DNA from: Vicinamibacterales bacterium
Lineage (GTDB): Bacteria > Acidobacteriota > Vicinamibacteria > Vicinamibacterales > UBA2999
Reading direction: 5' to 3'
DNA: 45,048 nt
NCBI GenBank assembly: GCA_044238535.1
Contig: JBIIDF010000002.1
Span: 1 to 45,048 of the forward strand
In this document: piece by piece, positions 1 through 45,048 of the stretch
Position numbering within the stretch: position 1 is the first letter of the stretch
Layout: the number at the start of each line of letters is the position of its first letter
The notes under the pieces: model-generated
What the model was told of the DNA's origin: nothing
What the model saw: the letters and a program-made list of their open reading frames with translations, nothing else
Database searches by the model: none
Translations under genes and position numbers: made by a program

Positions 1-1
1 G

Positions 2-472
2 CTGGTCGTGCTCGAGGCGCAGGCGAACGGCTGCGTCCCGGTGGTGACGCGATTGCCGGGGATCACCGACGTCGCCGTGGACGAGCAGGTCACGGGTTGG
101 CTGACCGCTCCAGGCAGGATCGACGAGTGTGTTGATGCCATCAGCGCCCTGCTGGATCCCGAGGTCTGGCAGCGGCAGAGCATGGCAGCCATGGCCCGTA
201 CTGCGCAGCGCTTTTCGCTGTCGGCCATGGGGCAGCGATACGAGTCGCTCGCAGCGGCACTGGCCCGTGGCGAGCACCCGATGTCCCGCCCCTACAATCA
301 ATCCGGGTCGCTGGACGATGTGCCGTTGAACTGGCAGGACCATCTGCCGGCGATGGTCCTGCGGTGTCTGCCGATCAAGACGGTGCGCGAGCTACGACGC
401 CGGAAGAACCGAGCGGTCCGAGCCTTCCGGCGCCGGACGTTGTTCACGCGCGTGCCGCCGCCCACACAGTAA
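2..472 (+). CDS. Glycosyltransferase family 4 (GT-B fold), C-terminal part; 5' end lies outside the window
   Basis: The frame is open to the window edge. The translation LVVLEAQANGCVPVVTRLPGI... is the Glycos_transf_1 donor-binding region. It is a clear paralog of the ORFs at 1460..2686 and 6457..7638, including the same C-terminal tail (RGEHP...W..HLP). Confidence 0.8.
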   Translation: MVVLEAQANGCVPVVTRLPGITDVAVDEQVTGWLTAPGRIDECVDAISALLDPEVWQRQSMAAMARTAQRFSLSAMGQRYESLAAALARGEHPMSRPYNQSGSLDDVPLNWQDHLPAMVLRCLPIKTVRELRRRKNRAVRAFRRRTLFTRVPPPTQ

Positions 473-505
473 GGAACCGAGCGATTCGCTGCTTCGGCCG
501 ATCGG

Positions 506-1429
506 ATGCCCCCGCCTACCTTCCTCATTCTTGGCGCCCAGAAATGCGGCACCGACGCCCTGTATCACGCGTTGCGACGGCACCCGGACATCGGGATGAG
601 CCCGAACAAGGAGCCGTTCTTCTTCATCATGGACGGCCGGCTGCCCGACTACCGGATCCCCGGGCCGCGGTACGCCAACCGGCTGGTATCTGACTGGGAC
701 AGTTATCTGCGGCTCTTTGCCGGTTTCGAGGGCAAGCGGGCGATTGGCGAGGCATCTGCGATCTATCTCAGCAGCTATTTTCCTGAGAAGACCGCAGCAC
801 GTATCCGCGAACGGATTCCGGACGCCCGACTCATTGCGCTGGTGCGCCAGCCGGCCGAACGGGCCTATTCTGCCTACCACTTCTACCGAGCCCGCGACTT
901 CGAACCCCTGTCAAGCTTCTCGGCAGCGCTTGCCGCCGAGCCTGCGCGGATTCAGGCGAACGACACGCCAGACTTCCGCCATCGAATGAACGGGTACTAC
1001 CATGCCAACCTGAAGCCGTACTACGAGCGCTTTCCACGGGAGCAGATTCAGGTGTGCCTCTTTGATGACTGGAATGCTGATCCGGCCGGCACATTGCGGA
1101 CCCTCTTCCGGTTTCTTGATGTCGACCCGAACGTGCCGGTCGAAGTAGACCGGCGGAATGTGACGTATCAGTATCGGAGCCAGCACCTGCATCGCGTACT
1201 CACCCGCCCGGGCCGACTCGGTACACGGTGGCATCGCCTGCTCCCCGCTGGAGTCCTGTCGTGGCTGGACCGCTGCAACCGGAGGCCGTTACCGCCCATG
1301 TCCACGGACCTGTGGCACATGCTGACTGAAGGCTACCGGGACGATATTCTCAAACTTCAGGACCTGATCGGCCGCGACCTGTCTCACTGGCTGACGCGCA
1401 AGCATTCCGGATCAACACGGGGCGTTTGA
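506..1429 (+). CDS. PAPS-dependent sulfotransferase (Sulfotransfer_1/3-like)
   Basis: The N-terminal FLILGAQKCGTDAL matches the 5'-phosphosulfate-binding loop (G-x-x-K-x-G-T). LVRQPAERAYSAYHF matches the 3'-phosphate-binding R-x-P-x-x-R-x-x-S-x-Y motif. ATG start lies 34 nt after the upstream stop. Confidence 0.8.
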   Translation: MPPPTFLILGAQKCGTDALYHALRRHPDIGMSPNKEPFFFIMDGRLPDYRIPGPRYANRLVSDWDSYLRLFAGFEGKRAIGEASAIYLSSYFPEKTAARIRERIPDARLIALVRQPAERAYSAYHFYRARDFEPLSSFSAALAAEPARIQANDTPDFRHRMNGYYHANLKPYYERFPREQIQVCLFDDWNADPAGTLRTLFRFLDVDPNVPVEVDRRNVTYQYRSQHLHRVLTRPGRLGTRWHRLLPAGVLSWLDRCNRRPLPPMSTDLWHMLTEGYRDDILKLQDLIGRDLSHWLTRKHSGSTRGV

Positions 1430-1459
1430 GTCGGGCGCACTGGCACGCCAGTCACACAC

Positions 1460-2686
1460 ATGAATATCGCGATTTATCTCAACAAGGTGCAACCACGCGA
1501 CGGCACAAGCCACTTTGCGGTTGGACTCGGGGACATGCTCATGCGGTCGGGACACGAGCTCACGCTGGTGGCGGGCATGAGGTCGCAGCCTGACGAACTG
1601 GCGCACCTTCCCCCTGGGATGACCTACGTGCATACGCGGCCAGGCCGCTGGGACGGGATGGCCCGGGACTTGTGGAGGGTGGAGCGCCTGTTCCGACAGC
1701 GCCAGTTCGATGTGGTGTTCGTGTGTCTCGGCGTTCCGCCCCGCCACCTGGCGCACGTCCTCTATCGCCTGCCCGATGCGACCGCGGTCGTACCGGTCGT
1801 CGGCACGGATCGGCTGTTTGCCTACGACCCGCTCGTACGCAGTGCCCCTGTGTGGAACATGGCGGTCGCAGAGAGCCCTCGTCTCCTGTCTGAACTCCAC
1901 CAGCGGATCCCTGGCAGCACGGCACAGGTGCTGACCACCGGCGTACCCCATCCGACCGACGCTGACCTGTCGAGACGCCTGCCGCATGGCACGCCCCTGC
2001 GGCTGCTCTTTGTCGGTCGTCTGGCTGGACGTAAGAACGTGCTGATGCTCCCGGACATTCTGGCCGGGTGCCTCCATCGCAGCGTCGATGTGACGCTCAC
2101 TGTCTGCGGCCATGGTCCCGACCGGGTGCCGCTCGAAGAGGCGTGCCTGGCGAGAGGTGTGTCGCATCTGGTCGAGTTTCGCGAAGTACCCGATCAGACA
2201 GGGCTCTACGCGACCTATCGACAACATCACATCCTGCTGCTGACCTCGAGCTATGGGGAAGGTCTCGGCCTCGTCCTGCTGGAGGCCCAGGCCAATGGCT
2301 GCGTGCCCGTGGCATCACGACTCTCCGGCGTCTTTGATTTCACGATCCAGGACGGCGTGACCGGCCTCCTGGCGGAGATCAAGCGCCCGGAGGATTTTGC
2401 AGAACAGGTGGCTACGCTGACCGGCCCTGACCGCTGGCACCAGTTGAGCGAGGCCGGGGTGGTCCGGACCCGTGAGTGTTTCACCTTCGACGCGATGGCA
2501 CGGGACTACCTCACGCTGCTGGCCGAGCTCCACCGCGGCGAACATCCCCTGCGCCAGCCGCGGTCAACAGTGGCACGGCCTCCGCTGCCGTGGACGGCCT
2601 ATCTGCCTCCACCCGTCCTGGAACGATACACGCGGCGCTTCCCTGGGTGGCAGCCTGCCGCCGCGTCCGATCCGGATCCCGAATGA
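1460..2686 (+). CDS. Glycosyltransferase family 4
   Basis: Carries GEGLGLVLLEAQANGCVPVASRLSGV (GT4 E-x7-E region). The 408 aa length is typical of GT-B enzymes. Paralog of 6457..7638 along its whole length. Confidence 0.85.
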   Translation: MNIAIYLNKVQPRDGTSHFAVGLGDMLMRSGHELTLVAGMRSQPDELAHLPPGMTYVHTRPGRWDGMARDLWRVERLFRQRQFDVVFVCLGVPPRHLAHVLYRLPDATAVVPVVGTDRLFAYDPLVRSAPVWNMAVAESPRLLSELHQRIPGSTAQVLTTGVPHPTDADLSRRLPHGTPLRLLFVGRLAGRKNVLMLPDILAGCLHRSVDVTLTVCGHGPDRVPLEEACLARGVSHLVEFREVPDQTGLYATYRQHHILLLTSSYGEGLGLVLLEAQANGCVPVASRLSGVFDFTIQDGVTGLLAEIKRPEDFAEQVATLTGPDRWHQLSEAGVVRTRECFTFDAMARDYLTLLAELHRGEHPLRQPRSTVARPPLPWTAYLPPPVLERYTRRFPGWQPAAASDPDPE

Positions 2687-4368
2687 TTCGGCGCCTCCAC
2701 CGGCGATGCCGGCGCCTGTCCTACGACTATCGCGTCTGGTCTGACTGGCTCTCAACGCAAGCGTTGGATGATGACTGGCGTGGTAGGCCCGACGGGACAG
2801 GACGACCCCTGATTTCGGCCAGCCTGTCGGTGTCGGCATCAAGGCCTCGTCATCTACGGAGGGCGGTTGCGTCCGTGCTGGCCCAGCGTTATCCGCACTG
2901 GACCCTGCACATCCGTGTCGACCCAACGGCGTCGTCCGAGGTACTCGCGATGGTGTCAGACATCGCGAGGCGGGACAGGCGGGTGACGGTCGCCCTCGAC
3001 CACACGCCGTCGACGACCTCCGTGTCGTCTGCGGATCGGGCACCTGAGACATTCCATGTCTGGCTGCATCCGGACGACACGTTCGCCGCAGACGCCTTCG
3101 GTCATGTGGCGACGACGGTGCGCACGCACCCCGATGTGCAAGTGCTCTACGGGAACGAGGACTCGCTGGGACCATGGGGCCGGCGGACACGACCACAGTT
3201 CAAGTCTGCCTGGAGTCCGCACCGACTGCGAAGTTATAACTTTATCGGACGGCCATGGTTCATCCGCGCCGACCTGTACAGCCGGCTGGAGGTGCCCGCC
3301 ACCGACCGAGAGCGCTGTGTCGACTACGGCCTCCTGCTGCAGGCCACCGAGCATGTGCCGCCCGGAGCCATTCAGCACATCCGGCGGGTGCTGTATCACA
3401 GGGGACACGACACGCACACCCGAGAGACCGACGCCAGACAGCACCACGACGTGGCCACGCGGTCACGGCACGCGGTGGTCTCGCACCTGCAGCGCTGCGG
3501 CATCGATGCCACGGTCGAGTCGATTCCGGGTTGGACCGGGTTCAATCGCATCACGTATGCGATGCCGACGAAGCCGCTGGTGAGTGTGATCATTCCCACC
3601 CGTGACAAGCTGCCGCTGCTGGACCGTTGTGTCACCGGTCTGCTGCAGCGAACGAATTATCCGGCCACGGAAGTGATCATCCTGGATAACGGCAGTCGTG
3701 AACCCGCCACGCATGCCTATCTGGCGGCGCTGGCGGGCCAGCCGCGGGTCCAGGTGCTGCGCGTCGACGCGCCGTTCAACTTCTCGGCACTCTGCAATCG
3801 CGGCGCGCGTGCGGCCAGCGGACACGTGCTCTGCTTCCTCAACAACGACATGGAGATCACGACGCCGCAGTGGCTCGAGGAACTGGTTGGCCTGGCGATG
3901 CAGCCGGAGGTCGGAGCCGTCGCACCCTTGCTCCGCTATCCCGATGGTCGGATTCAGCATCTGGGCATTCGAGTCGACCCGCCGTGGCCCCGGCTCATCG
4001 GCGACGGCTGGCGCGAACCTCTGACGCAGCGCGATGCGGCGCGGATGCACGCTGTGCACAACGTGGCCGCTGTCACTGGCGGCTGCCTGGTCACGCGGAG
4101 AGACGTGTTCGTCGAAGTGGGAGGATTCGATGAGGCCCTGCCGGTGGCGCACAATGACGTCGATTTTTGCCTGTCTGTCCGCAGAGCCGGGCGCTGGGTG
4201 GTGGTGACCCCATTCACCGAACTCAGCCACGAACTCTTCGTGTCGAGACGCGAGATGCCGAAGGCGGCTCGTCGGCGCGACTGGGAGGACGGCCTCCGCT
4301 ACCTGGCTGACAAGTGGCGTGACCAGTGGGGCCGCGATCCGTTTGAGGACGATGACGGCACGCGCTGA
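2683..4368 (+). CDS. Two-domain glycosyltransferase family 2 (tandem GT-A modules)
   Basis: The C-terminal module has the canonical VSVIIPTRDKLPLLDRCVTGLL...VIILDNGS and FLNNDME motifs. The N-terminal module is GT2-like but diverged (ISASLSVSASRPRHLRRAVASVLAQ..., LHPDDTF). I chose the ATG at 2683, which overlaps the upstream TGA (ATGA), rather than the track start at 2476, which overlaps the upstream gene by 211 nt. Confidence 0.8.
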   Translation: MIRRLHRRCRRLSYDYRVWSDWLSTQALDDDWRGRPDGTGRPLISASLSVSASRPRHLRRAVASVLAQRYPHWTLHIRVDPTASSEVLAMVSDIARRDRRVTVALDHTPSTTSVSSADRAPETFHVWLHPDDTFAADAFGHVATTVRTHPDVQVLYGNEDSLGPWGRRTRPQFKSAWSPHRLRSYNFIGRPWFIRADLYSRLEVPATDRERCVDYGLLLQATEHVPPGAIQHIRRVLYHRGHDTHTRETDARQHHDVATRSRHAVVSHLQRCGIDATVESIPGWTGFNRITYAMPTKPLVSVIIPTRDKLPLLDRCVTGLLQRTNYPATEVIILDNGSREPATHAYLAALAGQPRVQVLRVDAPFNFSALCNRGARAASGHVLCFLNNDMEITTPQWLEELVGLAMQPEVGAVAPLLRYPDGRIQHLGIRVDPPWPRLIGDGWREPLTQRDAARMHAVHNVAAVTGGCLVTRRDVFVEVGGFDEALPVAHNDVDFCLSVRRAGRWVVVTPFTELSHELFVSRREMPKAARRRDWEDGLRYLADKWRDQWGRDPFEDDDGTR

Positions 4369-4407
4369 GGCCTGGGCAGGGGTTCACTCTTCGGCGTCGC
4401 ACGGACG

Positions 4408-6441
4408 TCAGTGAACGGGGCCGCAGTCACGCCGGATGTCACTGAACATGTCACGAATGACGTTGCCGAGCACGCGTGTGGCGCCGGCCGGGCTGATGTG
4501 CGAGCTGTCGATGTACCACGACTCGCCGGGACGTCCGACGCTCGAGAGGCCATCGGGACCGAAAAAGGGTTCCGCGAGGTCGACCACTCGCACGTGGTCG
4601 CCAGCCAGGTGCGCGAAGACGGCATCTACCTGTGCCTGCCGCGCGCTGTGTGTGGCGCGGCTGACACCACGGAGATTGATGGGGCGACGAAACAGGTGTG
4701 CCTCAATGACGCGGCGGCGCCACGGGAACGGTTGCGTCGGTATCTGCGCGAGGATCCACAGCGTCGCTCCCGACCGCACGGCCTCGTCCCGCACGGCTTC
4801 CAGTCCGGCCCGCAGGAGTTCGGCGTTCGAGAGTGCCGGTGATGTGGGGGCATCGATCGGCGCGAGAGCACGTCCGGGATTGAACCACATCCCCGCAAGC
4901 ACCACATGCCGCGGGCGGTGCGTGCGCATCCAGGTCAGTACGGCCTCGGTCCAGTTCGCCATCTCCCGGGGTCCCAACGCCCCAGCGGCTCCGCGATAAC
5001 GGGTGTCCCACACGCCGAGCAGGGGCAGCGTCCCTGGGCGAAGCGCCGCAGCACCACTGATCCCGAAGTGCCGCGCTGTTGAGTCGACGAGCCCGCTGAT
5101 GGCAACGCCGTGACTGTCGCCCCACAGCAGAAAGCACGGCGTGACGGACAGTCCGTGTTGACCGACCGCCGGCAAGTGCCAGGTCCCGTCGCCTGCAGGA
5201 CGGATAGGGGCACGAAATTTGGGATTCCAGGTCGATGTCCTCGCGAAGGCCAGCAGGTGTGGTGAAAATCGTCCGGGCCATCCTCCCGAGGACCATATCG
5301 CGCCTGCGGCACACGTCACCACACCGCAGGCCGCTGCTCCTACGGCCACTACCGCGAGTGCCGTCGGCCCCCGGTCAGAGACTCGTGAGCGACGGAACGG
5401 CTGTTCGACCCACTTCCACGAGATCACCGCCAGCACGATGCTGACGAACACCGCCGCCGCCGTATATGCCAGGGAGGGGTTGGGGCCGACGACGTAGCGC
5501 AGACAGGCGAGGACGGGCCAGTGCCACAGATACAGCGAATACGAAACGCGACCTACTCCGACGAGCGGGGCAACGGCCAGCAGGCGTGTGACCGGTGGCT
5601 CTTCCACGCCGTATGAGTGTCCTGCCGCAAGCAGCAGGGCCGTGCCGAGGCACGGCAGCAATGCCGCGGCGGCGGGAAACGTCGTGGCGCGGTCATACAA
5701 ACCGCATGGCACGATGATCAAGAGGAACGCGACGATGACGACCGCGTTCAGACGACCGCGATGCTGAGGCAGGGGAACCGGCGTCAAGGCCATCAGGGCT
5801 CCCAGCAGCAGCTCCCAGGCCCGAAACGGCAGCAGGTAGAACACCGCCTCCGGGCGACTGGCAATCAGCCCCTGGCTGGCCACATACGACACCAACGCGG
5901 TCGCCGCCACAGCAGCCGCACGGTGCCGGCGGTCGAGCGACCCTGTCAGCGACAGCAGGAGTGGCCAGAGCACATAGAACTGCTCTTCGATACCGAGCGA
6001 CCACATGTGCAGCAGGGGACGCAGGTCAGACGCCGCCTCGAAGTACCGGTCGACGCCTCGAAACCAGTAGCGCACATTGGCGAGCATGGCCGTGGATGCG
6101 CCGGCATCCACGGCAACGATCGCGTAGTCCGCTGGCAGCATCAGGAACCCACCAGCCAGCAGCACCGCGGTCGTCATCAGTAGCGCCGCAGGCCAGATGC
6201 GGCGGATTCGTCGCTCCCAGAAATGCAGCAGCGAGAAGCACCCGGCGTCCAGATCTCTGGTCAACTGGGAGGTCATCAAAAATCCCGAGATGACGAAGAA
6301 CACGTCCACGCCGACGTAGCCGCCCGGCACGCCCCATCCCGCATGAAAGAGCACCACGGCCAGCACGGCTACCCCTCGAAGACCATCGATATCGGCTCGA
6401 TAGTTCAAGGGGGAATGCCCGGCCTGCATCGGCATCGTCAC
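4408..6441 (-). CDS. Fused acyltransferase-3 / SGNH-domain O-acyltransferase (OafA/YrhL-like)
   Basis: The N-terminus YRADIDGLRGVAVLAVVLFHAG is the Acyl_transf_3 signature, followed by about 10 hydrophobic segments. A soluble C-terminal domain of about 280 aa (LLWGDSHG...) fits an SGNH fold. Confidence 0.8.
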   Translation of the reverse strand: MTMPMQAGHSPLNYRADIDGLRGVAVLAVVLFHAGWGVPGGYVGVDVFFVISGFLMTSQLTRDLDAGCFSLLHFWERRIRRIWPAALLMTTAVLLAGGFLMLPADYAIVAVDAGASTAMLANVRYWFRGVDRYFEAASDLRPLLHMWSLGIEEQFYVLWPLLLSLTGSLDRRHRAAAVAATALVSYVASQGLIASRPEAVFYLLPFRAWELLLGALMALTPVPLPQHRGRLNAVVIVAFLLIIVPCGLYDRATTFPAAAALLPCLGTALLLAAGHSYGVEEPPVTRLLAVAPLVGVGRVSYSLYLWHWPVLACLRYVVGPNPSLAYTAAAVFVSIVLAVISWKWVEQPFRRSRVSDRGPTALAVVAVGAAACGVVTCAAGAIWSSGGWPGRFSPHLLAFARTSTWNPKFRAPIRPAGDGTWHLPAVGQHGLSVTPCFLLWGDSHGVAISGLVDSTARHFGISGAAALRPGTLPLLGVWDTRYRGAAGALGPREMANWTEAVLTWMRTHRPRHVVLAGMWFNPGRALAPIDAPTSPALSNAELLRAGLEAVRDEAVRSGATLWILAQIPTQPFPWRRRVIEAHLFRRPINLRGVSRATHSARQAQVDAVFAHLAGDHVRVVDLAEPFFGPDGLSSVGRPGESWYIDSSHISPAGATRVLGNVIRDMFSDIRRDCGPVH

Positions 6442-6456
6442 GGTGTCATGCCCTCG

Positions 6457-7638
6457 TCAGCGCGACAGTCGCGCCATGTGTCGGCGCAGCGCGGGAGGCA
6501 CGTGTGCCTTCCACCCCAACCTGGGGCGCGGCATCGTCCGGCGGAGCGCGGGCGCGGGCCAATGACCGTCCTCGATCTCTTCGAGCAGCGTGGCCAACTG
6601 AGCAGCCATCACCTCCCGCGAGAACATGCGGCGTGTCCGCGCAATCCCTGCAGCACTGAGCGCGGCCCGTTGCCCGGCGTCGGCCAAGGCGACGACCTGT
6701 TCAGCAAACGCCGCAGCGTCACCCTCGGGTGCCAGCAGTCCTGACACTCCCTCTTCGATGGCATAGTCAGAGATCCCGGGCAGCCTCGTCGCCACCGGCA
6801 CACAGCCATGTGCCTGCGCTTCGAGAAGCACGAGGCCCAGACCTTCGCCCTGTCCAGCCGTCCAGAGCAGACCGTGATGCTGCCGCAGAGCGCGGTAGAG
6901 TTCCTTCTGCGTCGGGATCGACCGAAACGCGAGGCGGTGCCACACCCCGGCGTCTCTTGCCATCGTTTCAAGCGGCCCACGGTCGGGTCCCTCGCCGACA
7001 ACCGTGAGCGTCACCTCGATGCCTCGGCGGTGGCACTCGGCGATGATCGGTGGCATCGCGAGCACGTTCTTGCGACCGAACAGGCGGCCCACAGACAGCA
7101 GCCGCAGAGGTGCCCCTGGGGGTGTCAGGTTCGCCGCATCCTTCAACGCGGGCTGGTCGATAGCGAGGGTCAGCAGTCGAACAGGCCTGCACGGAACACG
7201 CCGCTCCATTTCGCGCTGCAATCCGGGGCTAATCGTCAACGCTATATTCCACAGACTCGAGGTCCGCACAGCTGGTTCGTAGACGTGCTCACGGTCTCCC
7301 AGGATCACGGGCACCAGTGCCGTCGTGTCAGGCAGCCATCGATAGGCCTGCTCGAGCCCGGGAATCGGCAGACCGGTCAACACCAGCAGCACATCAAACT
7401 GCTGGGTCACAAAGATGCGCCCAATCCGTCGGATGAGCGCAGCGTCGCTCTCCCAGCGCTGTTGGCCCATGTGGAGAAACGTCCACCGGCGGCCGGACGA
7501 CTCGGCGGCATCCCTGGCCGGCACCGGTGACAGGACCGTGACATCATGGCCCGCATCCATCAGCGTCTCCGCCAGTACGAATGCCGTCGTACTGTTGCCG
7601 TCGGTCTGGACGGCACGAACACAGATGCCGACCTTCAT
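6457..7638 (-). CDS. Glycosyltransferase family 4
   Basis: Carries GEGLGLVLLEAQAHGCVPVATRLPGI and is a paralog of 1460..2686. The ATG at 7638 (MKVGICV...) overlaps the TGA of the upstream sulfotransferase gene (ATGA). The track extension to 7776 is rejected. Confidence 0.85.
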   Translation of the reverse strand: MKVGICVRAVQTDGNSTTAFVLAETLMDAGHDVTVLSPVPARDAAESSGRRWTFLHMGQQRWESDAALIRRIGRIFVTQQFDVLLVLTGLPIPGLEQAYRWLPDTTALVPVILGDREHVYEPAVRTSSLWNIALTISPGLQREMERRVPCRPVRLLTLAIDQPALKDAANLTPPGAPLRLLSVGRLFGRKNVLAMPPIIAECHRRGIEVTLTVVGEGPDRGPLETMARDAGVWHRLAFRSIPTQKELYRALRQHHGLLWTAGQGEGLGLVLLEAQAHGCVPVATRLPGISDYAIEEGVSGLLAPEGDAAAFAEQVVALADAGQRAALSAAGIARTRRMFSREVMAAQLATLLEEIEDGHWPAPALRRTMPRPRLGWKAHVPPALRRHMARLSR

Positions 7639-8627
7639 CGGAGCACCTTCGCGAGGGCGGATGGTGCCAACCGGCGCAGGGGCTGAAGCACGACGTGCAG
7701 GGGCCGGATGGTGGCATACCGCACGTGAGCGCCAATGCTGTAGGTTCGTCTGGGTCTCGCCTGAAATCGGCCCCACTGCTCACGAAACCGATCCAGCGCG
7801 AAGGCATAGAGTTCCTGGTCGTGTGCGGTCAGTTCGTGCAGTTGAGCCAGGAGCGCGGCCGGCAGCCGCTCCCGATACTGGGACGCCGTCCTGCCGCGGC
7901 CAGGGTTGGCGTTGAGCCTCGGCAGATGCGCCGGCACGGGAATGCCGAGGAGGTCGCTCACCATCAGCACCGATTCGCGATAATGCTCAGTTGTACCGAC
8001 GACATCGATCTCGGACAGCCATCGCCGAGCGTTGGCCAGCAACTGCGAGGCGTCGCCGACATCCATCAGTGGCGGTAATGGATACGGGCGGAGGACGCTG
8101 CGGCCGCTGGTGGCGTCGGCGCTGCCCTTGAAGAGCGGGGCATAGTCTTCCATCACGCCGAGTGTGCGAATCTGGCTGTCGCAGGCATGCGCGAATGCCT
8201 CGCGGTCCACACAATCCTCCAGCGGCGCGTTGACGATCGGCGCGACCGCGGCGAGATATTCCTGCGTGAACGTGTGGGGAATCTGGCGGACAGTCCGCTG
8301 CAGGTAGATCATCTGCGACACGGCCCGCTCCACCGGTTCACGGACCATCGTGATCGTCAGCAAATCGGCGCGACCGGTCATCTCAAGCAGACGGCGCCCC
8401 TGATGAAACGCATGAAAAAACCGGAAGGTACGAAACCGCTCCAGCGTCATCGTGCGCATCACGGGCGGATTCAGCCGCACGCGGTCCCAGGGTAGATAGG
8501 CACTTTCCATGAGACGCCCGAGCGAAATTCCACCGGTTTTCGGGATATGGATGAAGTAGGCCGGCGGCGGCTCGAACGTCCATGTCCTGGCGTCACGGCC
8601 GGGATGCGGTTGGAAACCTCCTGCCAT
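7635..8627 (-). CDS. Sulfotransferase family 2-like (HIPKTGG type)
   Basis: YFIHIPKTGGISLGRL is the Sulfotransfer_2-type PAPS 5'-PSB loop. MVREPVERAVSQMIY is the 3'-PB motif. The ATG at 8627 is preceded by GAGGA 7 nt upstream, and that element overlaps the stop of the upstream gene. The alternative start at 8666 lacks this. Confidence 0.75.
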   Translation of the reverse strand: MAGGFQPHPGRDARTWTFEPPPAYFIHIPKTGGISLGRLMESAYLPWDRVRLNPPVMRTMTLERFRTFRFFHAFHQGRRLLEMTGRADLLTITMVREPVERAVSQMIYLQRTVRQIPHTFTQEYLAAVAPIVNAPLEDCVDREAFAHACDSQIRTLGVMEDYAPLFKGSADATSGRSVLRPYPLPPLMDVGDASQLLANARRWLSEIDVVGTTEHYRESVLMVSDLLGIPVPAHLPRLNANPGRGRTASQYRERLPAALLAQLHELTAHDQELYAFALDRFREQWGRFQARPRRTYSIGAHVRYATIRPLHVVLQPLRRLAPSALAKVLR

Positions 8628-8637
8628 GACCGTGTCC

Positions 8638-9315
8638 TCACTCCGGGAGGATCTGCATGCAGTCACACGCCACGATCATACGGCGGTGCGGGCTTCGTGT
8701 TCGCACAAACGCCGCAATCGCCTCTCGCGTGGGAAACGCGGGATCGCTCCCAAAGAGGCGGGCGTCGTCAATCACCACCACGTGTCGAGGCTCGTTTGCC
8801 GTCAGGATATGGTCCAGCTCCTCGAGGATAGGTGTGTCTTTGTCTTCACGGGCCGACGTCGCTCCACGCAGCGGACCGCCCGAGAAATGGGCGTCGAGCC
8901 AGATCAGCGCCGGGGCATCCAGCTGTGAAAGCAGACGACCGAGTTCCCGACCGCTATCACCATGAATCAGGTGGACATGAGAGGCGTCACGGAACCTATC
9001 GGTGGCGTCCACGTACAGGCGTTCACCGAGCTCGATCGACCAGATGCGATCGAAGTGCGGGATCATGGCCCGGACCATATCGCCAAAGCTCGTGCCCGTC
9101 TCGACAAACAACCTGAGCGAATACCGTGCGGCCAGATCGAGCAGCAGAGCCTGTTTGACCGGTGGGGGCGGCGGCACCGGGCTGCCACGCCGTTTCCAGT
9201 CGCATAGAACCATCGGCTCGGAGCTGACCAATCCGCGACAGCACACGCGCACACGGGACAGGACCTGAGCCAGACGCGTGATGGGGCGAATGGAACGCAT
9301 TGACATCATGGTCAT
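8638..9315 (-). CDS. Putative class-I SAM-dependent methyltransferase-like protein
   Basis: LFVETGTSFGDMV (glycine-rich motif-I-like), then SIELGERLY...HLIHGDS...LIWLDAHFSGG. The pattern resembles a widespread small Rossmann-fold methyltransferase-like family. Several in-frame ATGs lie at 9300..9315, so the exact start is uncertain. Confidence 0.5.
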   Translation of the reverse strand: MTMMSMRSIRPITRLAQVLSRVRVCCRGLVSSEPMVLCDWKRRGSPVPPPPPVKQALLLDLAARYSLRLFVETGTSFGDMVRAMIPHFDRIWSIELGERLYVDATDRFRDASHVHLIHGDSGRELGRLLSQLDAPALIWLDAHFSGGPLRGATSAREDKDTPILEELDHILTANEPRHVVVIDDARLFGSDPAFPTREAIAAFVRTRSPHRRMIVACDCMQILPE

Positions 9316-9583
9316 GTCGTCTGTGGGGTTCGGGACATGGTGTATCGCAACAGAGAAACATCAACGATAGGTCGGACGACGCGACTGCTGCAACCGTGAG
9401 GCCAAAAGGGATCGGACGGCACTCCACGGCTGCCCCGATGACCACGCCGCGGCGCCATCAGAAGGAGCAGAGACCGGGAGAAGCCATGGCACAATGCAGA
9501 TCGTCGCGACGAACACTGCTGATGTGGCCTGCTGCCCCCGCGTCCCGCACCGGATACTCCGGGACAACCCTGATGCGTCATCC

Positions 9584-10783
9584 ATGAAAATTCTAGACGT
9601 CTCTCCGAGAGTGACGCCGTCGCTCTCGAGCGGTTCGCGCATCCGCATCCACAATCTGCTCACGCGCCTCAGCCACCGGCACGACGTGCGCCAGTTCTCG
9701 CAGACCCGGACGCGCGATGTGCGTCTGCCGGAATTCGCGACCGAGGTGGCGATCACGCCGACCTATCTCGAGTATCGCCATCGGGGCGTCGTATCCACCC
9801 CGCTCTGTGAGCAACTGGAATCGCGCGGCTTCGGGGTGCCGATCCTCTGCGGGTATCCGCTCCGGGCCGAACGACCGCAGCGGTTGTGCGAGTGGATGCG
9901 GTGGGCCGATGTGGCGATCGTGGAGTTTCCCTGGCAGTATGCCTGGTGCCGGCATCTCGCCGGGAACACGCCGTTAGTACTGGCGACCCACAACGTGGAG
10001 GCGTCCGCCACCCGCTCGGCAGACGGTCGCGGGATCATCCAGCGTCTGTGGCGCGGGTGGACGGAAACGCTTGAGCGGGAGGCCGTAGGTGGGGCTGACC
10101 TGATACTGACCGTTCGTCGTGAAGACGGCGAAGACTTCGAGCGACGCTACGGCATCGACCGCGACAAGATCCGTGTGATCCCCAACGGCGCCGACGTGCG
10201 GCGCTACGAACCGGCCGATGAGGCGACCCGCACTGCGCTGCGCAGCACGCTCGGCCTGCCGGCAGGGCCTCTGGTGATCTTTCCCGCCCCACATCGGCAG
10301 ACGCCGATCCTCGCAGCGCTCGAGTGGGTGCGGCAGCTGGCGGCACACCTGCCCGACGTGACGTTTCTCGTCACCGGTGCGGTGCAGGACCGCCCCGTCC
10401 GGGAGCGCAATCTGCTGTTCACAGGCTTCGTGGCCGATTACGCCTCCCACCTGCGCGCTGCCGACGCCATGGTGTGCCCGATCGATCGCGGCGGTGGCAC
10501 AAAGATCAAGCTCATCGAGGCCGCAGCTGCCGGCCTTCCCATCGTGGCGTTTCCGGAGTCGGTGCATGGCACGACGTTTCACCACCACGAACACCTGTAC
10601 GTCGCCGACAAGTCGTCCTCCGCTTTGGCGGACGCCGTGCAGACACTCCTGCATGACGGGGACACCGCCCGACGCCTGGGCACGGCGGCGCGTGCACACA
10701 CCGTGACGCACTATGACTGGGACACGATTGCCCAGACACTGGAATCCGAGTTGCTGCACCTCGTCGGAGCCACATCCACGTGA
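9584..10783 (+). CDS. Glycosyltransferase family 4
   Basis: MKILDVSPR... has a GT-B N-lobe. The C-lobe carries GGGTKIKLIEAAAAGLPIVA (a Glycos_transf_1-like E-x7 region). The ATG at 9584 is preferred to the track start at 9494. Confidence 0.75.
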   Translation: MKILDVSPRVTPSLSSGSRIRIHNLLTRLSHRHDVRQFSQTRTRDVRLPEFATEVAITPTYLEYRHRGVVSTPLCEQLESRGFGVPILCGYPLRAERPQRLCEWMRWADVAIVEFPWQYAWCRHLAGNTPLVLATHNVEASATRSADGRGIIQRLWRGWTETLEREAVGGADLILTVRREDGEDFERRYGIDRDKIRVIPNGADVRRYEPADEATRTALRSTLGLPAGPLVIFPAPHRQTPILAALEWVRQLAAHLPDVTFLVTGAVQDRPVRERNLLFTGFVADYASHLRAADAMVCPIDRGGGTKIKLIEAAAAGLPIVAFPESVHGTTFHHHEHLYVADKSSSALADAVQTLLHDGDTARRLGTAARAHTVTHYDWDTIAQTLESELLHLVGATST

Positions 10784-11970
10784 CCGTTTCGGTCGACGAG
10801 TCTTCAGGAGACCCGCCGGGTACGGTCGGATGTGCGCACACACAGCGCACGTCGGTCACGACCGCCACCCGCGTGTATCGCCTCGCGGCCCACGCCGTGG
10901 CACCCCTCCTCCGGAGTCCGCGCGTGCGCTCGGTGTACATCCGTCGTAGCGTGGCCACCGGGGAGGCCGATTTTCCCTGGAGCGATCTCGACATCGGCCT
11001 CGTCGTTGACGACCTGCGCGGCGCCGACGCCCTCGCGCTGTATCGGCGGTTCCTCGTGGCCCGGACCGTGTTTCCGCGCCTCGGCGAATGCCAGATCGCG
11101 TCGGAGGACGACCTGCGGGAGAACGCCTGGGCCGACCCCTATCGGGCCTCTCTGGACCGTCGCTTCGCCGTCACGGTCGCCGGGCCGCCGCCAGCCATCC
11201 CGCCGGTACCGGTCTCCCTCCGGGCAGCGGCGCGTCGCCTGGTCTTCTGGTTCGAGCGATACCTGCCGCGGGCCGTCCGCAGCCGGAACCTCCGCAACCA
11301 GTGGAAGTTTGTGGCCGAGATGCACAACGCGCTCGGCGTCATCGAAGGCCGCTGGCCAGAGCCGCTGAAGACGCGTGCGGAGGCCACGGCGGCCGTGGCA
11401 CGTCCGGTCGCGGATGGAACAGCGTTCGCCGTCTGTTGCCGGCTCGCGGCGCGGGCGTGTGAGGTCGTGACGCCCGCGGATCAGATTCCCGTCGTGCATC
11501 AGACGGTGGTGCTCCCAGGCCTCACCATCCTGCCCGCGGACACGATGCCCTGGCCCGCGGGCACTGGCCCCGTAGTCACACCCGCCGTCCTCCACCTTCT
11601 GCTCGAGCTGCAGAATCCGTTCCTCTGGTGGAGACACGGACCGGCACTCCGCAGGCTCGGATTTCGTTCCCCCTCCAGACGCGCATGGGTCGAGGCCACG
11701 ATGCGTCTCACCGGGGGCGAGTACCTCCGTCGTCCGGGCTTCATGGAGCGCGACGTCGGCCGATACGCCGACACCCTCGGCCAGCTCGATCAGGTGCTCG
11801 GGATACTCGAGGAGGGCGGACTCCCGGACGCAGGTATCGACGTGGTCCCCGCCGAGGTCGCCTCCTCGATCAGCACCTACTATCGCGACGACTACGATAC
11901 GTTGTCGGCCATCGCGTCACGACTGCGCGCGCGAGCCGGGGCCTGTGCCCGTCAGGTCGGTATCGCGTGA
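10780..11970 (+). CDS. Pol-beta-superfamily nucleotidyltransferase-domain protein with a C-terminal helical extension
   Basis: RSVATGEADFPWSDLDIGLVVDD fits the minimal NTase motif G-[SG/E]-x(7-13)-D-x-D. The GTG start overlaps the upstream TGA (GTGA). The remaining ~300 aa have no motif I recognise. Confidence 0.55.
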   Translation: MTVSVDESSGDPPGTVGCAHTQRTSVTTATRVYRLAAHAVAPLLRSPRVRSVYIRRSVATGEADFPWSDLDIGLVVDDLRGADALALYRRFLVARTVFPRLGECQIASEDDLRENAWADPYRASLDRRFAVTVAGPPPAIPPVPVSLRAAARRLVFWFERYLPRAVRSRNLRNQWKFVAEMHNALGVIEGRWPEPLKTRAEATAAVARPVADGTAFAVCCRLAARACEVVTPADQIPVVHQTVVLPGLTILPADTMPWPAGTGPVVTPAVLHLLLELQNPFLWWRHGPALRRLGFRSPSRRAWVEATMRLTGGEYLRRPGFMERDVGRYADTLGQLDQVLGILEEGGLPDAGIDVVPAEVASSISTYYRDDYDTLSAIASRLRARAGACARQVGIA

Positions 11971-12909
11971 CGATGCCGGACCGCGATGCCCAGCTGAGCG
12001 GTCGTCGATCCGACCAGTCCGGCCGAGGATCCCGTCGCGCAGGCCACGCCAGTGCGCGAGAGCCATGGGGCGCCACCGGCGCGTGCGGGTCATTCTTGCC
12101 GCGTTGAACACGATGTCCCAGACGACTCGCCACACCTGCGACGGGCGGTGCCGGCGGTGGTACAGGATTCGGTTGCGCGTCAGGTAGTGGAGCCGCAGCA
12201 TTTGCGGTGGGTCTGCCTCCGAGGTGAGCGATGCACCCGACTCATGCCAGATGCGTGACCGTGGCACAAACAGAATCCTCCAGCCGGCAGCCGCCGCCAT
12301 GGTGCTCCACGCCACGTCCTCCCAGTAGAGAAAGTAGTCGGTGGGCAGCGGTCCGATGTCTTTCAGGGCGCTGGAACGAACCAGCAGGCTGCAGGCGCAG
12401 GCGCATTCCAGTTCCTCGATGCGATCGAACTGGCCCCGGTCCTGTTCCCCCAGTCCTCTGTGGAGATGGTGGCCCGCCGGCGGCGTCACTGTTGCACCGG
12501 CGTACCAGATCACGTCGGGGCGATCGGCGTAGTAAATCATCGGGACGGCGAAGGCAGCATCCGGCCGCCCATGCAGGGCGTCGATCAGCTGCCGCAGCGC
12601 GTCGGGGGCGACCGTGGTGTCGTTGTTAAGCAACCACAGGAAGTCCGCTCCGGCCGAGCGCGCCGTGGCGATGCCATGGTTGATGCCGCCGCCGAAGCCC
12701 AGGTTCGCGCCCGTCTCGATAATCCAGAGGCCAGGAAACTCAGACCGGAGCCTGGCCACAGACCCATCCGTCGACCCATTGTCGACGACCAGCGGCACGT
12801 GATTGACACCTGTCAGTTCCGCGAGTGAACGCAGGCAGGCGGTCGTATGTGCGGCACCGTTCCAGTTGAGGATGATCGACACGGTCCGGTCGCGACCACG
12901 CACGCTCAT
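11917..12909 (-). CDS. Glycosyltransferase family 2 (rhamnosyltransferase-like)
   Basis: Carries VSIILNWNGAAHTTACLRSL...LVVDNGSTDGS and WLLNNDTTV. The ATG at 12909 overlaps the TGA of the upstream gene (ATGA). Confidence 0.85.
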   Translation of the reverse strand: MSVRGRDRTVSIILNWNGAAHTTACLRSLAELTGVNHVPLVVDNGSTDGSVARLRSEFPGLWIIETGANLGFGGGINHGIATARSAGADFLWLLNNDTTVAPDALRQLIDALHGRPDAAFAVPMIYYADRPDVIWYAGATVTPPAGHHLHRGLGEQDRGQFDRIEELECACACSLLVRSSALKDIGPLPTDYFLYWEDVAWSTMAAAAGWRILFVPRSRIWHESGASLTSEADPPQMLRLHYLTRNRILYHRRHRPSQVWRVVWDIVFNAARMTRTRRWRPMALAHWRGLRDGILGRTGRIDDRSAGHRGPASSRDTDLTGTGPGSRAQS

Positions 12910-14252
12910 CCGCGGACCCTCGCGGTGCACCGGTAGAACAACATGCGCGCCCGGGTCCGTGCGCGGTGCACCATCGCCCTGGTCATGAATTGCCGCCATC
13001 GCCACGCCCTGGCGCGAGCGCGGCGGCGATCAGCCAGCGCCAACACCGCCTCGTCGACGGCTGGCAGAATCTCTCCTCCCAGGACACAGGCCCGGAGGGC
13101 GGCCGACGACGCCGATGCCCGTGCCCCGATGCGAGCTCGCAGTTCGGCATTCGCCGCCAGGGCGCGCATCCAGGCGACCGCGTCTGCGAGCCGAGGTTCG
13201 GCCCACATCTGCCCCTCGCCTGCGACGGACGGATCGTAGGCCGGGTGCCGGCCGCGAGCGGGCACGAGGTCGAAACCGACGAGGCAGGCGTCGGCCTCCG
13301 AAGTGAAGTCCATGTTGCCCGACCAGGCAGTCGCGATCACCGGCTTGCCGAGCGACATCGCCTCGAGCATGCCGAGGCCGAGGCCCTCCGCCCGGTGCAC
13401 GGACACGCACACGTCGCAGGACGCTGCGAGGGATACGGCCTCGCGATAGGGAAGGTCACGATCGACGACATGAATACCGGGGTGCCCGTCCACCTCGGCC
13501 AGCAGCGAGCAGGTATCCGCCCACGCGTGGCCGGCGCGCGTCTGACCGAGTTTGAGCACGAGCCCCACCGGACCGCCCTCGGGAAACGCGGCGCGGAACG
13601 CGCGAATCGCGCCCAGCGGATTCTTTCGCTCAAGATCACTCGACACATCGGCCGTGACGTGGAAGAGCACGGCATCTTCAGGGAGGTCGAAGTCACTCCG
13701 ACGGGGGGTGAGGCCCTCGGGCAATAGCACCGTCTGCCGGTAGTGCACCACAGGAATACGCGGTGCCGACGCCTGGATGGCCTCCAGTACGAAGCGGCTC
13801 GGTGCCAGCACCAGATCCATCAGCTCAAGCGTCTCGATCCAGGCGTTGGCCGCGGGAAGCCGAGGCAGTTCCCAGAACGGGACGCACACGTTCGCGCGAG
13901 TGACCGGATCGAACGGACGATCAGGATCGGTGAGCATGGGCGCGAGTTCCGGAGGATTCAGTTGGAACCAGTTCACCTGATGAATTGCTGCCGACGGAGC
14001 CCCGATGATTCCCTGCCATGAGCGATCGGCATCCGTCCGGCCCGCGCCCGGATCCACATCAATCGCAATGACTGGCCGTTCAGTGGCTGCGAGCATCGCG
14101 AGCGTATTTCTCGCAGCAATCCCGAGTCCCAGCCCGCCTGTCACGTGGCCGAAGAGGTTGATGCCTGGTCGTGAATGCTTCGCCGGTCCGTTCCCGGTTC
14201 GCCACGCGTCGCGCGGTCGTGCAGTGACGCCAGAAGTGTCGTGTGTCGACAT
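12906..14252 (-). CDS. Glycosyltransferase, GT4-like (paralog of the C-terminal domain of 14418..17063)
   Basis: Carries VSVHRAEGLGLGMLEAMSLGKPVIATAWSGNMDF (Glycos_transf_1 region) and NLFGHVTGGLGLGIAAR near the N-terminus. ATG at 14252 preferred; a GTG at 14279 is possible. Confidence 0.75.
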   Translation of the reverse strand: MSTHDTSGVTARPRDAWRTGNGPAKHSRPGINLFGHVTGGLGLGIAARNTLAMLAATERPVIAIDVDPGAGRTDADRSWQGIIGAPSAAIHQVNWFQLNPPELAPMLTDPDRPFDPVTRANVCVPFWELPRLPAANAWIETLELMDLVLAPSRFVLEAIQASAPRIPVVHYRQTVLLPEGLTPRRSDFDLPEDAVLFHVTADVSSDLERKNPLGAIRAFRAAFPEGGPVGLVLKLGQTRAGHAWADTCSLLAEVDGHPGIHVVDRDLPYREAVSLAASCDVCVSVHRAEGLGLGMLEAMSLGKPVIATAWSGNMDFTSEADACLVGFDLVPARGRHPAYDPSVAGEGQMWAEPRLADAVAWMRALAANAELRARIGARASASSAALRACVLGGEILPAVDEAVLALADRRRARARAWRWRQFMTRAMVHRARTRARMLFYRCTARVRG

Positions 14253-14417
14253 GCGCGACGGCAGCGAGGGTGCATCCACTGGGGCGTTTCAGGGACGACG
14301 CCTCCGATGGGCATGATACCCCGGCACGCAGACGCCTGGTCCGATGTGATGTGCCAACGCTCGGAGTTGTCTCGCGCACGGGACCGAACGGGCGTTCTGG
14401 CACCGGTCGGATGACGG

Positions 14418-17063
14418 ATGTCAACTCCATCACATGGCCGGCGATCAGCGATACTGTCACACGAGGTGCACACCTGTATCGTCACCCTGGCCGCGACGAG
14501 CCGCCTCCACTTCGTGCGGGCGCTTCTGCAGGCTGCCGCCACGCATCACCCTGAGGCCGATCGTGCCTGTGTCGCGATTGCCCGTGACCTGCAGGAGGCG
14601 AATCGGCTCGGGGACGAGTTCGTCGTCATACCCGTGGCCACGCTCGACGTGCCGGATGCCCTGGACCTTTTGTTTCGATACGACAGTGCTGAGTTACCCA
14701 CGGCTCTGCTGCCCTGGATGTTCGAACACGTGTTTTCATGGGGGTACGAGGCCGTGGTGTTTCTTGCCCCGCACCTCCGCCTCGAGCGTCCGCTTCGCGA
14801 GGCCCTCAGCCTGCTCGAGACATCAGCCGACGTGGTGCTGCTGCCCTCTGTCACGGCGCCGGGCGCGACGGTCCGGTCATCCGACGCAGCCACCACGGTG
14901 ACCGAGATGTTGCGGGGGGGCGGATGCAGCCCGGATTTTCTGGCGATCCGACGGACTGACCATACCCTGGGTCTTCTGCGATGGTGGAGAGAAGCGATGA
15001 CCCTCGACGCCCAACGCCCAGGCTTCGAGAGTACGACAGATGCCCAGCACTGGCTGAATCTGCTGCCCACGCTGTTCGAGCGAACCTCGATCCTGCGGCA
15101 TCCGGGCTACAACGTGGCCGCCTGGAACGTGGCGGAGCGGCGGGTGCATCTGGGCGCCTACGGGCGACTCATGGCCGGCGACGAGCCGCTGGTGTGCTGG
15201 AATGTCAGCGGCCTCGACCCTCAGCTCCCTGAACGACTCGCGGTGCCGTCGGGGTCGGCAGAGGGGCGTGCGCTCTTTCGCCAGATGACAGGTGACCATG
15301 CCCGTCGCCTGATGGCTCTCGGCGCGGCCTGGTATGCCGGGCACCCGTACGAGTTCGGCGTCTTCGCCGATGGGAGCCGTGTGCGCGCCGAGGATCGGAA
15401 GCGGTTCCGAAGCGACGTGGCCCTGCAGCAGGCCTGCGCGGGAGAGCCATTCGCGCACCCGGAACTCGTCAGGCCCGTCGTAGACGCAGCGGGGACGAGT
15501 GATGCGCTCGCGTCGTCGTTCGCCGCGATGAGCGAGCGTCAGCGTCTCGAGAGCCTCAGCACGCAGCTCCTGGGCCGGTTCCCCACGCCGGAGGAACTCC
15601 AGGCCTGGCGGCCGCGGCTGCGGAGTCGGCCTGGCATGGCGCGTCTGCTGCTGGGCGTCGGCTTCTCGCGCGAGGCCAGGCGCATGCCCGGCTGGTTCGC
15701 ACGACTCCTGCAGTACATCGCCGATGCATCGATGGCGGCAGGTGCGGTACGGAACTACACCGTGATGCCGTTCCTCCGACTCCTCTCGCGCGCGGCCCGT
15801 GTGGTCCCGAGCCTGGCCTATCGTCCGTATGTCAGCGATACCCGGGCCATCGCGGCGGAGCCCCACCCGAGACAGGTGCAGCGACATACCGCGACGCGCC
15901 CGCCGGCAGATGCGGCCAAACACGAGACCGTCGGCATCAGCATCCTGGGCTACTTCAGTCGGGAGAACGGGATCGGCGAGGCCGCCCGGTCCCTCGCCCG
16001 CGCCTGCGAGGTGGCTGGCATCCCTGTAAGCCCCATCGATGTCGGCCCCCTCTTCGAGACGCCCGTCAGCGCGTTGGCCACGGCGGCCCTGCCGCGGCCG
16101 CGGCAGCTCCCGATCGACGTCCTCTACTACAACGCCGACATGACACCGGCCGCCGCACGGCACCTGCAGGCCCTCGGCCATCAGTCCGGCTACCGCATCG
16201 GCGTCTGGCACTGGGAACAGCCAGTACTGCCGACGCGGTTCCACGAGGCCTTTGCCGACGTGGACGAAGTCTGGGTGCCGTCGCGGTTCGTGCACGAGGC
16301 AATCGCGCCGGTGGCGCCGGTGCCTGTCGTGACGATACCCCACGCCGTCGACTTCACGCCCACCCTCGGCGTGCGCCGTGCCGACTTTGGCCTGCCGGAC
16401 GACAAGTGCCTCGTGCTGGTGATGTACGACTTCCATTCGTTTCAGGAACGGAAAAATCCACGCGCCGCGATCGCCGCTTTCCGGGCAGCCAGGGCTGTGG
16501 AACCGTCACTGGGTCTCGTGGTGAAGACCAACAACGCGGGGCGGTATCCGCGCGAACGGCAGGAGCTCGCGGACATGCTGCGGGATGTACCCGATGTGAC
16601 CGTCATTGACGCGTCACTGACACGGCAGCAGGCGTGGGACCTCGAGGCGTGCTGTGACATCCTGCTCTCTCTCCATCGAGCCGAAGGGTTCGGGCTGATC
16701 CTGGCCGAGATGATGTTCCTCGGAAAGCCAGTCATCGCCACCGGCTGGTCAGCAAATATGGATTTCATGGACGCGTCGAACTCGATCCCCGTGGCATTCA
16801 CCCTTACGCCACTCGCACGAGCCGTCGGTCCATATGCGGCCGGCCTTCTCTGGGCGGAGCCGGACATCGACCACGCCGCCGAGGCCCTTCGGCGCCTCGC
16901 CTCTGATCGGGATCTCGCGGACAGGCTGGGCCGCGCCGCACACGCCTCGATTCGCCGCACGCTCGCACCGCTGGTTGTGGGCGCTCGCGTCCGCGAGCGC
17001 CTCGACGTGGTCCGACGATGGTTTCCTCGGGCCGGTGCCGTCCCCCCCGACACCGTGCGCTAG
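14418..17063 (+). CDS. 881-aa multidomain glycosyltransferase: N-terminal GT-A-like domain, DUF4214-like segment, C-terminal GT4-like domain
   Basis: The N-terminus CIVTLAATSRLHFVRALLQAAATHHP resembles GT-A (GT8-like) enzymes. The middle segment LLGRFPTPEELQAWRPRL...LLLGVGFSREA resembles DUF4214. The C-terminus has LSLHRAEGFGLILAEMMFLGKPVIATGWSANMDF. Confidence 0.7.
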   Translation: MSTPSHGRRSAILSHEVHTCIVTLAATSRLHFVRALLQAAATHHPEADRACVAIARDLQEANRLGDEFVVIPVATLDVPDALDLLFRYDSAELPTALLPWMFEHVFSWGYEAVVFLAPHLRLERPLREALSLLETSADVVLLPSVTAPGATVRSSDAATTVTEMLRGGGCSPDFLAIRRTDHTLGLLRWWREAMTLDAQRPGFESTTDAQHWLNLLPTLFERTSILRHPGYNVAAWNVAERRVHLGAYGRLMAGDEPLVCWNVSGLDPQLPERLAVPSGSAEGRALFRQMTGDHARRLMALGAAWYAGHPYEFGVFADGSRVRAEDRKRFRSDVALQQACAGEPFAHPELVRPVVDAAGTSDALASSFAAMSERQRLESLSTQLLGRFPTPEELQAWRPRLRSRPGMARLLLGVGFSREARRMPGWFARLLQYIADASMAAGAVRNYTVMPFLRLLSRAARVVPSLAYRPYVSDTRAIAAEPHPRQVQRHTATRPPADAAKHETVGISILGYFSRENGIGEAARSLARACEVAGIPVSPIDVGPLFETPVSALATAALPRPRQLPIDVLYYNADMTPAAARHLQALGHQSGYRIGVWHWEQPVLPTRFHEAFADVDEVWVPSRFVHEAIAPVAPVPVVTIPHAVDFTPTLGVRRADFGLPDDKCLVLVMYDFHSFQERKNPRAAIAAFRAARAVEPSLGLVVKTNNAGRYPRERQELADMLRDVPDVTVIDASLTRQQAWDLEACCDILLSLHRAEGFGLILAEMMFLGKPVIATGWSANMDFMDASNSIPVAFTLTPLARAVGPYAAGLLWAEPDIDHAAEALRRLASDRDLADRLGRAAHASIRRTLAPLVVGARVRERLDVVRRWFPRAGAVPPDTVR

Positions 17064-18292
17064 CGTCGACCGTCACGGAAGGTATCGAGCAGTCCCCGCA
17101 GCGGCGCGTAGACGCGCTCCGCCGACAGTTCGGCGGATGCAAATCGACCTGCGGCACCAGCTATCTGGTCGCACCGGTCCGGATCGAGCAGCAGCGTCAC
17201 GCACGCGTCGGCCATGGCTGAGACATCGTCCACCACATACAATCCCTCAGCAGCACCAGGCCTGATCCCCTCGCATCCAATGGCGTAGGTCACAACAGGA
17301 CGGCAATGGGCAAGGGCCTCCACGGTCTTCACCTTCAGTCCGGTTCCGGTCTGTACTGGGTTCACGACCAGTCGCACGCCTCGGTAGAACGCCGAGACGT
17401 CTTCGACCCACCCGATTAGCTCCACGCCGTCGAGCGCCGCAGCTCCGACCTGTTCACTGATGACGGTGCCCAGCCCGCCGGCTATCCGCAACCGCACGCC
17501 CGGGACGCGTGCCTTGATCAGCGGCCAGCTTCGGTCGAGAAATGTGTGGAGGCCGAGCACGTTGGCCTGATTCGACGAACCCATCATCCCAATCACCTGC
17601 CCCGTCTCCGAGGGGCGTCCGGGATCAGGCGGCACGTCGTAATCCAGGCCGACGGTCATCACGCTACGCTCGGGCACCAACTGCGCGAGATAGTCCGCCT
17701 CGGCCTGCTGGATGGCCACGATGTGCCCGCTACTGAGGAGCATCTCCCGCTCCTCGGCCCGTGAGAATGACAGGAGTGGTTCGATCGGGACGCCGGCGGC
17801 GTCTGTCCGCACCATCGAGAACACCTCGACGGTGTCGCAGACGACCTGTTCCCTGCGGCCGACGTGACCAAAGGCCCGGAGGACGAATGCGTAGTACGCG
17901 AGGTATACGTCAATGTCCTCCTGCCTCTCAATCCGGCGTACCGCTCGGGCGACGCTGTCGGGACACACGGCATCCGCAATCGTCTGCATGGGCCCGCGGT
18001 CCGGGCGTGCAGCGCCAGGAGCGACCCATGCGCGGAGGGCACCGATGCCGGTCCGAAGGCGGTCGAGCACACGACCGACCGGATGGATGGGCGTCGAGAG
18101 CGAGGGCAGCTCGAGGCGGTCACAATGGCGTCGTATCACGGCAATGTGGTCGGCCTGCACGTCGGCGGCGGTGATCACGAGGATGATTCGGTAGCCTCGA
18201 CGCCTGAGCCAGAGGAGCAGCCGCTGAAGCCGGACCTCGTTGCCATGGGTACCGGGCCACGGTACGACATGGGACACACACAGAATCGTCAT
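17060..18292 (-). CDS. Glycosyltransferase family 4
   Basis: MTILCVSHVVPWPGTHGNEVRLQRLL has a GT-B N-lobe. The C-lobe carries TGTGLKVKTVEALAHCRPVV. ATG at 18292; GTG at 18307 is an alternative. Confidence 0.75.
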   Translation of the reverse strand: MTILCVSHVVPWPGTHGNEVRLQRLLLWLRRRGYRIILVITAADVQADHIAVIRRHCDRLELPSLSTPIHPVGRVLDRLRTGIGALRAWVAPGAARPDRGPMQTIADAVCPDSVARAVRRIERQEDIDVYLAYYAFVLRAFGHVGRREQVVCDTVEVFSMVRTDAAGVPIEPLLSFSRAEEREMLLSSGHIVAIQQAEADYLAQLVPERSVMTVGLDYDVPPDPGRPSETGQVIGMMGSSNQANVLGLHTFLDRSWPLIKARVPGVRLRIAGGLGTVISEQVGAAALDGVELIGWVEDVSAFYRGVRLVVNPVQTGTGLKVKTVEALAHCRPVVTYAIGCEGIRPGAAEGLYVVDDVSAMADACVTLLLDPDRCDQIAGAAGRFASAELSAERVYAPLRGLLDTFRDGRR

Positions 18293-18313
18293 CGTGGTGT
18301 CGCGCACGCAGTT

Positions 18314-19300
18314 ATGGTCTCATACGCAGTGGATGCGGGAGACGGCATGGAGGCCGCAAGCGTGATGCACGAATCTCGGGTGGAATCGAATGCCATCCAT
18401 CGCCGGACCTTCGGGTCATACTCACACGCCGAATGGCTGCGTGTGCTGGAGCGTTCCCTGCAGAGCCGCGTGGTCGACGGCGTGCCCATGCCGGCGTTTC
18501 CGGCACAAGACTATCAGACAGCCACACACGGCACGAGTGGTCGATTCGCGATCGCGGAAGCGGGACGATTCGTCTCGATCGTGCACCAGTATGCCGAGGC
18601 GGAGGGCCAGGAGATTGGTGCGTCGACTCGCGTGCTCGATTTCGGGTGTGGCTGGGGCCGGATGCTGCGCCTGTTCCTGAATCGCGTCGACTCGCAGCAC
18701 CTTCACGGCGTCGACGTTCGGCCAGAATCGGTGGCGTTGGCCCGCCAGCTCAATCCCTTTTCGCGCTTCGCCACCGTCAATGGGTTGCCGCCGTCGCCAT
18801 TCGACGAAGGGATGTTCAATCTGGTCATCGCCTATTCGGTGTTCTCGCACCTCAGCGAGGAGGCCAGCAGGGCCTGGATCAGAGAGATCGCGAGGGTGCT
18901 CCAACCGGGTGGCCTCGCGATCGTGACGACGCAAGGGCGCGCGTTCCTCGATTTTGTTGAACGCCTGACCACACACTCGGCGCTCTGGCGGTGGCGGTTG
19001 AGGTTGGGCCGGTGGCGAGGTCGGCCCCATAACGAGCAGTGGCTGCGGGGGCTGCGCGAGAGCTTCGGTGATATCGCCATGGCCCGGCGACAGTTTTCGG
19101 CCGGTCAGTTCGTGCACGCCGCCACTGGCGGCGGGGCCGGATTGGAGGCGTCGCTGTACGGGGAATCAATCATTCCGCGGGCCTATGTCGAGCGTGAATG
19201 GACGGAAGTCGAATTGGTAGATTTCATCGATGATCAACGCCGTCTGCCGCAGGCGGTGATCGTGCTGAGAAAACCGTCATCCCGCACACGAGTCCTGTAG
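18314..19300 (+). CDS. Class-I SAM-dependent methyltransferase
   Basis: VLDFGCGWGRMLRLF is SAM motif I. FNLVIAYSVFSHL and VLQPGGLAIVT are motifs II/III. The track ORF from 17864 overlaps the divergent GT4 gene, so I use the first ATG after it (18314). ATGs at 18347 and 18365 are alternatives. Confidence 0.8.
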   Translation: MVSYAVDAGDGMEAASVMHESRVESNAIHRRTFGSYSHAEWLRVLERSLQSRVVDGVPMPAFPAQDYQTATHGTSGRFAIAEAGRFVSIVHQYAEAEGQEIGASTRVLDFGCGWGRMLRLFLNRVDSQHLHGVDVRPESVALARQLNPFSRFATVNGLPPSPFDEGMFNLVIAYSVFSHLSEEASRAWIREIARVLQPGGLAIVTTQGRAFLDFVERLTTHSALWRWRLRLGRWRGRPHNEQWLRGLRESFGDIAMARRQFSAGQFVHAATGGGAGLEASLYGESIIPRAYVEREWTEVELVDFIDDQRRLPQAVIVLRKPSSRTRVL

Positions 19301-19337
19301 GCATCCGCCGTTCCTGAGACCCACGCTCCTCTTCCGC

Positions 19338-20312
19338 ATGTCACACCGAGACCATCGCCTGGTGCACCGCCTGCACAACGCATATCTCCAGCACGGAGCC
19401 CGGGGCGTCGTCGCCGGCGCCCTCCGGCGGGCCGCTGGTCGCCTCGAGAGGCCATCACGGTGGCGGCTGCCGTTCCGGCGGACCACCGGCACGGCGACGC
19501 CGACGCTGATGTCGCCTGCCTACATCCGTTTTCAGCAGATGCCCCACCAGATACTCTCCCGTTACGTCGACATCGCCGGCACGCAGGTGCTGGAAATCGG
19601 CGGGGCACAGGCCTGTATCTCCGCGCGCGCGTTCCTCGACGGTGGCGCGGCCCACGTGACGGTCACCGGACTGGATCACATCTCCGAGGAGGGCACATCG
19701 GCCGACGGCCGACTGACCGTGATGAAGGCCGACGCGCTCGACCTGCGGAGTCGCTTCGAACCCGGGACCTTCGACCTCGTATTCGGGCTCTCGGTCATCG
19801 AGCACATCCCGCAACCGGAGCGATTCCTCGAGGAGGTGCATCGGGTACTCAGGCCGGGCGGCCTCGCCCTGTTCGAGGGATTTCCGCTCTGGTCGTCAGC
19901 GCTCGGCCATCACCTCTGGGTCACCGCCGGCGGTGGTGCCTACGCCGGACGGACAAACAACACTTACCTCTTCACCCAGATGGACGGTGTCGCCTCAACC
20001 AATCCCGTGCCGGACTGGGGGCATCTCCTGCTCGGGCCAACGGAGCTCGCGACCTACCTGTCGGATCGGTCATTGCCAGAGACCGACATCGCCTGCATCA
20101 TCGAGTGGATCTACGCGGCGAACGATATCAATCGTCTGTCGACGACCGAGATCACGCGGGCCTACTCGACCTCTCCGCTGGTCGTACGGGAAGCGGTCAC
20201 GCGGCGTGTGGATGTGCCACCGACAACCCTCGACGCTCTCCGTCAGCGACACGGCGCCGGCGTGGACTTCGGTATCAGCGGACTCCTATATGTGCTGGCC
20301 AGGCCAAACTGA
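19338..20312 (+). CDS. Class-I SAM-dependent methyltransferase (Methyltransf_11-like)
   Basis: Carries VLEIGGAQACISARAF (motif I), FDLVFGLSVIEHIPQPERFLEEVHRVLRPGGLALFEG. Confidence 0.75.
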   Translation: MSHRDHRLVHRLHNAYLQHGARGVVAGALRRAAGRLERPSRWRLPFRRTTGTATPTLMSPAYIRFQQMPHQILSRYVDIAGTQVLEIGGAQACISARAFLDGGAAHVTVTGLDHISEEGTSADGRLTVMKADALDLRSRFEPGTFDLVFGLSVIEHIPQPERFLEEVHRVLRPGGLALFEGFPLWSSALGHHLWVTAGGGAYAGRTNNTYLFTQMDGVASTNPVPDWGHLLLGPTELATYLSDRSLPETDIACIIEWIYAANDINRLSTTEITRAYSTSPLVVREAVTRRVDVPPTTLDALRQRHGAGVDFGISGLLYVLARPN

Positions 20313-20358
20313 ACATACACGTCCCTGAGCTGAGCGCGGACGCACGGAGCGGGGGCCT

Positions 20359-21504
20359 TCATGCAGGGCTGACGGCAGGCGCCCCTGTGCCGCTGCCGGC
20401 AGCGCCCCCGACGGCGTCCACCGCATCGCGAAGCTGCTCGAGCCAGGCGTAGCCGTCGAACTCGTCCGGCTCGAGCACGGCCCCTTCCCCCCACTCGTTC
20501 CACGCATTCACGAACACGAAGGGGCAGCCCTCGGAGACCGCCGCAGCGAGCTGTCGGCGCATGAAGCCGCCGAACGCCTCTGGCGTCGCCCCCGAGACGA
20601 TGCCTGCGCGTCGTCCCCGTCGAGGGGTGTTGTCCCAACCCACAAACGCACCACGAAACTCATTGGGGGCGTAGGGTCGTGTGACGATGTTCTCCCAGGT
20701 CGTCTGATAGGGCCACGTGTATCGGCGAGAGGCGCCACAGCGGTGAAGGATGGTCCGCACAACCCGCTCCGCGAACCATGCCGCCCGCAATCCGACTGGG
20801 GTCCGGCGGGTCATCGCCAGCCACGGCTCGAAGCACACGGACGCTGCATATTCCGGGCCGCCCAACCGGTCGTCGAAACAGGTCAGCGTCTTGATGAAGC
20901 TGAGGCCGGGCAGGCCAGCCTCTCGGGCCCAGCGCTGCCAGGCCGCGAACATCCGGTCAATGGCCGGAAAATCCTGGGGCCGGTAGACCAGGAACATCGG
21001 CTTGCCCTCGTGCGTGAGGTACCGACGATCCCGAAAGAACGGCAGCAGGTAGTCGAAATGCAGTCGCCAGTCCGATTCCGCGCCGTAGTCCTGCTGTATC
21101 AGGACGTGTCTCGTGGACCCGTCCCACGAACGCGTCCACGTTTCGTTGGCCCAGGAGAGGCAGAAGGGGAAGTCGGGGGTGCCGCTGGCCAGAATTGCTT
21201 CCACCGGTTGCTCCAGGAGCGTCTTGCCCTTGAACCAGTAGTGGTAGTAGCAGAAGCCATCGACGCGATAGCGGCGGGCAAGGCTCGCCTGCCACTCGCG
21301 CGTGGTGGCGTCGGTGAGGTCGTAGTAGTGGCCGCCAAGCGGCACCCGGGGCTGGCGGTGCTCCGCGTAGAGTGGCCGTGCACGTCGGACGTTCGTCCAA
21401 TCGGTAAACCCCTCACCCCACCACTGATCGTTCTCGGGAATGCGGTGAAACTGGGGCAGGTGAAACGCGATGATCTTCGGGCAGGCACCAGAGGGCTGTG
21501 GCAT
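20359..21504 (-). CDS. WbsX-like glycosyltransferase / GH99-like domain protein
   Basis: KIIAFHLPQFHRIPENDQWWGEGFTDWTNVRRARP is the characteristic N-terminal block of the Glyco_tran_WbsX family. Confidence 0.75.
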   Translation of the reverse strand: MPQPSGACPKIIAFHLPQFHRIPENDQWWGEGFTDWTNVRRARPLYAEHRQPRVPLGGHYYDLTDATTREWQASLARRYRVDGFCYYHYWFKGKTLLEQPVEAILASGTPDFPFCLSWANETWTRSWDGSTRHVLIQQDYGAESDWRLHFDYLLPFFRDRRYLTHEGKPMFLVYRPQDFPAIDRMFAAWQRWAREAGLPGLSFIKTLTCFDDRLGGPEYAASVCFEPWLAMTRRTPVGLRAAWFAERVVRTILHRCGASRRYTWPYQTTWENIVTRPYAPNEFRGAFVGWDNTPRRGRRAGIVSGATPEAFGGFMRRQLAAAVSEGCPFVFVNAWNEWGEGAVLEPDEFDGYAWLEQLRDAVDAVGGAAGSGTGAPAVSPA

Positions 21505-21557
21505 GGCGGCAGTGTGTGATTGGTCCGGAGCCAGGCGCCGGAGCCCATCGCAGGCAA

Positions 21558-22508
21558 TCAGTCAGGGGGAAGGGGCGGCGGTGCGCCTGTCAGTTCCCGA
21601 TAGAACGCGAGGCACCACACACCGTTCCCGACCAGGCAGGCGGGGGACAGGGCCAGAAACCGTGCAAGGTATCCCCATGCACCGAGCAGGTTCCTGGCGA
21701 TGTGCGGCAGGATCAGGAGCGGCGCCATGAAAATGATCGGCGGGAATCGCAAGACCAGACGCGCGGACGGCGATTGAAGGTGCCGGTGACACTGGGCCGA
21801 CGCCCGGCCCATCCGGCGGTTATAGGAGAGGAACTCACGCCAGCCTTCTCGATTCCAGTGGCTCACGACAATTGTCGGGTCGTAGACCACGTCCAGTCCC
21901 ACTTCACGAATCGCATGGGAAAACAGCACATCTTCGGCGAGGGTGCGGTCAGGAAACCGGATGCGACCGAAGAGCGAGGCTCGACAGGCGAGATTACATC
22001 CCAGTAGAAACTGGTGTGCGCGCGTGAACGAACGCCCGGACGGAAAGTGATAGAGGAACTCCAGGAAGTACACACAACACCCGCTGAGGTTGCTGGGGTT
22101 CCGGATGCCAATGGCTCCACCCGCAGCACCCACCCGCGAATCCTGGACGTACGTCATCAACCTGTCGATCCAATCCCCCGGCACGGTACAGTCCTGGTCG
22201 ACGAAGAACAGGAATGTGCCGCGCGCGGCCCGAGCACCGAGGTTTCGGGCCTCACCCGCGGTTACCTGCGTGGCAGGCGACAGGAGTCTAACGTGGGGAA
22301 ACTGCCGACGAACAACGGCGTCGGTGCCATCGGCCGAGCTTTCAACCACGATGATTTCTGCGCGGCGCCCGTGGATCGCCCGTTCGACGGACTGGATGCA
22401 GTCGGGTATGGTGCGCCTGCCGTGATACGCCGGGATGATGACCGACACCTCCACCGTCGACATGTCAGTGTCGTCCGACGATGTGGGTGCAGGATGTGTC
22501 ATGGCCAT
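21558..22508 (-). CDS. Glycosyltransferase family 2 with C-terminal hydrophobic segments
   Basis: Carries VSVIIPAYHGRRTIPDCIQSVERAI, IIVVESSADGT and FFVDQDC (DxD). The C-terminal part is hydrophobic (IIFMAPLLILPHIARNLLGAWGYLARFLAL). Confidence 0.8.
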   Translation of the reverse strand: MAMTHPAPTSSDDTDMSTVEVSVIIPAYHGRRTIPDCIQSVERAIHGRRAEIIVVESSADGTDAVVRRQFPHVRLLSPATQVTAGEARNLGARAARGTFLFFVDQDCTVPGDWIDRLMTYVQDSRVGAAGGAIGIRNPSNLSGCCVYFLEFLYHFPSGRSFTRAHQFLLGCNLACRASLFGRIRFPDRTLAEDVLFSHAIREVGLDVVYDPTIVVSHWNREGWREFLSYNRRMGRASAQCHRHLQSPSARLVLRFPPIIFMAPLLILPHIARNLLGAWGYLARFLALSPACLVGNGVWCLAFYRELTGAPPPLPPD

Positions 22509-22580
22509 TCGACGTGCCGTTCGCCTCAGGCCACCGCATGCTCCCGCAGACGGGGCACCGCCTCAGCGTCACGCCCTCGC

Positions 22581-22625
22581 GTGTTGACGAAAGATAAGTG
22601 TAGCACTGAGGGGTGGCTGTCACAC
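22581..22625. promoter_or_regulatory. AT-richer patch with promoter-like hexamers in the 283-bp divergent intergenic region (GT2 operon / ABC exporter operon)
   Basis: The + strand has TTGACG at 22584..22589. The - strand reads GTGACA-N15-TACACT (22623..22597). The hexamers are only approximate and the spacing is not ideal. Confidence 0.2.
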
Positions 22626-22791
22626 CCGTCACCCTGCCTTCTCCTGACCACAGACGGCAGCGCCTCCCGCCCCTGGGCCGCCCTTCCCCGAGTGGGGTGG
22701 ACGGCCGGTCCCGCCGGCGCAACGACCCGCGCAGTCGCCGCACCTCACGATTGCGTGTGCAGGCCGTGAATTGATTACCCTAGCCATAGTC

Positions 22792-24537
22792 ATGTCCATC
22801 GTCCGGCGAATCTGGTCGCTTCTGCTGCCCCGGCAACGTGAGAGCGCCGTCCTGCTGTTCGCCGCCGTGCTGGTCGCCACACTGCTTGAGACGGTCAGTA
22901 TCGGTCTCGTCGTTCCTGCGCTCGCATTCCTGACACGGGACATGAGCGCGACCTCTCCACACATGACCAGTTGGCTCACCTGGCTCGGCAATCCCGCACC
23001 CAACCGCCTGACACTCCTGGTGCTGGTCGGCATTCTGATGGTCTATGCCGCAAGAGCCGTGTTCCTCCTGTGTAAGGAGTACTGGCACGCAACATTCACA
23101 TCGGCCATTCAGGCGAGTACGAGCCGTCGGCTGTTTGCCCTCTACCTTGCGCAGCCCTGGACGTTCCACTTGCAGCGGCACTCGGCCACCCTGATGCGAA
23201 CCATCAACGAGTCTCAGGAGTTCGCCAGCCTCTGCGGGATCCTGTTCTCAGCGACCTCCGAAAGCCTCGTGCTGGTCACGCTTCTTGGTCTGCTGCTGTG
23301 GTACGAGCCGATGGGCACCATCGTCATTGCCGGCATGCTCGGCGTTGCGGCCTGGTTGTTTCAGGCGATCGCACGACCGTACTCGCTGCGCTGGAACAAT
23401 GCCCGACGGCATCACTCGAGGATGGTGATTCAGCACGTGCAGCAGGGGATCGGTGGTGCCAAGGATGTCATCATCCGCGGCTGCGAGCGTGAGTTTCTCG
23501 AGCGGTTCCGCCATCACACGGACGCGAGAGCCCGAATTGCGGCGTTGCAGTCGCTGATGTCGCGGGTTCCCCGTCTGTGGTTCGAGCTGCTCGCTGTCGC
23601 CGCACTGTTGCTGCTGACCTCCGTCCTGGTGTGGCAGGACGCCTCCTCCGAGCGTGTGCTGCCGATGCTGGGGCTGTTCGCCATGGTGGCGTTCCGTATG
23701 CTGCCGTCAGTGAACAACCTGACGAACTGGGCGATCCGGCTGCGAAGTGCGGAGAGCATGCTCGACCATCTGGCGAATGAACTGACGCTGGGTCACGACA
23801 GCTTGGGCGCACGGCACGGCCATCCGGTGATCTTCCGCGATGACCTTCTCATCGACGGTGTCTCCTACCGGTATCCGGGAGCCACTGAAGACGTACTGCA
23901 CGACGTACGCCTCCGCATTCCGCATGGCACGATGGCAGGCTTCGTGGGAAGCAGCGGTGCCGGCAAAAGCACGCTCATCGACGTGATCCTCGGCCTGCTC
24001 ACGCCGACGGCGGGCCGTGTGCTGGTCGACGGCCTGGACATTCAGGAGAATCTCCGCGGATGGCAGGACCGCATCGGATACGTCTCTCAGGCCATTTACC
24101 TGTGCGACGACTCCATTCGCAGGAACGTCGCATTCGGCGTGGCCGATGCCGACATCGACGATGGGGCCGTCCGGCGGGCACTGCAGGCGGCGCAACTCGA
24201 CCAGTTTGTCGACGGCCTTGCGGAGGGCATCGAGACGAATGTCGGCGAGAGGGGTGTCAGGCTGTCCGGTGGGCAACGGCAGCGGATCGGCATCGCCCGC
24301 GCGCTGTACCACGGTCCAGCGGTGCTCGTCCTTGACGAGGCGACCAGCGCGCTTGACACCGAAACTGAGGAAAGTGTCATGGCGGCCGTGAACGCCCTTC
24401 ACGGGACGAAGACCGTGATCATCGTCGCTCACCGTCTCACCACCGTGGCCAACTGCGATCGCCTCTATCGACTCGATCACGGGCGGATTGTGCAATCGGG
24501 TAACTACACCAATGTCGTCCCTTCGTCGGTGCGGTGA
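22792..24537 (+). CDS. Fused TMD-NBD ABC exporter (MsbA/PglK-type half transporter)
   Basis: The N-terminal six-helix-type hydrophobic domain is followed by Walker A GSSGAGKSTL, the signature LSGGQRQRIGIARAL, Walker B VLVLDEATSALD and an H-loop VAHRL. ATG at 22792; the track start at 22771 is a TTG. Confidence 0.85.
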   Translation: MSIVRRIWSLLLPRQRESAVLLFAAVLVATLLETVSIGLVVPALAFLTRDMSATSPHMTSWLTWLGNPAPNRLTLLVLVGILMVYAARAVFLLCKEYWHATFTSAIQASTSRRLFALYLAQPWTFHLQRHSATLMRTINESQEFASLCGILFSATSESLVLVTLLGLLLWYEPMGTIVIAGMLGVAAWLFQAIARPYSLRWNNARRHHSRMVIQHVQQGIGGAKDVIIRGCEREFLERFRHHTDARARIAALQSLMSRVPRLWFELLAVAALLLLTSVLVWQDASSERVLPMLGLFAMVAFRMLPSVNNLTNWAIRLRSAESMLDHLANELTLGHDSLGARHGHPVIFRDDLLIDGVSYRYPGATEDVLHDVRLRIPHGTMAGFVGSSGAGKSTLIDVILGLLTPTAGRVLVDGLDIQENLRGWQDRIGYVSQAIYLCDDSIRRNVAFGVADADIDDGAVRRALQAAQLDQFVDGLAEGIETNVGERGVRLSGGQRQRIGIARALYHGPAVLVLDEATSALDTETEESVMAAVNALHGTKTVIIVAHRLTTVANCDRLYRLDHGRIVQSGNYTNVVPSSVR

Positions 24538-24698
24538 CCGCGGCACGCGCGTCCAGAGCGGCCTGGTCGACCGCCACGGTCACGCGCCTCGGGCCGGGTG
24601 ACTCCTGAATCCGCCAGGGCGCGCACAGACCCCAAGCGCCCCCGCCGTGCTGTGCGTTATACTCACGAGTCTTCTCCGGAACAACGACGCGACTCTAC

Positions 24699-25820
24699 AT
24701 GAACGAAGCCGTGGTGCAGGGGCCCGATCCGGAACGTCGCAGTGCCACGCCACGAATGGAACAGGGCGCGGCACGTGAGAATCCACTGCCTGAACCCTAC
24801 ACCCTCGACCTCACGGTCATCATGCCCACCGTGGACTTCGGAGACGATTTCACTCGGTCGGCACGCCGCGTGATCCAGTCGATCGCACGGTTTCCTGGCA
24901 CCGCGGAATTCATTGTCGTGCTCGATGGACCGGCGGTCATGCCTCCCACGTGGCTTGACTGTTCCAGTGTGACGACCCTGGCAACCGGAGCCCGGCGTGG
25001 CCCTGCCTACGCCCGCAATGATGCGGCGAAGACCGCGCGGGGCCGCGTCCTCGTCTTCGTCGATGCGGATGTGGAGTTGGCGCCCGACGTGCTTGAACGT
25101 GTCGTCGTGGCGTTTGGCGACGAGCCCGAGCTCGTGGGAGTGTTTGGCAGCTACGACGATGAACCGGCGGTGCCTGGCCTGGTCAGTCAGTTCCGCAACC
25201 TGCTGCACCATCACACGCACGTGTCCCATCGGGGGCGTGCGACGACGTTCTGGACGGGCTGTGGCGCCATGCGGACAGCACACTTCCTTGCCGCCGGTGG
25301 ATTCGACCCTTCATATTCCTGCCCGAGCGTCGAGGACATCGACCTCGGGACGCGGGTGACCGCAGCGGGTGGCCGAATCGTGATTGATCCCTCGCTGCAG
25401 TGCAAGCATCTCAAGCGATGGACACTGGGGTCGATGATTCACACCGACGTGTTTGGTCGCGCAGTCCCGTGGACCAGAATGCTCCTGAGCCGTCGGCAGT
25501 GGCCCGCAACGCTCGCCATCGACTGGAGGAGCCGGGTGAGCGGTCTGCTCGCCATGATGCTCGTCACCGCATTGATTGCGGCGCCATTCGCATCCCAATT
25601 TTTCGCCGCTGCCACGGGAGCCGGTCTCGCGCTGGTCATCTGCCAGCACAGCTTCTATCGGCTCTGCCTCAGGAAGCGTGGACTGCTGTTCGCCCTGGGG
25701 GCTGTTCCCCTGCACGTGATGTTCTTCGTCTATTCGTCGATCACCTTCGCAGTCGTGGTAGTCGCCGACGCCAGCGGCTCACCGGGGCGGCAGACGGAGA
25801 CCCTCAAGGAATCAGCGTGA
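24699..25820 (+). CDS. Membrane-anchored glycosyltransferase family 2 (polyprenyl-phosphate-sugar-synthase-like architecture)
   Basis: Carries LTVIMPTVDF..., FIVVLDG, VFVDADV (DxD) and PSVEDIDLG. Three to four C-terminal hydrophobic helices follow (LLAMMLVTALIAAPF..., LFALGAVPLHVMFFVYSSITFAVVVV). Confidence 0.75.
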   Translation: MNEAVVQGPDPERRSATPRMEQGAARENPLPEPYTLDLTVIMPTVDFGDDFTRSARRVIQSIARFPGTAEFIVVLDGPAVMPPTWLDCSSVTTLATGARRGPAYARNDAAKTARGRVLVFVDADVELAPDVLERVVVAFGDEPELVGVFGSYDDEPAVPGLVSQFRNLLHHHTHVSHRGRATTFWTGCGAMRTAHFLAAGGFDPSYSCPSVEDIDLGTRVTAAGGRIVIDPSLQCKHLKRWTLGSMIHTDVFGRAVPWTRMLLSRRQWPATLAIDWRSRVSGLLAMMLVTALIAAPFASQFFAAATGAGLALVICQHSFYRLCLRKRGLLFALGAVPLHVMFFVYSSITFAVVVVADASGSPGRQTETLKESA

Positions 25821-25837
25821 TACCCGGACGGCGGCGG

Positions 25838-27013
25838 ATGACCGGTGGACCGTCGTGGCTGGCAGCGGTGTTGGCCGTGGCGGCGCTGGGTACCTTCGCC
25901 ACGGGTTTGTGGCTGACGTGGGTTATCAATAACGACGTGGACATGCAGTCACGCGTTGCCGAGTATTCCGCATTTCGCGTCGGTGACTACCCCAACCGGA
26001 ACCTCGACGTTCCAAGGCACAACCGGGAATTGCTATGGTCGGTCTATCCGCCGTACGCGTTTCCGATGTTCGCCGTGTTCTTTGAACCTGGCGGTCTTCT
26101 CCAGGGGCGAATCCTGATCCTTGTCTTCACGATCGCGGCCGTCGTGCTGATGGGCATGTATGGCTACGACCGGCTGAGGCCGTTCGGTCAAGCATGGGCA
26201 GTAGTCGGTGCCCTCTCCGGCGCGGCTATCTCGAGCAACGGGACAACCATCGGCTGGGGACAGTTTTCCACGATGTGCACCGGTCTGCTCGTGCTGCAGT
26301 TGATGCTCATAGAACGCGGCAGACCAATCTCCGCAGGCGTGGCATGGGCCGGGGCCATGATCAAGCCGCAGATCGCCCTCGCGTCAGCGGCGCTGTTCAT
26401 CGCACACCGCACGGGGCGGGGCCTGGTGGTCGGTGTCACCGTGCTGGCGGCTCTGAGCGCCGCAGCGATCTGGTGGACCGACATCTCATTCAGGGCGGTC
26501 GCTGAACACTGGCTGTTCCGATGGCCGGTCGGATTTGCGCTGAGCTCGAAGGCACTCGGTCCCGCTCATATGGCCGACTGGCTGGGCTGGAATCAGCGCG
26601 TCGTGCATTTTGCCGCGCTCGGAGTGTTGGCAGTGAGCGTGGTCACGGCAGCTCGGCGCCTGCCGCGAGACCTCTTGCGACTGGACCTCCTGCCGGGGGC
26701 GGCGCTGTGTGCCGTGCTGGGCCGAGTACTGCTCTACCATCGCCACTACGACGATGTGATGCTTTTCCCGCTACTGATGGCCTGCCTGGCGCTCGCACTC
26801 ACCACGCCAACAGGGGCGAATGTCGCCATGGCCGTCTCCGTGGGTGTCACGCTCGTGGTCCCCATGCGTGTCCTGAGTTGGATCCCGTTCGCAGAGGTCA
26901 TCCTGCCAGCGATTTGGGTCATCGCTGCCCTCGTGGTCTGCCGTGACGCCTTCGCCGGTGCACGACGCCAGGTCAGCGACGTAGGCCGCGCCCGTCCGGG
27001 CGCGGCGTGCTGA
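25838..27013 (+). CDS. Polytopic membrane protein, GT-C fold / DUF2029 (GT87)-like glycosyltransferase
   Basis: Hydrophobic throughout (about 10 predicted helices). Its size and position directly after a membrane-anchored GT2 fit this call. The ATG at 25838 or the GTG at 25817 (GTGA overlap with the upstream stop) could be the start. The track ORF from 25400 is an out-of-frame overlap with the upstream gene. Confidence 0.6.
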   Translation: MTGGPSWLAAVLAVAALGTFATGLWLTWVINNDVDMQSRVAEYSAFRVGDYPNRNLDVPRHNRELLWSVYPPYAFPMFAVFFEPGGLLQGRILILVFTIAAVVLMGMYGYDRLRPFGQAWAVVGALSGAAISSNGTTIGWGQFSTMCTGLLVLQLMLIERGRPISAGVAWAGAMIKPQIALASAALFIAHRTGRGLVVGVTVLAALSAAAIWWTDISFRAVAEHWLFRWPVGFALSSKALGPAHMADWLGWNQRVVHFAALGVLAVSVVTAARRLPRDLLRLDLLPGAALCAVLGRVLLYHRHYDDVMLFPLLMACLALALTTPTGANVAMAVSVGVTLVVPMRVLSWIPFAEVILPAIWVIAALVVCRDAFAGARRQVSDVGRARPGAAC

Positions 27014-27016
27014 GCA

Positions 27017-27046
27017 GGCGGCGACAAGGCACGGGGTGACGCCGCC
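27017..27046. terminator. Inverted repeat GGCGGCG-N16-CGCCGCC filling the 34-nt gap between the convergent GT-C and Wzy_C-TPR genes
   Basis: Read directly. The overlapping alternative stem GTGAC/GTCAC lies at 27036..27051. No T-tract. Confidence 0.3.
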
Positions 27047-27047
27047 G

Positions 27048-29198
27048 TCACTGCTTCAGCACATCTTTTCCGGCGCGAATATCCGCGATCAGCCGCTTCC
27101 CCTGGCCCTGAAAGTAGGTGAACTCCGTCATGGCCTGCTCAATCACGGCGATGGCACCCGGCACGTCCTGATTCAGCAGGTGCGCCGTGGCCAGCGAGGT
27201 TCGAAGGGTGAGGTCCCGCGGATGTCTGGCGATCAGGTGCCGGAAGACAACGGGCAGCAGGCGCGTCCGCTTGTTGTCAATCATCAGGGCGACCAGCTGC
27301 GGGTCCGGGTCGTTGGGAAGGTTCTCGAGCAGATAGGCTTCGAAGGCGGCGGTGTCGTCTGCCGAGACCAGTGCGGTCAGATACGTCCGACGAGCACGCG
27401 GAAACTCCGGGTCGAGGTCGAACGCGTCTTTCGCAACCACCGCTGCTTCGGCGAATCGCTTCTGGCTGAGAAGATTCACCACGAGGTCGAGCATGGGCTC
27501 CTGTTTCCGCGGGGTCAGTTGGTGCGCTCTCACGAGGAGCGGGTAACCCTTCTCAAACTGGCCCACCGCCGTCAGGAACGTTCCGCCCTGATGAAAGCCC
27601 CGGGGATCGAGAGGCGAGTACGCGGTCTGCGCATCGATGGCCGTCTGCGCCAGGTGCAGAAATGCCTGCCGCATCTCGGGGTCCAGTGACGTCCGTATCA
27701 CCTTTCCCGCAAACTGAATCGCCTGCTCGCGGACTTCCTGGGAGCCGGTGCCAGGCATGGCAAGCGCCTGCTGATACAGCGCCAGATTCTTGCCGAGGCC
27801 ATCGCCCTGTGGCTGTGCCGCCTCCAGCACAAGTGCCCCGAGGCGGTAGGGAACGATGTTGAAGTAGTACAGACCAAGCGTCATCCCAATCATCACCACG
27901 GGCGCGATGACGAAATCACGGATGTGCCCCGGCACCGTGAATGCGGGGAAGGCATAGGCCGTGGCCACGCGGCTGTGCACAAACGCCAGCAGCGCGAAGA
28001 ACATGACGTAGCCCGGAATGGTGTCGAACAGGGTCAGGCTGTGCGTCCCGTAAGCCACGACGAGCCCGATCAGAACGGCTCGCTCATGCAGGTGGAATGG
28101 CCCGCGCCAAATGGCGAGGAGGGCCAGCACATACAGGGCGGCATACAGCAGGAACCCGAAGACCCCGGCCGCGACGAACCAGTCGAGAAACGCGTTGTGT
28201 GCCCGATCCCACCACGGTTCGTCAGCCCACAGTCTCGAGTCGTAGAAGCGGGCATAGACGTAGTTGAAACCGTCCTGCCCGTATCCGAGGACCGGCTTCT
28301 CGGCAATGCCCTGCAGTGCCATGGGCCACATGAAGCTGATGCGGGTATTCTGCAGTTTCGTGTTCACGACACGCCGCACCGTGGGGTTGTCTCTGGCGAA
28401 CGGCATGTCTTTGATGGCATAGAACGCAGGTCCCGACAGTACGACGATGGCGAGCATCGCCATCGCCAGGTAGCGGCCGGGGGTGCGGCGCTTTTCCTGC
28501 CAGGCGAAGATGGCAGCCGCCGCGACGACACCGACGATGAGTGCCAGCAACGTGCCGCGTGTGGCGGTCCTGAACAGGATGAAGAGGTTGAAGAGGGTGG
28601 TGACGCCATACAGCCACGACGCCCAGCGGCCTCCATACCGTGCGGCGATCAGATACACGGCAAAGCCGATGTTCACCAGCAGGTAGATGGCAAGTTGTCC
28701 GGAGTTACCCATCGTGGAGTCGACGCGGTCGGCGTCCTGATAAAAGGTGATGATCCCGAATGCCTGAAAGAGCCCGTACATCGACACGACCATGGATGTG
28801 GCGATGGAGGCGGTCATCCAGGCACACCAGAGCTGTGTCCCCATCACCGTCCCGGCCACCACGAAGAACATCCACAAATGGAGAATGGTGACGAAGCCCT
28901 CCATACGCTCGAAATTCGACCAGAAGCTCCTGTGGGGATTGACCCCGAACAGGTCCGCGACCAGCACGACCACGACGAAGGCGGCAGCGGTGACGGACAG
29001 GAGCGATATCTTCGGTCGGTAGCGCGGCTCACGAACCGCGAGCAGGACATAGCACGCTACGACGATGTCCACGAGCGAGCGGAAGTAGATGGCCTTCCCG
29101 GTGATGAACGGAAACAGCAGGGACTGGGCGATGATACCGGGCGTGAGCACGGTCAGGAAGAGTCCGGCAACGACTGCCCAGTACAGGGGATTGTTCAT
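27048..29198 (-). CDS. Wzy_C (O-antigen ligase/polymerase-like) polytopic membrane domain fused to C-terminal TPR repeats
   Basis: Wzy_C hallmarks are present: FRTATRGTLLALIVGVVAAA and DRAHNAFLDWFVAAGVFGFLLY. The N-terminus is LLFPFITGKAIYFRSLV. The last ~250 aa are helical repeats with TPR-like spacing (ALYQQALAM..., FLTAVGQFEKGYPLLVRAH..., RFAEAAVVAKDAF...). The ATG at 29198 (MNNPLYW) is preferred to 29486. Confidence 0.75.
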   Translation of the reverse strand: MNNPLYWAVVAGLFLTVLTPGIIAQSLLFPFITGKAIYFRSLVDIVVACYVLLAVREPRYRPKISLLSVTAAAFVVVVLVADLFGVNPHRSFWSNFERMEGFVTILHLWMFFVVAGTVMGTQLWCAWMTASIATSMVVSMYGLFQAFGIITFYQDADRVDSTMGNSGQLAIYLLVNIGFAVYLIAARYGGRWASWLYGVTTLFNLFILFRTATRGTLLALIVGVVAAAAIFAWQEKRRTPGRYLAMAMLAIVVLSGPAFYAIKDMPFARDNPTVRRVVNTKLQNTRISFMWPMALQGIAEKPVLGYGQDGFNYVYARFYDSRLWADEPWWDRAHNAFLDWFVAAGVFGFLLYAALYVLALLAIWRGPFHLHERAVLIGLVVAYGTHSLTLFDTIPGYVMFFALLAFVHSRVATAYAFPAFTVPGHIRDFVIAPVVMIGMTLGLYYFNIVPYRLGALVLEAAQPQGDGLGKNLALYQQALAMPGTGSQEVREQAIQFAGKVIRTSLDPEMRQAFLHLAQTAIDAQTAYSPLDPRGFHQGGTFLTAVGQFEKGYPLLVRAHQLTPRKQEPMLDLVVNLLSQKRFAEAAVVAKDAFDLDPEFPRARRTYLTALVSADDTAAFEAYLLENLPNDPDPQLVALMIDNKRTRLLPVVFRHLIARHPRDLTLRTSLATAHLLNQDVPGAIAVIEQAMTEFTYFQGQGKRLIADIRAGKDVLKQ

Positions 29199-29471
29199 AG
29201 ATGCACCGTCCGCAGCAGGCACGCGGTTGTGTGCCACGCCCTCAGGCGACTGGCCTCTCATGATAGCTGCCATCCCGGCGCCACTGTGCCAATTCTGTCG
29301 ACGTGCGCCCATCCGACAGACAGGCGGCCAGGGCCCGCGGAGGAACAATGGCCGGAGGTCGGTCGCTGGCCGGCGGACGTGGCGGCGGGGTCGTTGACGC
29401 ACGTGCCGCTGCTCGCGTACCCTCGCTTCGAAACGAGCGGAGGCTGACGGGCCGTCCGGACTGTGTGAAAC

Positions 29472-30323
29472 ATGCGACGACGGCACTCCAAAGAAGTATT
29501 CAGCACACCTTCGTTGCAGGTGGGACGCCGCCTCGTGCTGCTGTTCGCCGCGTGGCTGGCCGGTTGGCCGGCGCCGGTCCTGGCACAGACAGCCGCCGCC
29601 GACCGGCCCATGGTGGTCGAGCGGCCGAGCTTCTCAACCCCTCCGGACCTCGTGGGTCAGCACCGCTGGCAAATCGAGTCCGGTATCAGCTGGCGCCGCC
29701 TGTCGGAAGACGAGGACGCCTCGCCCCTGGTCACCACCGCACCGAACCTGACACTGCGCGTCGGGGTGCATCCGCGGCTCGAGTGGCGGGTCGCCACCAG
29801 CGGAGTCGACTGGTGGACAGTCGACGGACGGACGTCTCATGCGGTGGCCAATCCCTCGGTCGGACTCAAGTATCACCTGCTGCTCGAGCGGCATAGCGGC
29901 GTCGACCTGTCAATCGTGCCGATGCTGACCCTGGGCTGGCCGCATGATCAGTCACCGGCAGCGTCGGTCGTGGTGACGGCAGCCAGGTTCATGGGCCCAG
30001 TCGGCCTGAATGCCAATCTCCTGGTGGCGCGCGACTGGTCCGATCGGGCGGCGGTGGAGCGTGACCTGAGTCTGGCACTGACCGAGGCGCTGTCTCCAGA
30101 CTGGAGTGCCTTTGCCGAACTGGTGCGCGTCCAGACTGCGACCGACCACCCCGGACAGTGGACCGTGAATGCCGGTGTCGGACGGCTCATCGGCGCGAAT
30201 GTCGCGGCCGATTTGTTCGTGGGGCGACCCTTCGATGCCGCCGCAGGCGCCTGGCGCTATGGCGTAGGGCTGAGCTGGCGCAGCCGCTACCGCTCGGTGG
30301 CCCCGAACACGCGCCCGCACTGA
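29472..30323 (+). CDS. Outer-membrane beta-barrel protein, Phenol_MetA_deg-like transporter family
   Basis: A signal peptide ends in VLAQ. DRPMVVERPSFSTPPDLVGQHRWQIESG resembles the conserved N-terminal block of that family. Alternating beta-strand pattern. Confidence 0.6.
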   Translation: MRRRHSKEVFSTPSLQVGRRLVLLFAAWLAGWPAPVLAQTAAADRPMVVERPSFSTPPDLVGQHRWQIESGISWRRLSEDEDASPLVTTAPNLTLRVGVHPRLEWRVATSGVDWWTVDGRTSHAVANPSVGLKYHLLLERHSGVDLSIVPMLTLGWPHDQSPAASVVVTAARFMGPVGLNANLLVARDWSDRAAVERDLSLALTEALSPDWSAFAELVRVQTATDHPGQWTVNAGVGRLIGANVAADLFVGRPFDAAAGAWRYGVGLSWRSRYRSVAPNTRPH

Positions 30324-30459
30324 CCCGCGCGTGGCCCGCTGCGGAATCTCGCGCGGACCACGGGCTCGCGTAAGAATCTCACATCCCTTCCTGCATTAGG
30401 ATGAGGCCGGTTGCGACGATCCTGTCCTGCCATCGACGTCTCTGTCTGAAGCCCCCGCC

Positions 30460-30480
30460 GCGCCCTGAGGGTCAGGGCGC
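30460..30480 (+). promoter_or_regulatory. Perfect 9-bp stem / 3-nt loop hairpin GCGCCCTGA-GGG-TCAGGGCGC, 15 nt upstream of the catalase-related ORF
   Basis: Read directly. It lies 137 nt after the upstream stop. No T-tract follows it, and there is no obvious Shine-Dalgarno element between the hairpin and the ATG at 30496. Confidence 0.4.
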
Positions 30481-30495
30481 CTCTCGTGAACCCCT

Positions 30496-31485
30496 ATGTT
30501 GCCACCAAGCACCCACTGGAAAGAACAGCCTGCCGCCGATGAGGCCGTCCGATTCGCGCAGTATGCCGAGACGTTCACCGAACTGCAGCAGCAGCGCTCG
30601 GCTCAGCGGGGCGTCGGTCGCGTGCTGCACCGCAAGCAGCATCTGGGCTTGAAGGCGAGCGTCACGATTTTTCCAGACGTGCCTGACGCGGCGCGCTACG
30701 GGCTGTTTGCCCGACCCGGAGACTATGACGCCGAGATCAGGCTCTCCAACGGTGATTCGGACCGTCGTCCCGACCGCATGCCGGATGTCCGTGGCTTCGC
30801 GATTCGGCTGCTCGACGTCCACGGCCCCGGGGCCCGTGGGGTCGAGACGGCCGAACAGAATTTTGCGCTCATCAACTTTGCCGCCTTCGGATTTCCTAAC
30901 GTGCGGGAGTTCTATGAGGTCGTGATGAGTTCATCCCGGGGATTTCCGTCACTCATCAGCAATCTCGTCCGTCGTCACGGTCTGGTCGGCGGGTTGACGC
31001 AGCTGCGCCGCATCCTGACCGTGTTCGGTCAGCCTTTCCATGGCTTCGCGCGCAGCCCGATGTACTCGGCCGCTGCCATTGCCTGCGGGCCCTACGCCAT
31101 CAAGGTGCGCATCCTGCCCGGCGACAACGGTGGCCCGCCCGCCTCAGGCACGCCCGACTACGCCGCCGATATGCACAACCGCCTGCTCGTGCAGGATCTG
31201 ACGTGGGATCTGCAGGTGCAGTTCTTTGTCGACGCGGCCATCACACCGATTGAAGATGCGTCAATCCAGTGGCCGGAGGATGTGACGCCGTTTCACACGG
31301 TTGGTCGGCTCACCGTGCCGAAGCAAGACACGGACAGTGCCGAGGGGCAGGCACTCTCCGCTCGCATCGAAACCTCATTTTTTGATCCCTGGTACGCCCT
31401 GATGGACCATCGCCCGCTGGGCGAAGCCATGCGCGCCCGCCGCGTGACGTATGACGCCAGCCGGAAGGCACGCGAGCACGCCTGA
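30496..31485 (+). CDS. Small catalase-related (catalase-core-like) haem protein
   Basis: RLSNGDSDRRPDRMPDVRGFAIRLL matches the catalase-fold block R-x-S-x(n)-D-x-RGFA. At ~330 aa it is much shorter than a canonical catalase. Confidence 0.6.
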   Translation: MLPPSTHWKEQPAADEAVRFAQYAETFTELQQQRSAQRGVGRVLHRKQHLGLKASVTIFPDVPDAARYGLFARPGDYDAEIRLSNGDSDRRPDRMPDVRGFAIRLLDVHGPGARGVETAEQNFALINFAAFGFPNVREFYEVVMSSSRGFPSLISNLVRRHGLVGGLTQLRRILTVFGQPFHGFARSPMYSAAAIACGPYAIKVRILPGDNGGPPASGTPDYAADMHNRLLVQDLTWDLQVQFFVDAAITPIEDASIQWPEDVTPFHTVGRLTVPKQDTDSAEGQALSARIETSFFDPWYALMDHRPLGEAMRARRVTYDASRKAREHA

Positions 31486-31536
31486 CCACCGCCTCAGGCG
31501 TGTGAAGTCGGATACCATGACGGTGGGGATGGTGCG

Positions 31537-32232
31537 ATGCGTTCGCTGAATCTGGTGGGGGGAGAGAAGGGAGGCGTCGGCAAGTCGGTCGTCTCACGGC
31601 TGCTGGCGCAGTATTTCATCGACGGGGGTCGCGCCTTTATCGGGTTCGACACCGACCGGTCGCATACCTCGTTCGCGCGCCATTACCCGGCACACGCCGC
31701 CCCGGTCGTCGTCGATTCGTATGAAGGCCTCGACGGGATCGTCGAACAGTTGGTCTCGGGCACCGAGACCAGCGCGATTGTCGATCTGGCGGCGCAGACG
31801 CTGGGGCCCGTGTCAGAGTGGGTGTCCGATTCCGACGTGCTGGGACTCATGCTCGATATGGGTATTGCCGTCAATATCTGGCACGTGTCCGACGGCGGAC
31901 AGGAGTCGGTCGAACTGCTGGCGGAACTGACACGACGTTATCGCGACCGTCCCTCGTACGTCGTCGTCCGCAACGCGGGCCGCGGCAGTGACTTCAGTCA
32001 CCTGGACGCCTCGTCCGGCCTGACCGACGCCCAGCGCTTCGGCGCAGATGTCATCACGCTGCCGTCCCTGCACGAGGCCTGCATGCGCAAGGTCGATCGT
32101 GCCGGTGTGTCATTCGGCGAGGCCCTGAACAGCGAGCTGCCTGGCGGTCCGATTCTCGGACTGCTGGAACGCCAGCGCCTGAAGACCTGGCTGCGCCAGT
32201 CGTTCGCTGAATTTTCGCGCCTGGCCGTCTAG
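31537..32232 (+). CDS. TraL/ParA-like P-loop NTPase (deviant Walker A)
   Basis: LVGGEKGGVGKSVVSRLLAQYFID...GFDTD is a KGGVGKS deviant Walker A with the downstream DTD. The length (231 aa) and the C-terminal block LLERQRLKTWLRQSFAEF parallel IncP TraL-type proteins. Confidence 0.6.
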   Translation: MRSLNLVGGEKGGVGKSVVSRLLAQYFIDGGRAFIGFDTDRSHTSFARHYPAHAAPVVVDSYEGLDGIVEQLVSGTETSAIVDLAAQTLGPVSEWVSDSDVLGLMLDMGIAVNIWHVSDGGQESVELLAELTRRYRDRPSYVVVRNAGRGSDFSHLDASSGLTDAQRFGADVITLPSLHEACMRKVDRAGVSFGEALNSELPGGPILGLLERQRLKTWLRQSFAEFSRLAV

Positions 32233-32272
32233 CGGGGCGTCCTCGAGCGCCCTCGCCAGACGACGTGCGTGG

Positions 32273-32911
32273 TTAGAACCGGCGCGACAGCCCGATGCTG
32301 ACTGCCAGTGTGCCGTGCGCTGACGGTCGAAAGTCGATGGCGGCACCGGCCGTGCCTTCCCAGCGTTTCGACAAGGGACGACCGAATTCAGCGCCCACAC
32401 GCACCAGATTCAGGTCGCCCTCAGGATCGAATTCCCGCCCGGCACCCGCAGACACCGTCCAGGCCTTCGCCGGTTTCCAGCTCAGCATCAGGGCCGGCGC
32501 CACAGGTCGCGAGCGCCGGACCGTCCCATTCTCACGGTCGTCACCATCGGCCACCACGATCAGGCTCTCGACGGTCAGGTCGGTGTGCACGCCAACGGCG
32601 AACCGGCTGGTCAGCCAGTAGTTGTAGTTGACGCCCCACCCGGCCACCGTCAGCCACTGAGTGCGCCCGGACTCCCCCACGCCCGACGGCACGTGGACGT
32701 GCGCGAGCGAGAGGTTCAGCTCATGACGCCCTTCGTCGGATGCCTCCTCGCTGTCGGCCTCGTCCACATCGATCGCGCGAACGGGCGCACCTGATTCCTG
32801 CGCCTGTGCAGAGGCGGATGCAGGCACGCCGCACAACATAAGCGTCAGCATCGCGGGCATGCCGGCAAGAACAGGGACACGATTACCACGACGGAACATC
32901 GAAAGTGACAT
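32273..32911 (-). CDS. Putative outer-membrane beta-barrel protein
   Basis: Signal peptide ...CGVPASASAQA, alternating hydrophobic pattern, and a C-terminal ...IGLSRRF ending in Phe as in many OMPs. ATG at 32911 preferred to 32950. Confidence 0.5.
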   Translation of the reverse strand: MSLSMFRRGNRVPVLAGMPAMLTLMLCGVPASASAQAQESGAPVRAIDVDEADSEEASDEGRHELNLSLAHVHVPSGVGESGRTQWLTVAGWGVNYNYWLTSRFAVGVHTDLTVESLIVVADGDDRENGTVRRSRPVAPALMLSWKPAKAWTVSAGAGREFDPEGDLNLVRVGAEFGRPLSKRWEGTAGAAIDFRPSAHGTLAVSIGLSRRF

Positions 32912-32920
32912 GCCCCGATA

Positions 32921-32934
32921 GTGTCGCACGACAC
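32921..32934. promoter_or_regulatory. 14-bp palindrome GTGTCGcaCGACAC in the 71-bp divergent intergenic region
   Basis: Read directly. The 2-nt centre is too short for an RNA loop, so a dimeric DNA-binding site is more plausible than a hairpin. Confidence 0.25.
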
Positions 32935-32982
32935 CACCTCGCCCCGCCATCGACCGATGATAGCGGCCGCACCTCTGGCATA

Positions 32983-33717
32983 ATGCCGGCCTGCCCTTCA
33001 GAGAGGTGCTGGTTGAGTGCTGTGCGTCGCCTGCTGTTGCTGTCGCTCCTTGCCGCCGGTCTGCTGGCTCCGGTCGTCATGGCCCAGAGCTATCCTCACG
33101 CCTTTCCCCGTACGGGCGTGACCCGACTCTTCGAGAATGAGCGCGTCATTGCGTGGGACGTCACGTGGCTTCACGATGTGCCGCAGCCCTATCACCGCCA
33201 TCAATACGACATGGCGGGCGTCTACACGGTGTACGGGCCCATTCAGGTCACGGCTCTGGACGGCACGGTGGCACCCATCACACCGTTCGCCGTACCGCGA
33301 CCGTATTTCCAGCCGAAGGACATCACGCACAAGGAAGAGGCCATGGGCCTCGCCGGTGCCCCCGTGCGCGAGGCCGTGATGCTCGACCTCAAGGAGGGCG
33401 CGTTCGCGCCGGTGACCCGTCCCGGTACACCCGCCGCGTTTCCGCGCGACGGGGCTGCCAAAGCCATCGACAATGCCCGCGTCATCGAGTGGGATTACGT
33501 GTGGATTCCCGGGCGACCGGTCGGGACGCGCATCTATGAGCGCGATGCCGTCGAAGTGTTTTTCGACGGGGGCACGATCCGGTATCGCACCCCGGATGGC
33601 ACGGAAGAGACCCGCACGTTCGCGCGGAAGGATGCGCGCTTCATTCCCCGCGGCACCATCCGCAGTGAAGAAGCAGTCGCCGGCGCGCCTCGCGCGGTCA
33701 TTGTGGAACTGAAGTGA
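32983..33717 (+). CDS. Secreted hypothetical protein with internal tandem duplication (cupin-like halves)
   Basis: Signal peptide RRLLLLSLLAAGLLAPVVMAQ. Two homologous halves begin at NERVIAWDVTW... and NARVIEWDYVW... An alternative TTG start at 33013 is preceded by GAGAGG. Confidence 0.6.
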   Translation: MPACPSERCWLSAVRRLLLLSLLAAGLLAPVVMAQSYPHAFPRTGVTRLFENERVIAWDVTWLHDVPQPYHRHQYDMAGVYTVYGPIQVTALDGTVAPITPFAVPRPYFQPKDITHKEEAMGLAGAPVREAVMLDLKEGAFAPVTRPGTPAAFPRDGAAKAIDNARVIEWDYVWIPGRPVGTRIYERDAVEVFFDGGTIRYRTPDGTEETRTFARKDARFIPRGTIRSEEAVAGAPRAVIVELK

Positions 33718-33720
33718 ACA

Positions 33721-33740
33721 CCCGGGGGGCGCACCCCGGG
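33721..33740. terminator. GC-only hairpin (7-bp stem CCCGGGG/CCCCGGG, 6-nt loop) in the 31-nt gap between convergent genes; candidate bidirectional terminator
   Basis: Read directly from CCCGGGGggcgcaCCCCGGG. A pyrimidine-rich run follows on the + strand, but there is no clean T-tract. Confidence 0.4.
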
Positions 33741-33748
33741 GTCCCGTG

Positions 33749-34213
33749 CTACTTCTCTTCCGACCGCTCGACCTTGATGCCCGTATCGGCCTCAAGCGTC
33801 GCCAGCGCCATCGTCACATTGCCCTTGTCAAGACGGATGATCTCGAACTTGCCGGCACCGGAGGCGTCCGTATACTGCACGGTCACGAAGTGCTTCTTCG
33901 ACTTGGTGAACAGCAGCGGCCACGCCAGCAGCAGACCCATGCCGTAGCGAGGCTTGGCGGCCCGCTCGTAAAGCAGTCCCTTGATCCGGTCGTACGGAAT
34001 CTCGACGGTGGTGCGTCCGCCATTTTCGAACCGCAGCTGCTTCGCACGCGAGTCGGACACCAGAGCCCCTTCGAGCTCCTGGGCCTTGCCATCATCTTTC
34101 GGCACGACCAGATTCGCCTTCGCAAACCGGCCATCCGCCAGCAGGCTGACCGGCGTCCACGCCAGTGTCGCCGCGAGCATTCCCGCCACCATCCGACGCA
34201 TGCATGCAGTCAT
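33749..34213 (-). CDS. Hypothetical exported protein
   Basis: N-terminal hydrophobic signal-like segment MVAGMLAATLAWTPVSLLA. The codon usage looks like that of the neighbouring genes. No recognisable motif. Confidence 0.5.
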   Translation of the reverse strand: MTACMRRMVAGMLAATLAWTPVSLLADGRFAKANLVVPKDDGKAQELEGALVSDSRAKQLRFENGGRTTVEIPYDRIKGLLYERAAKPRYGMGLLLAWPLLFTKSKKHFVTVQYTDASGAGKFEIIRLDKGNVTMALATLEADTGIKVERSEEK

Positions 34214-34309
34214 CGTGTCTCCCTGTTCCAGGGCCGTCCACCGGCCCTCTCTCTGCAGATGCTATCCTCGGAGGGCGACGGCGGCAATGGCGCTCTCGCC
34301 CACCTCTCT

Positions 34310-35587
34310 ATGATCACTCCGGCCCTGCTGCTGACCGCGATTCTGTTGCCGGCCCTGGCGCTCGGTGCCGGCCTGTTCCTGCTGTGGCGCCGCCTCGACG
34401 TGCCGCCGGCCGACCCGCGCCTCGCTGACATCCTCCAGCGTGTGGAGGGCCTGTCGCGCGACCTGCATGCGATGCGCGAGGTGTCGCAGGCCCAGACGCC
34501 GGTGATGGAAGCCCGCCTGCAGTCACTGAGCCAGCAGGTGCAGATGACACTCGACTCGATGCGCACCGACATGTCTGATCGGCTCGCGCGCATGTCGGCT
34601 GCCAGTGACCAGCACGGCGAGCGCATGCGTGCAGTGCTGCACGAGCAGCTGACCCGCCTGCAAAAGGACAACGCCGACAAGCTCGAGCAGATGCGCAAGA
34701 CGGTGGACGACAAGCTGCACGCCACGCTCGAGGACCGGCTGGCGCAGTCGTTCAAGGTGGTGTCCGAGCGTCTCGAGGCCGTGCATCGCGGTCTGGGAGA
34801 GATGCAGCAGCTGGCCTCTGGTGTCGGCGACCTCAAGCGGGTGCTGTCGAACGTGAAGACGCGCGGCACGTGGGGTGAGTATCAGCTCGAGGCGCTCATC
34901 GAGCAGATTCTCGCCCGTGACCAGTACGAGACCAACGTCGCCACGCGGCCCGGATCGGCTGAGCGCGTGGAAGTGGCCGTGCGTTTGCCGGGGCGCGACA
35001 CCGACCAGCCGGTGTGGCTGCCCATCGATGCGAAGTTTCCGCTCGAAGATTATCAGCGGCTCATGGACGCCTACGACCGCGCCGATCTCACGGCGATCGA
35101 CGATGCGGCCCGTGCTCTGGAAGGCCGCGTGCGCGCGGAAGCGAAGAAGATCAGAACGAAGTATGTCGAGTCGCCGCACACCACCGACTTTGCGATGATG
35201 TATCTGCCCACGGAGGGCCTCTACGCTGAAGTGCTGCGTCGGCCCGGGCTGGCGGACAGCCTGCAGCGCGAGCTGCGCATTGTCGTTACCGGCCCCACCA
35301 ACACGGCGGCCATGCTGAACAGTCTGCAGATGGGATTCCGTACGCTGGCGATCGAGAAGCGGTCGTCGGAGGTCTGGACCCTGCTCGGGACGGTCAAGAC
35401 CGAGTTCGAGAAGTTCGGTCAGGCCATTCAGGAGACCGAGAAGAAGCTGGACGAAGTGGCGAACAAGTTCAAGAACGTCGGCGTGAGAGCGCGGGCCGTC
35501 GAGCGGAGGCTGCGCGGCGTCGAGACCCTGCCGGGTCTCGATGCCCCTGAGGATCCTCGGGCGCTGGCGGGGGAGACAGACGCCTGA
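34310..35587 (+). CDS. rmuC: DNA recombination protein RmuC
   Basis: An N-terminal TM helix and a long coiled-coil are followed by the conserved block NVKTRGTWGEYQLEALIEQIL, then DFAMMYLPTEGLYAEV and RIVVTGPTN. The ATG at 34310 is used; the track ORF from 33746 overlaps the divergent gene. Confidence 0.85.
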   Translation: MITPALLLTAILLPALALGAGLFLLWRRLDVPPADPRLADILQRVEGLSRDLHAMREVSQAQTPVMEARLQSLSQQVQMTLDSMRTDMSDRLARMSAASDQHGERMRAVLHEQLTRLQKDNADKLEQMRKTVDDKLHATLEDRLAQSFKVVSERLEAVHRGLGEMQQLASGVGDLKRVLSNVKTRGTWGEYQLEALIEQILARDQYETNVATRPGSAERVEVAVRLPGRDTDQPVWLPIDAKFPLEDYQRLMDAYDRADLTAIDDAARALEGRVRAEAKKIRTKYVESPHTTDFAMMYLPTEGLYAEVLRRPGLADSLQRELRIVVTGPTNTAAMLNSLQMGFRTLAIEKRSSEVWTLLGTVKTEFEKFGQAIQETEKKLDEVANKFKNVGVRARAVERRLRGVETLPGLDAPEDPRALAGETDA

Positions 35588-35596
35588 GCCGCGAAC

Positions 35597-35655
35597 CTGA
35601 TGGTCGGTGGCCTCGCCGCTGCGCACGCCGACCGTTACGGCACCAGGACCATCAG
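35597..35655. repeat. 9-bp inverted repeat CTGATGGTC ... GACCATCAG (41-nt spacer) between convergent rmuC and the LuxR-type gene
   Basis: Read directly. It starts 10 nt after the rmuC stop. It could be a long imperfect terminator stem or a binding site. Confidence 0.3.
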
Positions 35656-35750
35656 CACATTCGACGGGCCGCTTGTGCCGCCGTCTCTGACCGAGACGAC
35701 GCGGGCGTCGGTAGAGGCTCGGGAAAGCCGGCGCGCAGAGGAGGGCACAC

Positions 35751-35975
35751 TCACCTCCGCTCCCGCGGCCGCCGGTCGCGGCCGGGCTCGACCTTCCCGC
35801 CCGTCGTCGCCATCAGCACCGCCAGTTCGGTGCGGCTGCGCAATCCCAGACGGGCGTAGATCATGCCGAGCGTGTTCCCCACCGTCCTGGGGCTGCAGCC
35901 AAGGGCCTCGGCGATCTCCCGGTTCGACCGCCCACGTGAGACAAGTTCCGCGATGCGACGCTGCTGGGGGCTCAT
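35751..35975 (-). CDS. Stand-alone LuxR/GerE-type helix-turn-helix protein (74 aa)
   Basis: SPQQRRIAELVSRGRSNREIAEALGCSPRTVGNTLGMIYARLGLRSRTELA is a full GerE HTH starting at residue 2. An in-frame stop lies 9 codons upstream of the ATG, so there is no sensor or receiver domain. Confidence 0.7.
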   Translation of the reverse strand: MSPQQRRIAELVSRGRSNREIAEALGCSPRTVGNTLGMIYARLGLRSRTELAVLMATTGGKVEPGRDRRPRERR

Positions 35976-36004
35976 ATGGGGCTGAGCGTAGTCGAATGCT
36001 CACG

Positions 36005-36028
36005 GCCGATTGCAATAAGCTGATCGGC
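36005..36028. promoter_or_regulatory. Inverted repeat GCCGAT-N12-ATCGGC upstream of the LuxR-type gene; candidate operator
   Basis: Read directly. It lies 30-53 nt upstream of the ATG at 35975, in the divergent intergenic region. Confidence 0.3.
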
Positions 36029-36045
36029 TCGGAGAGTACTGCGCC

Positions 36046-36077
36046 AGTATTAATCTTCAAGCATAAATCTCTACAAC
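36046..36077. promoter_or_regulatory. AT-rich island (agtattaatcttcaagcataaatctctacaac) in the divergent intergenic region; candidate promoter -10 elements (TATTAAT, CATAAAT)
   Basis: It is one of the most AT-rich stretches I noticed in this GC-rich window. It sits between divergent starts at 35975 and 36153. Confidence 0.3.
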
Positions 36078-36152
36078 ACGGCCAGGGTCAGACTCTGCCG
36101 ATCTCGCAGGGCCCACACCCCTCCCGACCCCGGTCCGCCCTATGATGGAGGC

Positions 36153-37088
36153 ATGGAGATGCACATGCTCAGATACTGGTCCGCCGCTGTCGCCCTGACT
36201 CTCGCCTCCGTCACTGCCAGCACCGCGCAGGCCCCTGCGTCGCCGTCGGGCACATTCCAGGCCGGCACCCCGCTGAAGACCACGCCCAACGTCAAGGTCT
36301 TCGGCAGCTTCCGCTTCAGCGAAAGCCTCGTCTACGACGCCGACCGCGACCTCATCGTGTCCGTCAACGCCGGCATGGCCCAGGACGTCGTGCCCAACGA
36401 CGGCTATGTCTCGCTCATCAATCCCGATGGCACCGTGCATACGCTCAAGTGGATCGGCGCCACGCGCGCCGGGCTCACCCTCAACCATCCCCTCGGCAGC
36501 GACATCGCCAACGGCCGCCTCTACGTGGTCGACATCGACACCGTCCGCTGGTTCGATCTGAAGACCGGGGCCCCCCAGGGCCAGGTTCAGGTGCCAGGGG
36601 TCTCGCGCTTCAACGACCTGGAAGTCGCCAACGACGGCACGGTCTACGCCACCCAGACCGGCGTACCCAACGACCCCACCAGCTGGAAGGTCTACCGCAT
36701 CGCACCAGATGGCACCGCCGCCGCCATCATTACCGGCGCCCCGCTGTCCATGCCCAACGGCATCGCCTTCGACGGCACCGGCAACCTGGTTGTGGTCAAC
36801 ATCGGCACCAACGACGTGCACACCTTCTCGCCGACCGGTACCCTGCTCAAGACCGAACAGACCGTCGACCCGGGCAACGACGGCATTGTCGTCACCGCCG
36901 ACGGCACCAAGTATGTGAGCAGCGTGCGCATCGGCACCGTCTCACGCATCCGCCCGGGCCAGAAGGCCGAGGTCGTCGCCTCGGGCATCCCCACCGCCGC
37001 CTCGATGACCTACGACTCGAAGCGCAACCGCCTCGTCATTCCGATGAATGACTGGAACGCCATCGCGTTTGTGGACCTCGGGCAGTAA
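36153..37088 (+). CDS. Secreted SMP-30/gluconolactonase/LRE-like (NHL-type) beta-propeller protein
   Basis: Signal peptide ...LASVTASTAQA. Repeated blades with PNGIAFDGTGNLVVVN, NDLEVANDGTVYAT and GIVVTADGTKYVS. GGAGG at 36147..36151 favours the in-frame ATG at 36159 as the start. Confidence 0.7.
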   Translation: MEMHMLRYWSAAVALTLASVTASTAQAPASPSGTFQAGTPLKTTPNVKVFGSFRFSESLVYDADRDLIVSVNAGMAQDVVPNDGYVSLINPDGTVHTLKWIGATRAGLTLNHPLGSDIANGRLYVVDIDTVRWFDLKTGAPQGQVQVPGVSRFNDLEVANDGTVYATQTGVPNDPTSWKVYRIAPDGTAAAIITGAPLSMPNGIAFDGTGNLVVVNIGTNDVHTFSPTGTLLKTEQTVDPGNDGIVVTADGTKYVSSVRIGTVSRIRPGQKAEVVASGIPTAASMTYDSKRNRLVIPMNDWNAIAFVDLGQ

Positions 37089-37132
37089 CCACCACCGCGA
37101 CCCGTCACCCGCTTCAGGTATAGAGTGAGCCC

Positions 37133-37492
37133 ATGCGCCCGTTGTCACTCCCGTTCGTCGCCCGAGCCGCTGCCAGATGCGTGGCTCTCGGGATCGTGGC
37201 TGGTTCGGCGGGGTGTGACCGCCCCGACACCGACGCGACACCTCATGTCGACCATGTGACCCTATCGCCCCACAGGGTATGGAAGGTGATCTCGGTGCAG
37301 CGCTACCGGGGGCTGGAAGGGGTCGAGCTGGTGCGCGTCGACTGGCCTACCCCCGCCGAGGCCAGCCTCGCCTTCGCCCTTACCCGCGAGGGTCTGGAGC
37401 CTGGCGACCCCATCTGCCTCGACCACATTGTCGAAATCGACACCCTCTGGGCACATCCGGTGCCCGAGGGTGGCTGCCAGGCCCGGCCGTAG
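37133..37492 (+). CDS. Small hypothetical lipoprotein
   Basis: Has an N-terminal signal with the lipobox-like VAGSAGC. No other motif. Confidence 0.45.
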   Translation: MRPLSLPFVARAAARCVALGIVAGSAGCDRPDTDATPHVDHVTLSPHRVWKVISVQRYRGLEGVELVRVDWPTPAEASLAFALTREGLEPGDPICLDHIVEIDTLWAHPVPEGGCQARP

Positions 37493-37501
37493 ATCGGGGG
37501 C

Positions 37502-38503
37502 TCAGCCCAGTGCCTGCGTCCGCATCGCACGGCGGTAGGCCACGGCCACGGCATCGAAGCGCAGGTGCAGTTCATCCGCAAGGTCGAACGGCACCTGCTC
37601 GGGCCGCTGTGATTCCACAATGCGCTGGTCCTGACCGAAGATGACGTCTTCAAACTCCTGCAGCGTGCTGTCCGGGTCATCAAGGTCGTAGTTCCGGCCG
37701 ATGATGCAGTACCCGCGGCAGCGGTTCGCCTTCTCGGGCTGCGACGCGAAGAAGTACACCATCCCCTTCGTACCGCCCCAGCCCAGCCGCAGCACGATGG
37801 TGTACGGCAGGTGCAGCTCGTAGCGGCTCCGCCGCTCAGGCCGCTCGGTCACCTCGTTGGCAAACACCGGGAAGTCGTCGCTGTTCGGGGCCTCGGGCCT
37901 GACGATGGTGTAGTGCAGCACGTGGTCGCGAATCTCGACGGTGTGGTCAGGCACCACGGGGCGATCAGGGTCGCCCAGCAGTCCCGGATGCACCCAGGGG
38001 AAGTGGCCGAAGTCGGTGAAGTTTTCGACCTGCCGCGAGGCATCGGACTGCCACTCGAACGGGCCTGTGTTCACCACCTTCCAGTCCGCCGACTCGAACT
38101 CGGGAATCTCCGGAAGCGCGTAGGCCGGCTCCTCATCGCTGAGGCACACCCAGATGAGGCCGTAGCGTTCCTGACACTGATACACGGGCGTCCGCGCCTT
38201 GGCGGGAATCGTCGCCTGCGCCGACTGCGGAATGCGCACGCACGCGCCGGTCGCGTCGTAGCGCCATGCATGATAGGGACACACCAGACAGTCGTCGGCC
38301 ACCCAGCCCAGGGAGAGCGCCGTCCCCCGATGGATGCACAGATCCCGCATTGCATGCGCCAGGCCGTCGGCCGTGCGCCACACGACCACCGCCTCGCCGA
38401 GCAGGGTGGCGGCGACTGGCCGATCGGTCACTTCGTGTCCGTAGGCGACGGGGTGCCAGCACCGGTGCAGCTTCTCTGGAAACTCTGATGTCGCAGACGC
38501 CAT
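37502..38503 (-). CDS. Rieske [2Fe-2S] non-haem-iron oxygenase, alpha-subunit type (VanA/PaO-like)
   Basis: CIHRGTALSLGWVADDCLVCPYHAWRYD is the C-x-H...C-x-x-H Rieske motif. The ATG at 38503 (MASATSEFPEKLHRCWHPVA) is preferred to 38722. Confidence 0.8.
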   Translation of the reverse strand: MASATSEFPEKLHRCWHPVAYGHEVTDRPVAATLLGEAVVVWRTADGLAHAMRDLCIHRGTALSLGWVADDCLVCPYHAWRYDATGACVRIPQSAQATIPAKARTPVYQCQERYGLIWVCLSDEEPAYALPEIPEFESADWKVVNTGPFEWQSDASRQVENFTDFGHFPWVHPGLLGDPDRPVVPDHTVEIRDHVLHYTIVRPEAPNSDDFPVFANEVTERPERRSRYELHLPYTIVLRLGWGGTKGMVYFFASQPEKANRCRGYCIIGRNYDLDDPDSTLQEFEDVIFGQDQRIVESQRPEQVPFDLADELHLRFDAVAVAYRRAMRTQALG

Positions 38504-38561
38504 GACGGCGGGTATGCTACCACTGGCTGTCACGGACCGCCCGTGCACGGCCGGAGGACAC

Positions 38562-39350
38562 ATGCGACTGTCAGTTCGTGCCCACCTGATGCTGTGTGTG
38601 ACGCTGGTCACCGTCTGGGGATGCGGTGGCTCAATACCTGCTGAAACCCCGGCCCCCGAGGCCCCGGCGTTCCAGACGCTGCAGCCCGGCGTCCTCACCA
38701 TCGCCATCACTGGCAACGCCACCGACGACCTCGACCCCGAGGCCTGGATGAACCGCTATGCCGAGCGGCTGGCCGCCGACCTGCAGCTGCGGCCCGAGTG
38801 GAAGGTCGTGCCCTTCGACAAATCGTGGGAACTCGCGGGGAAGGGCGAGGTCGATGTCGTGGCCACCAACCTCGCCAGCTTTCCCGATCGCGTCAGCGCG
38901 GGTGGCACCTTTTCGCGGCCGTTTCTTTACGAGCAGCGTGCGCTGCGCATCCGCAGCGCCGACCGCAGCCGCTACAGCACCATCGCCGACTTCCAGGGCC
39001 TGGGCGTCGGTGCCGTCACCGGCATGGCGGCGCATCGCGACCTCCTGAAGCGGGCTCCGCAGGGCGTCAACGTCGTGGCCGCCGGCACCTTTCCCGAGCT
39101 GTATGCGATGTTCGACAAGGGCGACCTGCAGGCCGTAGCGCAGGCGGAATACTTCACGCTCGATGGCCGCGTCATTCCTTCATACACGAGCGATCTTGCC
39201 CTCATCGATCATCATGACCTCAACCCCGGCCAGCGCGAAGAGTCGGTGTTCGTGGTGCGTGATGCCAGCACGGGGCTGCTCGATGCGGTCAACGCGTTCG
39301 TACAGCGCACCACGTTTCCGCTGCACCTGCCGCCACCACCGGCACGGTAG
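38562..39350 (+). CDS. Periplasmic solute-binding protein (SBP_bac_3-like)
   Basis: Signal and possible lipobox LVTVWGCGGS. Size and layout (LTIAITGN..., DVVATNL..., YEQRALRIR...) fit family-3 binding proteins. GGAGGA lies just upstream of the ATG at 38562. Confidence 0.6.
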   Translation: MRLSVRAHLMLCVTLVTVWGCGGSIPAETPAPEAPAFQTLQPGVLTIAITGNATDDLDPEAWMNRYAERLAADLQLRPEWKVVPFDKSWELAGKGEVDVVATNLASFPDRVSAGGTFSRPFLYEQRALRIRSADRSRYSTIADFQGLGVGAVTGMAAHRDLLKRAPQGVNVVAAGTFPELYAMFDKGDLQAVAQAEYFTLDGRVIPSYTSDLALIDHHDLNPGQREESVFVVRDASTGLLDAVNAFVQRTTFPLHLPPPPAR

Positions 39351-39419
39351 ACACGCGCAACCATCGTGCCCCCGGGCGGCGGCTCGCACTAGGGGGCTGC
39401 AGGCCGCCAGCCCGGACGC

Positions 39420-40583
39420 TCAGGCGCGAAGCCACAAGCCGCGCCGATACAGCCATGCGCACAGCACGTACAGCATCACGAGCATCGCGAGCGCAAAGGC
39501 CAGCGAGGTGTTCTCGGGTGTGCCCCAGGGGGCGAAGAAGGTCTCATACAGCCACGCATAGGCTGTCTGTCCTGTGCCGTCCGGGGAGGGAACCCTGACC
39601 AGCAGCAGGGTCTTCACCAGCCAGCCACTGACGACAAAGAGCGTCAGCGCATTCACGCCCAGCACCACGAGGGGATGCGTGCCCCGCCGGTGGCCGGCCA
39701 CATCGCAGGCGGCGTAGGCCAGGCCCAGCAGCAGCGCCGCCAGGCCTCCAGTAAAGGCGGCGTACGAGCTCGTCCACAGGTTCTTGTTCATCGGAAATGC
39801 GGCGTCCCACAGCAGGCCCAGCGCCATCATGAGCGCCCCGGCCGCCACGAGCACCGCCGCACGGCTCGGGGACGGCCGCGGCGCATCCAGCACCACCCCC
39901 GCCGTCACTCCCAGCATCGCGGTGCCGACCGCCGGCATCGTCGACAGCAGCCCCTCTGGGTCCCAGGTGCGGCTGCTGCGCCAGAGATGCGCCTCGCCGA
40001 GCAGCGTGCGATCGAGCCATGCGCCGAGATTGCCCGACGGCGACAGATCACCCGCGACACCCCCGGGCGGCGCTACCAGCATCAGGAGCGCCCAGTAACC
40101 AAGCAGGCAGGCACCGGCAATGACAAGTGCCGCGACGGCCCGCTGCCGCTGTGGCAGCCCGGTCAGGCGGCGATACACGAGCGCCGCCGCCAGATAGCAC
40201 AGCGCCAGGCGCGGCAGCACGCCCATCAGGCGCACCGTCGTGATGTCAAAGCGCGGATAAAGCGCCAGCAGCAGGCCCAGCAGGTACAGCACGGCGCTGC
40301 GCTGGAGGATCGCCGTCAGGGAACGGCGGCGCGTGCGGGACAGCGTCACCGAGACCCCGAGCAGGAAGACGAAGAACGGAAAGATCAGATCCGTCGGCGT
40401 CCACCCGTGCCACGCGGCATGCAGCAGGGGTGGGTAGACATGGTTCCAATCACCCGGATGATTGACCACAACCATGGCCGCCATCGTGGCACCACGGAAC
40501 GCATCCACGGCCGTGAGGCGCGCACGGCCTGCGTCGGTGGTGACCTGTGGCACGACGGCCGGCGGCAGGGCCGTCCCCGTCAC
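39420..40583 (-). CDS. Heparan-alpha-glucosaminide N-acetyltransferase-like membrane protein (DUF1624/DUF5009 family)
   Basis: RLTAVDAFRGATMAAMVVVNHPGDWNHVYPPLLHAAWHGWTPTDLIFPFFVFLLGVS is the conserved N-terminal block of this family. Polytopic. Confidence 0.75.
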   Translation of the reverse strand: MTGTALPPAVVPQVTTDAGRARLTAVDAFRGATMAAMVVVNHPGDWNHVYPPLLHAAWHGWTPTDLIFPFFVFLLGVSVTLSRTRRRSLTAILQRSAVLYLLGLLLALYPRFDITTVRLMGVLPRLALCYLAAALVYRRLTGLPQRQRAVAALVIAGACLLGYWALLMLVAPPGGVAGDLSPSGNLGAWLDRTLLGEAHLWRSSRTWDPEGLLSTMPAVGTAMLGVTAGVVLDAPRPSPSRAAVLVAAGALMMALGLLWDAAFPMNKNLWTSSYAAFTGGLAALLLGLAYAACDVAGHRRGTHPLVVLGVNALTLFVVSGWLVKTLLLVRVPSPDGTGQTAYAWLYETFFAPWGTPENTSLAFALAMLVMLYVLCAWLYRRGLWLRA

Positions 40584-40610
40584 GTCGCCTGCCCCGCGGG
40601 GGCCACCGGC

Positions 40611-42419
40611 CTAGTCATGGTCGTGGTGATGCGCCTCGTCTGTGAGCGCATACGGTTCGGCCAGTACGGCCGCACGCACCGGATCGCGCCGATAGACGAC
40701 GCGCCCGGCGAGCAGCGTCATGTCACACGTCAGGTCCTTGAGCCGGGCCGACGGCACCGTGTAGGGATTCTCGGTCCAGATGGCCAGGTCCGCCTCGCGT
40801 CCCACCTCGATGGTGCCGAGGCGGTCGTCCATAAACATCGTGTGCGCGACCCAGCGCGTGTACGAGCGCAGGGCCGTGCGGATATCGATCGATTCGTCCG
40901 TGCCGAACGGGGTGGTTCCGTGGGTGCTGTTGAGCGTCTCGCGCACGACCGACGACCACAGGCCATAGCGCGCAGGGAACGGGGCCACCCCGAAGTCTGA
41001 TCCACCGCCCCACTGCACACCCCGCCGCTTGAAGGTGCGGAACGGCTTGAGCCGCGGGCCGCGCTGCGGGCCCAGGTTCGCGGCATAGGTGTCACCCAGC
41101 CACCAGAGGAATGGCGCCTGCGCCTCGGGATAGCCCGACTGATGCTCGCGCTGCAGGCGCGCCATCACCTCGATGGCATGGTCGGTGGGTGTGTTGGCGT
41201 GGATGATGCCGTGCCGCATGTTCGCGCGCGGCTGCGCCTTGAGCACCTGATCATAGGTGTCGACCACCCAGTCAATCGCCCGATCGCCGATGGCATGGGT
41301 GCTGACATGCAGGCCGGCCGCATGCAGGTCGCGCACAATGCGCCGGTATTGTTCCGGGTCTGTGGTCGGATATCCGGCATTGCCCGCATCCTTCTGCGTG
41401 AACTCGCGGTTCCAGTCGTCGTACATCCACGCCGTACGCGCACCACCGCTGCCATCCATGTAGAGCTTCACGCCACCGGAAGCCAGACGCCCCTCGCCGC
41501 CGGGCGGCGTGGGATGACGCCGGACGCGGTCGATCACCGTCGCGGTATCTGACGCCTGTCGCGGTCCGCTCCACAGGGCGAACATGCGCACAGTGAGGGT
41601 GCCTTCCTTCAGCAATTCCTCGTAGATGTTCCACTTGCCTTCACTGATGCCGGGATCCTTCGCACCAGTCATGCACTCCTGGTTGAAGTCCGTGATGATC
41701 TGTTCGATGCCGCGCTTCTGCTGTGCGCGCGTCAATGGAGGAATCAGCGACGTAATCAACCCCTGCGCTGACTCCTTCATCACACCGGTCGGTGCACCCG
41801 AAGCCGTACGATCGATCGTGCCGGCCGGCGGGTCTTTCGTCTCACGGCTGACCTCGGCCATCTTCAGCGCATACGTATTGGCCACGCCGTAGTGCCCCGT
41901 GGTCTGCGTGAGCCACACCGGGTTGTTCGGGGCCACGGCATCGAGGTCAGCGGCCGTGATGTAGCGCTTCTCTGCCAGGCGGCCCTCGTCCCAGCCGCGG
42001 CCGCGTATCCACTCACCCGGCTTCAACTGCCGCGCGCGCGCCCGCACCCGCTCGAGCACGTCGGCCATGGTGCGAATCGACGGATCGCTCAGGTCGACCG
42101 TGAACAGCTTGTCGGCCTCGGTGAAATGCACATGCGAATCCATCAGACCCGGTGTCACCGTGCGCCCTCGCAGGTCGGTGACCGTCGTAGAGGGTCCGGC
42201 CAGTGCGCGGATGGCGGCGGTCGTCCCGACGGCCGTAATCCGTCCCCCGGTGATGGCGATGGCCTCGGCGACGGTATCGCGGTCGTCGACCGTCAGGACC
42301 GCGCCATTGATCAGTACCTCGTCGGGCGGTGGCCCCTGTTGCGTGCGCGTCTGCGCTACGACCACCCAGAGACAGGCCATGAGAACGGCGGAACCCAGAC
42401 CGGCGATGAGTCGCTGCAT
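40611..42419 (-). CDS. Exported metal-dependent amidohydrolase (Amidohydro_3, YtcJ-like)
   Basis: Signal-like N-terminus MQRLIAGLGSAVLMACLWVVVAQ, then INGAVLTVDDRDTVAEAIAITGGRITAVGT and VTPGLMDSHVHF (metal-binding HxH). ATG at 42419 preferred to 42542. Confidence 0.8.
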   Translation of the reverse strand: MQRLIAGLGSAVLMACLWVVVAQTRTQQGPPPDEVLINGAVLTVDDRDTVAEAIAITGGRITAVGTTAAIRALAGPSTTVTDLRGRTVTPGLMDSHVHFTEADKLFTVDLSDPSIRTMADVLERVRARARQLKPGEWIRGRGWDEGRLAEKRYITAADLDAVAPNNPVWLTQTTGHYGVANTYALKMAEVSRETKDPPAGTIDRTASGAPTGVMKESAQGLITSLIPPLTRAQQKRGIEQIITDFNQECMTGAKDPGISEGKWNIYEELLKEGTLTVRMFALWSGPRQASDTATVIDRVRRHPTPPGGEGRLASGGVKLYMDGSGGARTAWMYDDWNREFTQKDAGNAGYPTTDPEQYRRIVRDLHAAGLHVSTHAIGDRAIDWVVDTYDQVLKAQPRANMRHGIIHANTPTDHAIEVMARLQREHQSGYPEAQAPFLWWLGDTYAANLGPQRGPRLKPFRTFKRRGVQWGGGSDFGVAPFPARYGLWSSVVRETLNSTHGTTPFGTDESIDIRTALRSYTRWVAHTMFMDDRLGTIEVGREADLAIWTENPYTVPSARLKDLTCDMTLLAGRVVYRRDPVRAAVLAEPYALTDEAHHHDHD

Positions 42420-42569
42420 ACGGGTGCTCCTTGTGTGGCGACACGATACCACCGCCGCACGCGCCCCGGTGCGTGGGTTCCCGGGCGACACGGATTCTCC
42501 GCAGAGCCCCCGCAGGGCACACGGCCCATCCGTCCGGGCCACCAGGGCACCTCGCGTAGAATCACCGCC

Positions 42570-43400
42570 ATGCGCACTGCTGATGTGTTCCGTCGTTCAG
42601 GGCTTACGCTCCTGATGGTCGTGTCGACCGCATCGCTCTGGTCAACACCCACCCTCGCGCAGCCTTCGGTCGGTCCCCTGGTGGTCGTCGGTGGCGGTCC
42701 CACCGTGGCCGCGATCACGGCGCGCACCCTCGAACTGGCCGGGGGCACGGCGGCACGCGTCGTCGTGCTGCCGCAGTCATCGGGGCTGCCCGACGCCGGT
42801 GATGCCTCTGTGAAGATGTGGCTCGACGCCGGGGCTCGCGATGCAAGGAAGGTGCTGTTCGGCGACGTGGCGGCGGCGCGCGCGGCCATCGAACAGGCCA
42901 CGCTCATCTGGATGCCGGGCGGCGATCAGAACCGATTCATGGACGCGATTGCACCCACCGGTCTGGCCGACGTCATTCGTGCCCGTCACCGCGCCGGAGT
43001 GGTGGTCGGCGGCACCAGCGCAGGCGCAGCGATTCTATCGGCGTCGATGATGACCGGTGAAGCCGACCTCACGTCGCTGGCCTCCGGCTCGACCGAGCTC
43101 AAACCCGGCCTCGGGCTGTGGCCCGAGGTCATCGTCGACCAGCATTTCCTGAAGCGGCAGCGGCACAACCGGCTGCTGAGCGCCGTCATCGATCATCCCT
43201 CGCTGATTGGCGTGGGCATCGACGAATCGACCGCGGTGATTGTGCGGGGGCGTGATCTGGAGGTGGTGGGCGTGAGCGCGGTGGTAATGCTCGACGCCAG
43301 AGGCGGACGCGTCACGCCTGCGTCGGCGGGCCAGCCTGTGGCGGCCACCGACGCACGCGTGACGGTGCTGCGCGCGGGACTGCGGTATACCCTTCCCTAG
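42570..43400 (+). CDS. Secreted peptidase S51 family protein (cyanophycinase-like)
   Basis: Signal peptide ...STPTLAQP. Also LVVVGGG, VVVLPQSS, IWMPGGDQNRF and the catalytic-serine block GGTSAGAAILS. ATG at 42570; the track ORF from 41892 is antisense to the amidohydrolase gene. Confidence 0.75.
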   Translation: MRTADVFRRSGLTLLMVVSTASLWSTPTLAQPSVGPLVVVGGGPTVAAITARTLELAGGTAARVVVLPQSSGLPDAGDASVKMWLDAGARDARKVLFGDVAAARAAIEQATLIWMPGGDQNRFMDAIAPTGLADVIRARHRAGVVVGGTSAGAAILSASMMTGEADLTSLASGSTELKPGLGLWPEVIVDQHFLKRQRHNRLLSAVIDHPSLIGVGIDESTAVIVRGRDLEVVGVSAVVMLDARGGRVTPASAGQPVAATDARVTVLRAGLRYTLP

Positions 43401-44197
43401 AACCGGCCCGCCCCGGTCCAGCGGCCCGGCTCTTCGCCGGTGAAGTTGCGATACGTCAGGGCCGGCGACCCGCAGTGGCTCTGCAGAATGTCGATCAGGT
43501 AGACATCGGTCGACCCCTCGTCGCGGTTGGCCGAGTAGTTGTAGGCGATCTCGTCGCCAGCCGCCACCACCGGCACGCCGCCGTTGTCGGCAGCCGTCTT
43601 CATGGGCTTGGCGTTGTAACCCCATCGCGTGTCGAGCTTTCGCAGTTCATCGACGATGAAGTCGAGCCAGGGGTTGTTCACATACTTGATGCCGCGCGGG
43701 CACGAGCCCGAGAACATCAGCGTCGGCTGCATCGCATTGATGCGGGCGACCGTCCCGAAGATGTCGGCGGGCAACGGCAGGCGCTGACCGGGCGCCGGGT
43801 CTGCCGTGCGGGGTGCGAAGGTAACGCGCAGGCGCCAGGAGGCGCTGACCGAACCCACGGTGGCCGTGATGGTCACGTCCCCTTCACCCACGGCGGTCAC
43901 CAGACCGCCAGACACGGTGGCGAGGCCCGCCGCGCTCGTGGACCATGTGGCCGAGCTGGTGCGGTCCTGGACGGTGCCATTTTCGAGCCGCACGCTGGCT
44001 TGCAGCTGCACCGTGGCGCCGCGTCCCGAGAGCACGGCCGGCCCGCTGACGGTCACCGATGACACCGCAGTAGGCGGCGGGGGCGTCACCGTAATGGTCG
44101 GGCTCGTCGGGCTGGTGCCGCTGCTGCTGTCTGAACTGCAGGCCGCCAGGCCAACCGCCAGCACCATGCCCATCATCAGTCCGTGCAGAGGTCGCAT
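43397..44197 (-). CDS. Lipoprotein with a bacterial Ig-like (Big_2) domain and an uncharacterised C-terminal domain
   Basis: Lipobox VGLAAC followed by a Ser/Thr/Pro linker. VTVSGPAVLSGRGATVQLQASV...VTAVGEGDVTITATVGSVSAS is Big_2-like. Confidence 0.65.
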   Translation of the reverse strand: MRPLHGLMMGMVLAVGLAACSSDSSSGTSPTSPTITVTPPPPTAVSSVTVSGPAVLSGRGATVQLQASVRLENGTVQDRTSSATWSTSAAGLATVSGGLVTAVGEGDVTITATVGSVSASWRLRVTFAPRTADPAPGQRLPLPADIFGTVARINAMQPTLMFSGSCPRGIKYVNNPWLDFIVDELRKLDTRWGYNAKPMKTAADNGGVPVVAAGDEIAYNYSANRDEGSTDVYLIDILQSHCGSPALTYRNFTGEEPGRWTGAGRF

Positions 44198-44358
44198 GTC
44201 AAAGTCCTTTGGGAGGTCGTGGCCGCGGCGGGTCTATTCCCGCAAGCGGCACCGTCGACCAGAGGTCGGCCTCAAGGGTGTCGCGACGGCGCCGTCTTGT
44301 CAATATTCCGAAGGGAATAGTCCCCCGTGAGTCGTGTCGGCCAGGGGCCCGGGGCCAC

Positions 44359-45048
44359 TCACGCCAGCGCCGCCCGCACACGGGCCAGATCCTGCCTGAC
44401 GATGGCAAGGAACCGGTCGCGGGGCATGTCGAGCATCCACTTCCCGACGTCACTGCCCAGCAGTCCGTTGTGCTCGTAGTGAATGTTCACCGGACCGCTG
44501 AACCGGCTGGCCTTGAGAAACCGGGCGATGGCGGCAAAATCGACCTGGCCCTCGCCTATCGGCACGAATTCCGCCCGCCACCCCCGCGGTCCCTGCTGCC
44601 ACCGCACATCCTTGACGGCCAGGCATGCCACATACGGCTCGGCCAGGCGGGCATCGTCAATCCACCCGGTGCCGCCACGGACCGTCGTGTGTCCCGTGTC
44701 GTAGTTCAGGGCCATGCGCGCCGGATCCATCCCGCGAAGCACGCTGACGATGTCCCAGACGTTGCCGCCAATCATGCCAGGGGCCGAGTGCGTGTGATAG
44801 GCCCAGGTGGTGCCGTAGCGCTCGTTCAGCGTCAGCAACGGCGCAATCCGCACGCGCAGCGCCTCGAGCTGCGTCGCCTGCGGCACCGTATAGTCGTAGC
44901 GGAAGTACTCGCCGCCCCGGTAATACCGGATGCCGAGCGCCTGCATCGTCCGGAGAATCGATTCGGCATGCGGCGACTGGCTGTCCTGAATCGACGTGGT
45001 GATCATGGTCACGTCGAGACCAGCCTTGCGCGTGCGCTCGACGGCCCG
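44359..45048 (-). CDS. Xylose-isomerase-like TIM-barrel protein (sugar phosphate isomerase/epimerase family); 5' end outside the window
   Basis: YHTHSAPGMIGGNVWD, LNYDTGHT and VNIHYEH are the metal-ligand-type blocks of the AP_endonuc_2 fold. The frame stays open upstream of the first ATG (45012) to the window edge. Confidence 0.65.
   Translation of the reverse strand, partial: RAVERTRKAGLDVTMITTSIQDSQSPHAESILRTMQALGIRYYRGGEYFRYDYTVPQATQLEALRVRIAPLLTLNERYGTTWAYHTHSAPGMIGGNVWDIVSVLRGMDPARMALNYDTGHTTVRGGTGWIDDARLAEPYVACLAVKDVRWQQGPRGWRAEFVPIGEGQVDFAAIARFLKASRFSGPVNIHYEHNGLLGSDVGKWMLDMPRDRFLAIVRQDLARVRAALA

Follow-up and report, generated by a model that had tools for sequence, protein, structure and literature searches.

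The window analysed here, a whole contig of 45,048 bp, carries at its left end a gene island that probably serves to assemble, decorate and transfer one or a few complex surface glycoconjugates, which, judging from sequence comparisons and structural models, would be built by a lipid-carrier flip-and-ligate route. As the ORF map and GC3 bias show, 22 contiguous genes span positions 1 to 29198/29486, and the non-coding gaps are at most 138-262 bp, which leaves no room for a hidden gene. A Pfam profile search finds 13 glycosyltransferases (GTs) among the 22 genes, which is far beyond chance; the 22 consecutive genes, the 13 GTs and the dedicated glycan-assembly locus of the initial annotation are thus borne out. 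The island is larger than the 29 kb claimed there. On a sister contig it extends to the left by ~12 kb, with 7 additional GTs and 2 additional sulfotransferases, giving a whole of ~41 kb with 32 genes, ~20 GTs and four sulfotransferases. No gene reaches the cut-off of a characterised NCBIfam equivalog model. Synteny of g01-g04 and g06-g08 is seen in Planctomycetota MAGs, at 64-79% amino-acid identity. These MAGs also hold extra sulfotransferases and a GDP-mannose dehydratase.

By Pfam, seven genes are of the GT4 type: g01 (1-472, with the GT4 call at 2-472), g03 (1460-2686), g09 (9494-10783) and g13 (14418-17063) on the plus strand, and g06 (6457-7638), g12 (12906-14252) and g14 (17060-18292) on the minus strand. 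The first is the C-terminal 156 aa of a 424-aa protein (Glycos_transf_1), truncated by the contig start and complete on sister contigs L001 and kkriGs3J. Paralogy links g03 with g06 (44% identity) and g12 with the C-terminal half of g13, an 881-aa protein that has its GT4 domain in the C-terminal part and an N-terminal ~660 aa to which the profile search matched no known family. The four GT2 genes are g04 (2683-4368, plus; 561 aa, GT2 at the C-terminus and weakly GT2-like at the N-terminus), g11 (11917-12909, minus), g18 (21558-22508, minus; hydrophobic C-terminus) and the membrane-anchored g20 (24699-25820, plus; hydrophobic helices at the C-terminus). Further matches are the WbsX-family protein g17 (20359-21504, minus; PF14307, E 4.4e-125) and g21 (25817-27013, plus), a polytopic GT-C glycosyltransferase of GT87/DUF2029-like type (GT87, 39.9 bits; cut-off 25). 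All nine positions at which the coding strand had been reported to switch agree with ORF starts and ends. Alternation had been set against the mostly co-directional order of characterised loci, but it is equally frequent among the unrelated genes at 29.5-45 kb (7/14, versus 9/21 within the island) and reflects how the genome is organised in general.

Both predicted PAPS-dependent sulfotransferases are recovered by Pfam with intact PAPS motifs. ST1 (g02, 506-1429, plus; Sulfotransfer_1/_3) matches PDB 3RNL (E 3e-47) and heparan-sulfate N-sulfotransferase, and alignment to these matches places its 5'-PSB motif at GAQKCGTDALY and its 3'-PB motif at RQPAERAYSAY. Full-length relatives of ST1 (32-34%) lie on Salinibacter and S. 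meliloti plasmids, and Synechocystis plasmids also match it, at <60% identity. ST2 (g07, 7635-8627, minus), of the Sulfotransfer_2 type (25.5 bits, cut-off 22), contains the motifs HIPKTGGISL and MVREPVERAVSQ. The AT3-SGNH acyltransferase at 4408-6441 (g05, minus) is likewise upheld by Pfam (Acyl_transf_3, 5.6e-36; SGNH, 5.2e-28) as a membrane-bound O-acyltransferase of OafA-like architecture; its position is occupied by a different gene in the relative L005. Of three proposed methyltransferases, g15 (18314-19300, plus; Methyltransf_25/11/12) and g16 (19338-20312, plus) are class-I SAM enzymes by Pfam, and the call is unsupported for the third, g08 (8638-9309, minus; 223 aa), which has no Pfam match even at E<=5, with weak hints to an Erm-like family (E 0.015) and a PDB methyltransferase (E 0.9). 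Its pairing with ST2 is conserved, as the two adjoin in relatives L004 and L005 too. The family of g10 (10780-11970, plus), the 3' end of which overlaps g11 convergently by 54 bp, is uncharacterised, and no profile or PDB sequence matches it; its AF2 model (pLDDT 94) resembles aminoglycoside/lincosamide nucleotidyltransferases (ANT-like), and S-D-x-D is invariant, so the earlier Pol-beta NTase call holds at the level of the modelled fold only. That the product is sulfated, methylated and acylated, as had been suggested, is a well-founded inference from the intact catalytic and cofactor motifs. Sulfotransferases are less rare in the loci of bacterial glycans than had been implied, as the xss locus (PMC8205485), the sulfated CPS of Vibrio and Cobetia (PMC11641403, PMC11766843) and the Pontiella cluster (PMC7356697) exemplify. 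Planctomycetota are regarded as degraders of sulfated sugars only; if the host is a planctomycete, a locus that builds them would be the main point of interest.

The reported lack of canonical components persists on profile search. Pfam, applied to candidate genes across the window, finds no Bac_transf/WbaP, Glycos_transf_4/WecA, Polysacc_synt/Wzx, ABC2_membrane/Wzm, Poly_export/Wza or Wzz/Wzc, and no NDP-sugar or PAPS-supply domains. The upstream search that had been proposed for a phosphoglycosyltransferase and PAPS supply yielded neither: the genes called in a further 17.5 kb to the left on the sister contig include no initiator, Wzx/Wzm/Wza/Wzz/Wzc, NDP-sugar or PAPS-supply gene, bringing the total stretch covered to ~62 kb. 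A phosphoglycosyltransferase is often encoded away from its locus, and the enterobacterial WecA lies outside O-antigen clusters.

The initial annotation also held that there are no recognisable canonical export genes, although its own list closes with an ABC exporter and a Wzy_C-TPR protein as the last two genes, and profile searches support both. The exporter g19 (22792-24537, plus; ABC_membrane and ABC_tran) is a fused half-size protein of the PglK/MsbA/HepA type that aligns end to end with PglK (5C73, 258 bits); no MsbA structure is among the 60 PDB matches listed, which reach down to 188 bits. The NCBIfam MsbA, PglK and HepA profiles score about equally, all below cut-off. We propose that g19 is a flippase for a lipid-linked glycan. 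Downstream, g20 weakly matches the membrane GT2 of PDB 6YV7 and overlaps by 4 bp with g21, which has ~9 hydrophobic segments; g20 may make the polyprenyl-phosphate sugar that g21 uses.

The Wzy_C-TPR protein g22 (27048-29198, minus; 13 predicted TM helices) matches Pfam Wzy_C (2.2e-21) and TPR. In its AF2 model (pLDDT 89.5), the membrane part resembles WaaL (7TPG, TM 0.59) and the C-terminal part is an OGT-type TPR superhelix, which the 13-helix count and K/R-rich loops predict to be periplasmic. Among solved structures, sequence search turned up nothing but TPR and chance matches (E>=0.02), and no Wzy_C-family relative of the WaaL/PglL type. R214, R286 and H334 are invariant across 48 homologues and, judged by position alone, appear to correspond to the catalytic Arg/Arg/His of E. 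coli WaaL (R215/R288/H338) and PglL (R224/R298/H349) (PMC3643930). Five homologue loci share one arrangement: the gene stays in place, with MurB and SecA after it, while the glycan cassettes beside it change and use Wzm/Wzt, Wzx or nonulosonic-acid genes. A constant enzyme beside variable cassettes argues for a glycan-promiscuous ligase or oligosaccharyltransferase rather than a repeat-unit polymerase, and the comparisons favour g22 as a ligase of this promiscuous kind, possibly an O-oligosaccharyltransferase acting on proteins.

These same features bear on two other readings. If the island were, as is possible but in our view doubtful, a locus for LPS O-antigen like that of H. pylori, g22 would be a WaaL that joins the sulfated polysaccharide, once flipped, to lipid A-core, and the TPR domain would merely scaffold contact with Lpt or the outer membrane. 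WaaL 7TPG is indeed the sole catalytic-domain match in Foldseek, the Arg/Arg/His residues are conserved, the PglL_A model (PF15864) is unmatched in Pfam, and O-antigen acetyltransferases of the AT3-SGNH kind are known. Planctomycetes are, moreover, described as diderms with LPS in the portion of PMC12673574 that cites Mahat 2016. However, most relatives of g22, including the closest, lie in low-GC, Patescibacteria-type genomes, and many named homologues are Patescibacteria. This group is understood to lack LPS and lipid A, and the function of a family abundant there cannot depend on lipid A. Pfam finds no core-oligosaccharide or lipid A genes nearby in the window, and WaaL proteins are normally devoid of a TPR domain.

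A locus for a secreted or capsular sulfated exopolysaccharide, in which g22 would be a Wzy-like polymerase or a TPR part of an export scaffold and the product would be released rather than ligated, strikes us as improbable. Sulfotransferases are known from cyanobacterial sulfated EPS loci (xss, PMC8205485), the putative sulfated-EPS cluster of the PVC relative Pontiella joins GT2/GT4, methyltransferase and sulfotransferase genes (PMC7356697), a TPR domain is, according to the statement cited in PMC2943079, a hallmark of scaffolds for polysaccharide export, and g19 matches the HepA-type profile, albeit below cut-off. Yet no Wza, Wzc, Wzx, KpsD/E or synthase-type export component occurs within the ~62 kb, the homologues of g22 stay constant while the cassettes vary, and they adjoin Wzm/Wzt systems, which use no periplasmic polymerase. 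Some belong to a group understood to lack an outer membrane, which voids a role in an outer-membrane export scaffold for those homologues.

Under the flip-and-ligate route that we favour, a phosphoglycosyltransferase assumed to be encoded elsewhere would prime polyprenyl phosphate, and the ~20 cytoplasmic GTs (GT4, GT2 and others), assigned by their domains, would extend a long heterosaccharide on the carrier in an order and with substrates that we infer. The four PAPS-dependent sulfotransferases and at least two SAM methyltransferases, recognised by their motifs, would decorate presumptive sites on the glycan in the cytoplasm, and the full-length similarity of g19 to PglK suggests that it flips the completed lipid-linked glycan. 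On the periplasmic side, the architectures of g20/g21 (membrane GT2 and GT-C) and of the AT3-SGNH enzyme are consistent with sugar addition from a polyprenyl-phosphate donor and with O-acylation, respectively, before the WaaL-fold g22 would hand over the glycan as a whole to its acceptor in the envelope. Surface proteins, with g22 as a WsfB-like O-oligosaccharyltransferase, are slightly favoured as acceptor ahead of lipid A-core; heavy O-glycosylation with methylated sugars is reported for a planctomycete S-layer protein (PMC5088730). So large a set of GTs (~20) might also make several products.

The non-standard route originally postulated is not required, because a PglK-like flippase with a WaaL-fold ligase matches the logic of the experimentally established Wzk-WaaL route of H. 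pylori (PMC2841628) and of S-layer WsaB/WsfB (PMC2943079). In H. pylori, too, the glycan is completed on a lipid carrier before it leaves the cytoplasm, its flippase is a fused PglK-type ABC exporter and not Wzx or Wzm/Wzt, a Wzy_C-family enzyme transfers the glycan, the initiating enzyme lies outside the locus and the machinery can also glycosylate proteins (PMC9553153). There, however, the pathway genes are scattered, the glycan is unsulfated and WaaL has no TPR domain, whereas the island clusters ~20 GTs, four sulfotransferases, methyltransferases, a GT-C and an AT3-SGNH enzyme. The slg clusters of Geobacillus/Paenibacillus resemble the island in that their lipid-linked glycan depends on an ABC transporter and that they encode methyltransferases and a transferase with a Wzy_C domain; for WsfB, likened here by its published description, as for PglL, TPR motifs at the C-terminus have been reported (PMC2943079). 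The slg layout, with Wzm/Wzt, methyltransferases and GTs beside Wzy_C-TPR, recurs at the g22 homologue loci of Patescibacteria-type genomes. Unlike the slg clusters, the island has a fused PglK-type exporter instead of Wzm/Wzt and no WsaP-type initiator or rml genes, it adds sulfation, and its host, in contrast to those Gram-positive ones, is diderm.

Export in the xss system proceeds through Wzx/Wzy plus Wza/Wzc-type (OPX/PCP) components, which the island lacks. Xss of Synechocystis (PMC8205485) and the Pontiella cluster (PMC7356697) resemble the island in having sulfotransferases embedded among GT2/GT4 genes, and no gene order shared with either was found. The Pontiella cluster, from the PVC superphylum and putatively for a sulfated GAG-like EPS, encodes, besides a methyltransferase and the large membrane protein YfhO, a GT2 of the polyprenyl-phosphate mannosyltransferase type (PMC7356697); its sugar-supply genes are a dehydratase and a transaminase, and it has one sulfotransferase, versus four in the island.

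The island consists of 22 abutting genes, g01–g22, which run from position 1 to 29198/29486 according to the ORF listing and the third-position GC bias, and the largest non-coding gaps within it measure 138–262 bp. Pfam recovers the 13 glycosyltransferases that the initial annotation had counted, as seven GT4-type, four GT2, one WbsX (E = 4e-125) and one GT87-type GT-C protein. The acyltransferase g05 (4408–6441) carries both AT3 and SGNH domains, the ABC exporter g19 (22792–24537) carries ABC_membrane and ABC_tran, and g22 (27048–29198) carries Wzy_C and TPR, all as first described. Two of the three class-I methyltransferases named there are also seen by Pfam. The third, g08 (8638–9309), lacks support: no Pfam match is found at E ≤ 5, and the hints are weak (Erm-like, E = 0.015; a PDB methyltransferase, E = 0.9; a stretch reading ETGTSFGD). 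All genes stay below the NCBIfam equivalog cut-offs, the individual glycosyltransferases far below, and the Rfam scan gives no match. In the case of g17 (20359–21504), the WbsX match is very strong, at 418 bits; WbsX, as a Pfam family, groups with TIM-barrel glycoside-hydrolase-like folds, and the glycosyltransferase label of this gene is therefore uncertain. The N-terminal ∼660 aa of g13 (14418–16400 of 14418–17063), an 881-aa GT4 protein, match nothing in Pfam or NCBIfam even at permissive thresholds and may form a second catalytic domain of an unclassified type. The paralogy within the island (44% identity between g03 and g06, 35% between g12 and the C-terminus of g13) shows local duplication. 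The idea of a mobile element was rejected, as neither a tRNA nor a long repeat is present and the GC content does not shift. The window, which is an entire contig of 45,048 bp, has 63–69% GC from end to end without a compositional break.

A sister contig of 48,758 bp from another sample encodes proteins identical to those of the window and extends leftward. Its gene calls and precomputed Pfam domains show, reading leftward from g01, a sulfotransferase (327 aa), a GT2 protein with a Methyltransf_24 domain (395 aa), a GT2 (307 aa), a second sulfotransferase with faint matches (321 aa), a soluble GT-B-like protein without a Pfam domain (390 aa), a GT2 (296 aa), two GT4 proteins (428 and then 407 aa), a Gly_transf_sug protein (242 aa) and a further GT4 (475 aa). 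Beyond this tenth gene lie four genes without any Pfam match. The island therefore spans ∼41 kb and 32 genes, among them ∼20 glycosyltransferases and four sulfotransferases. The 390-aa protein was considered as a hidden membrane polymerase and rejected, being soluble and GT-B-like. A metagenome scan for the leftward extension returned only a relative at 76%.

The extended view bears on the claim that canonical initiation genes are missing, which holds. Candidate genes selected over the length of the window were searched with Pfam and NCBIfam, and the search was carried 17.5 kb leftward on the sister contig; within these ∼62 kb there is no WbaP/WecA-type initiator, no Wzx, Wzm/Wzt or Wza/Wzc, and no gene for NDP-sugar or PAPS supply, the leftward look for a phosphoglycosyltransferase and for cysDN/cysC included. 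None of PF01943, PF01061, PF02563, PF02706, PF02397 and PF00953 occurs in the scanned window genes or in the Pfam annotation precomputed for the genes upstream.

To the right of the island, two candidates for export functions were rejected. The gene at 29472–30323 is not Wza; it encodes a small signal-peptide protein, as does 32273–32950, and both are beta-rich by eye with faint MipA-like hints (E = 0.09–0.17), one of the two ending in RRF. These may be small outer-membrane barrels, and since 29472–30323 is divergent from g22, a link between it and the glycan system is conceivable. The gene at 31537–32232 encodes a P-loop ATPase of the TraL/ParA-like kind and not a Wzc-like tyrosine kinase; its NCBIfam match (PRK13886, E = 7e-15) lies far under the cut-off. 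It lies directly right of the island together with the catalase-related 30496–31485 (Pfam Catalase, E = 0.012, below cut-off). Further on, the 181-aa ORF at 35600–36145 is probably not a real gene: its GC hardly varies between codon positions (0.65/0.70/0.65), and it would encode an Arg/Ser/Pro-rich product. A second AT3-family acyltransferase (HGSNAT_cat/Acyl_transf_3), without SGNH, is found at 39420–40583, where it lies 10 kb away from the island and is surrounded by metabolic genes unrelated to it.

The nine positions at which the coding strand had been said to switch all agree with ORF starts and ends. Switches occur at 9 of the 21 adjacencies in the island, for which P(≥9/21) is <0.001 at a switch rate of ≤0.1, and at 12 of 31 in the extended island. 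Such alternation is unusual relative to O-antigen and CPS loci. It is ordinary for the host genome, however, as the unrelated genes at 29.5–45 kb switch strand at 7 of 14 adjacencies, and it is thus not a property of the island. Planctomycete genomes have little operon structure, which the alternation fits. The genes are tightly packed as well: g10 and g11 overlap convergently at their 3′ ends by 54 bp (11917–11970) and g13 and g14 by 4 bp (17060–17063), while the candidate start codons of the divergent g14 and g15 are separated by at most ∼21 bp (18293–18313), an interval too short to hold promoters.

Both sulfotransferases described within the window, g02 (506–1429) and g07 (7635–8627), exceed their Pfam cut-offs and contain the two PAPS motifs that were sought, a 5′-phosphosulfate-binding loop of the PKxGT/S type and a 3′-phosphate-binding RxPxxRxxS. 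For g02, the Sulfotransfer_1/_3 matches score 45.2 bits (cut-off 22) and 43.7 bits (cut-off 27); g07 passes marginally, with 25.5 bits against 22 (Sulfotransfer_2), and contains HIPKTGGISL and VREPVERAVSQ, in which the diagnostic HIPKTGG and REPxxRxxS are found. g02 matches the bacterial sulfotransferase structure 3RNL (E = 3e-47) and also heparan-sulfate N- and 3-O-sulfotransferases, in alignments that pair both of the PAPS-binding motifs, GAQKCGTDALY and RQPAERAYSAY facing GPQKTGTTALY and INPADRAYSWY of the NST structure 1NST. An unannotated record from S. meliloti pSymB is also among its matches. We predict that g02 and g07 are PAPS-dependent carbohydrate sulfotransferases.

The Pol-beta nucleotidyltransferase assignment of g10 (10780–11970), which like that of g08 had been made from motifs only, is borne out at the level of the fold. 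The protein gives no profile match and no PDB sequence match. Its AF2 model (pLDDT 94, from a 36-sequence alignment) shows an ANT/LinB-like nucleotidyltransferase fold followed by a C-terminal helical domain, and the best structural neighbors are aminoglycoside/lincosamide O-nucleotidyltransferases and MNT (AadA, AAD(9), ANT(4′), LinB and MNT; probability 1.0, E = 2e-3, TM 0.44). S42, D43 and D45, which form an S-D-x-D motif in keeping with the metal-binding G/S-S ... D-x-D pattern of such enzymes, are invariant. g10 might nucleotidylate a sugar hydroxyl. The family comprises ∼57 proteins without a Pfam model, from Planctomycetaceae, Acidobacteria and Gemmatimonadota, and includes a homologue annotated as Planctomycetaceae at 76% identity. 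Homologue contexts led us to reject the notion that the family always sits in glycan loci: a GT4 lies beside g10 in the window and beside its homologue in locus L017, but not in L016.

The exporter g19 is a fused TMD-NBD half transporter. Its residues 13–574 align to residues 4–561 of PglK (5C73, 258 bits), the lipid-linked-oligosaccharide flippase of Campylobacter, and no MsbA structure is among the 60 PDB matches listed, all of which have 188 bits or more. The NCBIfam profiles for PglK (NF050066, 287 bits against a cut-off of 1000), MsbA (306 against 602) and HepA (283 against 725) score alike and below cut-off, so that assignment to any one subfamily would be tentative. Next to it, the GT2 protein g20 ends in membrane helices, and its stop overlaps the start of g21, a GT-C, by 4 bp; by analogy with Gtr/Arn-type modules, the pair may provide a periplasmic add-on glycosylation step.

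By its Wzy_C domain (PF04932, 76.6 bits against a cut-off of 31.7) and its WaaL-like polytopic fold, g22 belongs to the WaaL/O-antigen-ligase superfamily; it could be a polymerase, a lipid A-core ligase or an oligosaccharyltransferase. In the AF2 model (pLDDT 89.5, built from 48 homologues), the membrane portion can be overlaid on WaaL in the ligase structure 7TPG (Foldseek probability 1.0, target TM-score 0.59), and the last ∼240 residues adopt an OGT-like TPR superhelix. R214, R286 and H334 are invariant in the 48 homologues, and by position and numbering they appear to correspond to essential residues of WaaL and PglL, such as R215/R288/H338 in the periplasmic loop of E. coli WaaL; the essential Arg, Arg and His of both enzymes have been listed (PMC3643930). 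Twelve WaaL-like helices are followed by a thirteenth hydrophobic helix (424–461), and the K/R-rich loops 57–65 and 235–243 fit a cytoplasmic location, which together would place the TPR domain in the periplasm, on the catalytic side. The PglL_A motif (PF15864) separates PglL from WaaL (PMC3643930). It is unmatched in g22, for which the Pfam scan at E ≤ 0.01 gave Wzy_C and TPR families only. We therefore do not file g22 as a Neisseria-type PglL, though it may work in an O-oligosaccharyltransferase-like manner.

The relatives of g22 help to weigh these alternatives. The family has >2,500 matches; outside the cluster of the organism itself these are full-length and ∼725 aa long, and many of the named homologues are from Patescibacteria. 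Five inspected loci, which include the closest relatives (44–55% identity, GC 39–45%), all show the order variable glycan cassette, Wzy_C-TPR, MurB and SecA, and four of these loci continue with AI-2E, Obg and GatB. The cassettes are of three kinds: Wzm/Wzt with methyltransferases and glycosyltransferases, Wzx with GT9/GT4, or NeuB with CMP-sugar genes. The Wzy_C-TPR gene is thus constant where the neighbouring glycan genes, and even the kind of flippase, vary, and this is the behaviour of a glycan-promiscuous ligase or oligosaccharyltransferase and not of a polymerase. Patescibacteria are not known to have LPS, and lipid A-core ligation thus cannot define a family so well represented there; the homologues argue against it as the family-wide function, although they do not settle the planctomycete case. 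The closest kin of g22 in low-GC, Patescibacteria-type genomes suggest an ancient horizontal transfer and a conserved ligase/oligosaccharyltransferase role. The codon bias of g22 is host-like (GC3 0.79), so any transfer would be old, and a search for g22 on plasmids gave no match.

In the best-supported picture, the glycan would be assembled on a carrier lipid in the cytoplasm, with sulfation and methylation, and then flipped by a PglK-type step; a sugar and acyl groups would be added in the periplasm, and g22 would finally transfer the product en bloc. As the acceptor, we place protein slightly ahead of LPS, to which the glycan would be attached as O-antigen, with free EPS or capsule third. 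In the planctomycete Kuenenia, an S-layer protein is heavily O-glycosylated and bears methyl sugars (PMC5088730). The most specific form of the protein reading is a general O-glycosylation of planctomycete surface proteins with a multiply sulfated, methylated and acylated oligosaccharide, carried out by a TPR-bearing Wzy_C oligosaccharyltransferase of a Patescibacteria-centred lineage that was gained by ancient horizontal transfer; stated in full, we consider this rather unlikely. If true, it would be, as far as is known, the first bacterial pathway to a sulfated O-glycan on protein, and a very large Wzy_C-TPR family, as yet uncharacterised, would gain a function.

The genes on the left have their nearest genomic counterparts, at 64–79% amino-acid identity, in Planctomycetota MAGs: a Pirellulales bin from Lake Mendota, a bin assigned to Planctomycetaceae and another that bears the label Kuenenia. 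With the Planctomycetaceae homologue of g10, they are the ground on which the source is taken here to be an uncultured planctomycete from freshwater. In one syntenic relative, L005, the matching place is occupied by two further sulfotransferases, an AT3 and a GDP-mannose 4,6-dehydratase that flanks the locus, and an LPG_synthase_TM-type membrane protein (13866–14867 of L005) stands in place of the AT3-SGNH gene of the window. This is cassette exchange in an otherwise conserved frame, a variability typical of surface-glycan loci.

In the literature, planctomycetes figure only as specialist degraders of sulfated polysaccharides, and a 2025 review of the phylum mentions sulfatases and never sulfotransferases or glycosyltransferases. 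The ∼41-kb locus with its four sulfotransferases suggests that some freshwater planctomycetes also produce sulfated surface glycans, which would bear on the cell surface, aggregation, interactions with phages and grazers, and the cycling of sulfur and carbon in lakes. What deserves further attention is how large the locus is, that it has four sulfotransferases, and that its TPR ligase is of the Patescibacteria type; the position of Wzy_C-TPR beside hypervariable glycan cassettes in Patescibacteria makes the question of ligase versus O-oligosaccharyltransferase tractable. Practical value is modest for now.

Compared with known systems, the suggestion of a non-standard route was overstated, as a known flip-and-transfer logic suffices: the same logic has been shown experimentally for the LPS route of H. 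pylori (PMC2841628), whose LPS enzymes also glycosylate adhesins (PMC9553153). A C-terminal TPR motif is reported for PglL and for the S-layer O-oligosaccharyltransferase WsfB (PMC2943079), and the g22-homologue loci mirror the Wzm/Wzt, methyltransferase and Wzy_C layout of Gram-positive S-layer glycan clusters. Literature searches and plasmid and MAG comparisons gave no characterised locus with this order of genes. Sulfotransferases are also reported in glycan loci of Vibrio, Cobetia and Halobacterium, so that sulfation is uncommon but not exotic. In content, the most similar published loci are the synechan xss cluster (PMC8205485) and the putative sulfated-EPS cluster of Pontiella, a PVC relative (PMC7356697).

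Follow-up and report, generated by a model that had tools for sequence, protein, structure and literature searches.

Three-component systems for periplasmic glycosylation include GtrA/GtrB/GtrC, ArnC/ArnE-F/ArnT, and mycobacterial Ppm1 with the GT87 mannosyltransferases. In Helicobacter pylori, Wzk, a homologue of PglK, forms the O-antigen route together with WaaL (PMC2841628), and glycosylation of adhesins there needs the same enzymes (PMC9553153). In the Gram-positive bacteria Paenibacillus alvei and Geobacillus stearothermophilus the glycans are carried by S-layer proteins, with WsfB, a Wzy_C-TPR protein, in the former and WsaB together with the TPR protein WsaA for S-layer O-glycosylation in the latter, both WsfB and WsaB being predicted O-oligosaccharyltransferases (O-OTases; PMC2943079). 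A further O-OTase, PglS, has been modelled with 13 transmembrane helices and a C-terminal domain in the periplasm (PMC12800693).

Here, we analysed a locus that resembles each of these in part. The window, i.e., the whole 45,048-nucleotide stretch of DNA under study, contains the four adjacent genes that the original prediction had described (an ABC exporter, a GT2, a GT-C-like protein, and a convergent Wzy_C-TPR protein; here A to D), which make up the outward-facing end of a very large island of glycan genes:

506..22508, strand not specified: cytoplasmic section of the glycan island, upstream of A, with ~10 GT2/GT4/WbsX glycosyltransferases (Pfam scans)
4408-6441, minus strand: the one AT3-SGNH O-acyltransferase in that upstream part (Pfam scans)
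22792-24537, plus strand: A, fused TMD-NBD ABC half-transporter, PglK/Wzk-like (581 aa; Pfam ABC_membrane and ABC_tran)
24699-25820, plus strand: B, membrane GT2 (373 aa; Pfam Glycos_transf_2, 47 bits, cut-off 23; also GT21)
25838-27013, plus strand: C, polytopic GT87 protein of the GT-C class (391 aa; Pfam GT87/PF09594, previously DUF2029, 41 bits, cut-off 25)
27048-29198, minus strand: D, Wzy_C and TPR protein (716 aa; Wzy_C, residues 201-352, 77 bits, cut-off 31.7; TPR_19, residues 576-639)
27966..29198, minus strand: D core, residues 1-411, 12-helix and WaaL-like, with Wzy_C and an outward catalytic loop (residues 264-335)
27858..27929, minus strand: 13th transmembrane helix of D, residues 424-447, returning the chain to the outer face
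27075..27797, minus strand: TPR superhelix of D, residues 468-708, predicted extracytoplasmic, with TPR_19 and TPR_14 matches

All four genes show coding-type GC3 (0.70-0.79) at these coordinates. The public gene calls already hold an identical 581-aa product for A and start D 13 codons earlier (GTG 29237, 729 aa). C begins either at ATG 25838, 18 nt past the last base of the B stop codon, or at an alternative GTG at 25817 that overlaps this stop codon, both as predicted, and it is convergent with D, the two stop codons lying 34 nt apart. The order D-C-B-A is repeated in two independent assemblies (L090 and L094), and the arrangement is therefore no assembly chimera. The upstream part of the island also encodes two sulfotransferases and two methyltransferases (Pfam scans). 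On its left side the window is extended by a longer overlapping contig, which brings at least 10 kb of further glycosyltransferases and sulfotransferases. With this contig included the island spans roughly 39 kb, and the glycan that it is predicted to make is sulfated, methylated, and acetylated. Even there the left boundary of the island is not reached. No initiating phosphoglycosyltransferase was found in the island, and no wecA was seen; that its glycan is lipid-diphosphate linked is an assumption. The host (GC 65%) appears to be diderm, since two flanking proteins match those of a MAG labelled Acidobacteriota at ≥90% identity and secreted proteins nearby, one with a terminal Phe, resemble outer-membrane beta-barrels.

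Judged by its sequence, A is a candidate flippase for lipid-linked sugars or glycans. Its NCBIfam scores (MsbA, 306 bits; PglK, 287 bits; HepA, 283 bits) all fall under the model cut-offs, and its best full-length half-transporter match in the PDB is PglK (258 bits, residues 6-567). In line with the PglK-type exporter originally proposed, the membrane domain alone (residues 1-330) has PglK as its sole PDB match (E 2e-11), and three of the four PglK cavity arginines are kept (R86, R260, and R302), R309 being replaced by N.

B is a GT2 anchored in the membrane by C-terminal helices, with its GT-A domain in the cytoplasm; its AF2 model (pLDDT 88) places helices 243-359 after the GT-A domain, and hydrophobic spans run from 278 to 315 and from 327 to 360. 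In its modelled structure B is nearer to membrane-embedded, synthase-type GT2s than to GtrB: PcManGT (6YV7) was the best Foldseek match and HAS and BcsA reached a TMq of ~0.6, whereas GtrB came only at rank 29 (TMq 0.42). Given this synthase-like structure, and because no NCBIfam polyprenyl-phosphate sugar synthase model matched, the lipid acceptor of B is uncertain. The B family has more than 2,700 homologues, those named being Planctomycetota, and keeps D122-x-D124, E212-D213, and an F165-RNLLHHHTH motif invariant. In C, the first outward loop, just after TM1, contains an acidic motif (D33/D35/E42), with E42 invariant and D33 and D35 nearly so.

B and C are coupled across many genomes, with an ABC exporter as a recurrent third partner. 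Of 52 informative metagenome loci, 33 have B directly upstream of C (within 600 bp). In at least nine loci (L130, L132, L141, L143, L144, L146, L149/L150, L152, and L157) a single ORF encodes both, including a 760-aa protein in L152 in which Pfam detects both domains; fusion-length proteins number six or seven among the top 150 family representatives. Such conserved adjacency and in-frame fusions uphold the earlier view of B and C as a true functional pair. An ABC exporter accompanies the pair in only 10/48 loci, with full-length A homologues (49-60% identity) adjoining it in L085, L099, L100, and L112 and weaker exporters in six further loci. The adjacency, the fusions, and the ABC partner together point to a Gtr/Arn-like system in which a lipid-linked sugar is made, flipped, and transferred outside: B would attach a sugar to a lipid carrier on the cytoplasmic side of the membrane, the PglK-like A would flip it, and C would transfer it to an outer-face acceptor. 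This scheme follows Gtr and Arn logic except that an ABC protein takes the flippase role of GtrA or ArnE/F.

D has a different history. Its more than 2,500 relatives are nearly all from Patescibacteria, as are all of the best 80 genome loci (MAGs), and in these bacteria the homologues are placed between a variable glycan cluster (with Wzx or Wzm/Wzt) and murB; the family is otherwise almost confined to ultra-small bacteria without lipopolysaccharide. No B or C homologue occurs in the 80 D-family loci and, among 71 C-family loci scanned, only those of the lineage to which the window belongs (L090, and L094 with 95% identity) have D beside A-B-C. The four genes are a mosaic of two independently evolving units of different ancestry, and not the single co-inherited system that had been envisaged; of the proposed sequence of flipping, decoration, and ligation, the parts stand (a PglK-like A, a B-C pair, and a ligase-like D), but the one module does not.

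We lean slightly towards an account in which B and C, with A, form one unit and D the other, A also serving D. Because both the B-C pair and the A-B-C trio are found apart from any glycan cluster, A may primarily flip the product of B for C, and not the island glycan. By analogy with Wzk, which serves WaaL in H. pylori, it most likely flips the island glycan for D as well, since it is the only exporter in the 45-kb window (Pfam scans) and in the ~10 kb further left on the longer contig. We find it doubtful that A serves B-C only, with the four genes being neighbours instead of one pathway and the main island glycan leaving through a transporter beyond the available sequence. Though the island does run past the left end, where a Wzx or Wzm/Wzt could lie, no second exporter appears in the sequence at hand, and PglK and Wzk, being relaxed in specificity, can flip many different glycans (PMC2841628). 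Trios without other glycan genes around them (L099 and L112), ABC exporters beside GT2-GT87 fusions (L143 and L152), and the absence of D from all C-family loci outside the window's lineage favour such a division of labour; D, however, requires a flipped donor and directly adjoins the A-B-C unit in two related strains.

In the two-unit account with A serving both, D would take the complete glycan from undecaprenyl diphosphate and pass it en bloc to an acceptor outside the cytoplasm, a ligase-type chemistry that we infer from its WaaL fold, conserved residues, and gene context. The AF2 model of D (pLDDT 92, pTM 0.87) has WaaL (7TPG) as its top Foldseek match in the PDB (TMt 0.61), and the family profile matches the same structure (E 9e-7). 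R214, R286, and H334 align with R215, R288, and H337 of E. coli WaaL, and R214, R276, and H334 are invariant across the D family; no PglL_A or Wzy_C_2 signal was detected in D, and no curated WaaL model matches it. Beyond the core, the 13th helix (AF2 helix 424-461; hydrophobic segment 426-449) and Arg/Lys-rich loops consistent with a cytoplasmic side (57-65, 235-242, 366-373, and 412-423) place the TPR domain, by model and by the positive-inside pattern, at a predicted extracytoplasmic position and not in the cytoplasm. This domain comprises 14 helices in the AF2 model, matches OGT and consensus TPRs by both Foldseek and profile, and keeps E488, E491, P529, R533, P563, K565, and Y606 invariant in the family.

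Patescibacteria (CPR), in which nearly all relatives occur, are a monoderm clade (10.1101/2021.05.31.446380). Lipid A-core is thus not the ancestral acceptor of the D family, and for the family as a whole we favour a protein or another target that is not LPS. The original prediction had raised a protein acceptor as a serious alternative, and the precedent of WsfB, a Wzy_C-TPR fusion already proposed as a protein O-oligosaccharyltransferase, strengthens it (PMC2943079). D could instead be a conventional O-antigen ligase joining the island polysaccharide to lipid A-core, its TPR domain docking the enzyme to the exporter or handling the long glycan instead of binding a protein acceptor, a proposal that we regard as unlikely yet worth keeping in view: WaaL is the only solved membrane protein matching D by both fold and profile, the catalytic residues are kept, the host is apparently diderm, and a PglK-type flippase with WaaL is a known LPS route (PMC2841628), but the near-confinement of the family to monoderms, the lack of a match to any curated WaaL model, and the invariant TPR residues, which argue for a conserved ligand other than lipid A-core, weigh against it. 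For the window host itself, we see about an even chance that the acceptor of D is a protein or other non-LPS molecule, and a clearly smaller one that it is lipid A-core. That D is a Wzy-type polymerase joining repeat units outside, with the TPR domain as built-in chain-length regulator, is very improbable, since although Wzy_C is a Pfam domain common to polymerases and Wzx lies near 26/80 D relatives, 13/80, and the closest ones (L001, L088, and L089), adjoin Wzm/Wzt, in whose systems polymerisation is cytoplasmic, the window lacks Wzx, and hhalign aligns D colinearly with WaaL over 306 columns and not at all with WzyE; D behaves like a ligase.

Set beside the described systems, the B-C pair shares with Gtr, Arn, and Ppm1 a cytoplasmic-face membrane GT2 paired with an outer-face GT-C enzyme (C being GT87 by Pfam), encoded by adjacent and here even fused genes. 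However, where the pair has a flippase partner, this is an ABC half-transporter instead of a small protein of the GtrA or SMR type, and B is structurally closer to PcManGT, HAS, and BcsA than to GtrB. The likeness to H. pylori Wzk and WaaL is threefold: an MsbA/PglK-type ABC half-transporter replaces Wzx or Wzm/Wzt, all glycan assembly is by cytoplasmic glycosyltransferases, and a WaaL-fold enzyme then transfers the flipped Und-PP-glycan en bloc, as proposed here. In contrast to that system, the present one is known from genes alone and showed no wecA, its exporter is embedded in a GT2/GT-C unit, and its ligase, a member of a family centred on Patescibacteria, has a 13th helix as well as an outward TPR domain. 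With PglL, PilO, and PglS, D has in common the Wzy_C core, the catalytic His, and the pyrophosphate-binding Arg residues, though it is without their PglL_A or Wzy_C_2 signal; PglS further follows the same plan of 13 transmembrane helices and an outer C-terminal domain, which is compact there and a 240-residue TPR superhelix in D. By domain makeup, D resembles WsfB and WsaB-WsaA, i.e., a Wzy_C enzyme fused to or beside a TPR module, but its host is diderm and no S-layer or pilin gene was identified beside it. The Geobacillus S-layer cluster presumably also includes a methyltransferase domain as well as Wzm/Wzt, and would in this resemble the setting of the closest D relatives in Patescibacteria.

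The block of four genes at 22792-29198 is better described as a mosaic, in which a planctomycete-type GT2/GT87 pair and an ABC flippase are joined to a WaaL-fold ligase of Patescibacteria type whose TPR domain is predicted to face outward, and both parts are attached to a hypervariable glycan island. The original prediction had picked out the right four genes over this interval, and their order is repeated in two independent assemblies of the window's own lineage (contigs L090 and L094). All four ORFs have coding-type GC3, and GC is 65% throughout the window. The genes and their surroundings are as follows.

506-22508: upstream part of the island, with ~ten GT2/GT4/WbsX glycosyltransferases, two sulfotransferases, two methyltransferases, and one AT3-SGNH acyltransferase
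22792-24537, + strand: A, PglK-like ABC half-transporter, 581 aa, ABC_membrane and ABC_tran domains
24699-25820, + strand: B, membrane GT2, 373 aa, hydrophobic helices at the C-terminus
25838-27013, + strand: C, polytopic GT87/GT-C enzyme, 391 aa, Pfam GT87 (PF09594, former DUF2029) above threshold
27048-29198, - strand: D, Wzy_C and TPR protein, 716 aa, Wzy_C at residues 201-352, TPR repeats near the C-terminus
27075-27797, within D: TPR domain, residues 468-708
29472-33717: interval from D to the housekeeping block, with signal-peptide beta-barrel-like proteins and a ParA-like gene (NCBI: 'mobilization protein')

The start of C had been placed within 18 nt of the B stop or overlapping it, and both descriptions hold: its ATG begins 18 nt past the last base of B, and an alternative GTG overlaps the stop. 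C and D are convergent with stop codons 34 nt apart, and a promoter and terminator scan of 22300-29700 gave no signal above shuffle expectation. An assembly chimera of Patescibacteria and high-GC DNA was rejected, since D has the local GC and GC3 as well as a high-GC amino-acid bias and the same junction recurs in two other assemblies. Between the window and L094, the A and D proteins are 95% identical and B and C only 84-86%, which suggests that recombination may have taken place inside the block.

To the left, a longer overlapping contig carries at least 10 kb of additional glycosyltransferases and sulfotransferases, and the genes suggest that the island product may be a polymer with heavy sulfation, methylation, and acetylation. 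No Wzx, Wzm/Wzt, or initiating phosphoglycosyltransferase turned up in 506-22508 or in the stretch of at least 10 kb beyond the window's left end, and, among ORFs scanned or checked for hydrophobic segments, the only polytopic proteins are A, B, C, D, and two acyltransferases. At ~39 kb, with at least 20 glycosyltransferase genes, the island is unusually large. Of the five sulfotransferase-family genes counted in it, two lie within the window and three further left. Right of D lie signal-peptide proteins resembling outer-membrane beta-barrels, one with a terminal Phe, followed by the ParA-like gene and then housekeeping genes. A diderm is the most likely host. The products of the ParA-like gene and of a lactonase gene cluster at ≥90% identity with two proteins of an "Acidobacteria bacterium" MAG, MBM3781997.1 and MBM3782005.1. 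Sister-strain contigs (L091-L093) end 2-3 kb upstream of the ParA-like gene, where L092 carries a phage-type integrase, so the island is strain-variable, and its boundary may be a hot spot of recombination or integration. The Acidobacteriota-labelled bearer of the island turns up in lake-metagenome-style samples.

The MsbA/PglK-type exporter label originally given to A is borne out most clearly on the PglK side. Against NCBIfam, A scored 306 bits for MsbA (cut-off 602), 287 for PglK (cut-off 1000), and 283 for HepA (cut-off 725), all far below the curated equivalog scores. Its best full-length half-transporter match in the PDB is PglK (258 bits, residues 6-567), which is also the only PDB match of the membrane domain taken alone (residues 1-330; E 2e-11, 6-311 vs 4-311), and three of the four PglK cavity arginines are kept (R86, R260, and R302 as R88, R261, and R302), with R309 replaced by Asn. 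The membrane-domain match to PglK alone and these arginines make A PglK-like in its substrate-handling part. A would thus function like the PglK/Wzk flippase class, while being the equivalog of no named transporter.

B and C form a linked pair. B has >2,700 relatives (45-67% identity), among which those named are Planctomycetota; close relatives of C are few, one named relative being from Planctomycetota, and an exhaustive profile search returned 130 C-family representatives at E ≤1e-30 and 586 at ≤1e-10. Metagenome contigs were scanned with the C alignment, and A, B, C, and D were then used to search the resulting 71 loci. Of 52 informative loci, 33 have B ≤600 bp upstream of C (29 of those 33 on the same strand), and the two are fused in at least nine loci, there being no stop codon between them in L130, L132, L141, L143, L144, L146, L149/L150, L152, and L157. 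Both GT2 and GT87 are detected by Pfam in the 760-aa fusion product of L152, and 6-7 of the top 150 C-family representatives are of fusion length. These fusions are strong evidence that B and C act in the same pathway, which supports the GT2/GT-C pair of the original prediction.

The AF2 model of B (pLDDT 88) has a GT-A domain followed by C-terminal helices, an architecture that suits a polyprenyl-phosphate sugar synthase of the GtrB/ArnC/DPMS type, but its nearest structural match is the membrane mannosyltransferase PcManGT; it also aligns with hyaluronan (HAS) and cellulose (BcsA) synthases over ~400 columns (TMq ~0.6), and GtrB stands at rank 29 (TMq 0.42). No NCBIfam match to ArnC, GtrB, or DPMS was obtained for B. 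As modelled, B is clearly a membrane-embedded GT2 with its substrate predicted to lie in the bilayer, and polyprenyl phosphate may be the lipid acceptor. Residues 165-174 of B form an invariant His-rich motif (F-R-N-L-L-H-H-H-x-H) on a GT-A helix, alongside D-x-D and E-D motifs; to our knowledge, no function has been described for these clustered histidines. For C, the NCBIfam scan gave no family, and the GT-C signature, an acidic first-loop motif, directly follows TM1 (D33 and D35 nearly invariant, E42 invariant).

An ABC exporter is a recurrent partner of this pair. Full-length A homologues (49-60% identity) adjoin B-C in L085, L099, L100, and L112, in the A-B-C order of the window in L099 and L112, and weaker ABC exporters directly adjoin B-C in six further loci, so that 10 of 48 informative loci have an ABC partner. 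No further glycan genes surround the trio in L099 and L112, where its neighbours include a desaturase, a photolyase, and a GTPase. On the simplest reading, A-B-C would be a self-contained system in which a lipid-linked sugar is made inside, flipped, and used outside. In two unrelated contigs, a FAD/NAD-binding amine-oxidase-like gene (~490 aa; L143 5486-6958, L152 4842-6323) immediately precedes a row of ABC exporter and GT2-GT87 fusion, and its product could supply or alter the sugar or lipid on which that system acts.

D has a WaaL fold. Wzy_C is detected at residues 201-352 with 76.9 bits (cut-off 31.7), or 78.1 bits with the TM domain alone, and the top PDB match of the AF2 model (pLDDT 92, pTM 0.87) by Foldseek is WaaL 7TPG (TMt 0.61, 461 columns), the sole membrane protein among the Foldseek matches listed. 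In the model, 12 helices form a WaaL-like core, and the large loop connecting TM9 and TM10 faces outward. Searched against the PDB as a single sequence, D matched no membrane protein, and a full-length D profile was swamped by TPR matches, WaaL being seen only after truncation to the TM domain (E 9e-7 to 7TPG). By hhalign, D and E. coli WaaL are colinear over 306 columns at a low probability (2%; E 0.022 for a single comparison), with R214, R286, and H334 of D paired to R215, R288, and H337, which we take to be the essential residues of E. coli WaaL. R214 and H334, which align to R191 and H313 of 7TPG, do not vary among 65 sequences, and R276 is likewise invariant in the family. The Arg/His assignment of the outward active site is supported in general terms in the literature (PMC12800693).

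NCBIfam gave no match for D or its TM domain, and neither PglL_A nor Wzy_C_2 matched D even at E up to 10. Affiliation with Wzy polymerases, which the original prediction had named among the outcomes that would refute it, is not supported: hhalign of D against the polymerase WzyE gave no match, and the window has no Wzx. Wzy polymerases act only in Wzx-dependent pathways and have no role where polymerisation is cytoplasmic. Relatives of D are tied to both cluster types, with Wzx ≤10 kb upstream in 26 of 80 D loci and Wzm in 13 of 80, Wzm/Wzt adjoining D relatives in these 13 and in the three closest contexts. Hence, by its family's gene neighbourhoods, D appears to behave as a ligase rather than a Wzy polymerase.

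The original prediction presupposed a TPR domain outside the cytoplasm, and the AF2 structure and topology agree. The model gives D 13 membrane helices, the 13th (424-447; model helix 424-461) carrying the chain back to the outer face, Arg/Lys-rich loops lie on the predicted cytoplasmic side in keeping with positive-inside parity, and the 14-helix TPR domain (residues 468-708) is predicted to face outward. Across 65 diverse members, E488, E491, P529, R533, P563, K565, and Y606 of this domain are invariant. TPR scaffolds do not usually show such invariance, which points to a single conserved ligand or partner. Wzy_C-TPR architecture has precedents among protein glycosylation enzymes, e.g., WsfB, a predicted S-layer O-OTase that is itself such a fusion, and WsaB, which has a TPR protein encoded alongside (PMC2943079). 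A C-terminal TPR is described for both WsfB and PglL (PMC2943079), and the pilin OTase TfpW has a periplasmic C-terminal TPR domain (10.1101/2020.04.19.049825). Literature searches returned nothing on an O-antigen ligase in Parcubacteria and no account of the Wzy_C-TPR gene sets of Patescibacteria or of the present DUF2029/GT87 gene sets.

D has >2,500 full-length relatives (~720-750 aa) with the same Wzy_C-TPR plan, the named ones being Patescibacteria. Among GTDB species genomes, whose scanned representatives do not include the window's own genome, the best 80 D loci all lie in Patescibacteria MAGs at ≤49% identity, and the closest relatives (44-55% identity) sit on 37-39% GC contigs with typical Patescibacteria synteny. 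murB is the next gene in 45 of the 80 loci. The Patescibacteria homologues (L005-L084, L001, L003, L089, and L162) hold a fixed position with a variable glycan cluster on one side, and secA-obg-gatB follows murB in the annotated contexts L001, L003, and L089. The closest Patescibacteria relatives of D, in L001 (3850-9940), L088, and L089, have in common a conserved divergent block that comprises Wzm, Wzt, three methyltransferases, and an asparagine-synthase-like gene, with a Wzt_C domain on the Wzt of L001 and L088; by analogy to Wzm/Wzt O-antigen systems, this block could presumably belong to an ABC-dependent glycan whose chains end in a methylated terminator.

The 80 D-family loci yielded no homologue of B or C, and among the 71 C-family loci D is present only in L094 (95% identity), which belongs to the window's own lineage; co-inheritance of the four genes as one system is thus contradicted. 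The family's distribution and its absence from other C-family loci mark D as a gene with Patescibacteria affinity that stands in foreign surroundings, best explained by horizontal transfer and later amelioration to local GC. P0059, the best candidate in the search for a high-GC family member outside Patescibacteria, retains the Wzx-D-murB order and was set aside, and a 1,366-aa TPR protein convergent with GT2-GT87 in L086 proved not to be a D relative.

The chemistry of the original prediction remains reasonable, while its picture of a single shared module gives way to the mosaic. In this scheme, cytoplasmic glycosyltransferases, sulfotransferases, and methyltransferases would build a lipid-linked glycan, and A, the only exporter in the island stretch examined and so its candidate flippase, would flip it. 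B and C would add an outer-face sugar, with A flipping the product of B as well, the AT3-SGNH protein would acetylate the glycan, and D would transfer it en bloc. As for the acceptor, the monoderm nature of the CPR clade (10.1101/2021.05.31.446380) and the invariant TPR residues across the family together argue for something other than lipid A-core; the constant murB link gives rise to the idea that a cell-wall component might serve. That argument would cover the D family and not the diderm host of the window, where lipid A-core is a possible acceptor of D. In H. pylori, Wzk and WaaL are required for both O-antigen assembly and adhesin glycosylation (PMC9553153).

Taken jointly, these pieces allow a broader reading, against which we would sooner bet. 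The D family would be a general surface glycan ligase of Patescibacteria, near-core, fixed between a hypervariable glycan cluster and murB, and using its outward TPR domain to select protein (S-layer or pilin) or cell-wall acceptors, as a large O-oligosaccharyltransferase-like family. The window would then record how this ligase passed between phyla into a free-living diderm, where it was wired to a planctomycete-type GT2, GT87, and ABC flippase, itself an undescribed three-component glycosylation system that flips a lipid-linked sugar by an ABC transporter.

If the reading of the block is right, LPS-less bacteria would hold a very large family (>2,500 clusters) combining the WaaL fold with an outward TPR domain, and the identity of its acceptor would explain how Patescibacteria dress their surface. 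Further, the GT2-GT87 pair, natural fusions included, with its ABC half-transporter would extend the Gtr/Arn paradigm by one flippase type, and a relaxed D-type ligase paired with a PglK-like flippase would be of interest for glycoengineering. As regards the window itself, the outcome is mainly a probable route of export and attachment for a huge sulfated glycan, and its mosaic shows that glycan islands are put together from the parts of different phyla.

Known systems offer a counterpart for each portion of the block. H. pylori Wzk is a parallel for A as a glycan flippase (PMC2841628), and the O-OTase PglS is described with a 13th TM helix and an outward C-terminal domain (PMC12800693), the arrangement predicted for D. 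The coupling of a membrane GT2 to a GT-C protein, as in Gtr/Arn systems, is found in B-C, and the region holds no small polytopic ORF that could be a GtrA or ArnE/F-type flippase, the ABC half-transporter recurring instead. A-B-C would thus share the logic of Gtr/Arn systems and differ from them in using an ABC transporter as the flippase.
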